Source of the DNA: an uncultured bacterium | Lineage (GTDB): Bacteria > Zhuqueibacterota > QNDG01 > DTFT01 | NCBI GenBank assembly: GCA_963736115.1 | Contig: CAVTNR010000014.1 | Span: forward strand, 160,001-224,000 | Length of the DNA stretch: 64,000 nucleotides | Direction: 5' to 3' | Shown: positions 1 through 64,000 of the stretch, in pieces | Numbering within the stretch: position 1 is the first letter of the stretch | How the letters are laid out: every line of letters begins with the position of its first letter | Notes under the pieces: generated by a model | What the model was told of the DNA's origin: nothing | The model's database searches: none | What the model saw: only the letters and a program-made list of their open reading frames with translations | Program-made: the position numbers and the translations under genes

Positions 1-1406
1 GACCGAGGCGAATGCCCCGAGTTTCCATCCGGAGAAGGTCCCGTAGACGCGGGCCGAGTCCGACGCCTCGCCGAGCGCGCCCGTCAAAGCCCCGTAACCC
101 GTCCGGTAACGGTTGGAGATCCGACCCGCTTCAGCGCCGAACTCGACGGAGAGAGACGGTCCCACGATCAGGCGGTTCCGTCCGCGCAGTCGGATGGATT
201 CCTCGGTCGAACGGTTCCGGATGACCGGAATCCCGGACCCTGTCTCGTCCCATTTTTCACGGTAAACGGTCGAGTTCCATCCCAGGGTCACGTTCGAAAA
301 TCCGATAGAGCCCCAGAGGCCGCGCCACCCGATGCCTGCCGAGCTTTCCCGCGTGTCCTGGCTTCCGTAATACAGCATGTCGCCGGCGATCGCGGCGTCC
401 CGGTCCGGCGCGTTGTGATCGTCCGCAGTGATGCCGATGAAGGACAGACGGTGCCTGGGGGAGAGATCCCAGACCGCCTTGCCCTGAACGTCGCCCCAGT
501 TCGGCGGCGCCGTGCTCCCGATGTCCACGACTTTCGCGATCAGGTCGAAATAACTGCGGCGGGCCGAGGCCAGCCAGGATCCCTTTCCGCGGCCGAGCGG
601 TCCCTCTCCGACTGCCCCGAAACCCGTGATGTTCATGTCCACCTGCCCCTCGTGACGGCTGCGATTGCCCTCGCGGAAGTCGACCGCCATGACCGAGGAG
701 AGCCGGTCCCCGTACGCCGGGGAGAATCCGCCGGCCATGAACGTCACGTCCCGGATGAAATCGACATTGAGAATACCCATGGCGCCGCCCGATGCGCCCT
801 GGGAGGGGAAGTGGTTGATGTTCGGAATTTCGATGTCGTCCACGTAATAGGCGTTCTCCATCGAGCTTCCGCCCCGGACGATCAGCTTGTTCGTCTGGTC
901 GTTCACCTTCGCCACTGAGGGGAGGCTCATGACGATGCGGCTGACGTCTCCGGCGGATCCGGGAGCGCGGCGGATTTCCTCGTAGGAGAAGCCAACCGCG
1001 CCGACCGGGCGAATCCTCTGAATCCGAGAAATAACGCGCCCCTCACAGTGACGCCATCCATTCGCACCGCGGAAGGCTTGAGCCGCGCCTCTTCGAAAAC
1101 CATCCGGTCCGATTTGACGATGACATCGGGTTTTCGAAGCGTCTCATAACCGATATAACTGAAACGGAGGACGTAATGACCGACCGGGACGCCGGTGATC
1201 AGGAACCGGCCCTCTCCATCCGTCACTGCACCGAGCGGAGTGTTCTCCACGGTCACATTGGCCATGGGCAGGGGGGACTGTGTTACCCGGTCGAGAACGA
1301 TTCCCTGTATGGAACCGGAAAATGAGTTCTCAGCATGAACAGAAGAAGGGATCGATATTAAAATGGATTTAAGCATGTAAGTCAAAACAAAACAGATGTT
1401 TTTCAT
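1..1406 (-). CDS. TonB-dependent receptor, 5' part (runs off window start), frameshifted near 990-1040
   Basis: ORF 927-1406 has a signal-like N-terminus and a carboxypeptidase-regulatory-like domain (GIVLDRVTQSPLPMANV...TDGEGRFLITGVPVG...YIGYE). A different frame, open from ~1000 to position 1, encodes the plug region (FSYEEIRRAPGSAGDVSRIVMSLPSVAKVNDQTNKLIVRGGSSMENAYYVDDIEIPNINHF...GGFSPAYGDRLSSVM). Confidence 0.85.
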
Positions 1407-1432
1407 GTATTTTCTCCGTCAAAAAACAAGCC

Positions 1433-1490
1433 TTTAAAACAATTGATTAAAACAATGGTTTAAATATACGGAAAAAAAATATTTTGTCAA
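1433..1490 (-). promoter_or_regulatory. sigma70-type promoter of the TonB receptor gene with two overlapping putative TetR operators
   Basis: On the minus strand, TTGACA (1490-1485), a 16-nt spacer and TATATT (1468-1463). Immediately downstream are the imperfect palindromes TTTAAAACAATTGATTAAAA (1433-1452) and ATTAAAACAATGGTTTAAAT (1446-1465). Confidence 0.6.
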
Positions 1491-1571
1491 TAGGGAATCT
1501 TTTGTTTCAGCCATTGTTGGAACGAGTCGTTATCTGCCATGGCTCTCTCCATCAGCCTTTCACCGGACATT

Positions 1572-2189
1572 TCAAGGATTGATACTACCGGCGCCGGATG
1601 CGGTCAGATATCTCTCCAGAAGATGATCTACATACGCCTTTCGTACGGTTTCATCCCTGAATCCTTTTCCCAGAAAATCATTGAAAAAATCAGGCAACAG
1701 CACGACCAGAGTCAAGGCGCTGAGTATCTGGACCACGGAATAACGGATTTTTTCTTCAGGTATGTTCGAACCGGACTCCCGAAGTCCTTCTGTGAACCGT
1801 TCGAGAAGCGCGTTGAACCGCGGCACGAACAGGTTTTCGTAACGCTCCTGCATGGCGGATTCGAACAGATAGGCGCGCGTCATGCCGGGGAACCGCATGC
1901 CCCCTTCGAAAAAATCCGTCAGAAAACCGCGGAACCGTTCGATCGGGGTAAGCTCCGGGTTGCTGAGGTACAGTTCCCAGTCGGAGAAGGCATGGTGGAG
2001 CGATGTCCGGACAGCCTCGGCGATCAGCAGATCCTTGGACCTGAAGTAATAATTGATGGCCGCGCTGTTCACGCCCGCTGTCTTTGGCGATGTTGACCGT
2101 ATGGTCAGGTTGTCGATGCCGTGCTTTTCGATGCATTCGATTGTCGCGTAAACGATTTTATCACGCGGGGTGACAATGTCGCTTTCCAT
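1572..2189 (-). CDS. TetR/AcrR family transcriptional regulator
   Basis: N-terminal HTH (RDKIVYATIECIEKHGIDNLTIR...AGVNSAAINYYFRSKDLL); 205 aa. Confidence 0.9.
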   Translation of the reverse strand: MESDIVTPRDKIVYATIECIEKHGIDNLTIRSTSPKTAGVNSAAINYYFRSKDLLIAEAVRTSLHHAFSDWELYLSNPELTPIERFRGFLTDFFEGGMRFPGMTRAYLFESAMQERYENLFVPRFNALLERFTEGLRESGSNIPEEKIRYSVVQILSALTLVVLLPDFFNDFLGKGFRDETVRKAYVDHLLERYLTASGAGSINP

Positions 2190-2208
2190 GGATGACCTCG
2201 ATCGTCCG

Positions 2209-2257
2209 TTTCAAACAGGTGATTGAAAAATATACAATGTTTTCAGGGTATAATCAA
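2209..2257 (-). promoter_or_regulatory. promoter and putative autoregulatory operator of the TetR gene
   Basis: Minus strand TTGATT (2257-2252), 17 nt, TATATT (2234-2229). The adjacent palindrome TTTCAAACAGGTGATTGAAA (2209-2228) resembles the operator at 1433. Confidence 0.55.
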
Positions 2258-2327
2258 GGGGCAGGGAAAAATCGGTACTGCGCCGCGGCGCCGCATGGTC
2301 GAAGTCCCGGCGAAACGGATTGAAGCG

Positions 2328-5300
2328 TCAGCGTATGCAGACGAATTTCCGCGCTGCGATGAACCGCAGTCCTTCCCGGACGGCGCTCATCCGCACGATG
2401 TACACGCCGCTGGGAGCAGGCTCGGCCCATTGGCGCCGGTACTGTCCCGGTTCCATTTCTTCCTCCGCCACTGCGCTGACGCGCCTGCCGCGGACATCGA
2501 AAACCGCGACGGTCACTCTCGACCGGACCGGAACGTCCCATCGGATCGTGGTCGATCCGTTGAAGGGATTGGGGAAACACGGATGCAGTTCGAATGCCAC
2601 GGGAACGCCGGATTCACGGCGATTCACGGGCACGTTGAAGGAATTGGGTCGGCCCGGTGTTCCGCCCGTCTGCCGGCTCGCGGACCAGGCAGCGGGATCC
2701 GCATTGTCGTTTCCGGGATCGTCGAGCGAAAGCGTGGGACCCGATCCATCCGCCTCGTCGGGCCAGGGGTTTTCATCACCGAAAAAAATCGAATCCACCA
2801 TGTCGCCGTCATGGTCCGTGAGGGTGAGCGAATCCCCCGAGTTCTTGAAATTGAAAAGGATGCCGATCACGGGGTAGGGAACGTCGGGATGGAGAAGCCG
2901 GAACGCGGCCGGGTCCGCAGCCAGAACGGTATATCCGCGCGCATCGAGGACGGAACCCGGGGGAACCTCGAAGGGAGGATTGCGGAGGCCGGCGCGGAAA
3001 ATCCATCCGGACAGGTCCAGCGAGGCGTCCGACGGGTTGACCAGTTCCACCCAGTCGCCGGTGTCAAAGGAATCGGAAGAATGATAATTGATTTCGTTGA
3101 TGACCGGCCGATGCCGGCCGGAGTCGGGTTCGAACCGGGCCGTGAGGCTGAGAGGGCCGGTCGGGTCGATGGAGATTGTGATGGAGTCGCCGGTCCCGGG
3201 AATGGACCATCCGGTGAAGCGGTAACCGGGATTCGGCCTTGCGGTGATTTCGACCGGCACGCGCTTGAAATACGTGCCCGACCAGGGAAAGGCGTTCAGG
3301 TCCAGCGAATTGACGCGCAAGCCGCCCCCGGCCGCATCCGAGACGTTCAGCGTGATCTGTGCCGTTCCGGAAAGGCTGAATTGACTCATGAGGTGGCTCC
3401 GCAGAACGGGGATACGACGATCCGCGAAATCACGAAGACGGTCCACCTGGTTGTTCCAGCCCGGCGCCGAACCCGGCCACCGGATCCGGTGAAAGGGGAT
3501 TTCCGGCGCGATCAGGGCCGAAAGGCTGTCGATGACGTTCCGCACCCTGCGTTTCTCGAAAGTGGAGTTGAGATGATCCGCGGCCCGGTTGATGAAGCGG
3601 TTCCGGAAAACGGGATTTTCGACCAGCCGGCGGAAGAGAAATGTCGAGACGGGCGGATTCGGCCAGGCCGGGCCGGCGGGATCCAGCGCGAAGGCCAGGG
3701 TGTTGTGATGGACGCCGTCCGAATCGTATAATCCGAATCCGAAATCCGTGTCGTACAGGATCCACCGCCACCGGGCGCCCGGCGTCCTCGATTTCCAGAA
3801 TTTGATGTTGTTTCCCGGCCAATCCGTATTGTCGAAGTAGATCTCGGCACACATGTAGTCCATGTAATTGTCGAGATCGATGCGGTCGTGAATGAACACG
3901 TAAGCCTCATTGGAGGACATGTCCATCCCGGCCAGAGCGGTTGTCATGTCGTGATACGCGTCCGCTTGTCCTTCGATGACGCCGATTCCTGCGTCCCCCT
4001 CGAGTGCGAGCAGATCGATTCCGTCCGGATCCACGCCATGGTGCGAGGCAAGATAGTGGGCGTCCGGTTTTTCCCGGATGTTCATGATTCCCCAGTATTC
4101 ACCGTTGAGGAACACCGACGCCGGCCTGAAGGCGAGCGCGTCGATGGCCGTCCGGCTCCGCACCAGCGTCTGCATGAGTCCGTCACGGAACATCGTATAC
4201 TGCCAGTCGTTCCCCGAGTTCCGCAGGAGGAACGTCTCGAACCGGCGGATGTCCATGTCCGGAAAGAGTCGGTGATCGATCCTCCGCTCGTCGTAGACGT
4301 CCCTGAAATAAACCGCCAGAGACTTCTGGTCGAAGGCGCGGCTCCAGCCGCCGTATATCCGGATCCCCGTGTCGAGGCTGAAGGCGGGTGAGCCGTCGGT
4401 TTCGAAGAACTCGACGTGCGCGGGCCGCTCCCAGTCCTGCCAGAAGTTGGCGCCGAAATTCGGATTGTCCGGACTCGCGCCGGGGCCTAGGATGTAAATG
4501 CCGGATTCCCAGTCCCACAAGTCGGGGGGATCCACGGTCAGGGAAACGACAGGCAGGGTTTTTCGTTCCCCGACGAGGAAGGTCTGTGTGGTTATCGTAC
4601 TCGGCAGTAAACCCGGGCGGAACGAGCGGCCGCGGAGCACTCCGGTTTTCTTCATCGTCAGGAGCCGGCCGGCCGGGGGGGAATCTTCAGAAGGAACGGA
4701 GCCGTCCGTCGTGACCCGGACGGAATCCCCTGGGACGGCGGGAGATACGGAGACGACGCATTCGCCGGAATAGAAACCCGCGGGCGGATCGAATCGCGGG
4801 GCCGGAGTCACGCCGGTCACGAAAGGTGGATGGTTCGCAGTTCCGGGAGTCGCGGAGGACATCATACGCCACGCGTCTCTGCCGTCCGGAAAACGGCCCC
4901 AGGAGACCGATGCCGGGAGCGCCGGAACGGTCAGCGAATCCAGCAGGACACCCGCCGGATCGGAAAATACAAGCGTTTCTCCGGCTTTGATCTTGAAGTT
5001 CGCGTCAAGCGGGGGCGCGAACAGCGGAAGGCCCGGCCGCACACTGAAGGCGGGCCGGGAGGAGATTTTTCCGATGGTCAGAAAAGGAATCAGCGTCAAA
5101 TCGCCTGTGCCCTTGGCCGCGGCGTGGACCTGAATCGCCAGAACATTGGCGCCTTCCCGGAAAAGGCTCGCGTCGACGGTGATCGGAAACGCCACGGGCG
5201 GATCGCCCCTGCGCATCCGCGTCTCGGCCGGCGTGGTCGCGACCCGGTCCCACACCGGATGGTCCCCGCGGGGGCCCATGTTTCGACGCGCCACCTCGCG

Positions 5301-5873
5301 GCTGTTGATGTAGGCGACGAAACCGTCCTGGTAATCGACATGAAGAACGGCGAATGTGATCGAGTCCGATCCCGAGAGAATGAAGGTCCGTCTCGCGAAG
5401 AGGGAGGGCGCGCGTGGGACGGCGGTAGAGTCCGCCGAGTCTCCGGTCCCGAATCCGCTCGGGCCTTCGGGCCAGGAGGCGTCGTTGAAACGGGCCGTGT
5501 ACCAGGAACGGGAGAGTGCCGCGCTCCCGGGCTGGACTCTCCACACGTCGCCCCGATCCACCACGGTTTCAAACGCCATTCGATCCCGGAGGTCCTCGTC
5601 CGACGCGCGGATCAAGGCGAAGGATTTGGCCGGTATTTCGAGCCAGGGAAGCGTCCACTTGTCCGGCCGGTTCGGATCGTCCGAGAGACGGTATCCCTCG
5701 AGCCGGACGGCCTGCAGCGATGGATTGTACAGCTCGATCCAGTCGTGAAAGTCACCATTCGCGTCGGGAAGCAGCGAGACGTTGCGGGTCATGACCTCAT
5801 TGATGACGACGGTCTGGGGCGTCAGCCGGCCCCAGACCAGAACGATGATGAGCGGCAGGAAAATCCGTCTCAA
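2328..5873 (-). CDS. secreted CotH-kinase family protein with lamin-tail domains, FN3-associated domain and C-terminal FlgD/Por-tail-like sorting domain
   Basis: Signal peptide; lamin-tail motifs (VVINEVM...DWIELYNP; PVINEINY...DWVELVNP); CotH motifs (GIRIYGGWSRAFDQKS, LRNSGND, FLNGEYWG, DWPGNN, WILYDTDFGFG); tail CFPNPFN...RKFVCIR. Confidence 0.88.
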   Translation of the reverse strand: MRRIFLPLIIVLVWGRLTPQTVVINEVMTRNVSLLPDANGDFHDWIELYNPSLQAVRLEGYRLSDDPNRPDKWTLPWLEIPAKSFALIRASDEDLRDRMAFETVVDRGDVWRVQPGSAALSRSWYTARFNDASWPEGPSGFGTGDSADSTAVPRAPSLFARRTFILSGSDSITFAVLHVDYQDGFVAYINSREVARRNMGPRGDHPVWDRVATTPAETRMRRGDPPVAFPITVDASLFREGANVLAIQVHAAAKGTGDLTLIPFLTIGKISSRPAFSVRPGLPLFAPPLDANFKIKAGETLVFSDPAGVLLDSLTVPALPASVSWGRFPDGRDAWRMMSSATPGTANHPPFVTGVTPAPRFDPPAGFYSGECVVSVSPAVPGDSVRVTTDGSVPSEDSPPAGRLLTMKKTGVLRGRSFRPGLLPSTITTQTFLVGERKTLPVVSLTVDPPDLWDWESGIYILGPGASPDNPNFGANFWQDWERPAHVEFFETDGSPAFSLDTGIRIYGGWSRAFDQKSLAVYFRDVYDERRIDHRLFPDMDIRRFETFLLRNSGNDWQYTMFRDGLMQTLVRSRTAIDALAFRPASVFLNGEYWGIMNIREKPDAHYLASHHGVDPDGIDLLALEGDAGIGVIEGQADAYHDMTTALAGMDMSSNEAYVFIHDRIDLDNYMDYMCAEIYFDNTDWPGNNIKFWKSRTPGARWRWILYDTDFGFGLYDSDGVHHNTLAFALDPAGPAWPNPPVSTFLFRRLVENPVFRNRFINRAADHLNSTFEKRRVRNVIDSLSALIAPEIPFHRIRWPGSAPGWNNQVDRLRDFADRRIPVLRSHLMSQFSLSGTAQITLNVSDAAGGGLRVNSLDLNAFPWSGTYFKRVPVEITARPNPGYRFTGWSIPGTGDSITISIDPTGPLSLTARFEPDSGRHRPVINEINYHSSDSFDTGDWVELVNPSDASLDLSGWIFRAGLRNPPFEVPPGSVLDARGYTVLAADPAAFRLLHPDVPYPVIGILFNFKNSGDSLTLTDHDGDMVDSIFFGDENPWPDEADGSGPTLSLDDPGNDNADPAAWSASRQTGGTPGRPNSFNVPVNRRESGVPVAFELHPCFPNPFNGSTTIRWDVPVRSRVTVAVFDVRGRRVSAVAEEEMEPGQYRRQWAEPAPSGVYIVRMSAVREGLRFIAARKFVCIR

Positions 5874-5929
5874 GGGATGCCCTTCAGCGATTCGATCTCG
5901 GAACGGAACATCATTGGGCGTTCCGCAGT

Positions 5930-5963
5930 AAAAAACGCCCGCGGGCCGAAGGTCCGCGGGCGT
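5930..5963 (-). terminator. rho-independent terminator after the SurA/PpiD gene
   Basis: Stem ACGCCCGCGG/CCGCGGGCGT with an A-run on the + strand (U-tract on the minus strand), 25 nt past the stop codon. Confidence 0.7.
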
Positions 5964-5987
5964 CCGGAAAACCGTTTGTATGCCGGA

Positions 5988-7802
5988 TTAAAAATACCAG
6001 TCCCTGTAATCCTCAATTTTCCCCTTGTCCATGAGATCCTTCATCCACGCGGAATAGAACTGATTCTGCTTGCGCTGAAGGAGTTGACGTTTGTACGCAT
6101 CTTTCTGCGTCTCCCATGCCTGCATGTCCGCCGGCTGTTCAGCCAGCCCCATGAGTACGAAGGCGCCGCGGCTGCCTTCCACCGCGTCGGAGATCTGTCC
6201 GGGTTTCAGTTTGAAAGCCGCGGCCGAGAAGGCCTGATCGCGGCCCAGTTGGGGGATATAGCCAAGCGCCGTGAAGAAGCCCGTTTCGCGGACTTCCAAA
6301 CTGTCTCCGGCCGCTTCCGCTTCGAACCGGTCGGCGGACTGCACTTTCGCGCGGAAGGATTTGGCCGCGTTCAGCGCGGAGGCTTTCATCTTTTCGTTCC
6401 GGAGCAGGCCTTCGATGGTCGGTTTCAGGTCTTCGAGAGGCTTCACCCTGGCTTTCTGAATCTCCAGAATACGGAATACGACAATCGCATTGTCCATGTA
6501 TATGGGCGAACTCAGCCAGCCTTCGTCCTGCGCGAAGGCCAGGTGGTTGACGCGCGGGGCAAGGCCGATTCCGGGGACGAAGGATCCTTTTCTGAAAAGC
6601 GGTGTCTCCTGCGGCGTGTTTCCTTCACCTTCCGCTATTTCCTTGAACGCCTCGCCTTTGCTGGCCTGGAGTGATTTGACAAAGAATTCGGCACGCTGAT
6701 TGACGCTCTCCTGCGATTCCTGGCTGGTCTTGAAGGTCAGGAGAATATGGCTGGCCTGAACCGTGGTCTCGCCCTTTTCCTGCTTTCGCGCCGCCACCTT
6801 GATGAGATGGAGCCCGAATGGCGTCTGGACCGGACCGACCAGGTCGCCCGGCCTGGCCGAGAAAACCGCGTCTTCGAACGGCTTCACCATGGTACCCTTG
6901 CGGATGAATCCGAGGTCGCCGCCGTTCTCGGCATTGGACTTGTCCTCGGAATAATCCCTGGCCATTTCCGCGAAATCCGCGCCTTCCCGGATCTGCTGGA
7001 GGATGTCCCGGGCGTCCGCGCGCGTCGCCGCGCTGTCCTCGATCGTGGGCCGCATTTCAAACCGCACGTACTGTATCTTTCTCTGCTCCGGCTCCTCGTA
7101 GTCCTTCTGGTGCGACTTGTAATAGGAGGCGACGGCCTTGTCCGTAACGGAGGGGTCGTCCAGAACGGTGCGTGCCGGATCGAAGAAAACATACTTCACG
7201 TTGACTTTCGCGTTTTCCATGCGGTACGCGGTTTCAGCCTCGCCTTCCGAGACGCGTACCGAAGCGATGACCGACTGCTGGAGTTTCTGCACGGGAATCG
7301 CGGACCGGAAATAGCTTTCCACCGGGGTCCAGGCCTGAAAATAGCGCGTGTCGGATAGGGCCTCAAGGTACTTCTGCTGGTCGAACTGGCCGTCGGTCTG
7401 GAACTGCTCTGAGTTGCGGACGAAATCCGGCGGCGCGTTGCGCATGAAAAAGACGACTTCTTCCGGAGAGGCGGTGATGCCCTGGCGCTCGACCTCCTGC
7501 GCCATCAGCTTCTCGCGCACGACCTGCTGCCAGACCTGGTCGCGGATCTGGTTCCGCCTGAATTCCGTCAGGTCCTCGGCTTTCTCCTGCTCCCGCACGC
7601 GTCTGTATTCATCGTCGAGCATCTGCGCGAACTGCTGGTAATGGATGCGTTCGCCGTTGATCGATCCGATGATGCCCTCCTCGGTGACGTCCCCCCGGCG
7701 CTTGAATCCGCCCATGCCCCAGCTGAAGACGATGGTGCCGATGAACGTCAGCGCCACGATCCACATGATGATCTTCATGTTGTTACGGAGAGTCTGCATC
7801 AT
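5988..7802 (-). CDS. PpiD/SurA-type membrane-anchored peptidyl-prolyl isomerase
   Basis: N-terminal TM helix, SurA N domain (GSINGERIHY), rotamase motif (GADFAEMARDYSED...GGDLGFIRKGTMVKPFEDAVF...VQTPFGLHLIKV). Confidence 0.92.
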   Translation of the reverse strand: MMQTLRNNMKIIMWIVALTFIGTIVFSWGMGGFKRRGDVTEEGIIGSINGERIHYQQFAQMLDDEYRRVREQEKAEDLTEFRRNQIRDQVWQQVVREKLMAQEVERQGITASPEEVVFFMRNAPPDFVRNSEQFQTDGQFDQQKYLEALSDTRYFQAWTPVESYFRSAIPVQKLQQSVIASVRVSEGEAETAYRMENAKVNVKYVFFDPARTVLDDPSVTDKAVASYYKSHQKDYEEPEQRKIQYVRFEMRPTIEDSAATRADARDILQQIREGADFAEMARDYSEDKSNAENGGDLGFIRKGTMVKPFEDAVFSARPGDLVGPVQTPFGLHLIKVAARKQEKGETTVQASHILLTFKTSQESQESVNQRAEFFVKSLQASKGEAFKEIAEGEGNTPQETPLFRKGSFVPGIGLAPRVNHLAFAQDEGWLSSPIYMDNAIVVFRILEIQKARVKPLEDLKPTIEGLLRNEKMKASALNAAKSFRAKVQSADRFEAEAAGDSLEVRETGFFTALGYIPQLGRDQAFSAAAFKLKPGQISDAVEGSRGAFVLMGLAEQPADMQAWETQKDAYKRQLLQRKQNQFYSAWMKDLMDKGKIEDYRDWYF

Positions 7803-7893
7803 AAGGCCTGCATCTCCTATGCTAATTCACTAAAAACCAAGATGTTTTGAACTCTTAATTTAATATATCAGGGCCTGAAAAGCAAGGTAATTC

Positions 7894-7922
7894 TTGACAT
7901 TAAAAGGGGGAATGGGTATATT
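7894..7922 (+). promoter_or_regulatory. sigma70-type promoter upstream of uvrB
   Basis: TTGACA (7894-7899), 17 nt, TATATT (7917-7922). Confidence 0.7.
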
Positions 7923-7930
7923 AAAAAACA

Positions 7931-8027
7931 GTTCATCGTTCATGGTTCATAGTTCATAGTTGTTAAAAAGTGAATCCTGCACTCAATCGCTCTTTTAACT
8001 ATGAACCATGAACTATGAATTATGAAC
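7931..8027. repeat. inverted heptamer array element 1: (GTTCATN)4 ... (YATGAAY)4
   Basis: GTTCATC GTTCATG GTTCATA GTTCATA at 7931-7958 and TATGAAC CATGAAC TATGAAT TATGAAC at 8000-8027. The inner GTTAAAAAG/CTTTTAAC segments are also complementary. Confidence 0.9.
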
Positions 8028-8070
8028 TTATCATCCAACCCTGAAATTCCACCATACCCGGTCCACTCCC

Positions 8071-10098
8071 ATGCCCGATTTCGAGCTGATTTCCCCTTTC
8101 AAGCCCAAGGGCGACCAGCCCAGAGCCATTCTCGAACTGGCGGAAGGCCTGGGGCGCGGCGACCGGTTCCAGACCCTTCTCGGCGTGACCGGATCCGGCA
8201 AGACGTTTACGCTGGCCAGCGTGGTCGCGCAATTCAACCGGCCCACGCTGGTCATCTCGCACAACAAGACCCTGGCCGCCCAGCTCTACGGCGAATTCAA
8301 GTCGTTTTTTCCCAACAACGCCGTGGAGTACTTCGTCAGTTACTACGATTACTACCAGCCCGAAGCCTACGTTCCCAGCAGCGACACCTACATCGAGAAG
8401 GACACTTCGATCAATGACGAGATCGACCGGCTCCGCCTGAAGGCGACCAGCAGCCTGCTCGAGCGCAGGGATGTGCTCATTGTGGCATCGGTGTCCTGCA
8501 TTTACGGGCTCGGCTCCCCGACCGATTTCAAGAATCTCCTGCTGTTCCTGGAGAAGGGAGCGGAGGCGGACCGCCGGACGGTTTTCGAACGTCTCATCGA
8601 CATCCACTATACCCGGAACGACCTGGACTTCAGGCGCGGAACGTTCCGCGTGCGGGGGGACACATTGGAAATTTTTCCCGCATACGAGGAAATCGCGTTC
8701 CGGGTGGAAATGTTCGGCGACACGGTGGAGCGGATATCCGAAATCCGGCCCCTGACCGGGGAAGTGATCCGCGAACGCGAAAAAATCGCGGTGTATCCGG
8801 CCAAGCACTTTGTGACCACCACGCCCAAACTCGAGGCCGCGGTCGTCGCCATCGAGGCCGAATTGAAGGAGAGGCTCGAAACGCTACGCGGACAGGGCAA
8901 GCTCCTCGAGGCCCAGCGGCTGGAGATGCGCACCCGGTACGACCTCGAGATGATGCAGGAGATCGGGTACTGCAGCGGCATAGAGAATTACTCCCGGCAC
9001 ATGGCCGGCCGCAGTCCCGGCGAACGGCCGGAATGCCTGTTCGATTATTTCCCGAAGGACTTTCTGCTGATCCTCGACGAATCGCACGCCACCGTCCCCC
9101 AGATCCGGGCGATGTACAACGGCGACCGCGCCCGCAAGGAGACCCTGGTCGAATTCGGTTTCCGCCTCCCGTCCGCGCTGGACAACCGTCCGTTGAAGTT
9201 CGAGGAATTCGAGGCCATGATCCCGGCCGTGATCTTCGTCTCCGCGACCCCGGCTGATTACGAGCTGGAAAAAAGCGGGGGCGTGGTGGTCGAACAGATC
9301 ATCCGTCCGACCGGCCTGACGGATCCGGAAGTCGTGGTGCGGCCCTCGGCGAACCAGATCGACGATCTCGTCGCTGAAATCCGGAACCGGACGGCGCGGA
9401 AGGAGCGGGTGCTGGTCACGACTCTGACCAAGCGCATGGCCGAGGACCTGACGGACTACCTCGCGGAGCTGGACGTGCGCGTCCGGTATCTGCATTCCGA
9501 AATCGACGCGCTGGACCGCGTCGACATCATCCGCAGTCTGCGTCTGGCCGATTTCGACGTGCTTGTGGGCATCAATCTGCTTCGGGAGGGGCTCGATCTG
9601 CCGGAAGTGTCGCTGGTCGCGATTCTCGACGCGGACAAGGAGGGTTTTCTGCGTTCGGCCCGGTCGCTGATGCAGATCGCCGGACGCGCCGCCCGCAACC
9701 TGAACGGGACGGTGATTCTCTACGCGGACCGGGAGACGGATTCGATCCGCTTTCTGCTGGACGAAACCGCCCGAAGGCGCAGCCTGCAGTCACGGTACAA
9801 CGAGGCCAATGGAATCGTTCCGGAAACCGTGTACAAGAGCGTGCAGGACATTCTGTCCGCCACCGCGGTGGCGGATTCGAACGCCGCGGAGCCGGAGGCC
9901 GAAGAGGGTTTCCGGAATCTGGGCGCGGCCGAGCGGGAGGATCTGCTCTCGGTACTCACGGCGCAGATGCGGATGGCCGCGGAACAGCTTGAATTCGAGC
10001 GGGCGGCGGAATTGCGCGATGAAATCGACCGGATACAGGGGATGAAGAAGAAACCGGCCGCGTCCGGTTCTTACCGGTATTCAAGGAGAAAAAAATGA
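8071..10098 (+). CDS. uvrB: excinuclease ABC subunit B
   Basis: [49 protein letters not shown] and a C-terminal UVR domain. Confidence 0.99.
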
Positions 10099-11366
10099 AT
10101 GTTCTGGTGGTCGGCGGGGGCGGGCGGGAGCACGCGCTGATCTGGAAAATTTCCAGGAGCCCCTACACCGAAAAAATATTCTGCGCGCCCGGCAACGCGG
10201 GCATCGCGGAGCTGGCGGAATGCGTGGACATTCCGGTCACGGACGTCAAGGGGCTGGTTCAGTTCGCGGAAAGGAACCGCATCGATCTGACCGTGGTCGG
10301 CCCGGAACTCCCCCTGAGTCTCGGGCTCGTCGACGCGCTGACCAAACGCGGTTTGACCGCGTTCGGCCCGACGAAGAAGGCGGCGCAGGTGGAAGGGAGC
10401 AAAGCCTACGCGAAGTCCCTGATGGTCCGTTTCGGAATTCCCACGGCCGCATACAAGGAGTTCACGAAACCGGATCCGGCATCCGACTACCTCATGAAAG
10501 CGGCTTATCCCTGCGTGATCAAGGCGGACGGCCTGGCCGAAGGCAAGGGCGTCCTGATCTGCGCGACCCGGGAGGAGGCGTTGGACGGACTGGACCGGAT
10601 CATGCGGCGCAGGGATTTCGGAGATGCGGGCAAAAAGCTGATCGTCGAGGAGATGCTCACGGGCGAGGAAGCCTCGGTTCTGGCCCTGACGGACGGGGAG
10701 AAAATCGTCCTGCTGCCGTCGGCCCAGGATCACAAGGCCGTTTTCGAGGGCGACCGGGGCCCGAATACAGGCGGCATGGGCGCGTATTCGCCCGCTCCGG
10801 TCATGACGCCTCAACTTCTGAAGACGGTCCGCGAGGCCGTGTTTGTCCCCATGATCGCGGGCATGCGGAGCATGGGCATTCCGTACCGCGGCGTCCTGTA
10901 CGCGGGCCTGATGATCGCGCCGTCCGGTCCCAAGGTTCTCGAATTCAACTGCCGTTTCGGAGATCCTGAGACCCAGGCCATACTGCCGCTGGTGAAGACC
11001 GATCTTGTGGATCTCATGATCGAATGCGCTGAAGGAAGACTCAAGAATGAAAGCGTGGAACTCGAGGAGGGTTCGTCCGTATGCGTGGTGATGGCGTCCG
11101 GCGGATACCCCGGCTCCTATGAAAAGGGGAAGGTGATACAGGGACTGGCTTCGATTCCCGCCGGCGTCCGCGTGTTCCACGCCGGGACGAAGATGAAGGA
11201 CGGGAACGTCGTCACCTCCGGCGGCCGCGTGCTCGGCGTGACTGCCGCGGCCGAATCCATCGGACGCGCGATCGAGAAAGCCTACCAGGCGGTGGGAAAG
11301 ATCACGTTCGACGGCGCCTATTATCGGAGGGATATCGGCTACCGGGCCCTGAAGCGGAAGCATTAG
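10095..11366 (+). CDS. purD: phosphoribosylamine--glycine ligase
   Basis: [59 protein letters not shown]. Confidence 0.99.
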
Positions 11367-11411
11367 GAGGCGCCGTCCTCTCCGGTCGGGGTTCTCGCCT
11401 GTGTCGGGCGG

Positions 11412-12158
11412 TCAGTCCCTGCGGATCAGGAGGCATTCACAGCCGAAGGTCCAGAATTCCCTCATCACCGGCAAATTCCAAGCCCGCCGGGCGGGGATTC
11501 CAAAACGAAGCGCGTAAACCGGGCGGAAGAGGAAAAGCTCTCGGACCACTTGATGGAATCCGGCGATGCGGGCCAGCCTGTCGAATGCGCGTATGGAAAG
11601 TCCGTTTCTGAAATTCAGTGCCGCGTTTTGCGTGATATGCGGATATTCGCCCAGCATACGGCCGAGGCTGCGTATCCAGGATCCGGGCAGCAGGTGCAGC
11701 CAGGGCCAGAAACGCAGCAGACTTCGACCGTTCTGGTGGTGTCCGCCGAAGGGCGAAAACCTTGGCGGAAAAGAGATGTAGAGATAACCTCCCGGTTCAA
11801 TGAGTGCACACAGGTTCCGGAATGCGGCTTCCCTGTCCGGCACGTGCTCGATTACGTCCCGCAGAACAACCACGCCGAAAGGCGCGCCGAAACGCCGGAC
11901 GACCGAGGAGTCGGTGATGTCGCCGACGGTCAGGTCCAGACCCGGATGCAAAGTGCGGGACAGATCCACGCGTGAGGACTCCATTTCCAGCCCCGCGGGC
12001 CGCATTCCGAGACCGGTCAGCGCGGCGAGGAATCCCGCTTCCGCGCACCCGACTTCCAGGACGCGGCGGCCGCGGAAACCGGGTACGTGGCTGTCCAGAT
12101 ACGGAATCAGATAAGCTTCCGCGTGCTTTTTCTGTTCGATGAAATGTTTTTCGGACAT
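11412..12158 (-). CDS. class I SAM-dependent methyltransferase
   Basis: VLEVGCAEAG motif I; DVIEHV; PGG.LYISFPP. Confidence 0.88.
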   Translation of the reverse strand: MSEKHFIEQKKHAEAYLIPYLDSHVPGFRGRRVLEVGCAEAGFLAALTGLGMRPAGLEMESSRVDLSRTLHPGLDLTVGDITDSSVVRRFGAPFGVVVLRDVIEHVPDREAAFRNLCALIEPGGYLYISFPPRFSPFGGHHQNGRSLLRFWPWLHLLPGSWIRSLGRMLGEYPHITQNAALNFRNGLSIRAFDRLARIAGFHQVVRELFLFRPVYALRFGIPARRAWNLPVMREFWTFGCECLLIRRD

Positions 12159-12260
12159 ATTTCAATGTTAGCCAATCGAATCCGTAAATTCAAGTAAAAA
12201 CCGAGCCGGTGACCGGGTGACGCCCGATGGCCGGGCGACCGGACCGGGGGAGAAACCGCC

Positions 12261-13472
12261 ATGCACAGTCGGACAGGGGAAAGCACCAGTGAAAAAGCAA
12301 CGGGACAGGACCGCCGCACATTTCTGAAAGCCGCTGGGCTCGCGGGCGCGGCGCTTGTACTCGGCCGGCCGGAATCCTGGGCGCGGCAGGCAGGGCCGGA
12401 ACGTATCGCCACCAATGTCTCGGACGGCCTGAAAATCCCGAGAACCCGATTTTCCCTGCCCGGTCTTTTCCCCGGATGCGTGGTCGAGGCCCGCGCCGAG
12501 AAAATGACTGCCGGCGGCCGGTCCGACGCGGAACAGGTCAAGCTCCTGTTCGAGAAGGGACTGGCTGGCCTCACCGGGCGTTCCGCGGACGAGAGCTTCG
12601 GCCTTTTCTTCACGCCGGAGGATGTTGTCGGCATCAAGGTGAATCCGGTTGGCGCCGGCCTGATCAGCACGTGTCCGGAAACCGTGGAAGCGGTGATCGC
12701 CTGGCTGGTCCGGAACGGTCTGCCGAAGCGGAACATCGTCATCTGGGACCGTTTCGACTATATGCTCGCGGACGCGGGATTCACACCGGACCGTTTCCCC
12801 GGCATCGCGATCGAGGGGCTTCAGACCATGGACGAGGCCGCGGCAGAGGGGAAGAAGGCGGACAACTCCGGATGGCTGCGGCAGGACGGAACGCATGTGA
12901 GCGCCGACCGGTTCGACTCGGGTCGTTTCTACTGGGCCGACGTTGAGGCTGACAAAGACGAAGCCACACTCAACCAGCATGTGTTCACCGGAAAGCATTC
13001 CTATTTCGGAAAACTCGTCACCTCACGGCTCACGAAAATCATCAATGTCCCCGTTTTCAAGAACTGCGGCAACGGCATTTCCATGGCGGCCAAGAACCTG
13101 GCGTACGGATCGATCTGTAACACGGGGCGCCTGCACAAGCCCCTGTTTTTCGACGTGTGCGTCGAAGTGCTCGCTTTTCCCGAGATCCGTGACAAGCTGG
13201 TGCTGAACGTGACGGACGGCCTCAACGGCCAGTACGATGGCGGGCCCTCGGCCGCGGCCCAGTTCATTTGGCCCTTCAACACCCTTTTTCTCGGAACCGA
13301 CCCCTTCGTCATGGATTCCGTCTGTCACGGCATCATGGTCGCGAAGCGGAAGACCATGGGCGTGACGGTGAATGAACATCCCCGGTTCACGGATTACTTC
13401 CGTTACGCTGAACGACTCGGTCTCGGCGTCACCGATCCCGGCCTGCGGAAGCACGTCAAGCTGGAGGTGTGA
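12261..13472 (+). CDS. Tat-exported DUF362 domain protein
   Basis: Twin-arginine signal DRRTFLKAAGLAGAALV; DVVGIKVN, KIINVPVFK..G.GIS...KN, DGL.GQYDGGP and GTDP...D motifs. Confidence 0.85.
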   Translation: MHSRTGESTSEKATGQDRRTFLKAAGLAGAALVLGRPESWARQAGPERIATNVSDGLKIPRTRFSLPGLFPGCVVEARAEKMTAGGRSDAEQVKLLFEKGLAGLTGRSADESFGLFFTPEDVVGIKVNPVGAGLISTCPETVEAVIAWLVRNGLPKRNIVIWDRFDYMLADAGFTPDRFPGIAIEGLQTMDEAAAEGKKADNSGWLRQDGTHVSADRFDSGRFYWADVEADKDEATLNQHVFTGKHSYFGKLVTSRLTKIINVPVFKNCGNGISMAAKNLAYGSICNTGRLHKPLFFDVCVEVLAFPEIRDKLVLNVTDGLNGQYDGGPSAAAQFIWPFNTLFLGTDPFVMDSVCHGIMVAKRKTMGVTVNEHPRFTDYFRYAERLGLGVTDPGLRKHVKLEV

Positions 13473-14452
13473 GCGTGGGCCGTCGATCCGCCGGATCTGT
13501 CATGCGGAGGCCGCTTCTCCGGGCATTCGTTCAGTCCGCAGTCTGCATGGCGATCGCCGGGAACGTGTCCGGGTCGACCGGACCCGGAGTCATGATCCCT
13601 CCCGGCGGTTTTGTGAAGGGCTGGAAAAAGGACGGGCCGGTCAGGCGGTTTATCCCGTCCGATCTGACCTGGCACATCAATGGCGGCGCCGAGCTGGTGC
13701 TCGAATTCGGATTTGAGGAACTTTTCGTTCAGCATTACAGCCGGCGAGACGCCGACCTGTCGCTCGAACTGTACCGAATGCAGAGCCCGGAAGCGTCGCT
13801 CGGACTCTATCTGTCCCGGGGCGGCGCGTTGCCGGATTCCGGTTCAGGGACTTCGGGAAAGGATGCGTCGGACCCGGAGTGGATCACGGCCAATCCGTCG
13901 CAATGGCTGGCCCGCAGCGGCCCGTATTTTTTGACAGTCGAAAATCCGGAAGGCGACCGGATGCTCGAGCCCGTGATGGAAACGTTGATCGGGGAATTGC
14001 TGAGCAGACTGCCCTCCGGAGAACCGCTGCCGATCCTCGGACAAGTGGCGCGGCAGGAATGGATCCCCGGCTCCGTGCGCCTGTTCCGCGGTCCCGTGGC
14101 GCTGGAGGCGGCCTACACATTCGGAACGGGCGACGTGTTCGGCCTCCACGGCGGTTTCGGTGTGTACGGCGGATGGAGGGATCCGGACGGCACGGTCGTC
14201 ACGCGGTTTCACATCTCCTTTCCGGACCAGGCGCGGGCGGCCGCGGCCCTGGATTCGCTCCCGGCGCGGCTGGATGCTTCGATCCGGCTTCTCGGCGACT
14301 TCAAGGGCGGATTTATTTTTACGGATTATTCCGGCGAATACGGGGATGCGCGGCTGGAAGGTTCGGCACTGATTGTCCGGGTTCATCTGAAGGAAAAACC
14401 GGTCCCGATGCGAAGACCGGATCATCCGAAGGCGGAGAAGGAGGACCCATGA
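13469..14452 (+). CDS. exported hypothetical protein (DUF6599-like)
   Basis: Overlaps both neighbours; LTWHINGGAELVLEFGFEEL...LELYRM.SPEASLGLY is the motif seen in DUF6599-type proteins. Confidence 0.65.
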   Translation: MSVGRRSAGSVMRRPLLRAFVQSAVCMAIAGNVSGSTGPGVMIPPGGFVKGWKKDGPVRRFIPSDLTWHINGGAELVLEFGFEELFVQHYSRRDADLSLELYRMQSPEASLGLYLSRGGALPDSGSGTSGKDASDPEWITANPSQWLARSGPYFLTVENPEGDRMLEPVMETLIGELLSRLPSGEPLPILGQVARQEWIPGSVRLFRGPVALEAAYTFGTGDVFGLHGGFGVYGGWRDPDGTVVTRFHISFPDQARAAAALDSLPARLDASIRLLGDFKGGFIFTDYSGEYGDARLEGSALIVRVHLKEKPVPMRRPDHPKAEKEDP

Positions 14453-15402
14453 TGCGCAGGGATTTCATCAAGTCGGCATTCGCGGGCGGCGCGGGACTGA
14501 CGTTTCTTTCCTGCCTTCGCGGCCGCAGGCGCTCCGTTCTTTCCAGGCGGGAATTGGGGAAAACCGGAGAACGGCTTTCGGTCGTGGGATTCGGCGGCGT
14601 TCTGGTCATGAACGAGGAACCGGCCGTTGCCCAGCGTCTGGTGGCCGAGGCTGTGGATCTCGGAGTGAATTACTTCGATGTCGCTCCTTCTTACGGCAAT
14701 GCCCAGGGAAGGCTCGGGCCCGCGCTCCAGCCTTATCGGAAAAACTGCTTTCTCGCCTGCAAGACGACGGAAAGGAGCCGGGAGGGATCGCGGAAGGATC
14801 TTGAGGAATCCCTGCGCCTGATGCGGACGGACCGCTTCGACCTGTACCAGCTCCATGCCATGACCACGGACGAGGATGTGGAAAAAGCGTTCGGTCCCGA
14901 AGGCGCCATGGAGACGCTGATCCGGGCCAGGGAAGAGGGGCTGGTACGACATCTCGGTTTTTCCGCGCACTCCGAAAAAGCCGCGCTGGACTGCATCCAC
15001 CGCTTTGATTTCGACTCAGTTCTTTTTCCGGTCAACTGCGTCTGCTGGTTGAACGGGAATTTCGGACCGGCCGTGGCCGAGGCCGCGGCAGCAAAGGGCA
15101 TGGGTCTGCTTGCGCTTAAATCGCTGGCCCTGGGTCCGGTCCAGGAAGGGGAGGAGAAACCGTTTCCAAAATGCTGGTACAGGCCCATCGAAGACGACGA
15201 CCTTTCGGACCTGGCGGTCCGGTTCACACTGTCGAAGGGCGTGACGGCCCTGCTTCCGCCGGGCGAACCCCGATTTTTCGGTCCTGCCGTCGCAAGCGCC
15301 TCAAATTTCAAGCCCTTGACCGAATCTGAAGAAGAGCGGCTGTTCCGGTCGATTGGGGGATTGACGCCGCTTTTCGCATCGGCCCACCCGACATCCAAAT
15401 GA
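14449..15402 (+). CDS. aldo/keto reductase with Tat-like signal
   Basis: Start reassigned to ATG 14449 (GGAGG SD, ATGA overlap). MMRRDFIKSAF...FLSC, RRELGKTG, GVNYFDVAPSYG, DLYQLH, LGFSAH. Confidence 0.92.
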   Translation: MMRRDFIKSAFAGGAGLTFLSCLRGRRRSVLSRRELGKTGERLSVVGFGGVLVMNEEPAVAQRLVAEAVDLGVNYFDVAPSYGNAQGRLGPALQPYRKNCFLACKTTERSREGSRKDLEESLRLMRTDRFDLYQLHAMTTDEDVEKAFGPEGAMETLIRAREEGLVRHLGFSAHSEKAALDCIHRFDFDSVLFPVNCVCWLNGNFGPAVAEAAAAKGMGLLALKSLALGPVQEGEEKPFPKCWYRPIEDDDLSDLAVRFTLSKGVTALLPPGEPRFFGPAVASASNFKPLTESEEERLFRSIGGLTPLFASAHPTSK

Positions 15403-15433
15403 ACGAACGGTCGTCACAAACCCAGGAGGGGAT

Positions 15434-15640
15434 ATGATTCTCCGGATCAAGGTTTTCACCGTGCTGGCCATTCTCAGTTTGATCGTCATTTTCATGCTGC
15501 AGAACGTTCAGCCGGTGACCATCCGGTTTCTCACGTTCGAGCAGCCGGTACCGCTCATCGGTGTGATCAGCATTCTCGCCCTGGCCGGATTCATCGCCGG
15601 GTTTCTGACGGGTTTGATGGGCGGCCGCCGGCGGAAATAA
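15434..15640 (+). CDS. LapA-family small membrane protein
   Basis: AGGAGG SD; TM-IFMLQN.QPVTIRFL-TM pattern; basic tail. Confidence 0.8.
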   Translation: MILRIKVFTVLAILSLIVIFMLQNVQPVTIRFLTFEQPVPLIGVISILALAGFIAGFLTGLMGGRRRK

Positions 15641-15749
15641 CGTTCGGGACCGTCCGGATTGCGCATCCGGTCCGTCCCCGGCCTCCGGCGCCGGATGATG
15701 TTTTCTCTGTCTCGCGGAAACGGTCCCACTGATTCCATTTTTCGTTACG

Positions 15750-15790
15750 AAAAAAAGTGCCGGGCACCTCACAGGTGCCCGGCACTTCTC
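15750..15790. terminator. intrinsic terminator between convergent genes
   Basis: Perfect stem AAGTGCCGGGCACCT/AGGTGCCCGGCACTT preceded by an A-run, giving a U-tract for the minus-strand gene. Confidence 0.8.
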
Positions 15791-15837
15791 GTTCGAGGCG
15801 TCGACTGAAATCGGTTACGGACTCCGGTCGTCCGGGT

Positions 15838-18372
15838 TCATTTCACATACGTCATTTTTCGAATGAACTGGCCGGTCTTTGATTTCATGAGCAGGAAATA
15901 TGAGCCGGTCGGGACGCCGTTTCCGCCGTCGTCTTTCGCGTCCCATTCGAATTCGTGGCGTCCCGCGCTCCGGAATCCGTTTGCCAGAACCCGCACCTGA
16001 CGGCCCGATGCGTCCAGTACCGCGATGCGAACGTCGCCCGCGGCCGGCATTTCGAAGTAGAATCGGGTGGACGGATTGAACGGATTGGGATAATTGTGGG
16101 ACAGCCATATCCGTCCGGGAAGCCGCGAGTCGCCCGGCCGTCCGTCCGCCGCAGAGGGAGTCGCGGGACCGGCGATCGTGAGGTAGCAGAACTCCCGGAC
16201 CTTGACGAATATGAAATGACCGACCGGGTCCACGCTTTGCGTCTCGAGCGCAGACCACTTGCCGTTCAGGGTGTGGTAATACCAGATCTTCAACTCCGAG
16301 GGATCCGCGATGCCTGCGCGGTCCAGGTCGTCCTGTGTGTAGGGAACGCGCACCGTGACCCAATCCTCGAATTGAAGTCCGTCCGGCCCGAAGTGCACGG
16401 CCAGGGCCAGGCCGTTCACGTCCTCCGGCAGCGGGGGCAAAGTGTCCGGCTTCTGGATCGAAATTTCGATTTCCGACCCGAGCGCGTTTTCCGGGATGTT
16501 CAGTTCGAGTCCGCTTTCCGCGTGCGACACCAGGCCGCCGGCCGTGTCCATGGGAACGGAAACCAAAGTGTCCACGTTCGCGAGACCGACTGAGAACGTG
16601 AAGGTCGAATCCAGATGATGGGCCGGGGAAGCCGCGTCGTCCGCGGCCACACGCACGGTCACCGTGCTTCCGTTCGAAAACGGCTCGTCCGGATGATAGA
16701 CGACCGTCATCTTTTTTGCGGATCGGCCGATGCTCGCGCCGGCGCTCTCTCCGTTTTCGACCACGGCCGTTCCGTTCACCCAGGCCGTGAGGGTGCCGGG
16801 ATTCACGCCCGCGCCGTTGTCCCTGACCTTGAACTGTATTTTCGTGTTCCGGGGAACGAACTGCGCGCCGTCCGCCGGATAACAATCGGTCAGGAAGGGC
16901 GGCGTCTCGTCGATGACCCGGAACCGGGCGGTCACGTCCTTGTCCTCGTCCAGTACGACTTCGGTCGCGGAAAGCGTGGAATCCTCGACGCCTCCGCTCC
17001 AGGAGACGAAGGCGAATCCCGGCTTGGCCGAGGCTTCGATTGCGACGCGTTCTCCGGTCCGGAATCGGTGTTCTCCCGCGGCTGGGACTGTGCGGCCGCC
17101 GTTTTCAGGTTCGGCCCGGAGGATCAGGGTTTTGAAATCAGAAGCGAAAAAGGCCTTCAGGGTTTTATCGCCGTTGATGAACACTTCGGTGACGGCTTTC
17201 GCCGGATCCTTCACTCCGCCCTCCCAGCGCAGGAAAACCCAGCCGGGAGCGGTGGTCGCTGAAACCGGGATCCATTCCCCTCGGCTGACCGTGTGCCCGC
17301 CGGGCGCGGGTTCCGTGCTCCCGCCTTCAGCCGGTTCCGCGATCATCCACAGTTCATGCGAGTTTCGCGAAAACTCGATCCACACGGTCTTGTCCGCGTC
17401 CATCTGTACGGTCGTCTTCGGAACCGACGGGTCCGCGACCGGCCCGTGCCATCGGTCGAAGCGGTGGTCGCCGTCAGGTTTCGCTTCCAATTCCACCACG
17501 GTCCCCGGATCAAACTGGTGAACGCCGACCGGCGGCACCGTACCGCCGCCTGCGTCGTTCTTGAGCCGGATGTCCAGCGCGTACCGGATCTTTTCGAAGA
17601 CAGCGGTGACTGTCTCGTTCTGGTTCATGGCCACGGTGGTGACTGGGTTGTAACGGTCCGCAACCGGGCAGTCCCACCGCACGAAACGGTACCCGTCGGC
17701 CGGGATGGCCCGGATCTCCGGGTTGGATCCGTTGTCCACGAGATGGCCGCCCGGGGCCGGTTCCGTGGTACCGCCCTCGACGGGATTCACGGCCAAAGTG
17801 AGCGTGACCTTGAGGGGCGCGAATTCAGCAGTGACGTTCTCGTCTCCGTGCATGGTCACCGTGGTGCTGGCGCTGTAAAAATCAGCCACCCAGCAGTGCC
17901 ACTGGACGAATTTGTATCCCGCGGCCGGTACGGCCTCGATCGGAACGACGGCCTCCTGCTTGTGCCACTGGTCGGTTTCCGGATCGGGATGCGTGGTGCC
18001 TGTGCCGGGCGGCTCGACATGCATCGTGAGCTTGTAGAAATTGAGGAACTTGGCTGTGACGGACCGGTTTTTCCACATCGGGAGGGACAGAAGGGAGTCT
18101 GTCGAAGTCGTGTCACCCTCCCATTTCCAGAAATAATAACCCACAGCGGGAGAGGGTGTCAGCTGGACGATTTCTCCGGGCGAATAGGCGGTCTTGTCCG
18201 GATTCCTGGTAATCGATCCTCCTCCGGCCGGATACACGTTTACAGTGAGGCTGTAATTCGGATCGATGATGACATTAGGGGAAGCAGGTCCCGGGCCGTC
18301 CGCGGACAAAGCAGGCAGCATTCCCGAGAGAAACGCCGCAAGGAAGAACACAGCGCGGTATCCTCTTTTCAT
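15838..18372 (-). CDS. secreted surface protein: six InlB B-repeat-like domains, Ig-like domain, ZU5-like domain, FlgD/Por-tail-like CTD
   Basis: Start reassigned to ATG 18372 (GGAGG SD; MKRGYRAVFFLAAF signal). Six ~75-aa repeats (L...P..GG...P...GY.F..W...VTA.F); GLELNIPENAL...FGPDGLQF; tail NYPNPFNP...RKMTYVK. Confidence 0.85.
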   Translation of the reverse strand: MKRGYRAVFFLAAFLSGMLPALSADGPGPASPNVIIDPNYSLTVNVYPAGGGSITRNPDKTAYSPGEIVQLTPSPAVGYYFWKWEGDTTSTDSLLSLPMWKNRSVTAKFLNFYKLTMHVEPPGTGTTHPDPETDQWHKQEAVVPIEAVPAAGYKFVQWHCWVADFYSASTTVTMHGDENVTAEFAPLKVTLTLAVNPVEGGTTEPAPGGHLVDNGSNPEIRAIPADGYRFVRWDCPVADRYNPVTTVAMNQNETVTAVFEKIRYALDIRLKNDAGGGTVPPVGVHQFDPGTVVELEAKPDGDHRFDRWHGPVADPSVPKTTVQMDADKTVWIEFSRNSHELWMIAEPAEGGSTEPAPGGHTVSRGEWIPVSATTAPGWVFLRWEGGVKDPAKAVTEVFINGDKTLKAFFASDFKTLILRAEPENGGRTVPAAGEHRFRTGERVAIEASAKPGFAFVSWSGGVEDSTLSATEVVLDEDKDVTARFRVIDETPPFLTDCYPADGAQFVPRNTKIQFKVRDNGAGVNPGTLTAWVNGTAVVENGESAGASIGRSAKKMTVVYHPDEPFSNGSTVTVRVAADDAASPAHHLDSTFTFSVGLANVDTLVSVPMDTAGGLVSHAESGLELNIPENALGSEIEISIQKPDTLPPLPEDVNGLALAVHFGPDGLQFEDWVTVRVPYTQDDLDRAGIADPSELKIWYYHTLNGKWSALETQSVDPVGHFIFVKVREFCYLTIAGPATPSAADGRPGDSRLPGRIWLSHNYPNPFNPSTRFYFEMPAAGDVRIAVLDASGRQVRVLANGFRSAGRHEFEWDAKDDGGNGVPTGSYFLLMKSKTGQFIRKMTYVK

Positions 18373-18484
18373 GGGGATTCCTCCATGAGTGGATGAGACG
18401 ATGATGGATGGAAGTGTCAGGCTGGGACGCCCCGCCAAGCGCCCATGAGAATGACGAAAGGAGAAATGTTACCGATAAAAAATA

Positions 18485-18500
18485 TGCAAAGGCTATACCA
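18485..18500 (-). promoter_or_regulatory. putative sigma54 (-24/-12) promoter
   Basis: Minus strand TGGTATAGCCTTTGCA has exact GG-N10-GC spacing, ~110 nt upstream of the 18372 start. Confidence 0.55.
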
Positions 18501-18595
18501 GAGGCAGGAGGGGACGCTAAATGAATGAAAAATATTGATTTAGTTAAGAATCGGAGCGTGTGTGAACAGAGAAAATCCGGCAGAAACGGCCCGGT

Positions 18596-19246
18596 TCATG
18601 CGTCTTTCTTTGCCGGTGTGTCTGACACTGACTGATTCCGGTTTTCAAGACTCCGCCGGACCACGCGCCAGGCGGACCGGAATACGGAATCCCTGTCTCC
18701 GGTTGCATCCAGAACGCGGATGAATGGACGTTGTATCCCCAGGAAAATGGAACGGACCCGCTCCAGTGCGGTATGGTTTTCGAAGAGATCCGGTCCGGCC
18801 GGCCTGGAGGCCGCGATGCGGCTGAGCCCGTCCTGAACCGGCGTGTCGAGTAGCAGGACGAGATCCGGGATGACCGCGATTTTTTCGTTGCGTTCCAGTA
18901 TCATTCGCGGATCGAGGCCCAGTGCGCCCTGGTAGGCGACGGAGGAGAGATAGTATCGGTCCATGACCACGCAATCCCCCCTCTCGAGCGCGGGGCGGAT
19001 ATGGTCGCGGCAGTTCTCGATCCGATCCTGAATGAACAACTCCAGTTCCTCTTCCGGCCGGACGTTCTGCCGTCCTTCCTTCGCCAGACTGCGGATGCGC
19101 TGTCCGAAAGGCCCGTCCGTCGGCTCACGCAGGAGCACCACGCTCCGGCCCGTCCTGCGGATCCGCTCCGCGAGTTTGGCCGCAAGAGTGGTCTTGCCTG
19201 TTCCGTCGATGCCCTCTATTACTAGGAGGAAGCCTTTGTTCTGCAA
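18596..19246 (-). CDS. tmk: thymidylate kinase
   Basis: IEGIDGTGKTT P-loop, REP, DRYYLSSVAYQG, PDLVLLLD. Confidence 0.96.
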   Translation of the reverse strand: MQNKGFLLVIEGIDGTGKTTLAAKLAERIRRTGRSVVLLREPTDGPFGQRIRSLAKEGRQNVRPEEELELFIQDRIENCRDHIRPALERGDCVVMDRYYLSSVAYQGALGLDPRMILERNEKIAVIPDLVLLLDTPVQDGLSRIAASRPAGPDLFENHTALERVRSIFLGIQRPFIRVLDATGDRDSVFRSAWRVVRRSLENRNQSVSDTPAKKDA

Positions 19247-19286
19247 ACTGAAAACCTTCCGGTTATGATCATTGATCCGGTATTCA

Positions 19287-19403
19287 GTTCATAGTTCATG
19301 GTTCATAGTTCATAAAAAAATTACATTCATTGTTATGGAGGGTAAAAGCCTGAAATCCATGATGCTGTTTAAAACTATGAACTATGAACTATGAACCATG
19401 AAC
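19287..19403. repeat. inverted heptamer array element 2
   Basis: (GTTCATR)4 at 19287-19314 and (YATGAAC)4 at 19376-19403; overlaps the 3' end of the peptidase gene. Confidence 0.9.
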
Positions 19404-20582
19404 CAGGTAAAGCGTCTCCTGCGGCTTGCTTAGGAACCGGCACCCCGCATCCGTCACCACCACGATTTCCTCGACTGTTGCCACACCGTGCCCGGCTACG
19501 GTCAGTCTGGGTTCGAGTGTGTATATCTGATCCTTCTCGATCGGCAGAAGGGGAAGATGCTTGTACCGGTCCCATCTGGGCGCGAGCAGGCCGCCTCCGT
19601 CATGCGCTTTGCGGCCGACCTGATGCCCCAGCGCATGCGGATACTCGGCATAGCCTGCGGCCGTGATATGGGTCCTCGCGGCTGCGTCCACCTCCCATCC
19701 GGTGATGCCCGGGCGGAGAATCTCAGCGGCCAGGCGGATGGATTCCAGAAGAACCGTGAAACCGCGACGGACCGATTCCGGCGGCGCGGTTTCTTCGGGC
19801 TTGAGAAAATACCAGGTGCGCTGGAGATCCGACACATAACCGTTGCGGCGCACGCCGAAATCAATATTCATCAGATGTCCCGGTTCAATGAAACGGAGCG
19901 TCGGCGAGGCGTGCGCGCCCGCGCTTTCGGGCCCGGTGAACACGGCCGGGCATTGATCCGGCTCCCACGCCGTTTCGAGCCCTCGGCCGGCCGTCCGGCC
20001 GAGGATGAAATCCGCTACATCCTTTTCGGAAAGACCGGGTTTCAGGAATCCCGTCAATTCATCGAAAATCGCCAGAGTTGTATCCACGGCAGACCGCACG
20101 GATTCGATTTCCTCGGGACTCTTCCTGCTGCGCAGTCGGGCCAGGACGGGTTCCGATGACTCGAACCGGTCCGGATAAGGCGTCCCCTCCAGTATCTCGA
20201 GGAGCAGGCGGTGCATGCCGAGCGTGAGTCCATCGGCCATCACATCCGCGGAGGAAGTATTCAGCAGGATGCGTTTCGGATCCATCCGCTCCAGCGCCGT
20301 GCGGAGCGGATCGCGTATGGAATCCACGTATCCCGTGACCTCGAAAGGGGCATGGTCGCGGATGTTCTGGACATCCAGGGAGCCCACGATTGCGGAGGCC
20401 CGGCCCTGTGCCGGGATGAGGAAAGCGGAGGGCCATACGCAGTTCGCGCCCAGAATCAGGTCCAGTGCCGGATCCGGAAGCGTCGCGGTTTCCCGCGCAA
20501 ACGTCAGCCAGCAGTCCGCTCCGGCTTCCCGCAGCAGGGACTGGGCCTGGAGGATCTTTTCCGAAGTCAGGGAAAGGCTCAT
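19389..20582 (-). CDS. Xaa-Pro aminopeptidase (M24 family)
   Basis: RSRKSPEEI, AH, IDFGVRRNGYVSDLQRT, HALGHQVG..AHD, TLEP, VEE. Start reassigned to 20582 because the upstream in-frame extension is repeat-derived. Confidence 0.93.
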   Translation of the reverse strand: MSLSLTSEKILQAQSLLREAGADCWLTFARETATLPDPALDLILGANCVWPSAFLIPAQGRASAIVGSLDVQNIRDHAPFEVTGYVDSIRDPLRTALERMDPKRILLNTSSADVMADGLTLGMHRLLLEILEGTPYPDRFESSEPVLARLRSRKSPEEIESVRSAVDTTLAIFDELTGFLKPGLSEKDVADFILGRTAGRGLETAWEPDQCPAVFTGPESAGAHASPTLRFIEPGHLMNIDFGVRRNGYVSDLQRTWYFLKPEETAPPESVRRGFTVLLESIRLAAEILRPGITGWEVDAAARTHITAAGYAEYPHALGHQVGRKAHDGGGLLAPRWDRYKHLPLLPIEKDQIYTLEPRLTVAGHGVATVEEIVVVTDAGCRFLSKPQETLYLVHGS

Positions 20583-20594
20583 GGGTTCTCTTGA

Positions 20595-20700
20595 GTTCAT
20601 AGTTGATAGTTCATGGTTCATAGTTCAAAGAAAAAGAGGCAGCTGAGTCGATTACATGTTTTCTTTTTCAACTATGAACTATGAACAATGAACCATGAAC
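20595..20700. repeat. inverted heptamer array element 3
   Basis: GTTCATA GTTGATA GTTCATG GTTCATA GTTCAAA (20595-20629) and TATGAAC TATGAAC AATGAAC CATGAAC (20673-20700); the inner GAAAAAGA/TCTTTTTC segments are complementary. Confidence 0.9.
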
Positions 20701-20706
20701 TGACTT

Positions 20707-22350
20707 TCAGTCTTTGATATACAGAAACCGTTTGACTTTGTTCGTCGGCGTGAGCTCGAACGGCTCGGCCTGGCGGATCATGCGGTGAATCGCCGAGAAA
20801 GAGGGGAGTTCCCGGTTAAGGCTGGTCCGGATCTCCTCCAGCAGGGCCTCGACCGCCGCGTCCGCGGCCGGCTGCGGCTTCTTGGACACCTGGTGCTCCG
20901 CCTCGAGCGTTTCCGGATCGAGGAAGGCCTTGCACAGCAGGCGTCCCTGTTTCTGGTACACGACCGCCTGCTGGACAACCGGGTGTTTCTCCAACAGCCG
21001 GCTTTCGATGATTTCCGGATAGATGTTCTCCCCGTTGGGCCCGATCAGGACGTTCTTCGAGCGTCCCTTGATGAACAGGTACCCGTCCGCGTCAAAGAAT
21101 CCGAGATCCCCGGTCCGCAGCCATCCGTCCGGCAGGAGCACTTCGGCCGTGGCTTTCGGATTGTTGTAGTATCCCTTCATGACGATGGGGCCCCGGACCT
21201 GTATTTCACCGACGCCCGTGGCCGTGTCCGGTTCGTGTATGCGCATTTCGATTCCCGGAATCGGCTGTCCGCACGAGAGGACACGGACCTTTCCGAAGGG
21301 ATTGATGGTCATGATGGGGGAGGTTTCGGTCATGCCGTAACCGGTCGAGTACTCGATTCCCGCGTCGCGCATGAAGATTTCGACGTCCCGGTTCAAGGCC
21401 GCGCCGCCGAACATGAAGAACCGGAGATTGCCACCGAGAGTGCGGATGAGTTTGCGTCCGGCCACCGCGTGCAGGCGGACACGGAAGAACGGGATTTTCA
21501 TCAGACCGCGCGTGACCGCATTGCCGTGGAGTTTCGGCAGGATCCGTTTCCGGTAGATTTTATCCATCACCAGCGGGACGGTCAGGACACCCGTGGGTTT
21601 CGCCGTTTCCATCGACTGCAGCAGCTTCTGCGGCGTGGGCAGACCCTGCATGTACTGGATGAAGACGCCCATGGTCAGGGGACAGAGCATTCCACCGGTG
21701 GCCTCGAATGTGTGCGAGAGCGGGAGTATGGACAGGAACCGGTCTTCCGAGGTCAGCGGAAATTTCTCGAGCGCGTGAATGACATCGTAAACGATGTTCT
21801 CGTGGGTGAGCATCACGCCCTTGGAATGACCCGTGGTGCCGGACGTGTAGATGATGACCGCGAGATCCGAGGGTTCCGGGGATTTGCGGCCGGTTTCGGG
21901 CCGGGCGGCCCGGTCCGCGCCGTCCGCCTTCCAGGCCGGGGCGAAGTCCTCCAGCTCCCAGACGATACGGAGATTTCCCGCGGCCTGCAGCCGGGGCGTG
22001 TATTTCGCGGCGGCGAATGCGGCCACGGCGCCCGAGTCGACGACGATGTGCCGCACGTTCTCCTCCGAGAAACCCGGCAGGACGGGCACGGCCACCGCGC
22101 CTGAAAAAGTCACGGCCAGATAGGCGATCACCCAGTTCGGGCTGTTGTCGCTCAGAATCACGACGCGGTCGCCGGCCGCGATGCCGTTCCGCGCCAGATC
22201 CGCGGCGCGTTCGCCCACCGCCCGCTTCAGACCGGCGTATGTCAGCGGCGTTTCCCCGGCGTAAGCGACCGAGGGAAGGGAAGCGTACTGATCGAATGCC
22301 TGCTCCAGCAGGGCCTCGATGGTGAGTTTTTTAAGCTGAATCATGTCCAC
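20707..22350 (-). CDS. long-chain acyl-CoA synthetase (AMP-binding)
   Basis: IIYTSGTTGHSKGVML, LPLSHTFE, GYGMTETSP, GWLRTGDLG, GRSKN...GENIYPE. Confidence 0.95.
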   Translation of the reverse strand: MDMIQLKKLTIEALLEQAFDQYASLPSVAYAGETPLTYAGLKRAVGERAADLARNGIAAGDRVVILSDNSPNWVIAYLAVTFSGAVAVPVLPGFSEENVRHIVVDSGAVAAFAAAKYTPRLQAAGNLRIVWELEDFAPAWKADGADRAARPETGRKSPEPSDLAVIIYTSGTTGHSKGVMLTHENIVYDVIHALEKFPLTSEDRFLSILPLSHTFEATGGMLCPLTMGVFIQYMQGLPTPQKLLQSMETAKPTGVLTVPLVMDKIYRKRILPKLHGNAVTRGLMKIPFFRVRLHAVAGRKLIRTLGGNLRFFMFGGAALNRDVEIFMRDAGIEYSTGYGMTETSPIMTINPFGKVRVLSCGQPIPGIEMRIHEPDTATGVGEIQVRGPIVMKGYYNNPKATAEVLLPDGWLRTGDLGFFDADGYLFIKGRSKNVLIGPNGENIYPEIIESRLLEKHPVVQQAVVYQKQGRLLCKAFLDPETLEAEHQVSKKPQPAADAAVEALLEEIRTSLNRELPSFSAIHRMIRQAEPFELTPTNKVKRFLYIKD

Positions 22351-22427
22351 TCCGCGGTTGGAATGATCGGTGACTCCCGGCGCGCCGGGATGGAAACGCA
22401 GGACCGCTTCTCAGGCCGACGGCCGGC

Positions 22428-23819
22428 TCAGTTCAGCAGGGAATTGTAAGTCGTGTCGTGGATTTCGTTCAGAACCGTCGAGTGAACCAGGCGGTAATCG
22501 CCGTATCCAGATTCATCCACGAAAATGAATTCGGATCCGCCTTCGACCCGGTCAAACCGCCAGATCTCGTAATTGCGTCCGGTATCGTTCATGGTACTCC
22601 GCCGGACGTCATCCGGTTCGCCGTACACCATGAGAACCCGTCCGCGGTCGGTTTTCCATCCCTCTTTCATGGCGCCGGAGAACCGCGCATCCGCCTGCCG
22701 GACCCTTTCGTAGAAGACATCCTTGTAGGAGGCGCCGCCGCCGGTCCATCCTGCGTTTCTTGCGATCCAGAAATCCCGCAGGAAACGGCGTTTGCCCTCC
22801 AGATTCAGCTTTTTGTAGATTTTCGATTCGTTGCGGCCGATCATGTACTTGAGGTATGCGAAATGGACGTCCGCGGTTGCTTCGTCCATGACGAGGAACT
22901 CGGATCCCGTGGGATCGGCCCCTCCGCGTCCTTCATCCGGCCGGGCCGCCATGTCCTGGGCGCGGTAGACGAAGAAAGTTTTCTCCTGGGATACCGTATC
23001 CAGCCTCGCGTTGTCCGAAACTTCTACACGCAGGCGGTACGAACCTGTGAGAAGGGATCCCGCCTGCAGGCCGCCGACGTCCACCAGTGAGGCGCCGGCC
23101 CGGATCATCCGGCGCGGAGAAGCCGGAACGGCCGTGCGGCCCTGTGAATCAATGACTGAAACGTTCACCGAGACGGTGGAATCCGTTCCGGCCGAGAGCG
23201 GGGAGAGTCCGTACATTTCGAAATAGTGGTAGCACACCGGCATCGAGACGCCGTAAACGCCGCTCGGATTGGGCAGGACCCGGTAGCCGTTTTTGGTGAA
23301 TCGGCTCTCCGTGGTGTCCCGCGCGATGAGAGTGGCCAATTGAATGTCGCTCAGGGACAGCCGTTCTTCCGGCCGGGCGCCGCAGGTCAGATTGAATTCC
23401 CGCGTTTTGGCTTTCAAACCCGCCGGATCCGAAACCGATGCGCGGATCCGGTAGACTCCCGGCTTCAGATAGATTTCGTGGACATCCTGGAGCATCTGGC
23501 CCTGCTGGATCGAAGCCGTTGATTCCGCCTGGTCCTGCCGTTCCCAAGTGCGTGAGAGGATCACGGAATCCGAAGACAGCACTTTCAGATCGAAACGGAT
23601 GACCGCCCGGACTTTTCCGTCCGACGATTCATAGCGGAGGGCGTCGCGCGGCACGCCGAAATAGAGCTCCACGCACTCGAAATCCCCTTCCGCGTCGAAG
23701 CGGGCGTAATCCATGTAGCAGTCCATGGTCCCGGCGCCGGGGGCCTGGCCGAAGGCCGGCGGCCGGGCCGCGGCGGCCATCAGGAAGGCCGTGAAGAGAC
23801 TTTTTCCGAAAAAAGACAT
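22428..23819 (-). CDS. GWxTD domain-containing exported protein
   Basis: GAGGAGG SD, signal peptide, Ig-like N-terminal part, FW...R...ADARF...GWKTDRGRVLMVYGEPD motif. Confidence 0.92.
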   Translation of the reverse strand: MSFFGKSLFTAFLMAAAARPPAFGQAPGAGTMDCYMDYARFDAEGDFECVELYFGVPRDALRYESSDGKVRAVIRFDLKVLSSDSVILSRTWERQDQAESTASIQQGQMLQDVHEIYLKPGVYRIRASVSDPAGLKAKTREFNLTCGARPEERLSLSDIQLATLIARDTTESRFTKNGYRVLPNPSGVYGVSMPVCYHYFEMYGLSPLSAGTDSTVSVNVSVIDSQGRTAVPASPRRMIRAGASLVDVGGLQAGSLLTGSYRLRVEVSDNARLDTVSQEKTFFVYRAQDMAARPDEGRGGADPTGSEFLVMDEATADVHFAYLKYMIGRNESKIYKKLNLEGKRRFLRDFWIARNAGWTGGGASYKDVFYERVRQADARFSGAMKEGWKTDRGRVLMVYGEPDDVRRSTMNDTGRNYEIWRFDRVEGGSEFIFVDESGYGDYRLVHSTVLNEIHDTTYNSLLN

Positions 23820-23896
23820 GCATCCTCCTCAGTTCATTTTTACCGGTCCGCGCCGCGGGAACGGACTCCGAAAACGGAGCCGTCCGTAAGGAACCG

Positions 23897-24186
23897 GATT
23901 GAAGCTCCCCGCGTCGCGGGAAATGCACTCGCTGTCAGATTGAAGCTCCCCGCCGCCCGCTGCGCGGGATCAAGCCATTATATGCCTTCTTGTTGAAGAC
24001 AAGCGGCGGGGAATCTTCTATCTGTAGAGAAGAGACATCTGATATTCGCTCGCTTACCCCGCGGCCCGCTGCGCGGGATCAAGTTATTGTATTTGTGAAT
24101 TATTGAAGACAAGCCGCGGGCCTTCAATGAGAAAGAATCCGGTTGCTTGGTCCGGCGAAGCCGGGAAATGCGCTCGCTGTCAGATT
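23897..24186. mobile_element. non-autonomous hairpin-ended element (MITE/PATE-like): minimal copy (23897-23941) plus full copy with three nested mini-elements
   Basis: GATTGAAGCTCCCCGC left end, two CCCCGCSGC..AAGCSGCGGG hairpins, central GAATCTTC...ATATTCGCTCGCTTA, right end AATGCGCTCGCTGTCAGATT. Homologous to 38725-38983. Confidence 0.7.
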
Positions 24187-25274
24187 CATTTTCGTATCCG
24201 GAACGTCACCCAGTCCCCGTCCCGGACGGTGTAATCCCGGCCGTGGATCTGCGCGAGTCCCAGGTCATGTAGCTCCTTCAGTGTCCGGTGCGCCTCAAGG
24301 GCGGAGAAGGGGATCACCTCCGCCTTGATGAATGCCCGCTCGAAATCCGTGTGAACCCGTCCCGCGGCCTCTACGACCGGCGTGCCCGCAGGCACGGTCC
24401 AGGCACGCGCTTCGTTCTCATTGGCCGTGAAGAAAGTGATCAGCCGGAGCACGGCGGTTCCGGCCTGGATCAGCATCTGCACGCCATTCTCCCGGATGCC
24501 CATGGTCTTCAGAAATACAGCCTGCTCCCCGTCCGGCAATTCGGCGATTTCGGACTGTATCTTCGCGGAAAAGGGGAGACAGAGGCTGTTCCGCGAGGCC
24601 GCGAATGCGGCCAATCGTTCCTGCCAGGCCGATCCGGCCGACCCGGTTTCCCCGATGTTGGCCAGGTAGATGACGGGCTTGAAGGACAGGAGGTTCAACT
24701 CGCGGATCGCTTCCTGTTCCGCGTCTCCCAGACCGTCGCGGCCCGGAGGACGACGGCTGATCCGGGTCGTCAGGGATTCATAGGACGCGAGCCTGCGCGC
24801 CAGTTCCGCGTTTCCGCTTCTCGCCGCGGCTCGCACCTTGGCCGCGTTGCGTTCCAGCACGTCCATGTCCTTGAGCGCCAGTTCGGTTTCGACGATTTCC
24901 GCGTCCCGCTCCGGGTCCGGCGAGCCGTACGGGTGGGAAACGTTGGCGTCCTCGAAGCACCGCACCACGTGCGCGATGGCATCCACGGCCTGGATATGGG
25001 AGAGAAACTGGTTGCCCAGGCCTTCGCCCTTGCTGGCCCCTTCGACCAGACCCGCGATATCGACGAATTCCAGAATCGTCGGAGTTTTCTTCAAGGATCC
25101 GGCCACTTCCCGGATGCGGTCCAGGCGGCCGTCCTCCAGCGGTACGATTCCGAAATGAGGGTCTATGGTGCAGAACGGATAGGCGGAGGCTTCGACGCCG
25201 AGGCGTGTCAGGGCGTTGAAAACGGTCGATTTACCGGCATTCGGAAGCCCGACCAGGCCGCATTTAAAGCCCAT
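24186..25274 (-). CDS. ychF: redox-regulated ATPase YchF
   Basis: GLVGLPNAGKST, YPFCTIDP, DIAGLVEGASKGEGLGNQFL, ITFFT, AAGRVHTDFERAFIKAE. Confidence 0.97.
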   Translation of the reverse strand: MGFKCGLVGLPNAGKSTVFNALTRLGVEASAYPFCTIDPHFGIVPLEDGRLDRIREVAGSLKKTPTILEFVDIAGLVEGASKGEGLGNQFLSHIQAVDAIAHVVRCFEDANVSHPYGSPDPERDAEIVETELALKDMDVLERNAAKVRAAARSGNAELARRLASYESLTTRISRRPPGRDGLGDAEQEAIRELNLLSFKPVIYLANIGETGSAGSAWQERLAAFAASRNSLCLPFSAKIQSEIAELPDGEQAVFLKTMGIRENGVQMLIQAGTAVLRLITFFTANENEARAWTVPAGTPVVEAAGRVHTDFERAFIKAEVIPFSALEAHRTLKELHDLGLAQIHGRDYTVRDGDWVTFRIRK

Positions 25275-25309
25275 GCAATGACCCTTCGGGTGACTGTTTT
25301 ATATTCTTG

Positions 25310-25338
25310 AATTTAGGGCGTTTGGCTTTGAATGTCAA
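25310..25338 (-). promoter_or_regulatory. sigma70-type promoter of ychF
   Basis: Minus strand TTGACA (25338-25333), 17 nt, TAAATT (25315-25310). Confidence 0.6.
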
Positions 25339-25518
25339 GTATTATCGGGACGGTACGCCGGTGTTTTTCTCATATTCCTCATTGAAATGGTGTAGAATCT
25401 TTTTATATTTACCGGACGCTGAAACCGATGCAAACCGTTCTCTATATATAGCAACCTTTCAAGTCTTCATAACGGGAGACACATCCTGATAAACCCTCCA
25501 CGTTCCGGCGGAAAACGG

Positions 25519-26589
25519 ATTAAAATCACGTCCATCGTCGGCGCGCGGCCGCAGTTCATCAAGGCGGCCCCGCTCAGCCGCGCCCTGCGCGCCGAGGCGG
25601 ACGAAATCCTGATTCATACGGGACAGCATTATGACGACAATATGTCCCGGACTTTTTTTGACGAGCTGGACATCCCCCGGCCGGACCATCATCTCGGCGT
25701 GGGCTCCGGTTCCCACGGTCTTCAGACCGGGCTGATGCTGGAACGCATTGAGACGATTTTGCTGAACGAAAAGCCCGATGCGGTGCTGGTGTACGGGGAT
25801 ACCAATTCCACTCTGGCCGGAGCCATGGTCGCAGCCAAGCTCCTCATCCCGCTCGCGCATGTGGAGGCCGGCCTCCGGAGCTTCAACCGCGCCATGCCCG
25901 AGGAAATCAACCGGATCGTGGCGGATCACTGCGCCGATCTGCTTTTCTGCCCCACGCAGACCGCCGTGGAGAATCTGAAACGCGAGGGCGTGCACCGGGG
26001 CGTCCACCTGACCGGAGATGTCATGTTCGACGCCGCCCTGCGATTCGCCGGTCTCGCCGAAACGCGATCCCGCGTGCTGGAAACGCTTTCGCTCCGGAAG
26101 GGCGGATATGTGCTGTGCACCGTTCACCGGGCGGAGAATACGGACGACCGGTCCCGTCTCGGCGGCATCGTGCAGGCCCTCCGGCGCTGCGGCCGGACCG
26201 TGGTTTTTCCCCTGCATCCCAGAACCCGTAAAATGCTCGAGGCCTGGGGACTGGACGCGGATCTGTCCGCGTCTTCCTCCGTCCGGCTGATCGAGCCCGT
26301 CGGGTATCTCGACATGATCCGGCTGGAGCGGAATGCTTCGGCGATTCTGACGGATTCCGGAGGCGTCCAGAAGGAGGCCTATTTTTACCGGGTTCCGTGC
26401 GTCACCCTGCGGAACGAAACGGAATGGGTGGAGACGGTGCAGGACGGGTGGAACCGCCTCGCGGGTTCGGATCCGGAAGCGATTCTGCAGGCTCTCGAAA
26501 ATCGCGATGTGCCGGCGGGAGCGGCCGTGTCTTTCGGAGACGGACGGGCGGCGGAAGTCATCGTCCGGCTAATCCATGAAAATTTTTAA
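25519..26589 (+). CDS. wecB: UDP-N-acetylglucosamine 2-epimerase (non-hydrolysing); non-canonical start
   Basis: In-frame IKITSIVGARPQFIK...IHTGQHYD upstream of the listed ATG 25642; GDTNSTLAGA, HVEAGLRS, PEEINR, TDSGGVQKEA, TEWVET. Confidence 0.95.
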   Translation: MKITSIVGARPQFIKAAPLSRALRAEADEILIHTGQHYDDNMSRTFFDELDIPRPDHHLGVGSGSHGLQTGLMLERIETILLNEKPDAVLVYGDTNSTLAGAMVAAKLLIPLAHVEAGLRSFNRAMPEEINRIVADHCADLLFCPTQTAVENLKREGVHRGVHLTGDVMFDAALRFAGLAETRSRVLETLSLRKGGYVLCTVHRAENTDDRSRLGGIVQALRRCGRTVVFPLHPRTRKMLEAWGLDADLSASSSVRLIEPVGYLDMIRLERNASAILTDSGGVQKEAYFYRVPCVTLRNETEWVETVQDGWNRLAGSDPEAILQALENRDVPAGAAVSFGDGRAAEVIVRLIHENF

Positions 26590-26605
26590 ATACTAATTTT
26601 TTCGC

Positions 26606-26634
26606 TTGACTAAACAATCGGGAACCCTTATATT
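26606..26634 (+). promoter_or_regulatory. sigma70-type promoter of the ArsR gene
   Basis: TTGACT (26606-26611), 17 nt, TATATT (26629-26634). Confidence 0.6.
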
Positions 26635-26687
26635 GTCCACGGCTAAAAAATGAATTGGGCGATGCCTGAAACAACTAAGGAGGAAAC

Positions 26688-26984
26688 ATGGTCGACCCTC
26701 AGGTTAAAAATAAGATAAAGGAATGCGAAAAGGTCATTCCTTTCCTGCGGATGGTCTCCAACACAACCCGTCTGAAGATTCTGTGCATTTTGACGGAAGG
26801 GGAACGCAGAGTGGGTGAAATCCAGGAAATGCTCGGCGCCAAGCAGTCCTACATCTCCCAGCAGCTGAAATTCCTCAAATCCAACGGTTATCTGACGAAC
26901 CGTCGTGAAGGAACCCAGATTTATTACAAGCTGGTGGATCCTAAATTCATCCGTATCATGAAATCGTTCAGGGAAATCCTGTAA
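26688..26984 (+). CDS. ArsR/SmtB family transcriptional regulator
   Basis: TAAGGAGG SD; SNTTRLKILCIL.EGERRVGEI...QSYISQQL..L...G....RREG.QIYY. Confidence 0.93.
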   Translation: MVDPQVKNKIKECEKVIPFLRMVSNTTRLKILCILTEGERRVGEIQEMLGAKQSYISQQLKFLKSNGYLTNRREGTQIYYKLVDPKFIRIMKSFREIL

Positions 26985-27007
26985 ACCGGTATTTCGTGAA
27001 TCTGCCC

Positions 27008-27043
27008 GCCCGTCCCCCCATCAACGAGGGACGGGCTTTTTTT
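27008..27043 (+). terminator. rho-independent terminator after the ArsR gene
   Basis: GCCCGTCCC/GGGACGGGC stem followed by T7. Confidence 0.85.
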
Positions 27044-27194
27044 ATGCGGTTGCACGTTCCGAGAATTCGTTTGCTGTGCAATCATTTGATGTGGTTCAGA
27101 ATCAGCCAGTCGAGAGACAGCCGGCCGGTTCAGCTGTCCGATGAATCGGTATAATCGTTTGAAATTAAGATGATTATATGACTGGACGGCTCAG

Positions 27195-27284
27195 AGGCAC
27201 GACAATTGCAGAAAACGAATCGAATCATTCGGATTTGATAAGATTAAAATATTTCTTGACAAAGATGTAAATTTTTATTAAAGT
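27195..27284 (+). promoter_or_regulatory. tandem putative sigma54 and sigma70 promoters of the CsgG/adhesin cluster
   Basis: AGGCACGACAATTGCA (27195-27210; GG-N10-GC) and TTGACA (27256-27261), 17 nt, TAAAGT (27279-27284). Confidence 0.6.
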
Positions 27285-27337
27285 ATAGCTAACTCAATTG
27301 GTTTCAGATGGTTGACTATTTTTGGAGCCGGAATCCA

Positions 27338-28015
27338 ATGCGAGTTGTCCGTTTTTTCCTTCTTCTTGCGCCTTTTATCACGTTCCACGCCCAGGCTTCG
27401 GAACCCATCCGAACGCTTGCCGTACTGGATTTTGAAAACAACAGCTTTTTCAATGCGGATGAGGTTCAGCCCCTGTCCAAAGGGCTCGGCCAGATGATGG
27501 CCACTGAGCTCAGCCGCTGTCCTTCGGTCCGGATTGTGGAGCGGCGAAAACTCCAGCGCCTGGTGGACGAGTTGAAACTGGCCCAGGCGGGCGTCACGGA
27601 CGAGGAAAACGCCGTCCAGGTCGGCCGGATGGCCGGCGCACAGAACCTGGTATTCGGCGGTTATCTGGTCATGCCGGACGGCAAGATGCGGATGGATATG
27701 CGCATCGTTGAAGTGGAGACCGGGCTCACCCTGCAGGCAGGGGAGGTGACCGGCCGGACCCGGGACGCACTTTCCCTCGTGCGCAAGCTGAGCCGCAAGG
27801 TGCTCAAGGATCTCGAACTCCGGCTGACGGCGCCGGATGACCGGCCGCCCGGAAACGTCAGTCTCGAAGCGCTCACCCAGTTTTCCAAGGGGGTCGAATT
27901 TGAAGATCAGGGCGATGCGGACCGCGCCGCGGAATGCTTTCGGAAAGCCCTGGTCCTGGAGCCCGATTTCGGGCCTGCGAAGGACCGGCTCAGCCGTCTT
28001 TCGAAAAAAAGATAA
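27338..28015 (+). CDS. exported CsgG/HfaB (TolB-N)-like domain protein with C-terminal TPR
   Basis: Signal MRVVRFFLLLAPFITFHAQA (alternative start 27308); TLAVLDFENNS...IVERRKLQRLVDELKL...AVQVGRMAGA...GGY...RMDMRIVEVETG; TPR (A.ECFRKALVLEPDF). Confidence 0.85.
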   Translation: MRVVRFFLLLAPFITFHAQASEPIRTLAVLDFENNSFFNADEVQPLSKGLGQMMATELSRCPSVRIVERRKLQRLVDELKLAQAGVTDEENAVQVGRMAGAQNLVFGGYLVMPDGKMRMDMRIVEVETGLTLQAGEVTGRTRDALSLVRKLSRKVLKDLELRLTAPDDRPPGNVSLEALTQFSKGVEFEDQGDADRAAECFRKALVLEPDFGPAKDRLSRLSKKR

Positions 28016-28102
28016 GGCATTCGTTTAAGACAAACCTCACTTTTCTCCCTCTCGGGTTTCGCCGCGTGCCTCAGGGGGAATCACAGGAGCTTAGGAGGCC
28101 CT

Positions 28103-29524
28103 ATGAAATGCTGGAGAGTGGTGGGAGTGGTCGTCGCGTCCGTGTTTCTGGGATGCGCGGTTGCTCCTTACCGGCAGGCCGAGACTTATATTTCTCAAAA
28201 AGAATATAGGCAGGCGCTGCAGATTTACCTCAAAGCTCTCAACCCCCGGATGCAGAACGGCAAACGGGTGATCGCTTATGAGCCCGAGGCCATGACCGGG
28301 GTCGGCGTGGTGCTCTGGCATATGAAGCGCTACAACACGTCGGTGCGTGTCCTCGGGCAGGTGGTCCGCAGGACGCCCCAGTACGGCAAGGCGCTGTACT
28401 ATCTCGGCGGCAGTTACGAATCGCTGAACAAGCTCGACAAGGCCGGCGAAATCTACCGCCGATACGCCCTGCTCGACCAGTCCGATCCGTACCGGGAATT
28501 TCTCCGCTGGCGTTCGGACTGGTGCGACCGGCGCCTGGCCGGCCAGAACGCGCGGAAAGCCGTGGCCGATGAGGCGTCCGTCAATCTCGCCTCGCTTCCG
28601 AAGGAATCCGTGGCCGTCCTCTACTTCCAGAATCTCTCGAGAAGCGCCTGGTCGCCCCTTCAGAAGGGACTGGCCCAGCTGATCATCAACGATCTGTCCA
28701 GCGTGGAGCCGCTTGTGGTCGCGGACCGGGAGAAGGTGCAGCGGTCCATGGAAGCCATGGGCTGGACGGTTCAGGCCATGGCCCAGGACAATCGGTCGGT
28801 CCAGGTCGCCAGACTGCTCGGATCCAGGACGCTGGTGAAAGGTTCATTCAAAATCCTCCCGAATCAGCGCATCGAGTTGAGTTACGGTTCGGTGTATGTC
28901 TCCGAATCCAGAACCCCGGAATATGTCAAGCTGACGGGCGCGCTTCAGGATCTGATCCCTTTGGAAAAGCGGATGGTCCGGCGCCTGATTGCGGACATGG
29001 GCATCCGGCTGAATGCGGAGCAGGATCGGCTGATTTCAGCTTCCGGCACCCGTGAACTCAAGGCCTTTCTCCATTACTGCAACGGATTGAACGACATGGA
29101 CGCCGGAAAATTCGAATCGGCGCAGGGCAATTTCAAGAAAGCGCTGGCCCTGGATCCTGATTTCTTTCTGGCCCAGGACTGGGTGGCGGATCCGGCCGTG
29201 TACCGGGCCGCGCACGCTTCGCAGTTCGCCGCGATGAACGCGGTGGTCGAACGCATGATGTCCGGAACCGGCCATGGTCCGGGACCCGGCGCGGCCGCCG
29301 GACTCTACACCGTATCGACCGCCGGAAGGCTTGAGGAACTCGGCGTTCTGATGGACGCGGGTTTCCTTCCCGGCAATGATTCACGCGACATGGCAGACAC
29401 GGATTTCGCAGCGACGGGCGGACCGGACATCCTTCCGGGCGCCCTGCCCGCGGCGCCGGCGCCTCCGTACACGCCGGCCCGCTGGGTTTTGCCCGGGCCC
29501 CCGAGCCCGCCGAGCCGGCGCTAG
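28103..29524 (+). CDS. lipoprotein with TPR repeats and CsgG/TolB-N-like domain (triad 1)
   Basis: AGGAGG SD; lipobox VFLGC; TPRs; SVAVLYFQN...PLQKGLAQLIINDLS...ARLLG..TLVKGSF; Pro-rich tail. Confidence 0.82.
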   Translation: MKCWRVVGVVVASVFLGCAVAPYRQAETYISQKEYRQALQIYLKALNPRMQNGKRVIAYEPEAMTGVGVVLWHMKRYNTSVRVLGQVVRRTPQYGKALYYLGGSYESLNKLDKAGEIYRRYALLDQSDPYREFLRWRSDWCDRRLAGQNARKAVADEASVNLASLPKESVAVLYFQNLSRSAWSPLQKGLAQLIINDLSSVEPLVVADREKVQRSMEAMGWTVQAMAQDNRSVQVARLLGSRTLVKGSFKILPNQRIELSYGSVYVSESRTPEYVKLTGALQDLIPLEKRMVRRLIADMGIRLNAEQDRLISASGTRELKAFLHYCNGLNDMDAGKFESAQGNFKKALALDPDFFLAQDWVADPAVYRAAHASQFAAMNAVVERMMSGTGHGPGPGAAAGLYTVSTAGRLEELGVLMDAGFLPGNDSRDMADTDFAATGGPDILPGALPAAPAPPYTPARWVLPGPPSPPSRR

Positions 29525-29571
29525 GCATTTTTCATGCGGATTTCAAACACCGAACGCAAAAGGAGACAAAG

Positions 29572-32500
29572 ATGAAAAGAGCGACCGTTTTCGCGATGTG
29601 GGCCGTTTTAGCGGCGGCCGCATTCGCGCTTCCGGCCAACGCCCAGCAGACGTTGGAGACGCTCAACATGACCGAAATCGGGCGGAATGCCTCCGGGCCG
29701 AACCGCGCCGCTTACGTGTCCGATAATTACGTGCTGGCGGGAAACGGCGCCTACCTCGAAATCTACGAAGTCAAGGGCACCCTGCCGTACCTGGAGAAGA
29801 GGGGAAGCCTGCTGCTTCCGGATGTCGTGGAGGACATCTACGCCGTCGATCAGAGAGCGTACGTCGCCTGCAACGGCGCCGGCCTGCAGATCGTCGATAT
29901 TTCCAGCCCCACGGCCCCCTTTCTGAGGGGTTCGTATGATACGCCCGGAACGGCGATGGGCGTGTTTGTGTGGGAAAACCGGGCCTATGTCGCGGACGGG
30001 CCGGCCGGTCTGCGCGTGGTGAACGTCGCTTCCTCCGTCTCCCCGTATTCGGTCGGGGTTTTCTCCCTGAACAACCGCATTGTCCGCGATGTCAAGGTCG
30101 ACCTCTGGGCGAGCGGCGGCGGCATCCGGACCGTCGCCTACGTGGCCGCGGACACCGCGGGCATCTGGGCGCTCGACGTCACACAGGACAGTGAAATCAT
30201 CCGACTGGGCGCGCTTCGTCTCTCGGGCGCCGCCACCCGGCTTTTCCTGTCTACGACCATCGCCTATGTGGCCGCCGGAGCCGGCGGGCTCAGCCAAGTG
30301 AGCATCACCAATCCCACGGCCATGGCGGTGTACCGCACCTGGGTTCCCGGGGAAGAGGAGCGCGTCGCGATCACCGATGTATTCGTCCAGTCCTCCCGGG
30401 CCTATCTGGCCGATTCGCTGTCCGGCGTCCGCGTGCTGGATGTCAGCGACGTCCCGAACGAAATCGCGCGCCTGGCGACGGACGGCTCGGCCTTGCGGAT
30501 CACGCACAGCATGCCCAGCACGGCGCCGAACACCGCTTTCGTGTCCGACTGCGGCGGCGGACTGCTCATGCTGAACGTCTTCAACCCCCAGCCCTCGCTG
30601 ATCCGCTCGGTCCAGACGGGCGATTCCTTCGTGGACGTTGCCTTCCGCGGAAATGTGCTGTTTGCCGCGGGCCGCCAATCCGGTCTCTGGATTCTGAACC
30701 GGCAGGCCGCGACCCTCACGGACATTCCGGTTCTGGCGCATGTCGACACTCTCGAAACCTGCCAGGGCGTCGCGGTCCGCGACACCCTCCTGCTCGTCTC
30801 GAACGGCCCCCACGGCGTCAAGGTGATGAGCGTCCGGAATCCGCAGAGCCCGCGCATGCTCGCCAGCATTCTCGTCGCGGACGAGGCGCATGACGTGTCC
30901 TTCGACGGGAACCGCGCGGTCATCGCCGGCGGATCCGGCGGCGTGCACATCTACAACATCCTCGATCCCCGTCACCCGACTTTCCTGGGGACCGTTTCCC
31001 TCGGCACCCTTCCGGCCCTTTCGATCGAAGTGGACGAGACGCGGCACGTGGCCTTCGTCTCCACGGATGCGGCGGTCCAGGTGGTCAACCTGGACGACCG
31101 CTCGCTCATGACTTCCTGCGAAGGGACCAACAATTCGCAATCGTCCGACCTCAGCGCGGACGGTAAGACGCTGTACATCGCGGACGGCGTGAACGGCATG
31201 CGCGTTTATGACGTGACGAACGCCGGAGCGCCGCGCGCCGTCACCGGCATGTCCTACAACACGCCCGGCTTCGCCGCCGATATCCGGATGAGCGGGGACG
31301 CGGCGATCCTGGCCGACGGCAACGGCACGGTGAGGATTCTCTCCGTCTCACAGTCCCCGGTGGAGGTGGGGTACGCCCATACCGCCGGATTCAGCGCGGC
31401 CGTCGACCTGTCCGGCGACACGATCGCTGTGGCCGACGGCGCGGCCGGCCTCTACCTGTTCAAGGCGAATTTCACGGGCCATCTGGAGGCCCGGTCGTCG
31501 GTCCTGGATTTCGGGACCGTGGTTCAGTACCGGACCCGCACCCTCTATCTGACCCTGCAGAACACCGGCACCCGGGTCGTGCGCATCCAGTCCGTGAGCT
31601 CCGCGACCGGCAGTTTCAAGACGGGCACGGCCATGCCGATCACCATTTATCCGAACCGGTCCTATACGCTGGGGGTTTATTTTCAGCCCACGGCCGCCCA
31701 GGCCTATGACGACATTCTGACCATCGCCAGCGACGCGGAAAACCCGACGGTAACCGTGCGGGTCATGGGTCTGGGGATCAGCGACACGCCCCTGGCTCCG
31801 TACACGCCGGATTATTACACCTACCTGCTGTACCGGATGGAAGCCCTGCCGGGCGACACGCTCGTGCCCGATTCCTCTCTGTACGGCTACCTGGACGGCC
31901 GGAACACCGGCGCCAGGCTGGTCTCCGCGGATTCGGGAAAAGCAGGTTTCGGCCGCGCGATGAAATTCGAAGCGGCCGACCGGGTGGCGGTGAGACTCGA
32001 TTCCGCGGTCCGGCTCCCGGAAGCATCGGGATTCACGATCGACACCTGGTTCCGCCCCGTGCTGACCCAGACCGGACGGAAAACCATTTTCCGTCTGGCT
32101 CAGGGCGAACGCACGATTTTTGAACTGGGCATCAAGGACCTGACGGCCGCGAAGCGCGGCTTGTACGGCCTGACCATGCCGGTCGCGGGCGAGCCGGTCG
32201 AGGTCGTTTCAGACACCGCGCACGCCATCCTGACTCCGGACTGGAACCATGCCGCCCTGGTGTTCAAATCGAACAACCGTCTGATTCTCTACGTCAACGG
32301 CGATCCCGTGGATACCCTGGAAGTGGCCATCCCGATTCCGAACACCGGTATGACCGGCACGCTCGGCGCCGCGGACAGCGAGAACGGATTCGACGGTTTT
32401 CTGGACGAATTCCGGATCTCCGGGGTTGCGCGGGATGCGTGGGAATTCAACGTCAGCACGGGCCGCATTCAACTGGCCGCGGAAAGCATCAACTTCGGGA

Positions 32501-35500
32501 AGGTGCTGGTCCGTTACTCCCGGGTCCAGTACTTTGATATCCGGAACCGCGGCGCGGGCAAGCTCTGGGTGACGGGCATCAACGCCACCAATGCGCAGTT
32601 CACGGTGTCGCCCTCCGTTTTTGCCATCGGACCCGGCGGCCGGGTGACGGTGCAGGTGCGGTTCTCGCCCCAGACCATGGGCGTCTTCAACGCGCTGATG
32701 AATATCCAGTCCACAGACCCGGTCAACGGCGGACTGCGTTCCGTTCTGCTGACCGGTACCGGATACGAGCAGACCGCGGTCAGCCACTATGAGGTGGACG
32801 GATACACCACCGGTCTCTGGCACATGGACTGGGTGAGGAGTGACACCGCGGTGACGGACACCTCGGCCAGCGGCATCACCGGATTTCTGCGCAGGCCCGG
32901 CGTGTCCAGGAACATCCTTTTCCCGCGGTACGGCGCTTCCTCGCTGTATTTCGACGGAACCACGGGATGGATGGAACTGCCCTATCACGCGGCACTGGAC
33001 TTCGCCGCTTCGGCATTCACAATCGAGACCTGGTTCCGCGCCACTTCGCGTCCGGCAGAGGGCGATTATGACGTGCTCGTCCGGCGCGGCCGGAACGCCT
33101 CCTGTCAGTACGAAATCCTATACGGCGACAGCCTGAATCCCAGCCGGGGACTGGTGGCCCGGGTCTACAATGCCCAGGGTCAGCCGGTCGTTCTGTACGG
33201 GCCGCCGGATTCCACGATGAATGCCACCTACTACAATGTCGGCCTTTCGTGGGACCTCAACAAACTGCGGCTGTATCTGAACGGCGTGTGCGTGGATTCC
33301 ACGGCCCTGACCGGCGGCCTCCGGCCGTCCTCCGAATCCATGGCCGTGGGCGGCAATTACGGCCTCAATCACGGGTTCAACGGATATATCGATGAATTCC
33401 GGATTTCCTCAGTCGCCCGTCAGTACTGGGAGTTCAATGTGACCGGTCCCAAATTCTATTCGACCACCGCGGGCCTGTCTTTCAGTCAGATCCTGCTCGG
33501 TTTGTCCGAGACGGCGTCCTTCCAGATACTCAACACAGGCGACCAGCCTTTGAAGATCACGGCGATTCAGTGGAAACGGAACGTTTTCAGCGTGGAACCC
33601 CGGGTGTTTGAAATCCCGATGGGGGGAAGCCGGACCGTGTCCGTCACCTTCACGCCGACAGCGGCCGGGTCCCAGCCGGATACGCTGGTCCTTTCATGCA
33701 ACGATCCGTCCCTGCGCACCAAGACCATACCGATCGCCGCCACCGCGGTCGATTACCGCGCCAAGGTGCCGTATACGGCGGACGACCACACGCTGGCCCT
33801 GTACCATTTCAATGAAACCACGGGCGTGACGGTCAGCGACGCCAGCGCGAACGAGTTGACCGGAACGGCGGTGAACGGACCGGAACGGGTCGACGGCTAC
33901 TTCAAGCCTTCTTCCGCCGCCGACCTGGCGCTCCGTTTTAACGGGACGAATCAGCTCGTGTCCGTTCCCATGACCGACCAGGAAGATGAAACGGTCTTTC
34001 ATCCGGCGTCCGACAGCTACAGCGTTGAGTGCTTCTTCAGAACCGATACGATCGGGCAGGCGATCTTCTACATGGACGTGCAGAGCGGGACGGACCGGTG
34101 GGGCCTGTCCATCGACGACGCCGGGTTCCTGACCGTCACCGGATTCGGCACGGGCAATGGATGGGTGGCCGACAACGCCTGGCACCATGCCGCGTTCGTG
34201 TACGACCCGTCGGTCCTTCGCGGGACGCTCTACGTGGACGGGTCGATCCAGTTCCAGGGACCCTGGCTCGGTGGCGCGTCCGACACCCGAACGCTCCGCG
34301 CCCTGGTCATCGGCGCCCGGCCGACGGGCACCAACCAGTTCACGGATTATTTCGAGGGCTCCATCGACGAGCTCCGCATCTCGGACGTCGCGCGCAAGCC
34401 CTGGGAATTCCTGTTCGCCGGAAGCGGCATGGAATTGAGCGTCCAGGGCACGCCGGTCGCGGGATCCGGCCAGATCGTGGACGTGAACGTCGCCGCGGAC
34501 ACGGACGAGAAAACCATCACCCTCTTCTACCGGACCACGGGCGATTCCGTCTGGAGTTCGGTTCAGACCACGACGGCCGACCGCATGCGGTACCGGGCCA
34601 CGGTTCCGGCGGCTGCGGTCACCGCGTCCGGCCTGGAACTGTACGCCCGCAAGACCAAGGGGACTGTGTCGGTCACCCAGCCGGTCTTCGATCCGGTGAA
34701 CCGGCCCGTTTCCGTCGCCGTTCGTTTCCGGTCCCTGATTCCGGAAATCACGCTTCCGGCGAAGAAGTATTCGATGGTCTCCGTGCCCGGCAATCTGTCC
34801 CGTCCGTCGGTGCGCGACGTGCTGCGCGACGACCTCGGCGCCTACGACCCCTATGAATGGCGCATGTTCGCGTGGAAGGACACATCGTACATCGAGTATT
34901 CGGACACCCTGTCCGAGGCGGACAGCGCGTCCTTCAACTTCACGCCCGGACGCGCCTACTGGGTCATCACGTCCGCGGCGAAGACCTTTGACGTGGACAG
35001 CGGCCTGAGCGTGCCGGTGTCGCCCGCGAGACGGACGCTCCAGGCCCAGTGGAACATGGTCGGCTCTCCGTTCCCGTTCCCGGTGTCCTGGGACGACTGC
35101 GCCCTGTCCTCCGATGCGATCGGCACACTATACGCCTACGACGGCACCGGATACCGGCTGGACTGGCCGACCCTTGAACCTTGGAAGGGGTATTTCGTCT
35201 ATAACAATCGGACCGCGCCTTCGACGATTTATGTGCCGCCCCGGAAGGCCAAAGGCGGCCAGGCGCTGACCAAGCGCGGCGTTCTCCACGAACTGGCTGA
35301 TGGCGAGTGGATCCTGAAGCTTTCCGCCCAGACGCCCGACGCCAAGGACCTTGATAATTTCTTCGGCGTCCGCGCCTCGGCCGCCGAGACCTGGGACGGC
35401 ATGGACCGCGTCGAGCCGCCCCCGATCGGCGATTATGTTTCTCTGTACGCCACGCACGCCGACTGGTCCGAGAATCCGGGAGCGTACGCGGCCGACATCC

Positions 35501-36054
35501 GTCGGCCCGGAGCGCCCGGGTATGTCTGGGACCTGACTTTGGAAACCCGCCTGGCCGGACGGACCGTGGACCTCTCCTGGTCCGTGAGCCGGACCCTTCC
35601 GGAAGGGTGGGTGGCCTATCTCGTGGATGTGAACGAAGGCACGTCCGTCTGCCTCTCCGAGAAGGACGGCATCCGCGTGGAAACCGGCAAAACCGTGCCG
35701 AACGTGAGGCGTTTCCAGCTTCTCGCTGGAAGCCGCGAGTTCGTCGAATCGAGAAGCGAGGTTCCGCTGCAGCCCGTGGCGTTCGGCCTCTCCCAGAACT
35801 ACCCGAACCCGTTCAATCCCGTGACGTCGATCCGGTATTCGCTCCCGAAGAACGGCCGCGTCCGGCTCACCGTGTACAACCTGATGGGCCAGCGGGTGAA
35901 GGTGCTGATCGACCGGGAGGAGAAGACGGGCAGCCATGAAGAGATGTGGGACGGAACCGACGACCGCGGACTTCGCGCGGCCAGCGGCATCTATCTCTAC
36001 CGGCTTGAATTCCTGGACAAGGTCGCGGTCCGGAAACTGGTCTTTGTGAAATGA
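29572..36054 (+). CDS. giant surface protein (2160 aa): LVIVD repeats, 3x[choice-of-anchor-D/ASH Ig + LamG], unnamed domain, FlgD/Por-tail-like CTD (triad 1)
   Basis: AGGAG SD; signal peptide; AYVADG..GL.VVD repeats; LDFG.V...NTG and G..DE.RIS..AR..WEF units; tail SQNYPNPFNP...RKLVFVK. Confidence 0.88.
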   Translation: MKRATVFAMWAVLAAAAFALPANAQQTLETLNMTEIGRNASGPNRAAYVSDNYVLAGNGAYLEIYEVKGTLPYLEKRGSLLLPDVVEDIYAVDQRAYVACNGAGLQIVDISSPTAPFLRGSYDTPGTAMGVFVWENRAYVADGPAGLRVVNVASSVSPYSVGVFSLNNRIVRDVKVDLWASGGGIRTVAYVAADTAGIWALDVTQDSEIIRLGALRLSGAATRLFLSTTIAYVAAGAGGLSQVSITNPTAMAVYRTWVPGEEERVAITDVFVQSSRAYLADSLSGVRVLDVSDVPNEIARLATDGSALRITHSMPSTAPNTAFVSDCGGGLLMLNVFNPQPSLIRSVQTGDSFVDVAFRGNVLFAAGRQSGLWILNRQAATLTDIPVLAHVDTLETCQGVAVRDTLLLVSNGPHGVKVMSVRNPQSPRMLASILVADEAHDVSFDGNRAVIAGGSGGVHIYNILDPRHPTFLGTVSLGTLPALSIEVDETRHVAFVSTDAAVQVVNLDDRSLMTSCEGTNNSQSSDLSADGKTLYIADGVNGMRVYDVTNAGAPRAVTGMSYNTPGFAADIRMSGDAAILADGNGTVRILSVSQSPVEVGYAHTAGFSAAVDLSGDTIAVADGAAGLYLFKANFTGHLEARSSVLDFGTVVQYRTRTLYLTLQNTGTRVVRIQSVSSATGSFKTGTAMPITIYPNRSYTLGVYFQPTAAQAYDDILTIASDAENPTVTVRVMGLGISDTPLAPYTPDYYTYLLYRMEALPGDTLVPDSSLYGYLDGRNTGARLVSADSGKAGFGRAMKFEAADRVAVRLDSAVRLPEASGFTIDTWFRPVLTQTGRKTIFRLAQGERTIFELGIKDLTAAKRGLYGLTMPVAGEPVEVVSDTAHAILTPDWNHAALVFKSNNRLILYVNGDPVDTLEVAIPIPNTGMTGTLGAADSENGFDGFLDEFRISGVARDAWEFNVSTGRIQLAAESINFGKVLVRYSRVQYFDIRNRGAGKLWVTGINATNAQFTVSPSVFAIGPGGRVTVQVRFSPQTMGVFNALMNIQSTDPVNGGLRSVLLTGTGYEQTAVSHYEVDGYTTGLWHMDWVRSDTAVTDTSASGITGFLRRPGVSRNILFPRYGASSLYFDGTTGWMELPYHAALDFAASAFTIETWFRATSRPAEGDYDVLVRRGRNASCQYEILYGDSLNPSRGLVARVYNAQGQPVVLYGPPDSTMNATYYNVGLSWDLNKLRLYLNGVCVDSTALTGGLRPSSESMAVGGNYGLNHGFNGYIDEFRISSVARQYWEFNVTGPKFYSTTAGLSFSQILLGLSETASFQILNTGDQPLKITAIQWKRNVFSVEPRVFEIPMGGSRTVSVTFTPTAAGSQPDTLVLSCNDPSLRTKTIPIAATAVDYRAKVPYTADDHTLALYHFNETTGVTVSDASANELTGTAVNGPERVDGYFKPSSAADLALRFNGTNQLVSVPMTDQEDETVFHPASDSYSVECFFRTDTIGQAIFYMDVQSGTDRWGLSIDDAGFLTVTGFGTGNGWVADNAWHHAAFVYDPSVLRGTLYVDGSIQFQGPWLGGASDTRTLRALVIGARPTGTNQFTDYFEGSIDELRISDVARKPWEFLFAGSGMELSVQGTPVAGSGQIVDVNVAADTDEKTITLFYRTTGDSVWSSVQTTTADRMRYRATVPAAAVTASGLELYARKTKGTVSVTQPVFDPVNRPVSVAVRFRSLIPEITLPAKKYSMVSVPGNLSRPSVRDVLRDDLGAYDPYEWRMFAWKDTSYIEYSDTLSEADSASFNFTPGRAYWVITSAAKTFDVDSGLSVPVSPARRTLQAQWNMVGSPFPFPVSWDDCALSSDAIGTLYAYDGTGYRLDWPTLEPWKGYFVYNNRTAPSTIYVPPRKAKGGQALTKRGVLHELADGEWILKLSAQTPDAKDLDNFFGVRASAAETWDGMDRVEPPPIGDYVSLYATHADWSENPGAYAADIRRPGAPGYVWDLTLETRLAGRTVDLSWSVSRTLPEGWVAYLVDVNEGTSVCLSEKDGIRVETGKTVPNVRRFQLLAGSREFVESRSEVPLQPVAFGLSQNYPNPFNPVTSIRYSLPKNGRVRLTVYNLMGQRVKVLIDREEKTGSHEEMWDGTDDRGLRAASGIYLYRLEFLDKVAVRKLVFVK

Positions 36055-36089
36055 CCAACGGCCGTCACCCTGTCTCGAAGGGGATTCCC

Positions 36090-37256
36090 ATGATCAAACA
36101 CAGAACCATGCGGATGTTCGGACTGCTGATGCTTCCGGCGCTGGCGGCGGCCCAATGGGCCCCGCCGCCGGCCGGCCCGCGGGGCGGATTCGTGAATACG
36201 GGCCTGTCCTACCAGCAGTGGTCATTCGAGGACGTGGACGAGGGCCTGCAGGAAGTCTGCGCGCCGACCACCGCCTACATCCCGGTGCGGCCGGACCTGT
36301 CGCTTACCATTTCAGGAACGCCGGGCTCGGCGTCCTGGGATCAACTCAAGCTGAGCGGCATGTCGGACACCTGGATCCGGGGGACCTACCGCGTCCCCGG
36401 CGGGCGAACCATGCTGCACGCGGGCCTGGGCCTTCCGACCGGTAAAACGAAGCTCAAGATCGCAGCCGATTCGCTGGGCATGGAGGAGTTCGATCTCTCC
36501 CGCATCATCGGTCAGAACATCTTCCGTTTCCGGCTTCCCGTTTTCGGCCAGGGTCTGGCCGCGAAAATCGGGGCGGGGGCCGCGTTTCCCGCAGGCGAGA
36601 ACGTGGTGATCGGCGCGGGCGCGCATTACATCTACCATGGTTCTTTCGAGCCGGTGGACGCCGACTCATTCGACTACCAGGCGGGCGGGGAAGCGGCCCT
36701 GTTCGGCGGCGTGGACGTGCAGGTCTCGCCGACCGCGAAATGGTCCGTGAACCTCAGCTATACCCTCTACGGCCGGGATAAATTGAACGATGAAACCGTG
36801 TATGCCTCCGGCGAAAAACTGCTGATCAACAGCTCCTTTACGGGGAAGCTGGGACCCGGCACCCTGACCGCCTGGCTCAACTGGCGTCAGAAGGGTAAAA
36901 ACGAATACTGGATCCATACCGGGACACAGACCGAGAGGCAGACGGAAAAGAAGAATTCCAACGGACCGCAGACCGAACTGGACGCGGCCTGGCGCATCCC
37001 GTGGCGCCCGCAGGCGGCGTTCTCCATTCTCGCTACCGGGCGTTTCTACGGCCAGAATGACTACCGCACCGGAGGGGCCGACGTTTACGGCGCCGGAGCG
37101 GGCGTGGACGCCCGGGTGTCTTCACAGCTCTCGGTTTCCCTGAGCCTGATCGGGCTCACGGGCAAGACGAAGGACTGGAGCGAGGCGGCAGAGAAAACGG
37201 TCCGGACCGGACTGACCAGTTTCGATCTCCTGGCCGGAATGACGTACGGATGGTAA
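36090..37256 (+). CDS. putative outer-membrane beta-barrel protein (triad 1)
   Basis: Signal peptide (alternative start 36051), amphipathic Gly/aromatic-rich strands, GMSDTW and GLGLPTGKT motifs, C-terminal aromatic residue (LAGMTYGW). Confidence 0.75.
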   Translation: MIKHRTMRMFGLLMLPALAAAQWAPPPAGPRGGFVNTGLSYQQWSFEDVDEGLQEVCAPTTAYIPVRPDLSLTISGTPGSASWDQLKLSGMSDTWIRGTYRVPGGRTMLHAGLGLPTGKTKLKIAADSLGMEEFDLSRIIGQNIFRFRLPVFGQGLAAKIGAGAAFPAGENVVIGAGAHYIYHGSFEPVDADSFDYQAGGEAALFGGVDVQVSPTAKWSVNLSYTLYGRDKLNDETVYASGEKLLINSSFTGKLGPGTLTAWLNWRQKGKNEYWIHTGTQTERQTEKKNSNGPQTELDAAWRIPWRPQAAFSILATGRFYGQNDYRTGGADVYGAGAGVDARVSSQLSVSLSLIGLTGKTKDWSEAAEKTVRTGLTSFDLLAGMTYGW

Positions 37257-37276
37257 TCGGGCTTTAGGAGGAACCG

Positions 37277-38650
37277 TTGATGAAAGGGAGAATGCTGGCC
37301 GCGCTCGGCGCGCTTATTCTGTTCAGCGGCTGTGCCGCTTCCCGGCACGGGCTCGCGGAAGGCCAGTTGAAGCGCGGGGAGTACGTCCAGGCGCTGCGGT
37401 CCTATCTGAGAGGACTGGAACCGCATGCCCGGGACGGAAAGCGGTTCATCTACTACGAGCGCGAGGCGGTCACAGGCCTGGGCGTGACGTACTGGAATAT
37501 GGAACGGTACGAAACGGCTCTGAAGATTCTCCGGCTGGTCGCGGAGAAGGATCCGGATTACGGAAAGGCCTATTTCTACATGGGCCTGGCCTACGAGAGT
37601 CTCGGAGACGAGGCCAACGCCATCGCCATGTACCGCCAGTACACGAAAATCGACCCGGGGGATCCCTTCCGGCAGGCTCTGGCCGGCCGTTATGATTTCC
37701 TGGCCAAGCGTAAGATCACACATGATATCGAGACGGCGCTGAAAGACGAAGGACGGCTGGACGCCTCCTCGACTCCGGAACGCAGCGTGGCGGTTCTCAC
37801 ATTCCTCAACCTCGGAGACAACCGGGAGTGGGAGCCGCTGCAGAAGGGGCTCGCGGACATGGTGACCCGGGATCTGTCCCGGGTGGAGGGGCTGACCGTC
37901 GTGGACCGGACGAAACTGGATCAGATCCTCTACGAGCTCGGCCTGAATGCGTCGAGTCTCGGGGATTCGGCGGCCGCGAGGCGTGCGGGCATGCTCGCCG
38001 GGGCCCGGTATCTGGTCAAGGGATCCTTTCTGGTCATGCCGGATCTGAAGATGACGCTGGACGCCGGGGTTCATCCCTTTCAGAAGGCGAACCAGCCCAC
38101 GACTTTCAGCGAAGACGGAAACCTTTCCACGATGTTTCAGATGGAGAAGCAGATCGTCCTGAGGATCGTGGATTATTTCGGCATTACGCTGACCACCCGG
38201 CAGAAAGAGGCCGTGCTGGAGATTCCCACGGAGAACGTGTCGGCCTTCCTGCATTACTGCCGCGGCCTGGACGCCCAGGACCAGGACGACTACCGGTCCG
38301 CGGTCGCGTATTTCCGGCAGGCGGTGCGGGAGGATCCCGATTTCCGGATGGCCCGGGACTGGCTCATCGTCCGGGAGCTCTGGGACGCGACGCATGCGCA
38401 GAACCTGCGCCGGGTGGACCGAGACGTCGCTTTTCTGACACGGCGGGGCGCGCGGGCGCGTCTGTCGGCGGACAATCAGCCGGAACTTTTCTCCACGTCC
38501 GGCCGTCTTCAGTGGATGAGCCTGAGGCAGAACGCCGGTTTTCTGCCGGGCACCGATTCAAGAAAATCCTTCCAGGAAGCGGGCCTGTCCGGGGCGTCCC
38601 TCCTCCCGCAGAGGCTGGGAGAGCCCCCGGTTCCGCCTCCGGCCCGGTAG
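37277..38650 (+). CDS. lipoprotein with TPR repeats and CsgG/TolB-N-like domain (triad 2)
   Basis: AGGAGG SD; lipobox LFSGC; paralog of 28103 (YEREAVTGLGV, PDYGKA.FY.G..YESL, SVAVL.F.N, PLQKGLA, LVKGSF, AFLHYC.GL, GFLPG.DSR). Confidence 0.85.
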   Translation: MMKGRMLAALGALILFSGCAASRHGLAEGQLKRGEYVQALRSYLRGLEPHARDGKRFIYYEREAVTGLGVTYWNMERYETALKILRLVAEKDPDYGKAYFYMGLAYESLGDEANAIAMYRQYTKIDPGDPFRQALAGRYDFLAKRKITHDIETALKDEGRLDASSTPERSVAVLTFLNLGDNREWEPLQKGLADMVTRDLSRVEGLTVVDRTKLDQILYELGLNASSLGDSAAARRAGMLAGARYLVKGSFLVMPDLKMTLDAGVHPFQKANQPTTFSEDGNLSTMFQMEKQIVLRIVDYFGITLTTRQKEAVLEIPTENVSAFLHYCRGLDAQDQDDYRSAVAYFRQAVREDPDFRMARDWLIVRELWDATHAQNLRRVDRDVAFLTRRGARARLSADNQPELFSTSGRLQWMSLRQNAGFLPGTDSRKSFQEAGLSGASLLPQRLGEPPVPPPAR

Positions 38651-38724
38651 GCGGCACGGAGACGGGCCGGCTGCCGCGCCTGAACACGGCCGGCCGCGCG
38701 CCGGACGGCTTTTGACGCATTTAT

Positions 38725-38983
38725 GATTGAAGCTCCCCGCGGCCCCGCTTTGCGGGACCAAGCAATTAGATTTATAAATTATTGAAGACAAGCCGCGGGC
38801 CTTCAATAATGTACTAAATAGGGTAGCATGGTGCCGCCTTGCGGCGAATCTTCAATCGGTATTGCTGTATTGTACAAAATATATTATATTCGCTCGCTTA
38901 CCCCGCCGCCCGCTTCGCGGGATCAAGCTACTTGATGTCTTCTGGTTGAAGACAAGCGGCGGGAATACGCGAGCGATCAGATT
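38725..38983. mobile_element. second copy of the hairpin-ended MITE/PATE-like element with three nested mini-elements
   Basis: Same left end, central segment and TCAGATT right end as 23897-24186; AT-rich interior; lies between two co-oriented cluster genes. Confidence 0.7.
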
Positions 38984-39059
38984 CACCCGATCCGTCCCGG
39001 ATCGTTTCAGTCACCGGAGGGGCGGATCCACGCAACGGGACTCGAGGAGAAACTGCACG

Positions 39060-42000
39060 ATGCGAAAATGGATCGTTCTCGGATGTCTGTTCGGATCGAT
39101 CGGATGGGCGGCCGCGCAGCCAGCGGCCAACGTCAGCCGTCTCGGGCGATGGGCACTCGGACAGTGTGAAGTCGTCCACCGGCGGGCGGGATTCCTGTTC
39201 GTCAGCAGCGGCCCGATGCTCGAGGTGTATCAGAACAAGCACGGAGAATACACGAAATCCGACAGCATTCTGATGCCCGGGCTCGTCAAGGGCGTGTGGG
39301 TGAAGAATACACTCAGCCACGCGTACATTGCATGCGGCGACGCCGGACTCCGGGTGGTCTCGTTTGACGCCGTGGACGGCCGTTTCGGCGATGTCGTGGG
39401 AAGTCTCGACACGCCGGGCTCGGCTGAAGGCGTGATGCAGTATGGGAACACGGCCTATATCGCGGACGGGCCCGGCGGCCTGGCCGTCGTCGACGTATCC
39501 GATCCCGCGCAGCCCACTCTGCGGGGCACGCAGGCCACCGCCGGCGCCGCCCGGGGCGTGTGGGTGGTCGCGAATACGCCGGCCATCGACAACACCATGG
39601 TGCTCGTGGCCGCCGATTCGGCCGGGCTCTATTCCGTAAACGTCACCAATCCCACGGCTCCGGCGGTCTATGACCGTCTGGCCTTCAATACGGTTTACCC
39701 GGGCTTCCAGGTCCCGGCCCCCCGTGCGATCCAGGTCACCGTGATCGACACCGTGGCCTATGTCGCGACCGGCTACGGCAGCCTGCGCACAGTGGATATC
39801 CGGAATCCGCGCCTGATGACCCAGATGGGCGTGTGGATGAACAGCCCCTACACCGAAGTGCTCGGAATGGACGTCACCTGGGAAACCGTCGGGGGAAAAC
39901 CGGCTCCGCAGTACGCCTACCTGGCCACCGGCGCCAAAGGCGTGTTCTGCCCGATCAATATTCAGAATCCCAGGGATCTCAAGGGCCCGCCCTATCAGAA
40001 TGTGGACACGCGCGGCACAACGACGCGCATCGTCGTTTCCACGGAGGCGGATTCGCTTTTCATCGGAAGCGCGCTGATGCGTTTCAAGGCAGGAGAACTG
40101 CTCTTCGTGTCCGACCGGGAAAACGGGCTCCTTTTCATCGACGCCCGTGAAAGCTATCAGCCGTCCGTGATCGATTCGATCCGGACCGGCGGAGATGTCT
40201 GCCGGGACGCCGATTGGTCCGGCCGGTACGCCTATGTCGCGGCGGGATGGGCCGGCGTCAAGATCGTGGACACAACCGGAACCGCGGCAGACCCCGACAC
40301 CGACCGTCTGCCCCTGAGGGGCACGATTGACACCGGCGGTCAGGCCAGGGGGCTCCGGGTGGTCGGTTCCAGGCTGTATGTCGCCAACGGCGTGAAGGGT
40401 CTGGGGATCTACAGCATCAGCGATCCGGTGAATCCGGCACTGTCCGGCCGGTTCACGGCCGTCACGGACACCGTTCACCGGGTCGATCTGCTTTCCGGTT
40501 CCTATGCATTTCTCGCAGCGGGCCGGGACGGTATCCGGATCGTGGACATCAGCGGGAGCATTTTCGAAACGGGCCAGAGCCCGCTCCGGACGGCCGGACC
40601 GGCTCTAGATGTGAAGATACGCGGTTCGAAGGCTTACGTCGCGACACCCGGCGCTGTATATGTATACGCGCTGACCCAGTCGGGCGGAGCCCTGACCGGC
40701 GTTTCTCTGACCGACTCCCTGACGGCGGGCGCCGCGCTGCCGATGGACGCCCGCGCATTGGACGTCATCGGCGACTCGGTTTTCGTCGCGAACGGCAGGC
40801 ACGGCCTGATCCTCTGGAAAACCTCGAACGACGCCGTTCTCGTTAAAAATGTCGGCGGCACGGTCACCGGCATCACGGTCCGGGAGAAGACACTGTACGT
40901 CAGCGATGCGGTCAACGGGTTTCGCATCTACGACGCGTCCACCGCGGGGGAAATCAAGGAAGTCGGGTATTATCGGACTTTGGGCGAAGCACTGGGACTC
41001 GGCATCTCCGACTCGGACGGAAAGGCTGTCATGGCCGACGGTCGGTACGGATTCTGGCTGTTCCGAAGCCGCATCAGCCCGGCCATCACCATCACGCCGA
41101 CGACCCTGAATTTCGGGCTCGTTCCGCCGGATTATTCCCGCTCACTCACCGCCCTGATCCGGAACACCGGCACATCGATCCTGAAGGTGACGAATATCCA
41201 GAGCAAGCGCACCACGTATTCATTCTCCGCCACGCGTTTTGAAATCGCAGCCGGCGACACCTTCCGGCTTGTCATCCGTTTTGCGCCGTCCTATGACACC
41301 TGGCCGTTCCGTCAGGACGACCGCATCGAGATCAGCACCAACGATCCGTCCAACCTGACGGCCTATATCAACCTGCAGGCCGAGGTCACCGCCCTGGTGA
41401 CGGAAGGCCCCTATACGCCGGACGATTTCACGGTCGGACTCTGGCATTTCGACGAGGCCGACGGTGTTCTCACGGCCGCGGACGGCTCGGGCAACAGCCT
41501 GCACGGCCAGCTGGCCGGAACGCCCTTCCGGGAAAACTCGGCCCGTTCCGGTTACGGCCGCCAGATCGGCTTCGACTCGGAAACCGACCGGGTTCTCGTT
41601 CCGCAGAATCCGCTCTTTAACTTCAGCGAGAAATCTTTCACGGCCGAATGCTGGTTCAGCATGGACGCGCTTCCCACGGATCACTATGTCCTGATCCGGC
41701 ACGGAAGCGAAACCCAGGCGCAGTTCGAACTGGCACTGGGGTCGGGCGACGTGGGGCTCATCGGCCGTGTCTGGGACAGCTCCGGCGCGCGCACCCTGAC
41801 CTCCGGATCCATTGACCTGTTCAATGTCAATCAGTGGTATCACGCGGCCCTGACCTGGAACGGCGATTCGTTGAAACTGTACCTGAACGGCGTCCAGAAG
41901 GCCGGCCTGCGGGTCCGGAACCGGCTGAAATTCGTGGCCACCGAACCGCTGGCCATCGGCGCCAACCAGTACGGAACGGCCGTGTTCCGGGGGCGCATGG

Positions 42001-45000
42001 ACGAAGTGCGGCTTTCCAGCATCGCCCGCGAATCCTGGGAGTACCATGTCACGCGCTCGAGAATCGCGGTCTCCCAGTCCATCGTCCAATTCGGGAACGT
42101 TCTGGCCAACCAGACCCGGACCGTCCCTCTGGCCATCTCCAATCTCGGCAGCCAGCCGCTGGTGGTCCAGTCCGTGACGAGCGGGAACGCGCATGTGACG
42201 GTGAATCCGTCCGGTCCGTTCACTCTGTTCGTCGGACAGACGGACACACTCGATGTCTCCTTCTCGCCGGTCGGCGTGGAGGTGCTGACGCAGGGCAGTC
42301 TGCTCCAGATTCGGAGCAATGATCCCACCTATCCGGTCCTGGCCGTCCCGCTCCGGGGAAGCGGCATCAATTCGCTTCCGGCGGGGCCCTATGCGGCCGA
42401 TCCGATGACGCTGGGTCTGTGGCATCTCGACGAAACCTCCGGTCTGGTCGCGCGCGATTCCTCCGGTAACGGCATGAACGGAGCCCTTTCCGGATCCGTG
42501 GCCCGCGAAACGGTGACGCGCAAATTCGATCCGGGATCCGCTCTCCGTTTCGACGGTCAGAGCGGACTGGTTTCCGCTCGGCCGCCCGCAGGTGTGAAAA
42601 TCGAACCGACTTGGGGCGGACTCACCGCCGAAGCGTGGTTCTATCTGCAGGGCCTTCCGCTGGGCAGGGGCACCCTGATGCGCCGCGCCTCCGGCGCCGC
42701 ATCCCAGTTCCATCTCTACGTAGACAGCACGGCCGCCCTGGTGGGGCAGTTTTTCAATACGCAGCAGCAGGCCTTCTCCGTGACCAGCGCCTCGATGGGC
42801 GCGCTGAAGATCCGGCAGTGGTACCACGCCGCTGTCGTTCTGGAGCGGGACAGCCTCCGGCTCTACGTCAACGGCAATTCCGTCGCGGTCCGCCCCTTCA
42901 CGGGAACGCCCGCGGGCGGGGGCAGCCCCGCCGGAACCGACACGATGTCCGTCCTGATCGGATCGAGCTGGAACCGGAGCACGCCCTTCTACGGCGTGTT
43001 GGACGAGATCCGCCTGTCTTCGACGGCGCGTCAGCCATGGGAATATAACGTGAACCTGGCGAGAATCGGCCTTACTCCGGAATTGCTGGCTTTCGAGAGC
43101 GTTCTGCTCGGACAGAGGCGGACCCTGGCGCTGACGGTGGGGAACACGGGCATCGACAACCTGGTCGTGACGGACATCGTTTCCTCGCTTCCGTCGGTTT
43201 TCTCCGTGGACACCACGCATTTCACGGTTGCATCCGGCGCAAGCCGGAGAATTCATGTCACCTATCATCCGCAGTCCACGGGCGCCGTGACCGCACAACT
43301 CACTTTCCGGAGCAACGACCCGTTCTGGCCCAACCGGGCGGTTCCTCTGACGGGAACGGGCCTGGCGGAACGGTCGTTCGTCCGGTACGCGGCGGACGCA
43401 TTCACCCTCGGCCTCTTCCACATGGATGAGGCGGCCGACACCTCCAAAACCCTCTGGGATTCATCCGCCGTGGGCCTCCGGGGCACCCTTGAGACGGGCG
43501 TGACGCGCACGGATTCGGGCCGCTTCGGCCGGGCCTTGCGCTTCGCGAACGGATCCGTCCGGATTCCGACAGCGGGCCGGATGGCGATTCCGGATGATGC
43601 GTTTACCCTGGAATTCTGGTTCAACATCCAGACGCTTCCGGGAACATCCGCCGTTCTGCTCAAGCAGGGGAACGGCGATACGGCAACGGTCGAGATTTCG
43701 CTCGTCAACGCCGCGTCCGAAGGCCTGACGGCCCGATTCTGGAACGGGCAGGGCGTTGCCACCTCCCTGAAAACGGGAAGCATCTCCGCCACGCCCCGCA
43801 ACCAGTGGATGCACGTCGCGGTGACCTTCACCTCCGATACGCTGAAACTCTATTTGAACAATATTCTCCGCGACCGGAAGGCATTTACCGGGCCGCTGCG
43901 TCAGGCCCGGGCGTCCGTTCTGCGGCTCGGGTCCGGCCTCAGCAAGGAGAACCCCTTCACCGGCATGCTCGACGAGCTGCGCATTTCGCGGATCGCACGG
44001 GCCTTATGGGAAATTCATGTGGTTCCGCCGGTGATCGAGGCCGCTCCCGTCTCTCTGAATTTCGCATCCGTGCTGAAGACGGAAAAACGCGCCTTCCCGT
44101 TCTGGGTCTGGAACGCGGGCGACCAGGATCTGGTTGTTTCCTCGATCTCGGGGATGACCGCCCAGTTCACGATCCCCGATTCGGTCCGCACCTTCACTCT
44201 GAGGCGCCTGCAGACCCGGATGGTCACGGTCACGTACAGCCCGGACACAGTCAACGTGACGCAGACCGCCGTGCTCACGGTCGCCAGCAACGATCCGAAA
44301 ACGCCCGCCGTGAACATCCAGCTCGAGGGCAGGGGCGCTGAATTCACCGGCCGGAAGGAATACGCCGCGGACGCGCATACGATCGCCCTGTATCACATGA
44401 ATTCCGCGGAGAGCGACTCCGCGGAGGACGCCTCCGGAAACCGCCGCCACGGAATTCTCCAGAACGACGCGATCTGGGCCTCCGATGGATTTTTCGGCCG
44501 CGCCATCTGGCTCGACGGAGACGGGGACCGTATCCTGGTCCCGGCCGATTCGGCCCTGATCATGGACTATGACCGGCGGAGTTTCACGCTGGAATGCTAC
44601 TTCAAGACGGACACGCTGTCACAGACGATACTCTCCCTCGGGTATACGGACAGCCGCCGCTCGCGGAATTTCGGCCTGGACATCGATTCGGAGGGGCGTC
44701 TTTCCGTCGAACACTTCGGTTCGGGCGGCCCCCGCGTCAACGACGCGGCATGGCATTTTGCGGCCTTCTCCTACAATCATCTGCTCAAGCGGGGCCGGCT
44801 GTTCATCGACACCCTGCAGGTCTGGGAAAGGCCCGTCACCCCCTATGCGTCGCGGCAGGAATTCCTCCCGCTGGTCATCGGCGCGGCCCAGGCGGACTCA
44901 GTGTCGTTCACGGGACATTTCAAGGGCGCGGTTGACGAGGTCCGGATCTCCGACATCGTCCGGGAGTCCTGGGAATTCCAGGTCATCGACTACGGCATAC

Positions 45001-46646
45001 GCGTCCAGTCAATCGTCCCGGACCCGCCGACCGCCGGATCGATGATGACCATCGTATTCGCCGTTCCGTCCGCGCTTCAGGCCCAGCAGGTGATTCTGTA
45101 CTACCGGCAGGGCGGGCAGACCGGCTACCGGTCGGTTCAGACGGAGCGTCAGACGAATTCCGTGTATAAGACCGTGATTCCCGCCGAACAGGTGACCGAG
45201 CGCGGGTTTGAATACTGGCTCGAAGTCCGGACCGACAAGGGCGACGTCACCGTGCCCGGAATCGATCCGGAACAGAACCCGATGTCCCGGAGCGTGCGGA
45301 CCGTAGGCCTCAGATCCGGCGTCACCTTCCGCGCCCGGGAGTTCCAGATGTTCTCGATTCCCATGAAGCTTGACACCGCCACGGTGCGGAGCGTGCTTGA
45401 GGACAGGGACGATTTCGGCTCCTATGATCCCTTCCAGTGGCGGCTTTTCTGGTGGCATCGCCTCCGCCAGCGGTACATCACCTACAACAACACGGATACG
45501 ACGCGGTTGTATTTCGATTTCTCCCCGTCCCGCGCCTACTGGCTCGTGTCCTCGACTGAGAAGAACTTCGATCTCGGGAACGCGCGCACCGTCTCTCTCG
45601 ATACCGTTTTCCGGGTACCCGTGGATCCGGGGTGGAACATGATCGGCAATCCCTTCAATTTCACCGTCCGGTGGCAGGATTGTTCGCTCTCTTCGGATTC
45701 CATCGGAACCCTCTACTCCTACAATCCGGAGGAGGGATACGGCCCCGACTGGCAGACCCTGGATCCTTGGAAGGGGTACTGGATCTACAATGCGGACACG
45801 GTGTCGCACGCCCTGTTCATCCCCCCGAAATCGCGCGGTTTCGGCAAGACGGGCGGGAAACGGCCCGGACTCGCGGAATCGCTCGGCAGTGGAGAATGGC
45901 TGCTGCAGCTGTCGGCGGCCACGAAGCGCCAGAAGGACGGCCTCCAGTACGCCGGCGTCAAGAAAAACGCCCGTGACGGGTGGGACATATGGGACAGGCC
46001 CGATCCGCCTCCGGTCGAACCACGGATTTCGGCCGGATTCGATCACGGCGACTGGGGACGGCATTCCGGCACCTATGCGGCGGATATCCGGAAAAGCGGG
46101 ACGGAGGGCCATGTCTGGAGCCTGTTCGTCGAGACCCAGAATCCGGAAGAGGCGGTGACGCTGGCATGGAAATGGATTTCGACCATGCCGGAGGGATGGA
46201 AGGCTTTCTTGTTCGACCTCGCCGAAGGCACATCCGTGAACATGACCGAGCTCGGGGTGAAATCGTTCATGAGCGGTTCAACGGCACCGGATGTCCGGCT
46301 GTTCAAACTGGTTGCCGGCTCCGAAGCTTTCATCCGGGCCGAGAGCGAGGGCATTCCCCTGGAACCGGTCGTTTTCCATGTCTTCCAGAATTATCCGAAT
46401 CCGTTCAATCCGGAGACCACGATCCGCTACCGTCTGCCGAAGAACGGAAACGTCGAAGTGTCGGTCTTCAATGCGCTCGGGCAGAAAATACGCATTCTGG
46501 TCGACGCGACCCAGAAAACGGGTGAACAGTCGGTGGTATGGGACGGCAGCGATGACTCAGGCCGGCCCGTTCCCAGCGGCCTTTACATCTCCCGGGTGAA
46601 AACCCGCGAATCGACGTCCACCCGAAAGATGCTGTTGGTCCGATGA
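39060..46646 (+). CDS. giant surface protein (~2528 aa): LVIVD repeats, 4x[ASH Ig + LamG], unnamed domain, FlgD/Por-tail-like CTD (triad 2)
   Basis: Start reassigned to ATG 39060 (GAGGAG SD; MRKWIVLGCLFGSIGWAAA signal). Collinear paralog of 29572; tail QNYPNPFNP...RKMLLVR. Confidence 0.88.
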   Translation: MRKWIVLGCLFGSIGWAAAQPAANVSRLGRWALGQCEVVHRRAGFLFVSSGPMLEVYQNKHGEYTKSDSILMPGLVKGVWVKNTLSHAYIACGDAGLRVVSFDAVDGRFGDVVGSLDTPGSAEGVMQYGNTAYIADGPGGLAVVDVSDPAQPTLRGTQATAGAARGVWVVANTPAIDNTMVLVAADSAGLYSVNVTNPTAPAVYDRLAFNTVYPGFQVPAPRAIQVTVIDTVAYVATGYGSLRTVDIRNPRLMTQMGVWMNSPYTEVLGMDVTWETVGGKPAPQYAYLATGAKGVFCPINIQNPRDLKGPPYQNVDTRGTTTRIVVSTEADSLFIGSALMRFKAGELLFVSDRENGLLFIDARESYQPSVIDSIRTGGDVCRDADWSGRYAYVAAGWAGVKIVDTTGTAADPDTDRLPLRGTIDTGGQARGLRVVGSRLYVANGVKGLGIYSISDPVNPALSGRFTAVTDTVHRVDLLSGSYAFLAAGRDGIRIVDISGSIFETGQSPLRTAGPALDVKIRGSKAYVATPGAVYVYALTQSGGALTGVSLTDSLTAGAALPMDARALDVIGDSVFVANGRHGLILWKTSNDAVLVKNVGGTVTGITVREKTLYVSDAVNGFRIYDASTAGEIKEVGYYRTLGEALGLGISDSDGKAVMADGRYGFWLFRSRISPAITITPTTLNFGLVPPDYSRSLTALIRNTGTSILKVTNIQSKRTTYSFSATRFEIAAGDTFRLVIRFAPSYDTWPFRQDDRIEISTNDPSNLTAYINLQAEVTALVTEGPYTPDDFTVGLWHFDEADGVLTAADGSGNSLHGQLAGTPFRENSARSGYGRQIGFDSETDRVLVPQNPLFNFSEKSFTAECWFSMDALPTDHYVLIRHGSETQAQFELALGSGDVGLIGRVWDSSGARTLTSGSIDLFNVNQWYHAALTWNGDSLKLYLNGVQKAGLRVRNRLKFVATEPLAIGANQYGTAVFRGRMDEVRLSSIARESWEYHVTRSRIAVSQSIVQFGNVLANQTRTVPLAISNLGSQPLVVQSVTSGNAHVTVNPSGPFTLFVGQTDTLDVSFSPVGVEVLTQGSLLQIRSNDPTYPVLAVPLRGSGINSLPAGPYAADPMTLGLWHLDETSGLVARDSSGNGMNGALSGSVARETVTRKFDPGSALRFDGQSGLVSARPPAGVKIEPTWGGLTAEAWFYLQGLPLGRGTLMRRASGAASQFHLYVDSTAALVGQFFNTQQQAFSVTSASMGALKIRQWYHAAVVLERDSLRLYVNGNSVAVRPFTGTPAGGGSPAGTDTMSVLIGSSWNRSTPFYGVLDEIRLSSTARQPWEYNVNLARIGLTPELLAFESVLLGQRRTLALTVGNTGIDNLVVTDIVSSLPSVFSVDTTHFTVASGASRRIHVTYHPQSTGAVTAQLTFRSNDPFWPNRAVPLTGTGLAERSFVRYAADAFTLGLFHMDEAADTSKTLWDSSAVGLRGTLETGVTRTDSGRFGRALRFANGSVRIPTAGRMAIPDDAFTLEFWFNIQTLPGTSAVLLKQGNGDTATVEISLVNAASEGLTARFWNGQGVATSLKTGSISATPRNQWMHVAVTFTSDTLKLYLNNILRDRKAFTGPLRQARASVLRLGSGLSKENPFTGMLDELRISRIARALWEIHVVPPVIEAAPVSLNFASVLKTEKRAFPFWVWNAGDQDLVVSSISGMTAQFTIPDSVRTFTLRRLQTRMVTVTYSPDTVNVTQTAVLTVASNDPKTPAVNIQLEGRGAEFTGRKEYAADAHTIALYHMNSAESDSAEDASGNRRHGILQNDAIWASDGFFGRAIWLDGDGDRILVPADSALIMDYDRRSFTLECYFKTDTLSQTILSLGYTDSRRSRNFGLDIDSEGRLSVEHFGSGGPRVNDAAWHFAAFSYNHLLKRGRLFIDTLQVWERPVTPYASRQEFLPLVIGAAQADSVSFTGHFKGAVDEVRISDIVRESWEFQVIDYGIRVQSIVPDPPTAGSMMTIVFAVPSALQAQQVILYYRQGGQTGYRSVQTERQTNSVYKTVIPAEQVTERGFEYWLEVRTDKGDVTVPGIDPEQNPMSRSVRTVGLRSGVTFRAREFQMFSIPMKLDTATVRSVLEDRDDFGSYDPFQWRLFWWHRLRQRYITYNNTDTTRLYFDFSPSRAYWLVSSTEKNFDLGNARTVSLDTVFRVPVDPGWNMIGNPFNFTVRWQDCSLSSDSIGTLYSYNPEEGYGPDWQTLDPWKGYWIYNADTVSHALFIPPKSRGFGKTGGKRPGLAESLGSGEWLLQLSAATKRQKDGLQYAGVKKNARDGWDIWDRPDPPPVEPRISAGFDHGDWGRHSGTYAADIRKSGTEGHVWSLFVETQNPEEAVTLAWKWISTMPEGWKAFLFDLAEGTSVNMTELGVKSFMSGSTAPDVRLFKLVAGSEAFIRAESEGIPLEPVVFHVFQNYPNPFNPETTIRYRLPKNGNVEVSVFNALGQKIRILVDATQKTGEQSVVWDGSDDSGRPVPSGLYISRVKTRESTSTRKMLLVR

Positions 46647-46687
46647 AACGGCTTTCGAACCGCAACTCACGAGCGCGAGGTGCATGC

Positions 46688-47851
46688 ATGAGAGGAAAAG
46701 CCTGGATCGGGTTCGCGGCCCTTCTGCCGTGCATCCTGTCCGCCCAGCCCGACGTTTCGTCCCGGGAACCCATGGCATCGCTGACGACGTCCTGCTCCGT
46801 CCAGATGTGGCGGATGGAGGCCGGGGATCACCGGGTCGTGAATCAGGTCTCTTTTCCAGTCCTGCTCACCGCGCCCGTGGGTCGGAATATCCAGCTCGCG
46901 ATCCAGCATACACCCGCCATGAGCCGGTGGTACGGCGACTACAAGATCAACGGGACATCGGACACTTGGATTCAGGGATCCTACCTGCATCCGAACAAGA
47001 CACTTCTCCTGAACTTCGGTCTGGGCGTTCCCACCGGGAAAACCCGGCTGAACAATCAGGAGTTCGAACTCGGCCAGATCATCAGCCAGAATTTCTTCCG
47101 CTTCACGCTTCCGGTGTACGGACAGGGTCTGTGCGGCAGGGCCGGCGCCGCGGGCGCGTTCCCCCTCGGCGAAAGGGCGGTTCTCGGAGTCGGGGGCCAG
47201 TACCTGATGCGGGGCCAATACAAACCGGTTGAATACCGGTATGAATTCGACGGCATCGTCAAAATCGCGGACGCGTCGTACAAGCCCGGGGACGAGGCGA
47301 CCGCCCAGCTTGGCCTGGACGTCCGGCTGGACGATCATTTCAAGCTGATGGCGGACGCGGAATACACGTTCTACCAGAAGGATCTGCTCGGCGATCGGGA
47401 GATTTTTCAGGCCGGGGCGAAAACCACCGCCAGCATCGGATTGTACCGCGAATTCGACCGGCAGTACTGGATGGCCCTGATTACGGCCCGTTTCAACGAC
47501 AAGATTCAAACGCTTCAGGGACTCAAACTCGAAGAGGCGCCGGGCAAGCCGCAGGGAAGCCAGATCGAGATGAACGCCGTTTACAAGGTCGTCGCCTTCC
47601 GGGAGGGCGGTCTCTTTCTGCTCGCAGACGCCCGCTATTATTCCCGGCAGACCGTGAAGGTGCTTTACGAGACCCGTTCCGAGCTTGACGGTTTCGCGGC
47701 CGGCGCCGGTGTCGGCGTGCAGTTCACCCTATGGGAAAACGCGCTCGGCGACATGCGCGTCAAGTTTCTCGGAGGCAATCTCGAAACCAACGGGAACCGG
47801 AGCGGACTTTTCGGCATGGATGCCGGATTCGGGGTCAAGATTCTGCTCTGA
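46688..47851 (+). CDS. putative outer-membrane beta-barrel protein (triad 2)
   Basis: Paralog of 36090 (GTSDTWIQG, GLGVPTGKTRL, EF.L..II.QN.FRF.LPV.GQGL, AFP.GE..V.G.G); alternative start 46643. Confidence 0.75.
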   Translation: MRGKAWIGFAALLPCILSAQPDVSSREPMASLTTSCSVQMWRMEAGDHRVVNQVSFPVLLTAPVGRNIQLAIQHTPAMSRWYGDYKINGTSDTWIQGSYLHPNKTLLLNFGLGVPTGKTRLNNQEFELGQIISQNFFRFTLPVYGQGLCGRAGAAGAFPLGERAVLGVGGQYLMRGQYKPVEYRYEFDGIVKIADASYKPGDEATAQLGLDVRLDDHFKLMADAEYTFYQKDLLGDREIFQAGAKTTASIGLYREFDRQYWMALITARFNDKIQTLQGLKLEEAPGKPQGSQIEMNAVYKVVAFREGGLFLLADARYYSRQTVKVLYETRSELDGFAAGAGVGVQFTLWENALGDMRVKFLGGNLETNGNRSGLFGMDAGFGVKILL

Positions 47852-47876
47852 TCCTTTTTCAGCATATCCCGTCTTG

Positions 47877-47905
47877 ATCGCCCCCTCCCCAGGGGGCGAT
47901 TCTGT
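47877..47905 (+). terminator. hairpin closing the cluster (weak U-tract)
   Basis: ATCGCCCCCT/AGGGGGCGAT stem 25 nt after the stop codon. Confidence 0.5.
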
Positions 47906-48667
47906 ATGGGGGTTCGGTCGGACGTTTCCGGGACCGGGCCGACGAAAAACCGGAACGGGATCCCGGGACAGTCGGGAGAAAGTGTATTGCGGTTGAAAGC
48001 CCAGTTCGTCATTTCCTGCCACGCGGATACCGGATTCCGCAGCCACCGGTGCCGGAGAGAGAAAGGCGGAAAAGTCTATTACGGCCACATGGATAATTTC
48101 GCGGGTGTACGGGCCGTCATGGACGCTTTTTTCAGCGGATCGCTGGACCGGGAAGGCGTACGGATCGAATTGACCTACGGTGAAGAAACGGATTTCGGAG
48201 GCGCCAAAGCGGTCCGTCGAACCCTATCAAAGGAAGACACTGTCGTGGTCGTGGACGTAACCGGCGCGAAAACCCGCGCGGACATCACGATTGAAAAATG
48301 CGCGGATCCCGAAACCGGGCGTTTCGTCCGGAAGGCGCTCGCCGGCATGCCGAAGGTCGAAATATTCACCGGATGCCCCGATCCTGTGTCGGATTCGGAT
48401 GAGACGGACGTGTACCGGGGACGCGCCAGGCGCGTGTTCTTTCTCGGCATCCCGTGTTCAGGGGGGGACTACAACGCCGGAAGGGTCCGGTGCAGAAAAA
48501 AGAGCCTGACGATGGCGGCCCGGGCGCTGACGCGTCTGGCCCGGGCGCATCTTCGTGAAGTGCAGGCCGGAAATCCGGCCCTGCGGAAGTTGCCCGGAGC
48601 GCCTGAGGGCGGAACCGGCCGGAGTCGCCGGACCATACGGACAGGCGCCCGCGGCCGTAAACGGTAA
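47906..48667 (+). CDS. hypothetical protein resembling a compact M28/M42-like zinc peptidase
   Basis: SCHAD, GHMDNFAG, YGEETDFGGA and VVVVDVT in peptidase-like order. The start is uncertain and may be ~47990. Confidence 0.55.
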   Translation: MGVRSDVSGTGPTKNRNGIPGQSGESVLRLKAQFVISCHADTGFRSHRCRREKGGKVYYGHMDNFAGVRAVMDAFFSGSLDREGVRIELTYGEETDFGGAKAVRRTLSKEDTVVVVDVTGAKTRADITIEKCADPETGRFVRKALAGMPKVEIFTGCPDPVSDSDETDVYRGRARRVFFLGIPCSGGDYNAGRVRCRKKSLTMAARALTRLARAHLREVQAGNPALRKLPGAPEGGTGRSRRTIRTGARGRKR

Positions 48668-48829
48668 TGGATATGGAACCGCGACCGGACGGCCGCGTCA
48701 TGGCCGGAGGGACCGCCGGCCTTCCCGTTTTTCCCGTTGTATTTTTGATTTGATTTTCTTATCATTTCCGGACAGTCCTGTCCGGCCGCGGCGAGCGGTA
48801 TTATCGGGAAACCCCCGTTTCGGATAAAT

Positions 48830-50188
48830 ATGTTCTGGCCAGAGAAGAAAACACCGAAAAAAAAGCGAAAAAAGGGGATCTCCCACTGGATCGTGCTGGG
48901 CGCATCCATCTGCACCATTTTCAGCTCCGTTCTCGTCTTCCTGCAGTACATCTATCCGGTCATGAAACACCGCGACGTCAGCAGTCCGCAATGGGTTTCC
49001 GGCGGCGGCCCCGCGTTTCCGGACGAAACGCTGATCCTGATTGCGGATTTCGAGGGCCTCGGGACACTGCGTTTCGATGTACAGGACCGGATTGTGGAAA
49101 CCCTCCGAAAGGAATTCCGTTCCTACCCGGGTATCCGCATCGAGACCTGCCCGTTGAAACTGCCGGACGAAGAAACGGGTCCTGCCTACGACCTGGGCTG
49201 GCAGGCGGATGCCTGGATGCTGTTCTGGGGCCGTTACGACGATGCGGGCATTTTTCCAGTGTTCGCCATGCCCCAGACGCTCGGCCGCTATCCGCCGGAA
49301 GCGTCGGATTCCCTGGCCATCCTGCAGATGCGGATCGCGGGAGAGATCGGCCTGACGGACCCGTCCGGCTCCGCTTTTCTTTTCAGGGATTTCCCGATGC
49401 AGGGCGCCGGGGTTCAGGAGACAGTGCGTGACCTGCTGCCCAGGCAGGCCGTTTTTCTCGTGTCCCTGGTGGCGGGGCTCCGGTATTTTCATGAAGGAGA
49501 CACCCTGAACGCGCGGCGCGCGCTGGATCGGTGCATTTCCGGGTCCGGAAACGCGTCGATCCAGCTCGGGCTGTCCGCCGCGCATGCGGCACGGGGCCGG
49601 CTCCGGATCAGCCAGGGGCGGATTCAGGCGGCGGATGAGGATCTGACGTCGGCGCTTGCATCGGACGAGCGGAACACGACAGCGCGGCTGTACCGGGCAT
49701 ATGCCCGTTTTCAAAGGGGTGACTATGCGGCCGCTTCGGAGGACGGAATCCGGTCGATCGCTGAAATGACGAAAACCGACTCGATCCTCCTGCCCGGTCC
49801 GGCGGACCGCGCATTTCTGCTGAGAATCACGGGACTTTCCGAGATCCGATCCGGCAGACCGGCAGCCGGCATCCCCCGGCTCGAAGAAGGTCTGGCCCGC
49901 CGTGATTCATCCGACGGACGTCTGGTATCCGAAGGGTATTCCGACCTGGCGGCTCATTACACCGGGCTTCAGCGTTTTGCCCAGGCGGAACAGGCGTGCC
50001 GGGCCGCCATGGCAATCGATTCCAATGCGGCCTGGATTCATTACCGACTTGCCCTGCTGACCGCCGGGGCGCGGCAGGATACGCTTTCCGCCTGCCGGTT
50101 CCTGAATAAGGCGCTCACACTGCCGACCGACAGCGTTTTCCGGTCCACCATCCGGGAGCGGATGACGGAATTCCGCTGTCCCCGATGA
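48830..50188 (+). CDS. membrane-anchored TPR-repeat protein
   Basis: Basic N-terminus then a TM helix, an ILIADFEG alpha/beta domain and helical TPR-like repeats. Confidence 0.7.
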   Translation: MFWPEKKTPKKKRKKGISHWIVLGASICTIFSSVLVFLQYIYPVMKHRDVSSPQWVSGGGPAFPDETLILIADFEGLGTLRFDVQDRIVETLRKEFRSYPGIRIETCPLKLPDEETGPAYDLGWQADAWMLFWGRYDDAGIFPVFAMPQTLGRYPPEASDSLAILQMRIAGEIGLTDPSGSAFLFRDFPMQGAGVQETVRDLLPRQAVFLVSLVAGLRYFHEGDTLNARRALDRCISGSGNASIQLGLSAAHAARGRLRISQGRIQAADEDLTSALASDERNTTARLYRAYARFQRGDYAAASEDGIRSIAEMTKTDSILLPGPADRAFLLRITGLSEIRSGRPAAGIPRLEEGLARRDSSDGRLVSEGYSDLAAHYTGLQRFAQAEQACRAAMAIDSNAAWIHYRLALLTAGARQDTLSACRFLNKALTLPTDSVFRSTIRERMTEFRCPR

Positions 50189-50207
50189 ACCGGGGGAGAG
50201 ACGGTTC

Positions 50208-50633
50208 ATGGAAGGAAATCCGCATATGCCCGACCATGCGTTCCTAGTTTTGCTCGGTGTGACCGCCGGGCTTTTCTTTCTTCTGGATGCGGCCTGGCTC
50301 GGACTGGCTGCCCGGACTTTTTACCGGAGACAGCTGGGGCATCTGATGGCAGAAGGATTCCGCTGGCCCGCGGCCGTTCTGTTTTATATTCTATTTCCCG
50401 CCGGTCTCCTCCGTTTTGTCATCCTGCCCATGGCCGGCGCGGGCTCAGCCGGTCAGGCCGCTCTCAACGGCGGCCTGTTCGGGCTGGTGGCTTATTCCAC
50501 CTATGAACTCACCAATTTGGCCACGCTCCGGAAGTGGCCGGTTCTCGTCACGGTCGTGGATATTCTCTGGGGCATGACCCTGTCCTCCGCGGTTTCCATC
50601 GTCGGCTGGCGGATCAGCGGGGTCATCCGGTAA
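50208..50633 (+). CDS. DUF2177 family membrane protein
   Basis: LDAAWLG..A..FY...LG, AYSTYELTNLATL..WP....VDILWG. Confidence 0.9.
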   Translation: MEGNPHMPDHAFLVLLGVTAGLFFLLDAAWLGLAARTFYRRQLGHLMAEGFRWPAAVLFYILFPAGLLRFVILPMAGAGSAGQAALNGGLFGLVAYSTYELTNLATLRKWPVLVTVVDILWGMTLSSAVSIVGWRISGVIR

Positions 50634-50770
50634 TATGATCCGGAGAAGGCGGGGGAGGAGTGACCGGGAATCACGGATCGGAGAATGACGTTCATGAAGG
50701 CAGGGCGCCGGTGCGGGACAAACTGCCGTGCGTCAGGCCCGGCTGAAGGATCTCTGCGGCAGGAAGAATA

Positions 50771-51274
50771 TCAGGGATCCGATGGTCCCCCGTTTCGCTT
50801 CCCCCCGAAAAGCGCCATCCATTCCTGCATTTCCCGGTCCGACATGGGCCGGTCGGTCCGTGTGTTCGAATCCGGAGGACCGGACTGACGTTCCATGGCC
50901 TGCGCGAACGTCTGCGAGTATTCGACCTTCACGCCGCAGAGACGCGCATAGTCGCCGATGTCCCGGTCGGACGAAACAAGAATGAGTTCCTCCCCCTTTT
51001 TCCGCTCGGAAATCATCTTTTTGATTAGCGGATCGGCTTTCTCCGGTGGCCTGGAGAAGCGGACGCGGACGGTTCTTTTTCGTGAAGGGGCCGGATCCGG
51101 CTCCCCGGATCCGTCGAACACCACGGAAACCTCCGCGCCTTTCGCGAGAGAAAAACCCGTGAGCCGCGCCAGCAGGGACTCTCGCGCGTTTTCCAGATCA
51201 TATTCCATTTTCCGCCGCAGTTCCGGAAACTGGTGGAGAAGGTTGTAGCCGTCGACCAGGTAAACGCGTTTCAC
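50771..51274 (-). CDS. NYN (YacP/Rae1-like) domain protein
   Basis: GTG start overlapping the dapF stop; YLVDGYNL, VVFDG, KADPLI, VSSD. Confidence 0.88.
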   Translation of the reverse strand: MKRVYLVDGYNLLHQFPELRRKMEYDLENARESLLARLTGFSLAKGAEVSVVFDGSGEPDPAPSRKRTVRVRFSRPPEKADPLIKKMISERKKGEELILVSSDRDIGDYARLCGVKVEYSQTFAQAMERQSGPPDSNTRTDRPMSDREMQEWMALFGGKRNGGPSDP

Positions 51275-52107
51275 GGTAAGATGCTCCAGGAAGCCGGGCG
51301 CAGAACGCCTTCGAATACGGTGACCGCGGGTCCCGACAGCACGACGGTTTCCCATCGGGGATCGAAATCAACGGTCAGAAGGCCGCCCCGGGTGCGCACG
51401 GAAACGGGCGGAGCGGCTTTTCCGACCGCGGACGCGATCAGGGCCGCCGCCGTGGAGCCTGTTCCGCAGGAAAGGGTTTCACCTTCGACGCCCCGCTCAA
51501 ATGTGCGGACCCGGACTGCTCCGTCCGCGGTCCAGGCGGCGAAATTCACGTTGGTTCCCCCCGGGAAGGCCGGATGATGACGGTAGAAAGGCGCCTCGGC
51601 CTCGATGTCCAGGGCTTCAAGCGCGGCCTCGTCGTCCAGAAACAGGACGAGATGAGGAACGCCCGTGTTGATGAATCCGGTTTCTCGGAAGCGGGGATCA
51701 CATGCCACTGCGGGAGATCTCGTGAATGCACCGGGTTCGACCATGCGCAGGCGGACGGTTCCGGCCTGGACTTCCATTTCATGGTTTCCGTCCGAAGCCT
51801 CAAGGATGAAGCGCCGCTCCTCCGTGAAGCCCTTTTCATAGGCGAATCGGGCCGCGCAACGGGCGCCGTTCGCGCAGAAGGCGGCCGCACCGCCGTCCGC
51901 GTTGAAATACCGCATCCGGACCGGAGCCGAGGCTCCCCGGTCCGCGAGAATGACGCCGTCCGCGCCGACCGAATGCCCCCTGCGGCAGACAGCGGAAAAG
52001 AATGCGGATTCATCACCCGTGAATCGACCGTCCCGGTTGTCAAAAACGACGAAATCGTTTCCCGTTCCGGACATTTTCGTAAATGGAATGAGATCCGTCT
52101 CTTTCAT
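51271..52107 (-). CDS. dapF: diaminopimelate epimerase
   Basis: FTKMSGTGNDF, GADG, CANGARC, TGVPH, NVNF, RTFERGVEGETLSCGTGS. Confidence 0.97.
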   Translation of the reverse strand: MKETDLIPFTKMSGTGNDFVVFDNRDGRFTGDESAFFSAVCRRGHSVGADGVILADRGASAPVRMRYFNADGGAAAFCANGARCAARFAYEKGFTEERRFILEASDGNHEMEVQAGTVRLRMVEPGAFTRSPAVACDPRFRETGFINTGVPHLVLFLDDEAALEALDIEAEAPFYRHHPAFPGGTNVNFAAWTADGAVRVRTFERGVEGETLSCGTGSTAAALIASAVGKAAPPVSVRTRGGLLTVDFDPRWETVVLSGPAVTVFEGVLRPASWSILP

Positions 52108-52796
52108 GCCGCATCATCCTGCCGGCCGCGGTCGCGGCCGGACATGAACTTCCGCAGAACGTCCGGCGTTGCTTCCCGCTTCAGCGCTCCATAGAAACGG
52201 GTGAGCGGGAACCCCACCACATTGTAGTAGCAGCCTTCGATCCGGTCGACAAATAGCCCGCTCCGGTCCTGAATTCCATATGCGCCGGCCTTGTCCATGG
52301 GCGAGCCTGAGGTCACGTAATCATCGATCTCCCATTTCTCCAGGGACCGGAACGTCACGGCGGTGCGTTCGGTGTCCGAACAGCGCCTGCCGGACAGAGC
52401 CTGAATCAGCGTAAAACCCGTGAATACGTCGTGGGTTCTGCCGGAGAGCCGACCCAGCATTTCCGCCGCATGGCCTGGGGAAGAGGGTTTCCCCAGTATC
52501 TCCCCATCCAGAACGACAACCGTGTCCGCTCCCACGATCCATCCATCCGGGGCAGCGCGCAACACCGTCTCCGCCTTTCCTGCGGACAGGGCGGAGACGA
52601 GCGTTCGGGGATCGCCGCGTTCCGGCATGTTTTCCTCGAGGCCCGGTTCCATAATGTCAAAGACGAAACCCATACGGCGGAGCAGTTCCGCGCGGCGCGG
52701 CGAACGGGAAGCCAGAATGAGCCGGGGCGCAGGCTCCGACGACCCGGGCCGGCCGTCTGCCGACGGAAACGGAGCGGACGGAGATCGGGTGTTCAT
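52104..52796 (-). CDS. maf: Maf family nucleoside triphosphate pyrophosphatase
   Basis: LILASRSPRR, GADTVV, LGKP, LSGRTH, DKAGAYGIQ, NVVGFP. Confidence 0.96.
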   Translation of the reverse strand: MNTRSPSAPFPSADGRPGSSEPAPRLILASRSPRRAELLRRMGFVFDIMEPGLEENMPERGDPRTLVSALSAGKAETVLRAAPDGWIVGADTVVVLDGEILGKPSSPGHAAEMLGRLSGRTHDVFTGFTLIQALSGRRCSDTERTAVTFRSLEKWEIDDYVTSGSPMDKAGAYGIQDRSGLFVDRIEGCYYNVVGFPLTRFYGALKREATPDVLRKFMSGRDRGRQDDAA

Positions 52797-53242
52797 GCGC
52801 CGTCCCGCGAATCCAGGATGACCGTGACCGGCCCGTCATTCACGAGTTCAACGTCCATGCGCGTGCGGAATACGCCCGATGCGACGGAGAGACCGCTCTC
52901 ACGAAGGCGGGCGATCAGCTTTTCGATCAGCGGTTCGGCCTCCTCCGGCCTGGCCGCGGCCGTAAAATCCGGCCTCCGTCCCCGGCTGCAGTCTCCCAGC
53001 AGAGTGAACTGGGATACCACGAGCGCCTCGCCGCCTGTTTCCATCGCGGATCTGTCAAAGCGGCCGGTCTCATTCTCGAAAATCCTCAGTTCGGAGCACT
53101 TTTTCCCCAGCCATTCGGCGTCCCGGTCCGTGTCGCCGCTCTCAACTCCGGCCAGAATCAGGAGGCCGTGTCCGATGGCCCCCGCGGGCCGGCCCTCCGA
53201 AAGAACCGAAGCGCGCCGGACGCGCTGAACGACGGCGCGCAT
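52793..53242 (-). CDS. dtd: D-aminoacyl-tRNA deacylase
   Basis: Start MRAVVQRV at 53242; LRIF, SQFTL, GRRPDF, NDGPVT. Confidence 0.97.
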   Translation of the reverse strand: MRAVVQRVRRASVLSEGRPAGAIGHGLLILAGVESGDTDRDAEWLGKKCSELRIFENETGRFDRSAMETGGEALVVSQFTLLGDCSRGRRPDFTAAARPEEAEPLIEKLIARLRESGLSVASGVFRTRMDVELVNDGPVTVILDSRDGA

Positions 53243-54099
53243 CAGGGATTTCCGCCGAAGAAAACTGCGGCCAGACCGGCCAGCATATCCGCTTTCATCC
53301 AGACCGCAAGCCTGCCCAGATGGCCGGGCTCGGGCTTTCGCCACATGGAGACAATGAAAACGAATACCACGGCATCCACACCGACGGCCACGATCCAGAG
53401 ATAGGTTTTCGAGAACCAGCCGAGGCGGTAGGGAAGAACCGTGGCCGCGGCCAGGAGAAGAAGAACGACGGTGACGAGGACCAGGGAAGCCCGGATTCCG
53501 AACCGGATGGGAAATGTGTCCGCCCCCTGGGTCCGGTCGCCCTCCATGTCGTCCACATCCTTGAGTATTTCCCGGGCCAGGTTGTACAGGAACGAGAAGA
53601 GACCGACCACAGCCGCGTTCCGTATGCCGCCGACCGCGAGTCCGCCGTAAACCAGGGCGAGGCCGAGCATGAAAGCCACTGTCAGGTTTCCCAGCAAAAC
53701 CGTCTTTTTCAGGGAGCGGCTGTACAGGACAAGCAGGACCGCGGAAACCAGGGCGATTGAAAGGCAGACCGTATTGATGAACGCGGCCACCGCGATGCCG
53801 GCCAGAAATGCGAGGGTTGCGAAAATCCGAGCGTCCCTGCGGGTCAGGAGACCGGAAGGAAGTGGACGGTTCGGCTTGTTGATCCGGTCGATTTCAAGAT
53901 CGTAATAGTCGTTGATCGCATTGGCGCCGGCGCCCAGGAATACGCCGGACATGGCCGCCAGCAGGAGGGGAATCCATTTCAGCTCGGCCCCGGAAACGAG
54001 GCCGCCGACAAGGATTGCTGGAAAAGCGATGGCGAGATTGTTCGGCCTCGCCAGAAGCCAGAAGCCCCGGATCCGGTCCGGCCGGAAGGCGGCGTTCAT
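53242..54099 (-). CDS. UbiA-family prenyltransferase, DGGGP-synthase-like
   Basis: LARP.N, GANAINDYYDLEIDRINKPNRPLPSG, YS..LK, GN, AREILKDVDDMEGD...G..T.P; multi-TM. Confidence 0.88.
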   Translation of the reverse strand: MNAAFRPDRIRGFWLLARPNNLAIAFPAILVGGLVSGAELKWIPLLLAAMSGVFLGAGANAINDYYDLEIDRINKPNRPLPSGLLTRRDARIFATLAFLAGIAVAAFINTVCLSIALVSAVLLVLYSRSLKKTVLLGNLTVAFMLGLALVYGGLAVGGIRNAAVVGLFSFLYNLAREILKDVDDMEGDRTQGADTFPIRFGIRASLVLVTVVLLLLAAATVLPYRLGWFSKTYLWIVAVGVDAVVFVFIVSMWRKPEPGHLGRLAVWMKADMLAGLAAVFFGGNP

Positions 54100-54749
54100 T
54101 CGGACCGGAATCCCGCGGCCGTGTGTGAGCCGTCACAGAACGGATGGTTCTTTGAAGCGCCGCAGCGGCAGAGTACCGCGCGTTCGCCGCGGAAGCCGGA
54201 GCGGCCGTCGGAATCAGATATTTCCATCGGCCCGGAGAGGATTAAGGGGCCGTCCGGGGTCAGCCGGATGCGGAGAACGCCCTTCACTCCCGGATCGCCG
54301 ATCATGTGTTCCCGGATGCGGCCGCGTTCCTCGAAATCCACGAGATCGTGACGGTTGTCGCAGAAGGGTTTAACCTTCGAAGCGCCGCACCGGCAGAGGC
54401 CGATGCGCGTGTCGCGGAACAAAGGCGTTCCGTTCGCGGCTTCGATCAGGAGATCGCCCCGGGCGTACAGGGGGCCGTTCTGCTCGACCACCAGCCGGTT
54501 TCGTTCCGGGACGGATTCTTCAGGCCCGCCGTCCAGTCTCTTGTAGTGGAGCGCGCCTGTGGGACACCGTTCGATCACTTCCGCGACTTCGTCGGGCGAC
54601 GCCGCGTCCGGGGAAATCCAGGGCTGGCGTCGCGTGTCGAACACGTCCGGCAGCCCGATGAGGCATTCTGCGACGTGGGTACAGCGGTCAATGGTGAACC
54701 GGACAATGATTTGTCCGCCTCGATAGGGGATGATCCGTTCCCGGCGCAT
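54096..54749 (-). CDS. iron-sulfur protein: divergent 4Fe-4S/3Fe-4S ferredoxin domain plus two CDGSH domains
   Basis: CTHVAEC...VF...PWI...CPTGAL; LCRCGASKVKPFCDNRH; LCRCGASKNHPFCDGSH. Confidence 0.92.
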   Translation of the reverse strand: MRRERIIPYRGGQIIVRFTIDRCTHVAECLIGLPDVFDTRRQPWISPDAASPDEVAEVIERCPTGALHYKRLDGGPEESVPERNRLVVEQNGPLYARGDLLIEAANGTPLFRDTRIGLCRCGASKVKPFCDNRHDLVDFEERGRIREHMIGDPGVKGVLRIRLTPDGPLILSGPMEISDSDGRSGFRGERAVLCRCGASKNHPFCDGSHTAAGFRSE

Positions 54750-54887
54750 GCAGTGCTCCTAATGCTAAGTATTTATAAATTAATACATTTTTTCCTTAAA
54801 ATCAAGGATAGTAAGGGATCAAATAATGATTTCGAATCCGAAGTTTTTACACTATCTTACGGATAGCAGGCCACCTGCAGAAGGAGA

Positions 54888-56432
54888 ATGAACATGAACC
54901 GGACCATCTCTGACCGTTTTAATCCGGCGCTCAAGACCGTCCTATTTCTCATGAGAACCGTGATCGGCTGGCATTTCCTTGTGGAGGGAATTGCGAAGCT
55001 ATATACACCGGGCTGGACTTCATCGGGATACCTGGAAATATCCAGATGGATTCTGAAGGACGGATTTCACTTTATCACCGCGCATCCGGCCGTTCTGCAT
55101 GTTGTGGACTGGATGAACATGCTGGGGCTGACGGCCATCGGTCTCGGCCTGATTCTCGGCGTCTTCGTCCGGACCGCGTCGGTCGCAGGCGCCGTCCTTC
55201 TGGCGCTCTATTACGTGGCGAATCCGCCCCTCCCGGGAATGGATTTCGGCGCTGTGACCGAGGGGAATTACCTGGTGATCGACAAGAATGCGGTCGAATT
55301 CTTCGCGCTCTGTGTTCTGGTCTTTCTGCCGAAGGGCTTCCTGGCCGGGCTGGAGAACCTGGGGTCCTTTTCCCGAAAAGTGCGGAGGGATTCCGCGGAG
55401 AAGCCGTCCGAAAGCTGTTCCCCTCCGGTTCCGGAATCGCAAAGCCGCCGGGAATGGATCCGGAACTGTGCCGGGCTTCCTTTTCTCGGCGCCCTGGGAT
55501 TCGCGGTTGCCGGGAAGAGAGCCTGGGAAAGCTACGAAGAGAGGAACCTCACCGACGCGACGACAAGCGCCACCATCCGGACGTTCAATTTTTCAGGTTT
55601 GAAAGAATTAAAAATGAAGGTCCCCTCCACGCGGATCGGGAATCTCGAAGTGAGCCGGCTGATCCTCGGCGGGAACTTGATCGGAGGTTGGGCGCATTCA
55701 CGGGATCTTATCTACGTCTCCAGCCTCGTTAAGAAATACCACAGCCGCGACAAGGTGTTTGAAACCCTCCTCCTGGCTGAAAAGTGCGGCGTCAACACGC
55801 TTCTCACCAATCCCTCCCTCTGCCATGTGATCGAGGATTACTGGAGGCGGGATATCGGGAAGATCCAGTACATCTCCGATCTCGGATATTCCGAGACAGT
55901 GTCCGGACTTGTCGAGTCCGTGAAGAAATCCGTCGATCGTGGAGCCAGGGCCTGTTATATACACGGCGGGACGGCCGATTTCTTTCAGGCGAAGAAAAGG
56001 ATCGCTGAATTGGGGCAGGTGGTTGAATTTATCCGCCGGACGGGTGTCCCTGCGGGCATCGGCGCCCATTCTCTCGATACCGTCCGGGATTGCGTGCGGG
56101 AAGGTGTCTTTCCCGATTTCTGGATGAAAACCCTGCATCACCACCGTTACTGGTCCGCCCGGATCCGCGAACGAAACGACAGTGTTTTCTGTGAGACGCC
56201 TGAACGCGTGATCGAATTTATGCGGAAACGGCCGGAGCCGTGGATCGCCTTTAAAACTCTGGCCGCGGGGGCCATACCGCCCACGGATGGATTTGAATTC
56301 GCCTTCCGGAACGGGGCGGATCTGATCTGCGCCGGTATGTACGATTTTCAGATCGTCGAAGACGTGAATGCCGCGCAGGCCGCGTTCGCGGCCATACGCA
56401 GGGAGGGGAGGGAGAGGGAGTGGAGGGCTTGA
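54888..56432 (+). CDS. DoxX/TQO-small-subunit membrane domain fused to an aldo/keto-reductase-like domain
   Basis: R..IGWHFL.EG..K, EGNYLVIDKN.VE; then SRLILGGN.IGG.AHSRD, GIGAH, AFKTLAAG, GAD.IC.GM.DFQ. Confidence 0.85.
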   Translation: MNMNRTISDRFNPALKTVLFLMRTVIGWHFLVEGIAKLYTPGWTSSGYLEISRWILKDGFHFITAHPAVLHVVDWMNMLGLTAIGLGLILGVFVRTASVAGAVLLALYYVANPPLPGMDFGAVTEGNYLVIDKNAVEFFALCVLVFLPKGFLAGLENLGSFSRKVRRDSAEKPSESCSPPVPESQSRREWIRNCAGLPFLGALGFAVAGKRAWESYEERNLTDATTSATIRTFNFSGLKELKMKVPSTRIGNLEVSRLILGGNLIGGWAHSRDLIYVSSLVKKYHSRDKVFETLLLAEKCGVNTLLTNPSLCHVIEDYWRRDIGKIQYISDLGYSETVSGLVESVKKSVDRGARACYIHGGTADFFQAKKRIAELGQVVEFIRRTGVPAGIGAHSLDTVRDCVREGVFPDFWMKTLHHHRYWSARIRERNDSVFCETPERVIEFMRKRPEPWIAFKTLAAGAIPPTDGFEFAFRNGADLICAGMYDFQIVEDVNAAQAAFAAIRREGREREWRA

Positions 56433-56437
56433 AGCAG

Positions 56438-56630
56438 GTTCCGGGTTCCGAGTTCCGGATTGATGATCGAGGGGTGGTGTCATCCCCACATTCTTCAAGC
56501 GGGGATCCAGGGTGGGGTGGGAGATAACATATCCTTGCGAAAACGGGCATATTCAAACTTGCATCCTGGGATCATGAACTGGAACTCGGAATCCGGAACA
56601 CGTAACTCTTTTCTTCTTTGAACTTTGAAC
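56438..56630. repeat. inverted heptamer array element 4 (GTTCCGR variant)
   Basis: GTTCCGG GTTCCGA GTTCCGG (56438-56458) versus CATGAAC TGGAAC TCGGAAT CCGGAAC ACGTAAC (56573-56606) and TTTGAAC x2 (56617-56630). Confidence 0.65.
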
Positions 56631-56649
56631 TCAAATACGCGGAGTCTTT

Positions 56650-57627
56650 ATGCGTCTTTTTTGGATCCTGTTCCTGACTTTCCTCTTCGCCGCAGGTGCG
56701 GCCCGATCCGTCGAACGGCAGAAAGTGATCCTCGACTGCGACCTGGGCGGGGATATCGACGATGCGTTCGCGGTCGGACTTCTTCTGGCGAGTCCCGAAT
56801 TCGAGATACTTGGGCTGGTCATGGACCACGGCGACACGCCGGGACGCGGCAAGATCGCCTGCCGGCTTCTGCATGAAACAGGAATGGAATCAGTTCCGGT
56901 GATCCTCGGAAGGCCTACGCCCGTGATCGTCGGCGTGGACACCGTTCCGGCGGGGCCTTCGCACCAGTTTTCCTGGGCCGAGGGATTCAACCGGCTCCGG
57001 CCGCGAAAGGGCGACGCGGCGAATTTCATTCTGCGGGCGTTGAACCGATATCCCGGCGAGGTGACCATGTTCACGGTGGGTCCGGTCTGCAACATCGCGG
57101 ACCTGCTCGACCGGGATCCGGGCGCGCTCAGAAAGGCTCGCCGGGTCATCTCGATGTTCGGTTCCTTCTTCGTCGGATATGACGGAGGCCCAACGCCGGA
57201 CGCGGAATGGAACGTGCGCGCGGATGTGCGGTCCGCTCGCCGGCTTCTCGCGTCGGGCGCCGACCTCACTCTGGCCGGGCTGGATGTCACGGTCATGGTT
57301 CAGCTGGGGGAGGCGGACCGGCAGCAGATCTTTCTCCGAAGGTCTCCGCTGACGGACGCGTTTTCGGGCCTGTACAGCCTGTGGCGTTTCGAGACCTGGT
57401 CACGGCCGGATCCGACGCTTTTCGACGTGTCTGCGGTCGGCATGGCGCTCTGGCCGGAGCTCTTCACCACGCGGGAGGCCCGTGTGGAAGTGACGGATAC
57501 GGGACATACGGTGATCGACGAATCCGGTCCACCCAATTGCAGGATCGGCGTCACGGTGGATCACGAAGAATTGAATCGACGGATGAAGTATCGGCTTCTG
57601 CACCAGAATATGGGGCGTCGACCGTAA
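56650..57627 (+). CDS. nucleoside hydrolase (IU-NH family) with signal peptide
   Basis: VILDCDLGGDIDDAFA, VGP.CNIA, AEWNV..D, GLDVT, TLFD. Confidence 0.9.
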   Translation: MRLFWILFLTFLFAAGAARSVERQKVILDCDLGGDIDDAFAVGLLLASPEFEILGLVMDHGDTPGRGKIACRLLHETGMESVPVILGRPTPVIVGVDTVPAGPSHQFSWAEGFNRLRPRKGDAANFILRALNRYPGEVTMFTVGPVCNIADLLDRDPGALRKARRVISMFGSFFVGYDGGPTPDAEWNVRADVRSARRLLASGADLTLAGLDVTVMVQLGEADRQQIFLRRSPLTDAFSGLYSLWRFETWSRPDPTLFDVSAVGMALWPELFTTREARVEVTDTGHTVIDESGPPNCRIGVTVDHEELNRRMKYRLLHQNMGRRP

Positions 57628-57815
57628 GGGATAGGTTAAATCAGAATTTAGATATCATGCTAGGCTGTAATTTTGCCTATTTTACAACATCGAACAAATC
57701 CATCGGTTTCTCCAGAGCTTTAAATTCCCGAACTCGAAATTCCAGGCCGGCACAGTCGATAAGCGCAGCCTGAAGGCTACGGCTGCCAACACATATAAAC
57801 ACGCATTCCGGAACC

Positions 57816-59500
<1,685 letters not shown>

Positions 59501-59584
59501 ATTCGAATTCGCTCCTTCGTCTGTGAACGGAATCGGGATGTGAGAGAACCGGCGTCCGGGTTCGAGGCCGGAGCGGGTCGGGCG

Positions 59585-60097
59585 TTATCCGGCGGACGGG
59601 CCGTTGCGTCCGAGTTTGTTGCGGACCTGGAGGATCAGACCGCCGGCGTCGAGGATCTCCATGACCATTGGCGGAAGGGCCGGAAAGCGGAGTTCGACAT
59701 CCCGCGTCCGGATCAAGCCGGCTTCGAAATCCACGGAAAGAACATCCCCGGTTTGAATCCGGTCCGGGGCGTCAGTGCTTTCGACAAGCGGGAGCCCCAG
59801 GTTGATGGCGTTTCGGAAGAAAATTCTCGCGAAGGATTTCGCCACGACGCAGGCCACGCCCGCCTGCTTCAGGCAGGTCGCCGCCTGTTCCCGGGACGAA
59901 CCGCATCCGAAATTGGAGCCGGCCACCAGAATGTCGCCTGGCTGAAGTTTTTCCGGAAATCCGGGATCCACGCCTTCGAGGGCATGACGGGCCATTTCAG
60001 CCGGATCGAGAATCGGAAGGTACCGGCCCGGATAAATGACATCCGTATCCACCTGGTCGCCGAGTTTCCAGACCCGGCCTTCAAAATGCTTGTTCAT
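59585..60097 (-). CDS. leuD: 3-isopropylmalate dehydratase/homoaconitase small subunit (LeuD/HacB type)
   Basis: Start MNKHFEG at 60097; [39 protein letters not shown]. Confidence 0.88.
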
Positions 60098-60975
60098 CTG
60101 TTTTTCCCCGGATTGGTTTTCAGAAGGCTCAGTCCGGAACGAAGGACAGCCGTCAAAATCAGGAGCCATCCGAGCACCGGGAGCAGCGGCCGTTGCTGGC
60201 CGGATGCGCCGTATTTCGAGAAATAACGGTAGAAGCCCTGGTGGCTTCTCCAGATTTTGAGAAAGGGCTCCTGGTTCACGCTGGCGCCGCGGATGTGTTC
60301 CACGGAGGCATCGGGGAGAAAGACGATGCGCCATCCGGCCGTCCGAATGCGCCGGCACCAGTCCACGTCATTGAAAAACAGCGGAAATCGTTCGTCCATC
60401 GGCCCGACCGCATCGATTACGCGGCGCCTGAGGAGGAGGCACGTCGCCTCCGGCTGTTCCACATCGGCGGTCCGGTCATGCCGGAAATCGGGCATCTTCC
60501 ATCGGGGCGTGAATCGGGATGGCCACAGCCGCGGCAGTCCGCTCATTTCCAACAGCACGTCCCGTAATACGGGGAAGCGCCGGCAGGATGGAAGGGTGAG
60601 GCCCTCGGCGTCCGTCAGCCGGGGGGCCGTGACGCCGACGCCGGAATGACGTTTCAGGAAACGGATCATCCGTTCCAGGGAACCACGGCCCATCCGGGTG
60701 TCCGGGCCGAGCAGGCATATCCAGTCGCCCTTGCAGGAACGGAGGCCGAGATTGACGGCCGCGGCATAACTCTTCGGTTCGCGGCCCGGAATGACGCGGA
60801 CGCGGCGGCCTTCCAGACCGCGCGTGAAGATCCCGATGCGGGCCCGTGTTTCAACGGACGGACCGTTGTCCACTACGCAGACTTCGATCCCTCCGTCCGC
60901 CGTCCCGGGCAGGGAAGCCAGGCAGGGGCGGATATGACGTTCACTGCGGTAGGTGACGATCAGGACGGATATCAT
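60094..60975 (-). CDS. glycosyltransferase family 2 (WbbL-like)
   Basis: [36 protein letters not shown]; alternative start 61029. Confidence 0.9.
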
Positions 60976-61047
60976 GGCCGCTGGTTGTCCGGGTCGCGGG
61001 GCAATGGGATCGGGCCGGCAGATGGTCAACGCCAGCCGGCAGGCATT

Positions 61048-62529
61048 TCATTTTCCGGATGATTCCTTCAGTCTCTTTTGCAGGTCCGTGATTTTGTCCT
61101 TGTACCGTGTTTCATTGGGCGATTTTTCTAGAAGGGCTTCATAGACTTCGATCGCCTTTTCGAACTGGCCCTGTGCGGCGTATATCTCGCCGAGGGTGGA
61201 AGTCACGATCTTCAGGTCGGAACGGTCATCCGCCTTCGGGGGCGGCGCGGACTCGGCTGTTCCGGCGGCAGCCGCTGCTTCCAATCGCGGGGGAACAGCC
61301 GGGATCTGCGGAGCCGTGGGCGGCGCGGTCGGGCCGGATTGTTTCTCGGCCTTGAACCAGGGAACGGGCTTGGCGGACTCCGGCGCCGGTGTATTCCGAG
61401 GGGGTTCCGGCGCAGGCGGATTCACAGGCGGTTCCAGTTCAGACGGGCTCAGGAACCCCTCAGGCTCCTTCTTTTCGAACAAGGCAGGCGCCTGCGGTTC
61501 CGCCGGTCGGGGCGGAGTTCCGGCCTCGTCCCCGGATGCCGGCGCCTCGAACTCCAGGATTTCAAGCTCGAGGTCCCGTGATTTTTCGTCGGCCGGGTTT
61601 TCCTCGGTCTTCTCCTCCTCCGGGTTGTCGAACGAGGACAAATCGAACCAGTTCTGGGTGAAATCCACCATTTCTTCGGCGTTTTTAACCGGTTCAGGCA
61701 CTGCCGCGGCCGGTGGACCGTCCAGGGCGGAAGGCACCGGCGTTTCCTCGAGGTCCGGAAGAAGGGATTCGAGTTCGTCGATAGAATCCGTTTCCTCCGC
61801 GGCCGGCTGCAGGGCCGTTTCCTCGGTTCCGGGACCAGTCAGCAAATCCACGGGAGGGGCCGAAAAATCGGGACGGCCGGCTGTCATCGGGACCGGCAGA
61901 TCAATGTCTTCCGGGCTGAATTCCCGTATCTGTTCGGTCCAGTCAGAGTCAGAGTCCGAGTCATCGGAGGGAACCGGGACAATCGATTCCCTTTCCGGGG
62001 TCGGCATGACCGGCTTGACCGGCGGCGCGGCGGGTTCGGCGTCCGGTTCCTCCAGGGAAGGCGGCTCCGGTTCAGGCAGTGCAGTCGGTTCCGGGATGGA
62101 GACGGGCTGGGGTTTCGGACGGTCCGCGGGCACGGAGTACCGTTTCATCAGATCGCGGACTTTATCCTCCATGGGATCGGCGTCGATCACGCTGGCGTAA
62201 TGTTCGGAGGCAGCCGCTTCCCAGCCGGTCTTGACGAGTATGTCGCCGAGCAGTTTCTGCGCGGACAGGTATTGCTGGTCATGCGACAGCACTTTTTTAA
62301 GGGCCGCTTCCGCCTTGTCGTATTCCTTGCGGAGAACGTGGGTTCTGGCCAGCAGGAAGTATCCGGTGGTGTAATAGGGGTGATGTTTCACGCCCTCGGT
62401 GCAGAGAACCAGCGCGTCGTCCGAATTGCCGCGCTTCAGGTACTGATCGGCCAGCCGCGCGAACAGAAGCGATTTCGGGTTGTCCCGCAGACGGGACTCC
62501 AGATAGTCGAACAATTCGTCTTTTTCCAC
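61048..62529 (-). CDS. TPR protein with long acidic Pro-rich linker
   Basis: NPKSLLFARLAD.Y N-terminal TPRs; low-complexity P/E/A middle; C-terminal IVTSTLGEIYAAQGQFEKA. Confidence 0.85.
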   Translation of the reverse strand: MEKDELFDYLESRLRDNPKSLLFARLADQYLKRGNSDDALVLCTEGVKHHPYYTTGYFLLARTHVLRKEYDKAEAALKKVLSHDQQYLSAQKLLGDILVKTGWEAAASEHYASVIDADPMEDKVRDLMKRYSVPADRPKPQPVSIPEPTALPEPEPPSLEEPDAEPAAPPVKPVMPTPERESIVPVPSDDSDSDSDWTEQIREFSPEDIDLPVPMTAGRPDFSAPPVDLLTGPGTEETALQPAAEETDSIDELESLLPDLEETPVPSALDGPPAAAVPEPVKNAEEMVDFTQNWFDLSSFDNPEEEKTEENPADEKSRDLELEILEFEAPASGDEAGTPPRPAEPQAPALFEKKEPEGFLSPSELEPPVNPPAPEPPRNTPAPESAKPVPWFKAEKQSGPTAPPTAPQIPAVPPRLEAAAAAGTAESAPPPKADDRSDLKIVTSTLGEIYAAQGQFEKAIEVYEALLEKSPNETRYKDKITDLQKRLKESSGK

Positions 62530-62652
62530 GTCAGAGCTCCGGCCGGTTTCGGTGAATGTTCTTTCCGGCGCGCGTCCTCCGGCAGTTTCAGCGGAGGCGC
62601 ACCGCGGGCGCGATTAAATATAACAAAAAACGGATTTTAATTCAACCGGTTT

Positions 62653-63201
62653 CTACCAGGTCGAAACCATCCGGTTGACGATTTCCGTTTTCAGCTTGTC
62701 CACGGCTTCGTCGATTCCCTCATTGCGGTCTTCCGAATAGTTGCCGAATGCGGTGAACGGGCCCTGCCAGATCACGACGCGCTTCCGCATATCCTCGAAG
62801 ACCGCCTGGACGGACAGCGTAATCCGGAACGTGGACGCCTCTTCATTCTGGTTGTATTGGCCGGCCCTGTCCTCGACGCGGTTCAAGGTGCACCGCAGGA
62901 TGCAGTCGGCGGATGCGGGTTCCGCGATCTTGAGCGTATTGTCACGGGTCACGGCATCGATCACCGCGTCCGTCAGCGTCTGATCGATGCCGAATTCCGG
63001 AGTCCGGTTCTCGAACAGGGGGATGGCGACCGTTTTCAGATGCGGCGGGAGGGATGCCCCGGAAAAACTGTAGGACCCGCAACGGCTCAGCGCGGCCGCA
63101 AGCGCGAGAACCGCCGTGGCCCGGACCGTCCGGGAGAGGGGGGAAACGCGGCGGGAAAGGGCCTTCCGCTCCGGTGTCGCGGCCCGGTCATTCAATTCCA
63201 T
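62653..63201 (-). CDS. lptE: LPS assembly lipoprotein LptE
   Basis: Lipobox-like LSRC-GSYSFSG.S, KTVAIP.FEN.T, AD..L; position downstream of a sigma54 activator as commonly seen in FCB genomes. Confidence 0.8.
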   Translation of the reverse strand: MELNDRAATPERKALSRRVSPLSRTVRATAVLALAAALSRCGSYSFSGASLPPHLKTVAIPLFENRTPEFGIDQTLTDAVIDAVTRDNTLKIAEPASADCILRCTLNRVEDRAGQYNQNEEASTFRITLSVQAVFEDMRKRVVIWQGPFTAFGNYSEDRNEGIDEAVDKLKTEIVNRMVSTW

Positions 63202-64000
63202 ACTCCTTCAGTTTCCGGTACAGGGTGCGTTCCCCGATACCCAGCGCTTTCGCCGCCTTTCTCCGGTTTCCGGCGAACCGATCAATCGCGCGCTCGATCT
63301 GCTGTTTCTCCAGCTCCTCCAGATTGAAGTCCCTCGGGAGGGTTTCCACAACAGGCGCCTGTTCCTGCGGCACGGGCGTGAGCGGGGTCCTGACTCCGGA
63401 GCCGCGGACCAGCAGGCGCCGGATCTCCTCGATGGCCATCCGGATGTCCAGCAGCGCGCGGACCAGAAGCTCCCGTTCCGCCTGTTCGGCGCTCCTGTGC
63501 GTGACGACCGGAAGGTTGCGTTCGAATTCAAGCCCTTCGCCGAGATGGCTTTCGAGCCGGGCGCGATCGATGCGCTGTCCCTTTTCCAGAACGATCACGC
63601 GTTCGATCACGTTCCGCATCTCGCGGACGTTTCCGGGCCAGGAATAGCTTTCGAGCAGTTCCAGCGCGTCCTCGGTGAACCCCTCGAAGGGGATGTGGTT
63701 GCTGCTGCACACCGCATCGGCGAATTGGCGCGCGAGTTCGCGGATGTCCGGGCGGCGCTCCCGAAGGGGAGGCACAACAATTTTCACCGCGTTCAGGCGG
63801 TAGAACAGGTCGCGCCGGAATTCGCCGCGGGAGACGGCCGAATCCAGATCCTTGTTCGTGGCCGCGATCACGCGGACATCCACACGTTGCAGGCGGCTTC
63901 CGCCCACGCGCATGAATTCCATCGTCTCGAGCACGCGGAGAAGCTTGACCTGCGTACCGAGGGGCATTTCCCCGATCTCGTCGAGGAACAGGGTCCCGCC
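63188..64000 (-). CDS. sigma54-dependent transcriptional activator (5' end outside window)
   Basis: GGTLFLDEIGEMP...Q.KLLRVLE, RVIAATN, FRRDLFYRLN, WPGNVRE, Fis-type HTH (GNRRKAAKALGIGERTLYRKL). Confidence 0.96.
   Translation of the reverse strand, partial: GGTLFLDEIGEMPLGTQVKLLRVLETMEFMRVGGSRLQRVDVRVIAATNKDLDSAVSRGEFRRDLFYRLNAVKIVVPPLRERRPDIRELARQFADAVCSSNHIPFEGFTEDALELLESYSWPGNVREMRNVIERVIVLEKGQRIDRARLESHLGEGLEFERNLPVVTHRSAEQAERELLVRALLDIRMAIEEIRRLLVRGSGVRTPLTPVPQEQAPVVETLPRDFNLEELEKQQIERAIDRFAGNRRKAAKALGIGERTLYRKLKEYGIE

Follow-up and report, generated by a model that had tools for sequence, protein, structure and literature searches.

A duplicated array of TPR lipoproteins, giant type IX cargos and unnamed outer-membrane barrels in an uncultured bacterium, probably of KSB1: a putative passenger-specific carrier or anchor platform

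The window, i.e. the whole stretch of 64,000 nucleotides from an uncultured bacterium that was analysed, carries seven co-oriented genes on the forward strand in the order A-[B1-C1-D1]-[B2-C2-D2], all of them present in the ORF list of the window as the sequence-only reading of this DNA had them. Paralogue pairs within the array share 30-37% identity overall. A small gene for an ArsR-family HTH regulator (26688..26984, forward strand; Pfam HTH_5 45.5 bits, cut-off 22), followed by a T-rich stretch, lies 5' of the cassette, and the AT-rich DNA 5' of A holds a sigma-70-like promoter match, TTGACA-17-TAAAGT (27256..27284, forward strand), that agrees with 10 of 12 consensus positions but is a consensus match only, one site being seen vs 0.6 expected from shuffles. 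A hairpin with a perfect 10-bp stem and a 4-nt loop (47877..47900, forward strand) begins 26 nt after D2. Of the promoter and closing hairpin noted earlier, the match and the stem are thus there to be seen, but the hairpin is without a T-run and was not called by the terminator scan. Stop and start codons overlap or nearly touch at C1/D1 and C2/D2, and likewise at D4/E4. The 409-nt gap between B2 and C2 (38651..39059) is filled by copies of a short dispersed repeat and does not belong to the system proper: the segment 38740-38970 gives 68 matches in the organism's own genome and none to an Rfam family, a promoter-like match in the gap falls within the repeat, and a close relative (L029) has only ~67 nt at this place.

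The product of gene A (27338..28015; other start 27308) has a plain signal peptide followed by a CsgG-N/LpoB-like alpha/beta domain, with a single TPR at the C-terminus, and homologues of this gene adjoin B in many loci. B1 (28103..29524) and its paralogue B2 (37277..38650) are lipoproteins, as had been claimed, with lipoboxes FLGC and FSGC read, like the signal peptide of A, from the translations; Cys18 is nearly invariant across 32 B sequences. B1 consists of N-terminal TPRs, an A-like alpha/beta plus TPR core, a Pro-rich tail and a GFxPGxDSR motif, in which R428 is invariant and P423 nearly invariant among the same 32 sequences. B1 and B2 are 37% identical (E 2e-95), and over ~200 aa A is 32% identical to B2 and 30% to B1 (E 2e-25 and 1e-28, respectively). 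The CsgG-like domain with TPRs that was ascribed to all three proteins is matched directly in A (PF03783, 48.1 bits, profile positions 6-97 of 210 aligned with residues 31-118; LpoB 20.3 bits) and in B2 (28.1 bits, profile 35-97 of 210, plus TPRs), whereas B1 has no direct CsgG profile match and is tied to CsgG only via its homology to A. Set against CsgG chains, the A profile aligns weakly (E 0.022) and only over a short stretch that differs between chains, residues 63-128 in some and 78-143 in others. A and B as CsgG pores were considered and rejected, the match being to the N-terminal alpha/beta part (6-97 of 210) in company with TPRs; because the pore-forming half of the CsgG profile is absent, the CsgG/HfaB-type secretory role entertained earlier is not indicated.

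C1 (29572..36054, 2160 aa) and C2 (39060..46646, 2528 aa) are 35% identical over 1562 columns. C2 most likely starts at 39060 (MRKW...); from a TTG at 38862 it would be 2594 aa. Both contain TPRs, LVIVD, choice-of-anchor-D Ig and Laminin_G_3 domains and a T9SS type-A sorting domain, which bears out their description as LVIVD/Ig/LamG proteins with a sorting tail. In C1, LVIVD repeats, three choice-of-anchor-D Ig and three LamG_3 domains precede a pre-CTD module of ~475 aa (Cmod, 34372-35796) and the CTD; C2 has LVIVD repeats, four Ig and four LamG_3 domains, Cmod (45129-46388) and the CTD. TIGR04183 is matched above its cut-off of 23 by C1 (37.2 bits), C2 (39.7) and C3 (23.5), and by these sequence criteria C1 and C2 are T9SS type-A cargos, predicted to be exported through the C-terminal domain. 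Profile searches of the own genome, which is 87% complete, found SprA at 823 bits (cut-off 200), PorU at 839.9 (cut-off 420) and PorV at 242.4, just below its cut-off of 250. The best GldK (TIGR03525) score there was 75 bits vs a cut-off of 350, and GldM (TIGR03517, PF12081) and GldL (TIGR03513) gave no match; these models are Bacteroidota-trained, and in the control genomes TIGR03517 and TIGR03513 gave nothing either, whilst TIGR03525 (three controls) and PF12081 (one) were reached only below cut-off. The T9SS core is therefore seen on its SprA and PorU side, with PorV at the margin, while PorK/L/M were not detected by models of that training.

The D genes encode outer-membrane beta-barrels of ~16 strands. 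D1 (36051..37256), whose signal peptide suggests a start at M14-M22, and D2 (46643..47851) are paralogues as first proposed, 31% identical at E 1e-48. The barrel starts near residue 44, with no domain before it. A 41-residue loop of D1 (129-169) bears the invariant residues of the family and folds inward, an arrangement no less suited to a channel or plug than to docking at the surface. The family is large (1457 cluster representatives at E <= 0.001), and D has no sequence relative in Pfam, NCBIfam or PDB. Among 30 D members no Pfam family scored above cut-off at E <= 1 and ten families appeared weakly or below threshold, with Toluene_X (E 0.039) and BCSC_C (E 0.025) each in a single member. 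By sequence, which leaves room for a distant fold relation, PF11751 (PorP/SprF) matched none of the 30 at E <= 1; it was also without a match in the own genome, as it was in the control genomes, and DUF560 gave no match in the 30 members at E <= 1. The PorV/FadL-type model NF033710 has 15 matches in the own genome, none on a D gene. By sequence D could thus be assigned to no named porin family; assignment to a known unrelated one would have told against the sequence-only reading.

The cassette is a module of the whole phylum, which is probably KSB1: D was found in 119 and Cmod in 136 of the 167 genomes of the phylum. B and D proved to be regularly linked rather than usually unlinked, since every one of 40 D loci (31 genomes, 15 families) has B clustered with D, these loci being the best-scoring D rows on long contigs and not a random sample; B is upstream on the same strand in 36, in an adjoining stretch in two, directly downstream in one and broken up over two ORFs in one. 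Two architectures occur. In A-B-C-D, seen in 25 of the 40 loci, C stands between B and D and is 927-3144 aa long; in A-B-D-E, seen in 11, the gene right after D encodes E, a lipoprotein of a new family. The giant cargo is missing from 15 of the 40 loci, among which are the 11 with E. The B-C-D unit first described thus holds as to its B-D link, but the conserved core is A-B-D, not B-C-D. The own genome has four B, four D, three Cmod cargos and one E, with B and D linked in all four sets, two of which lie outside the window; all three Cmod proteins stand between a B and a D, and the other 126 of its 129 CTD-bearing ORFs are outside cassettes. By hhalign there is no relation between E and Cmod (probability 0.07). 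Both C and E keep a conserved module near the membrane-tethered end while their distal domains vary, these including LVIVD, LamG, Ig, PEGA and Big. The logic of the cassette is modular, and its subfamilies co-diversify.

In the D tree the E-linked barrels are split from the C-linked ones (SH-aLRT 99). The D subclades D1, D2, D3 and D5 each come out as a single clade in the B tree (96, 99, 99 and 100) and again in the tree of C tails, the C-terminal 560 aa of C (100, 84, 100 and 99), and they cut across genomes, one of which (G000) holds D1, D2, D3 and DE together. Since the B, C and D trees give the same subfamilies, the sets duplicate and diverge as units, in agreement with the earlier claim for the triad. 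Prediction of the B1+D1 complex gave a score of 0.49 (runs 0.58, 0.49 and 0.49), and the best of three controls reached 0.00; the runs share at least 26% of contacts, with partner pLDDT of at least 78. The mark so reached is attained by 116 of 157 solved complexes and by 2 of 215 mismatched pairs, but only 18 of the 157 attain it with a score <= 0.60, as do both of the passing mismatches. Of the multimer predictions proposed earlier, the one for this cognate pair therefore lends weak support to binding of B1 to D1, in the weak band of the score, and the prediction counts only because linkage had made binding likely beforehand.

A general need of each cargo for its own lipoprotein and barrel, which had been suggested, is contradicted by distribution. 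Cmod occurs in three of the four genomes of family f10, in four of the eight of f19 and in all ten of f25, where D is found in none, none and one, respectively, and one further genome (G117) has nine Cmod matches vs three D. No neighbour resembling B or D at E <= 0.01 was found for 15 Cmod genes in 14 loci, genes that were chosen because no D was listed beside them; the 1182-aa neighbour of one scored 19 bits, which is TPR-level. Because cargos with Cmod and CTD occur in D-less families, Cmod-type cargo in general does not depend on B or D. The converse also occurs: two genomes, both 97% complete (G044 and G006), have A-B-D sets and no Cmod protein, and the complete genome G085 has three D but one Cmod.

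What we propose, with confidence somewhat short of even, is that B, D and A constitute a putative private (cognate) outer-membrane carrier or anchor platform for C or E. B would sit at the periplasmic face of the outer membrane, paired with the D barrel, and A would be a soluble periplasmic paralogue of the B core serving both sets. C1 and C2 would leave the cell via the T9SS by means of the type-A CTD, and the D barrel of the set would then receive each exported C and keep it on the cell surface, backed from the periplasm by B and A; in A-B-D-E sets the passenger would be the lipoprotein E encoded directly after D. As the sets appear to co-evolve with their passengers, whole sets and never single genes would be duplicated. 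It tells against this reading that a single family of barrels would then need to bind two modules that have no kinship, E and Cmod. A more far-reaching reading, which we think unlikely, places A-B-D at the centre of an outer-membrane machinery for surface display, so far undescribed, in KSB1 and neighbouring FCB phyla, which would thread or dock E or C in a passenger-specific manner and hold it on the cell surface; the C-terminal GFxPGxDSR motif of B would there couple a periplasmic A/B assembly to the inner loop of D, and the machinery would be separate from two-partner secretion, Slam, PorP/SprF and attachment by PorV/PorU. In these phyla it might replace T9SS parts that went undetected here (PorK/L/M/N).

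It is about as doubtful that D and B form a translocon or assembly machine of their own, with E and perhaps C crossing the D barrel in the manner of Slam/T11SS or TpsB. The closest folds to D are indeed those of 16-strand translocators, CdiB being the best (Z 19.3, rmsd 3.9, 290 aligned), with BamA at Z 18.9 and FhaC at 18.2-18.6; but polysaccharide secretins (PgaA 18.2, BcsC 16.8-18.0, PelBC 16.8-17.0) and sugar channels (CymA 17.6-17.7, OprB 17.0, chitoporin 16.7-17.2) are close behind, and the fold does not discriminate, since translocators, secretins and porins differ in Z-score by no more than ~3 units. FadL, at Z 15.0 as against the best of 19.3, is yet the first Foldseek hit (E 9e-9, TM 0.46). 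That E immediately follows D in 11 of the 15 loci without a giant cargo recalls the Slam genes, which are reported to adjoin their substrates (PMC5449769, PMC8406197); a TPR_Slam match on B2 (29 bits) falls below the cut-off of 35.2, and the conserved inward loop of D could gate a channel. Against a translocon, D has no room for POTRA, because its barrel starts so near the N-terminus, its 30 members match no Pfam family above cut-off, and C has another export route, given its type-A CTD and the SprA, PorU and near-threshold PorV of the genome.

Still less likely is a capture-and-uptake unit, in which the passenger would bind a surface polymer through its lectin-like LamG, Ig or propeller domains, D would be the substrate channel and B and A periplasmic adaptors. 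The long third loop of D with its invariant residues is porin-like, sugar channels are among the close fold neighbours, ConA-like LamG domains are found on C and on some E proteins, and in contig C21 the gene after D3 encodes a GH3 + PA14 glycosidase lipoprotein. The structural matches are, however, unspecific, no conserved hydrolase or transporter accompanies the cassette across the loci examined and none flanks the window copy, and a plain porin needs no duplicated B-D sets matched to passengers.

Export of a non-protein polymer by A, B and D after the fashion of PelB-PelC, PgaA or BcsC, with C or E as a polymer-binding adhesin, is very improbable. In such exporters a 16-strand barrel has TPR modules and a small lipoprotein ring beneath it. 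PgaA, BcsC and PelBC stand near the top of the fold list, and A and B combine TPRs with a small CsgG-N/LpoB-like alpha/beta domain, PelC having a similar small alpha/beta fold; but synthase, glycosyltransferase and polymerase genes are neither conserved in the 15 cargo-less loci nor present in the window, and both the 1:1 match of set to passenger and the co-diversification with C would be left unexplained. An envelope signalling or structural unit that senses the state of a surface protein, for example, informs kinases or regulators of it and places no passenger has equally little to commend it: in L049, L050 and L071 the A-like genes are closely preceded by Ser/Thr kinase + TPR + PEGA genes, an ArsR-type regulator gene precedes the window cassette and the A/B core aligns with the middle of the cyclase-type family TIGR04510 (30 bits), but only three of the 15 cargo-less loci have kinases, a nearby regulator is absent from most cassettes and the signalling-family matches are far under their cut-offs (400 for TIGR04510).

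To our knowledge, no account exists, outside Bacteroidota, of the way in which uncultivated FCB-group bacteria keep their huge surface proteins on the cell. The cassette, which 119 of the 167 genomes of the phylum carry, offers a concrete and common candidate for this role. It brings with it three unnamed protein families (the D barrel, the E lipoprotein core and the Cmod pre-CTD module), and natural cognate and non-cognate sets within one genome that should be useful for tests of specificity. The cassette is not a named system as far as the literature goes, where no published description of it was found.

Several known systems share parts of it. Like two-partner secretion, it sets a giant adhesin-like protein beside a 16-strand barrel (FhaC and CdiB, Z 18.2-19.3), but D lacks POTRA, ShlB and Bac_surface_Ag, and C has a T9SS CTD and no TPS domain. 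With Slam/T11SS it shares TPRs and a barrel, a gene beside a lipoprotein substrate with variable functional domains and multiple paralogous pairs per genome (PMC5449769, PMC8406197); here, however, TPR and barrel are separate genes, D is without DUF560 and the window passengers are T9SS cargos, not lipoproteins. B is a lipoprotein and shares with A a small N-terminal alpha/beta domain, as in CsgG/HfaB, but the pore-forming part of CsgG is missing, TPRs are added, the barrel has its own gene D, and the window shows no genes for curli-type subunits. The PelB-PelC, PgaA and BcsC systems differ in that TPR and barrel are separate here and synthase or glycosyltransferase genes are not conserved in the examined cassettes.

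The nearest parallel in mode of action is with the type-B T9SS, for which PorE-PorP-PG1035 and SprF-SprB are the precedents (PMC9143113) and whose cargo, once out of the translocon, is carried and anchored by proteins other than the usual ones (PMC10994853). According to these accounts, a giant or surface T9SS cargo gene adjoins the gene of its own outer-membrane barrel, a periplasmic TPR lipoprotein associated with the outer membrane binds the barrel, as the TPR lipoprotein B might here, and a genome may have several paralogous pairs of barrel and cargo, in which the barrel is anchor or carrier. Unlike those systems, C has a type-A CTD (TIGR04183) and not type B, D is larger, of ~16 strands and without PF11751, B has neither WD40 nor OmpA_C and is joined in the cassette by an extra periplasmic paralogue, A, a sister cassette serves the CTD-less lipoprotein E, and the organism is outside Bacteroidota. 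It is thus a PorE/PorP-like platform mode that we would propose for a cassette not homologous to PorP/SprF-PorE, one that would widen the idea of a cargo with a barrel to itself, so far tied to the type-B T9SS, to include type-A cargo and lipoproteins.

The seven co-oriented genes of the cassette, an A gene followed by two B-C-D triads, were upheld by an ORF scan and translations of the window: A (27338, or 27308, to 28015), B1 (28103-29524, 473 aa), C1 (29572-36054, 2160 aa), D1 (36051-37256, 401 aa), B2 (37277-38650, 457 aa), C2 (38862 or 39060 to 46646, 2594 or 2528 aa) and D2 (46643-47851, 402 aa). There is a promoter-like site at 27256-27284 and a 10-bp hairpin without a T-run at 47877-47900; an ArsR-type regulator gene (26688-26984) lies upstream of the cassette. 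By sequence comparison the two triads are true paralogues: B1 and B2 are 37% identical (E 2e-95), D1 and D2 31% (E 1e-48), and C1 and C2 35% across 1562 columns. A is also homologous to B1 and B2, over the centre and C-terminus of each (30-32% across ~200 residues). The translations display lipoboxes in B1 and B2, and plain signal peptides in A and D. In Pfam and NCBIfam the CsgG profile matches A and B2 in its N-terminal part only (positions 6-97 and 35-97 of 210, respectively) together with TPRs, the latter being the sole match of B1; TPR matches likewise dominate a PDB search by sequence with the B and A profiles. By sequence B is a lipoprotein in which TPRs are combined with a CsgG-N-like domain that has no pore half, and it carries a conserved C-terminal GFxPGxDSR motif behind a Pro-rich linker. 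The giant C1 and C2 proteins, evidently T9SS type-A cargos, carry LVIVD repeats together with 3-4 choice-of-anchor-D Ig and 3-4 Laminin_G_3 domains, as well as a T9SS type-A sorting domain (CTD; TIGR04183, 37.2 bits in C1 and 39.7 bits in C2, cut-off 23).

D1 and D2 match no Pfam or NCBIfam family, the OMP_b-brl match of D1 (26.8 bits) being below cut-off, and none of 30 D members scanned against Pfam matches a family above cut-off. A word-based homology search recovers no more than 31 relatives, annotated as "hypothetical" or "opacity protein-like", while among 1.84 billion cluster representatives the D profile matches 1457 at E <= 0.001, of which 542 reach E <= 1e-30; the same profile finds no relative among the PDB sequences (best E 0.064). 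The D alignment has no conserved stretch, and D1 alone as a locus query returns 5 loci. By these sequence comparisons D is an outer-membrane barrel, and its family is new. Its AlphaFold model (pLDDT 84.5) suggests, from a strand count and loop placement read off the DSSP string, a 16-stranded barrel whose third loop, of 41 residues (129-169), includes a helix, and most of the residues that are invariant in the family (P129, G131, L135 and G166-Q167-G168) are located in this loop. A 14-strand FadL/PorV-type barrel was set aside, the DSSP string of the model having been counted as 16. Fold matches of the model are generic: CdiB (Z 19.3), BamA (18.9), FhaC (18.2-18.6), PgaA (18.2), BcsC (up to 18.0), CymA (17.7), PelBC (about 17), porins (16-17) and FadL (15.0) lie too near each other for a family to be assigned.

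The D profile is found in 119 of the 167 genomes of the phylum set and in 75 of 100 genera, including every one of the 30 further genomes in the window's order; these tallies take in two genomes flagged as unpublished. Candidate D relatives in Gemmatimonadota, Ignavibacteriota and Zixibacteria come from one source name and Atlas look-alikes only. Synteny was followed around 40 D genes, in regions from 31 genomes and 15 families, a non-random sample of high-scoring rows on long contigs, annotated with HMMs for B, the pre-CTD module of the C-type cargos (Cmod), CTD, D and the lipoprotein E. A B gene is in the cluster for all 40 D genes. A Cmod- and CTD-bearing cargo of 927-3144 aa is encoded between B and D in 25; 11 have no such cargo but an E lipoprotein gene directly after D, and other arrangements make up the remaining 4. 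Most sets also have A-like genes with them. The double tandem arrangement of the window is found again in G035 and G036, which belong to another family of the same order, and among close relatives (L029). What the sequence-only reading had observed in the window both holds and extends beyond it.

Scans of all six-frame ORFs with our own HMMs reveal 4 D, 4 full-length B plus A, 3 Cmod proteins and 1 E in the genome that carries the window, and its Cmod proteins (C1, C2 and C3) are exactly those flanked by a B and a D. C3 (1201 aa, contig C21) differs in its N-terminal part, which is PorZ-like (92.7 bits, cut-off 260); the gene just downstream of D3 encodes a glycosidase (GH3 + PA14) that is apparently a lipoprotein (C21:51000-52811; L074:1000-2808). 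The fourth set, on contig C8, consists of B4-D4 followed directly by E4.

Some sets contain additional genes. The D5 subfamily has an ORF of ~390 aa between B and C (L059:3706-4851, L062:4244-5428, L061:14390-15580, L063:13797-14978, L066:13561-14700), with an FGE-sulfatase domain in the three scanned (L059, L062, L061); in NCBIfam the L062 ORF matches PorK/GldK best, scoring 138.7 bits where the cut-off is 350. An A-like gene follows D in four of seven D5 loci (L061, L062, L063, L066). In three cassettes from two families, Ser/Thr protein kinase genes with PEGA are found directly upstream of enlarged A-like genes (L049:8991-10859, L050:8080-10101, L071:6484-8754), the calls for L049 and L071, the latter also with TPRs, coming from Pfam and that for L050 from BLAST clustering only.

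Quick IQ-TREE analysis of 44 sets splits the E-linked from the C-linked barrels (SH-aLRT 99) and resolves subclades designated D1, D2, D3 and D5. Each of these groups is also a clade in the B tree (support 96, 99, 99 and 100), where the E-linked group plus L060 has support 99, and the same groups are recovered from the C-terminal 560 residues of the cargos (100, 84, 100 and 99). The groups cross genome lines, the window's own genome having D1, D2, D3 and DE members, and the pattern is therefore one of old paralogy of whole sets rather than of species relatedness. This congruence of the B, C and D trees supports the earlier proposal that the triad duplicated and diverged as a unit. A, B, D and the embedded passenger are, by sequence, a conserved, co-diversifying module.

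The two kinds of passenger are unalike. In E the lipobox Cys is invariant and a core of ~140 aa is conserved, alongside variable LamG, Big_7, PEGA, Glucodextran_B or other domains; its core matches no Pfam or NCBIfam family, and in the Atlas it meets unnamed clusters at 0.91-0.92, with Mfa2 and DUF4458 at 0.83-0.85, below lead level. E is a new lipoprotein family, and its cassettes include contig C8:104659-108808 of the window's genome (L073) as well as L045-L048, L053, L054, L056, L057, L060 and L072. A relationship between E and Cmod was ruled out (hhalign probability 0.07). The Cmod model (pLDDT 89.6) is an all-beta, three-domain array to which Foldseek returns generic Ig arrays only; VIA-align matches the first Ig/FN3-like domain alone (residues 15-118, Z up to 11.5), again generic. 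Cmod (~470 aa) recurs widely as an unnamed tail on T9SS cargos, often multi-copy and often without B or D.

Indeed Cmod is commoner than D, being present in 136 of the 167 genomes at E <= 1e-30; it occurs in 3 of 4 genomes of family f10 and 4 of 8 of f19, where D occurs in none, and in 10 of 10 of f25, where D occurs in one. Cmod copies far exceed D in some genomes (9 vs 3 in G117). Fifteen Cmod genes in 14 loci (L077-L090), chosen for no D listed nearby, include none with a B or D neighbor. Conversely, two genomes that are each 97% complete (G044 and G006) have A-B-D and no Cmod protein, and in G085, a complete genome, three B-D sets occur with a single Cmod protein. Cmod breadth, D-less Cmod loci, Cmod-less A-B-D genomes and the unrelatedness of E and Cmod all speak against strict cargo-barrel dependence. 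The original interpretation is partly supported: the duplication of the triad as a unit stands, whereas a strict need of each cargo for its own lipoprotein and barrel does not, given Cmod without B or D. CsgG-type secretion is not indicated, the pore half being absent.

The assembly in which the window lies on contig C14 (3.34 Mb in all, 87% complete) encodes SprA (823 bits) and PorU (839.9 bits) of the T9SS outer-membrane set; the PorV model has 15 matches, the best (242.4 bits) just below the cut-off of 250 and the other 14 weaker, partial paralogues (e.g. C17:65877-66950, C27:76464-77045, C10:78380-78961). GldM, GldL and GldK have no match above cut-off and PF11751 (PorP/SprF) no match in this genome, but these are Bacteroidota-derived models with which no named control genome scored above cut-off either, and for several of them no control gave any signal. 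Since about 129 CTD-bearing ORFs were counted with our own HMM among all six-frame ORFs, the genome has a large T9SS secretome, with a Bacteroidota-type core that is apparently incomplete, PorK/L/M being undetected.

One complex prediction job, B1 (19-473) with D1 (36-401), weakly supported binding at a score of 0.49 (runs 0.58, 0.49 and 0.49), the best of 3 controls scoring 0.00. Of 157 solved complexes, 116 pass the score mark, as do 2 of 215 mismatched pairs, and at 0.60 or under lie only 18 of the 157 together with both passing mismatches. The runs share at least 26% of contacts, with partner pLDDT at least 78. Given the invariant B-D linkage the score is read as mildly favouring contact between B and D; the GFxPGxDSR motif of B is, speculatively, a candidate D contact.

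The B2-C2 gap (38651-39059) contains repeat copies, short and dispersed, whose palindromic cores are GC-rich; 68 sites in the genome match 38740-38970, no Rfam family was found in the gap, and depth peaks there in metagenome contigs. Because the B2-C2 spacing is only ~67 nt in the close relative L029, the repeat looks like a MITE/REP-like insertion, which also explains the spurious upstream TTG start of C2. Sequencing runs contain small shares only of the window (<= 0.20 of words), and their contigs, being 90-98% alike, derive from relatives; three sediment DNA runs contain 90-97% relatives along the whole stretch. One metatranscriptome library has contigs at about 92-98% identity that cover the C1/D1 junction and portions of C1 and C2 (34415-36313 and 41632-45794), a hint of expression in a relative and no proof of transcription; stretches that no contig covers carry no information.

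The cassette is an undescribed, widespread module of putative function. A and B at the periplasmic face and the membrane-borne D may constitute one complex, specific for the co-encoded passenger, that would carry or anchor it at the cell surface. Rival explanations would make the cassette a Slam- or TPS-like dedicated translocon, a capture-and-uptake channel, a polymer exporter or a signalling unit. A literature search, with subscription papers and supplements outside it, found no paper joining KSB1, or LVIVD, with type IX secretion and, among the matches listed, no description of a CsgG-like/TPR/lipoprotein/beta-barrel/T9SS cassette. Membership of the cassette in the PorP/SprF, PorV, Slam, TpsB or CsgG families is unsupported by sequence. 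For the proposed A-B-D carrier or anchor the closest known logic, in the accessible part of PMC9143113, is that of the PorE-PorP-type-B-cargo complex and of SprF-SprB; type-B cargo, according to the accessible part of PMC10994853, is released from the translocon onto alternative carriers, which anchor it.
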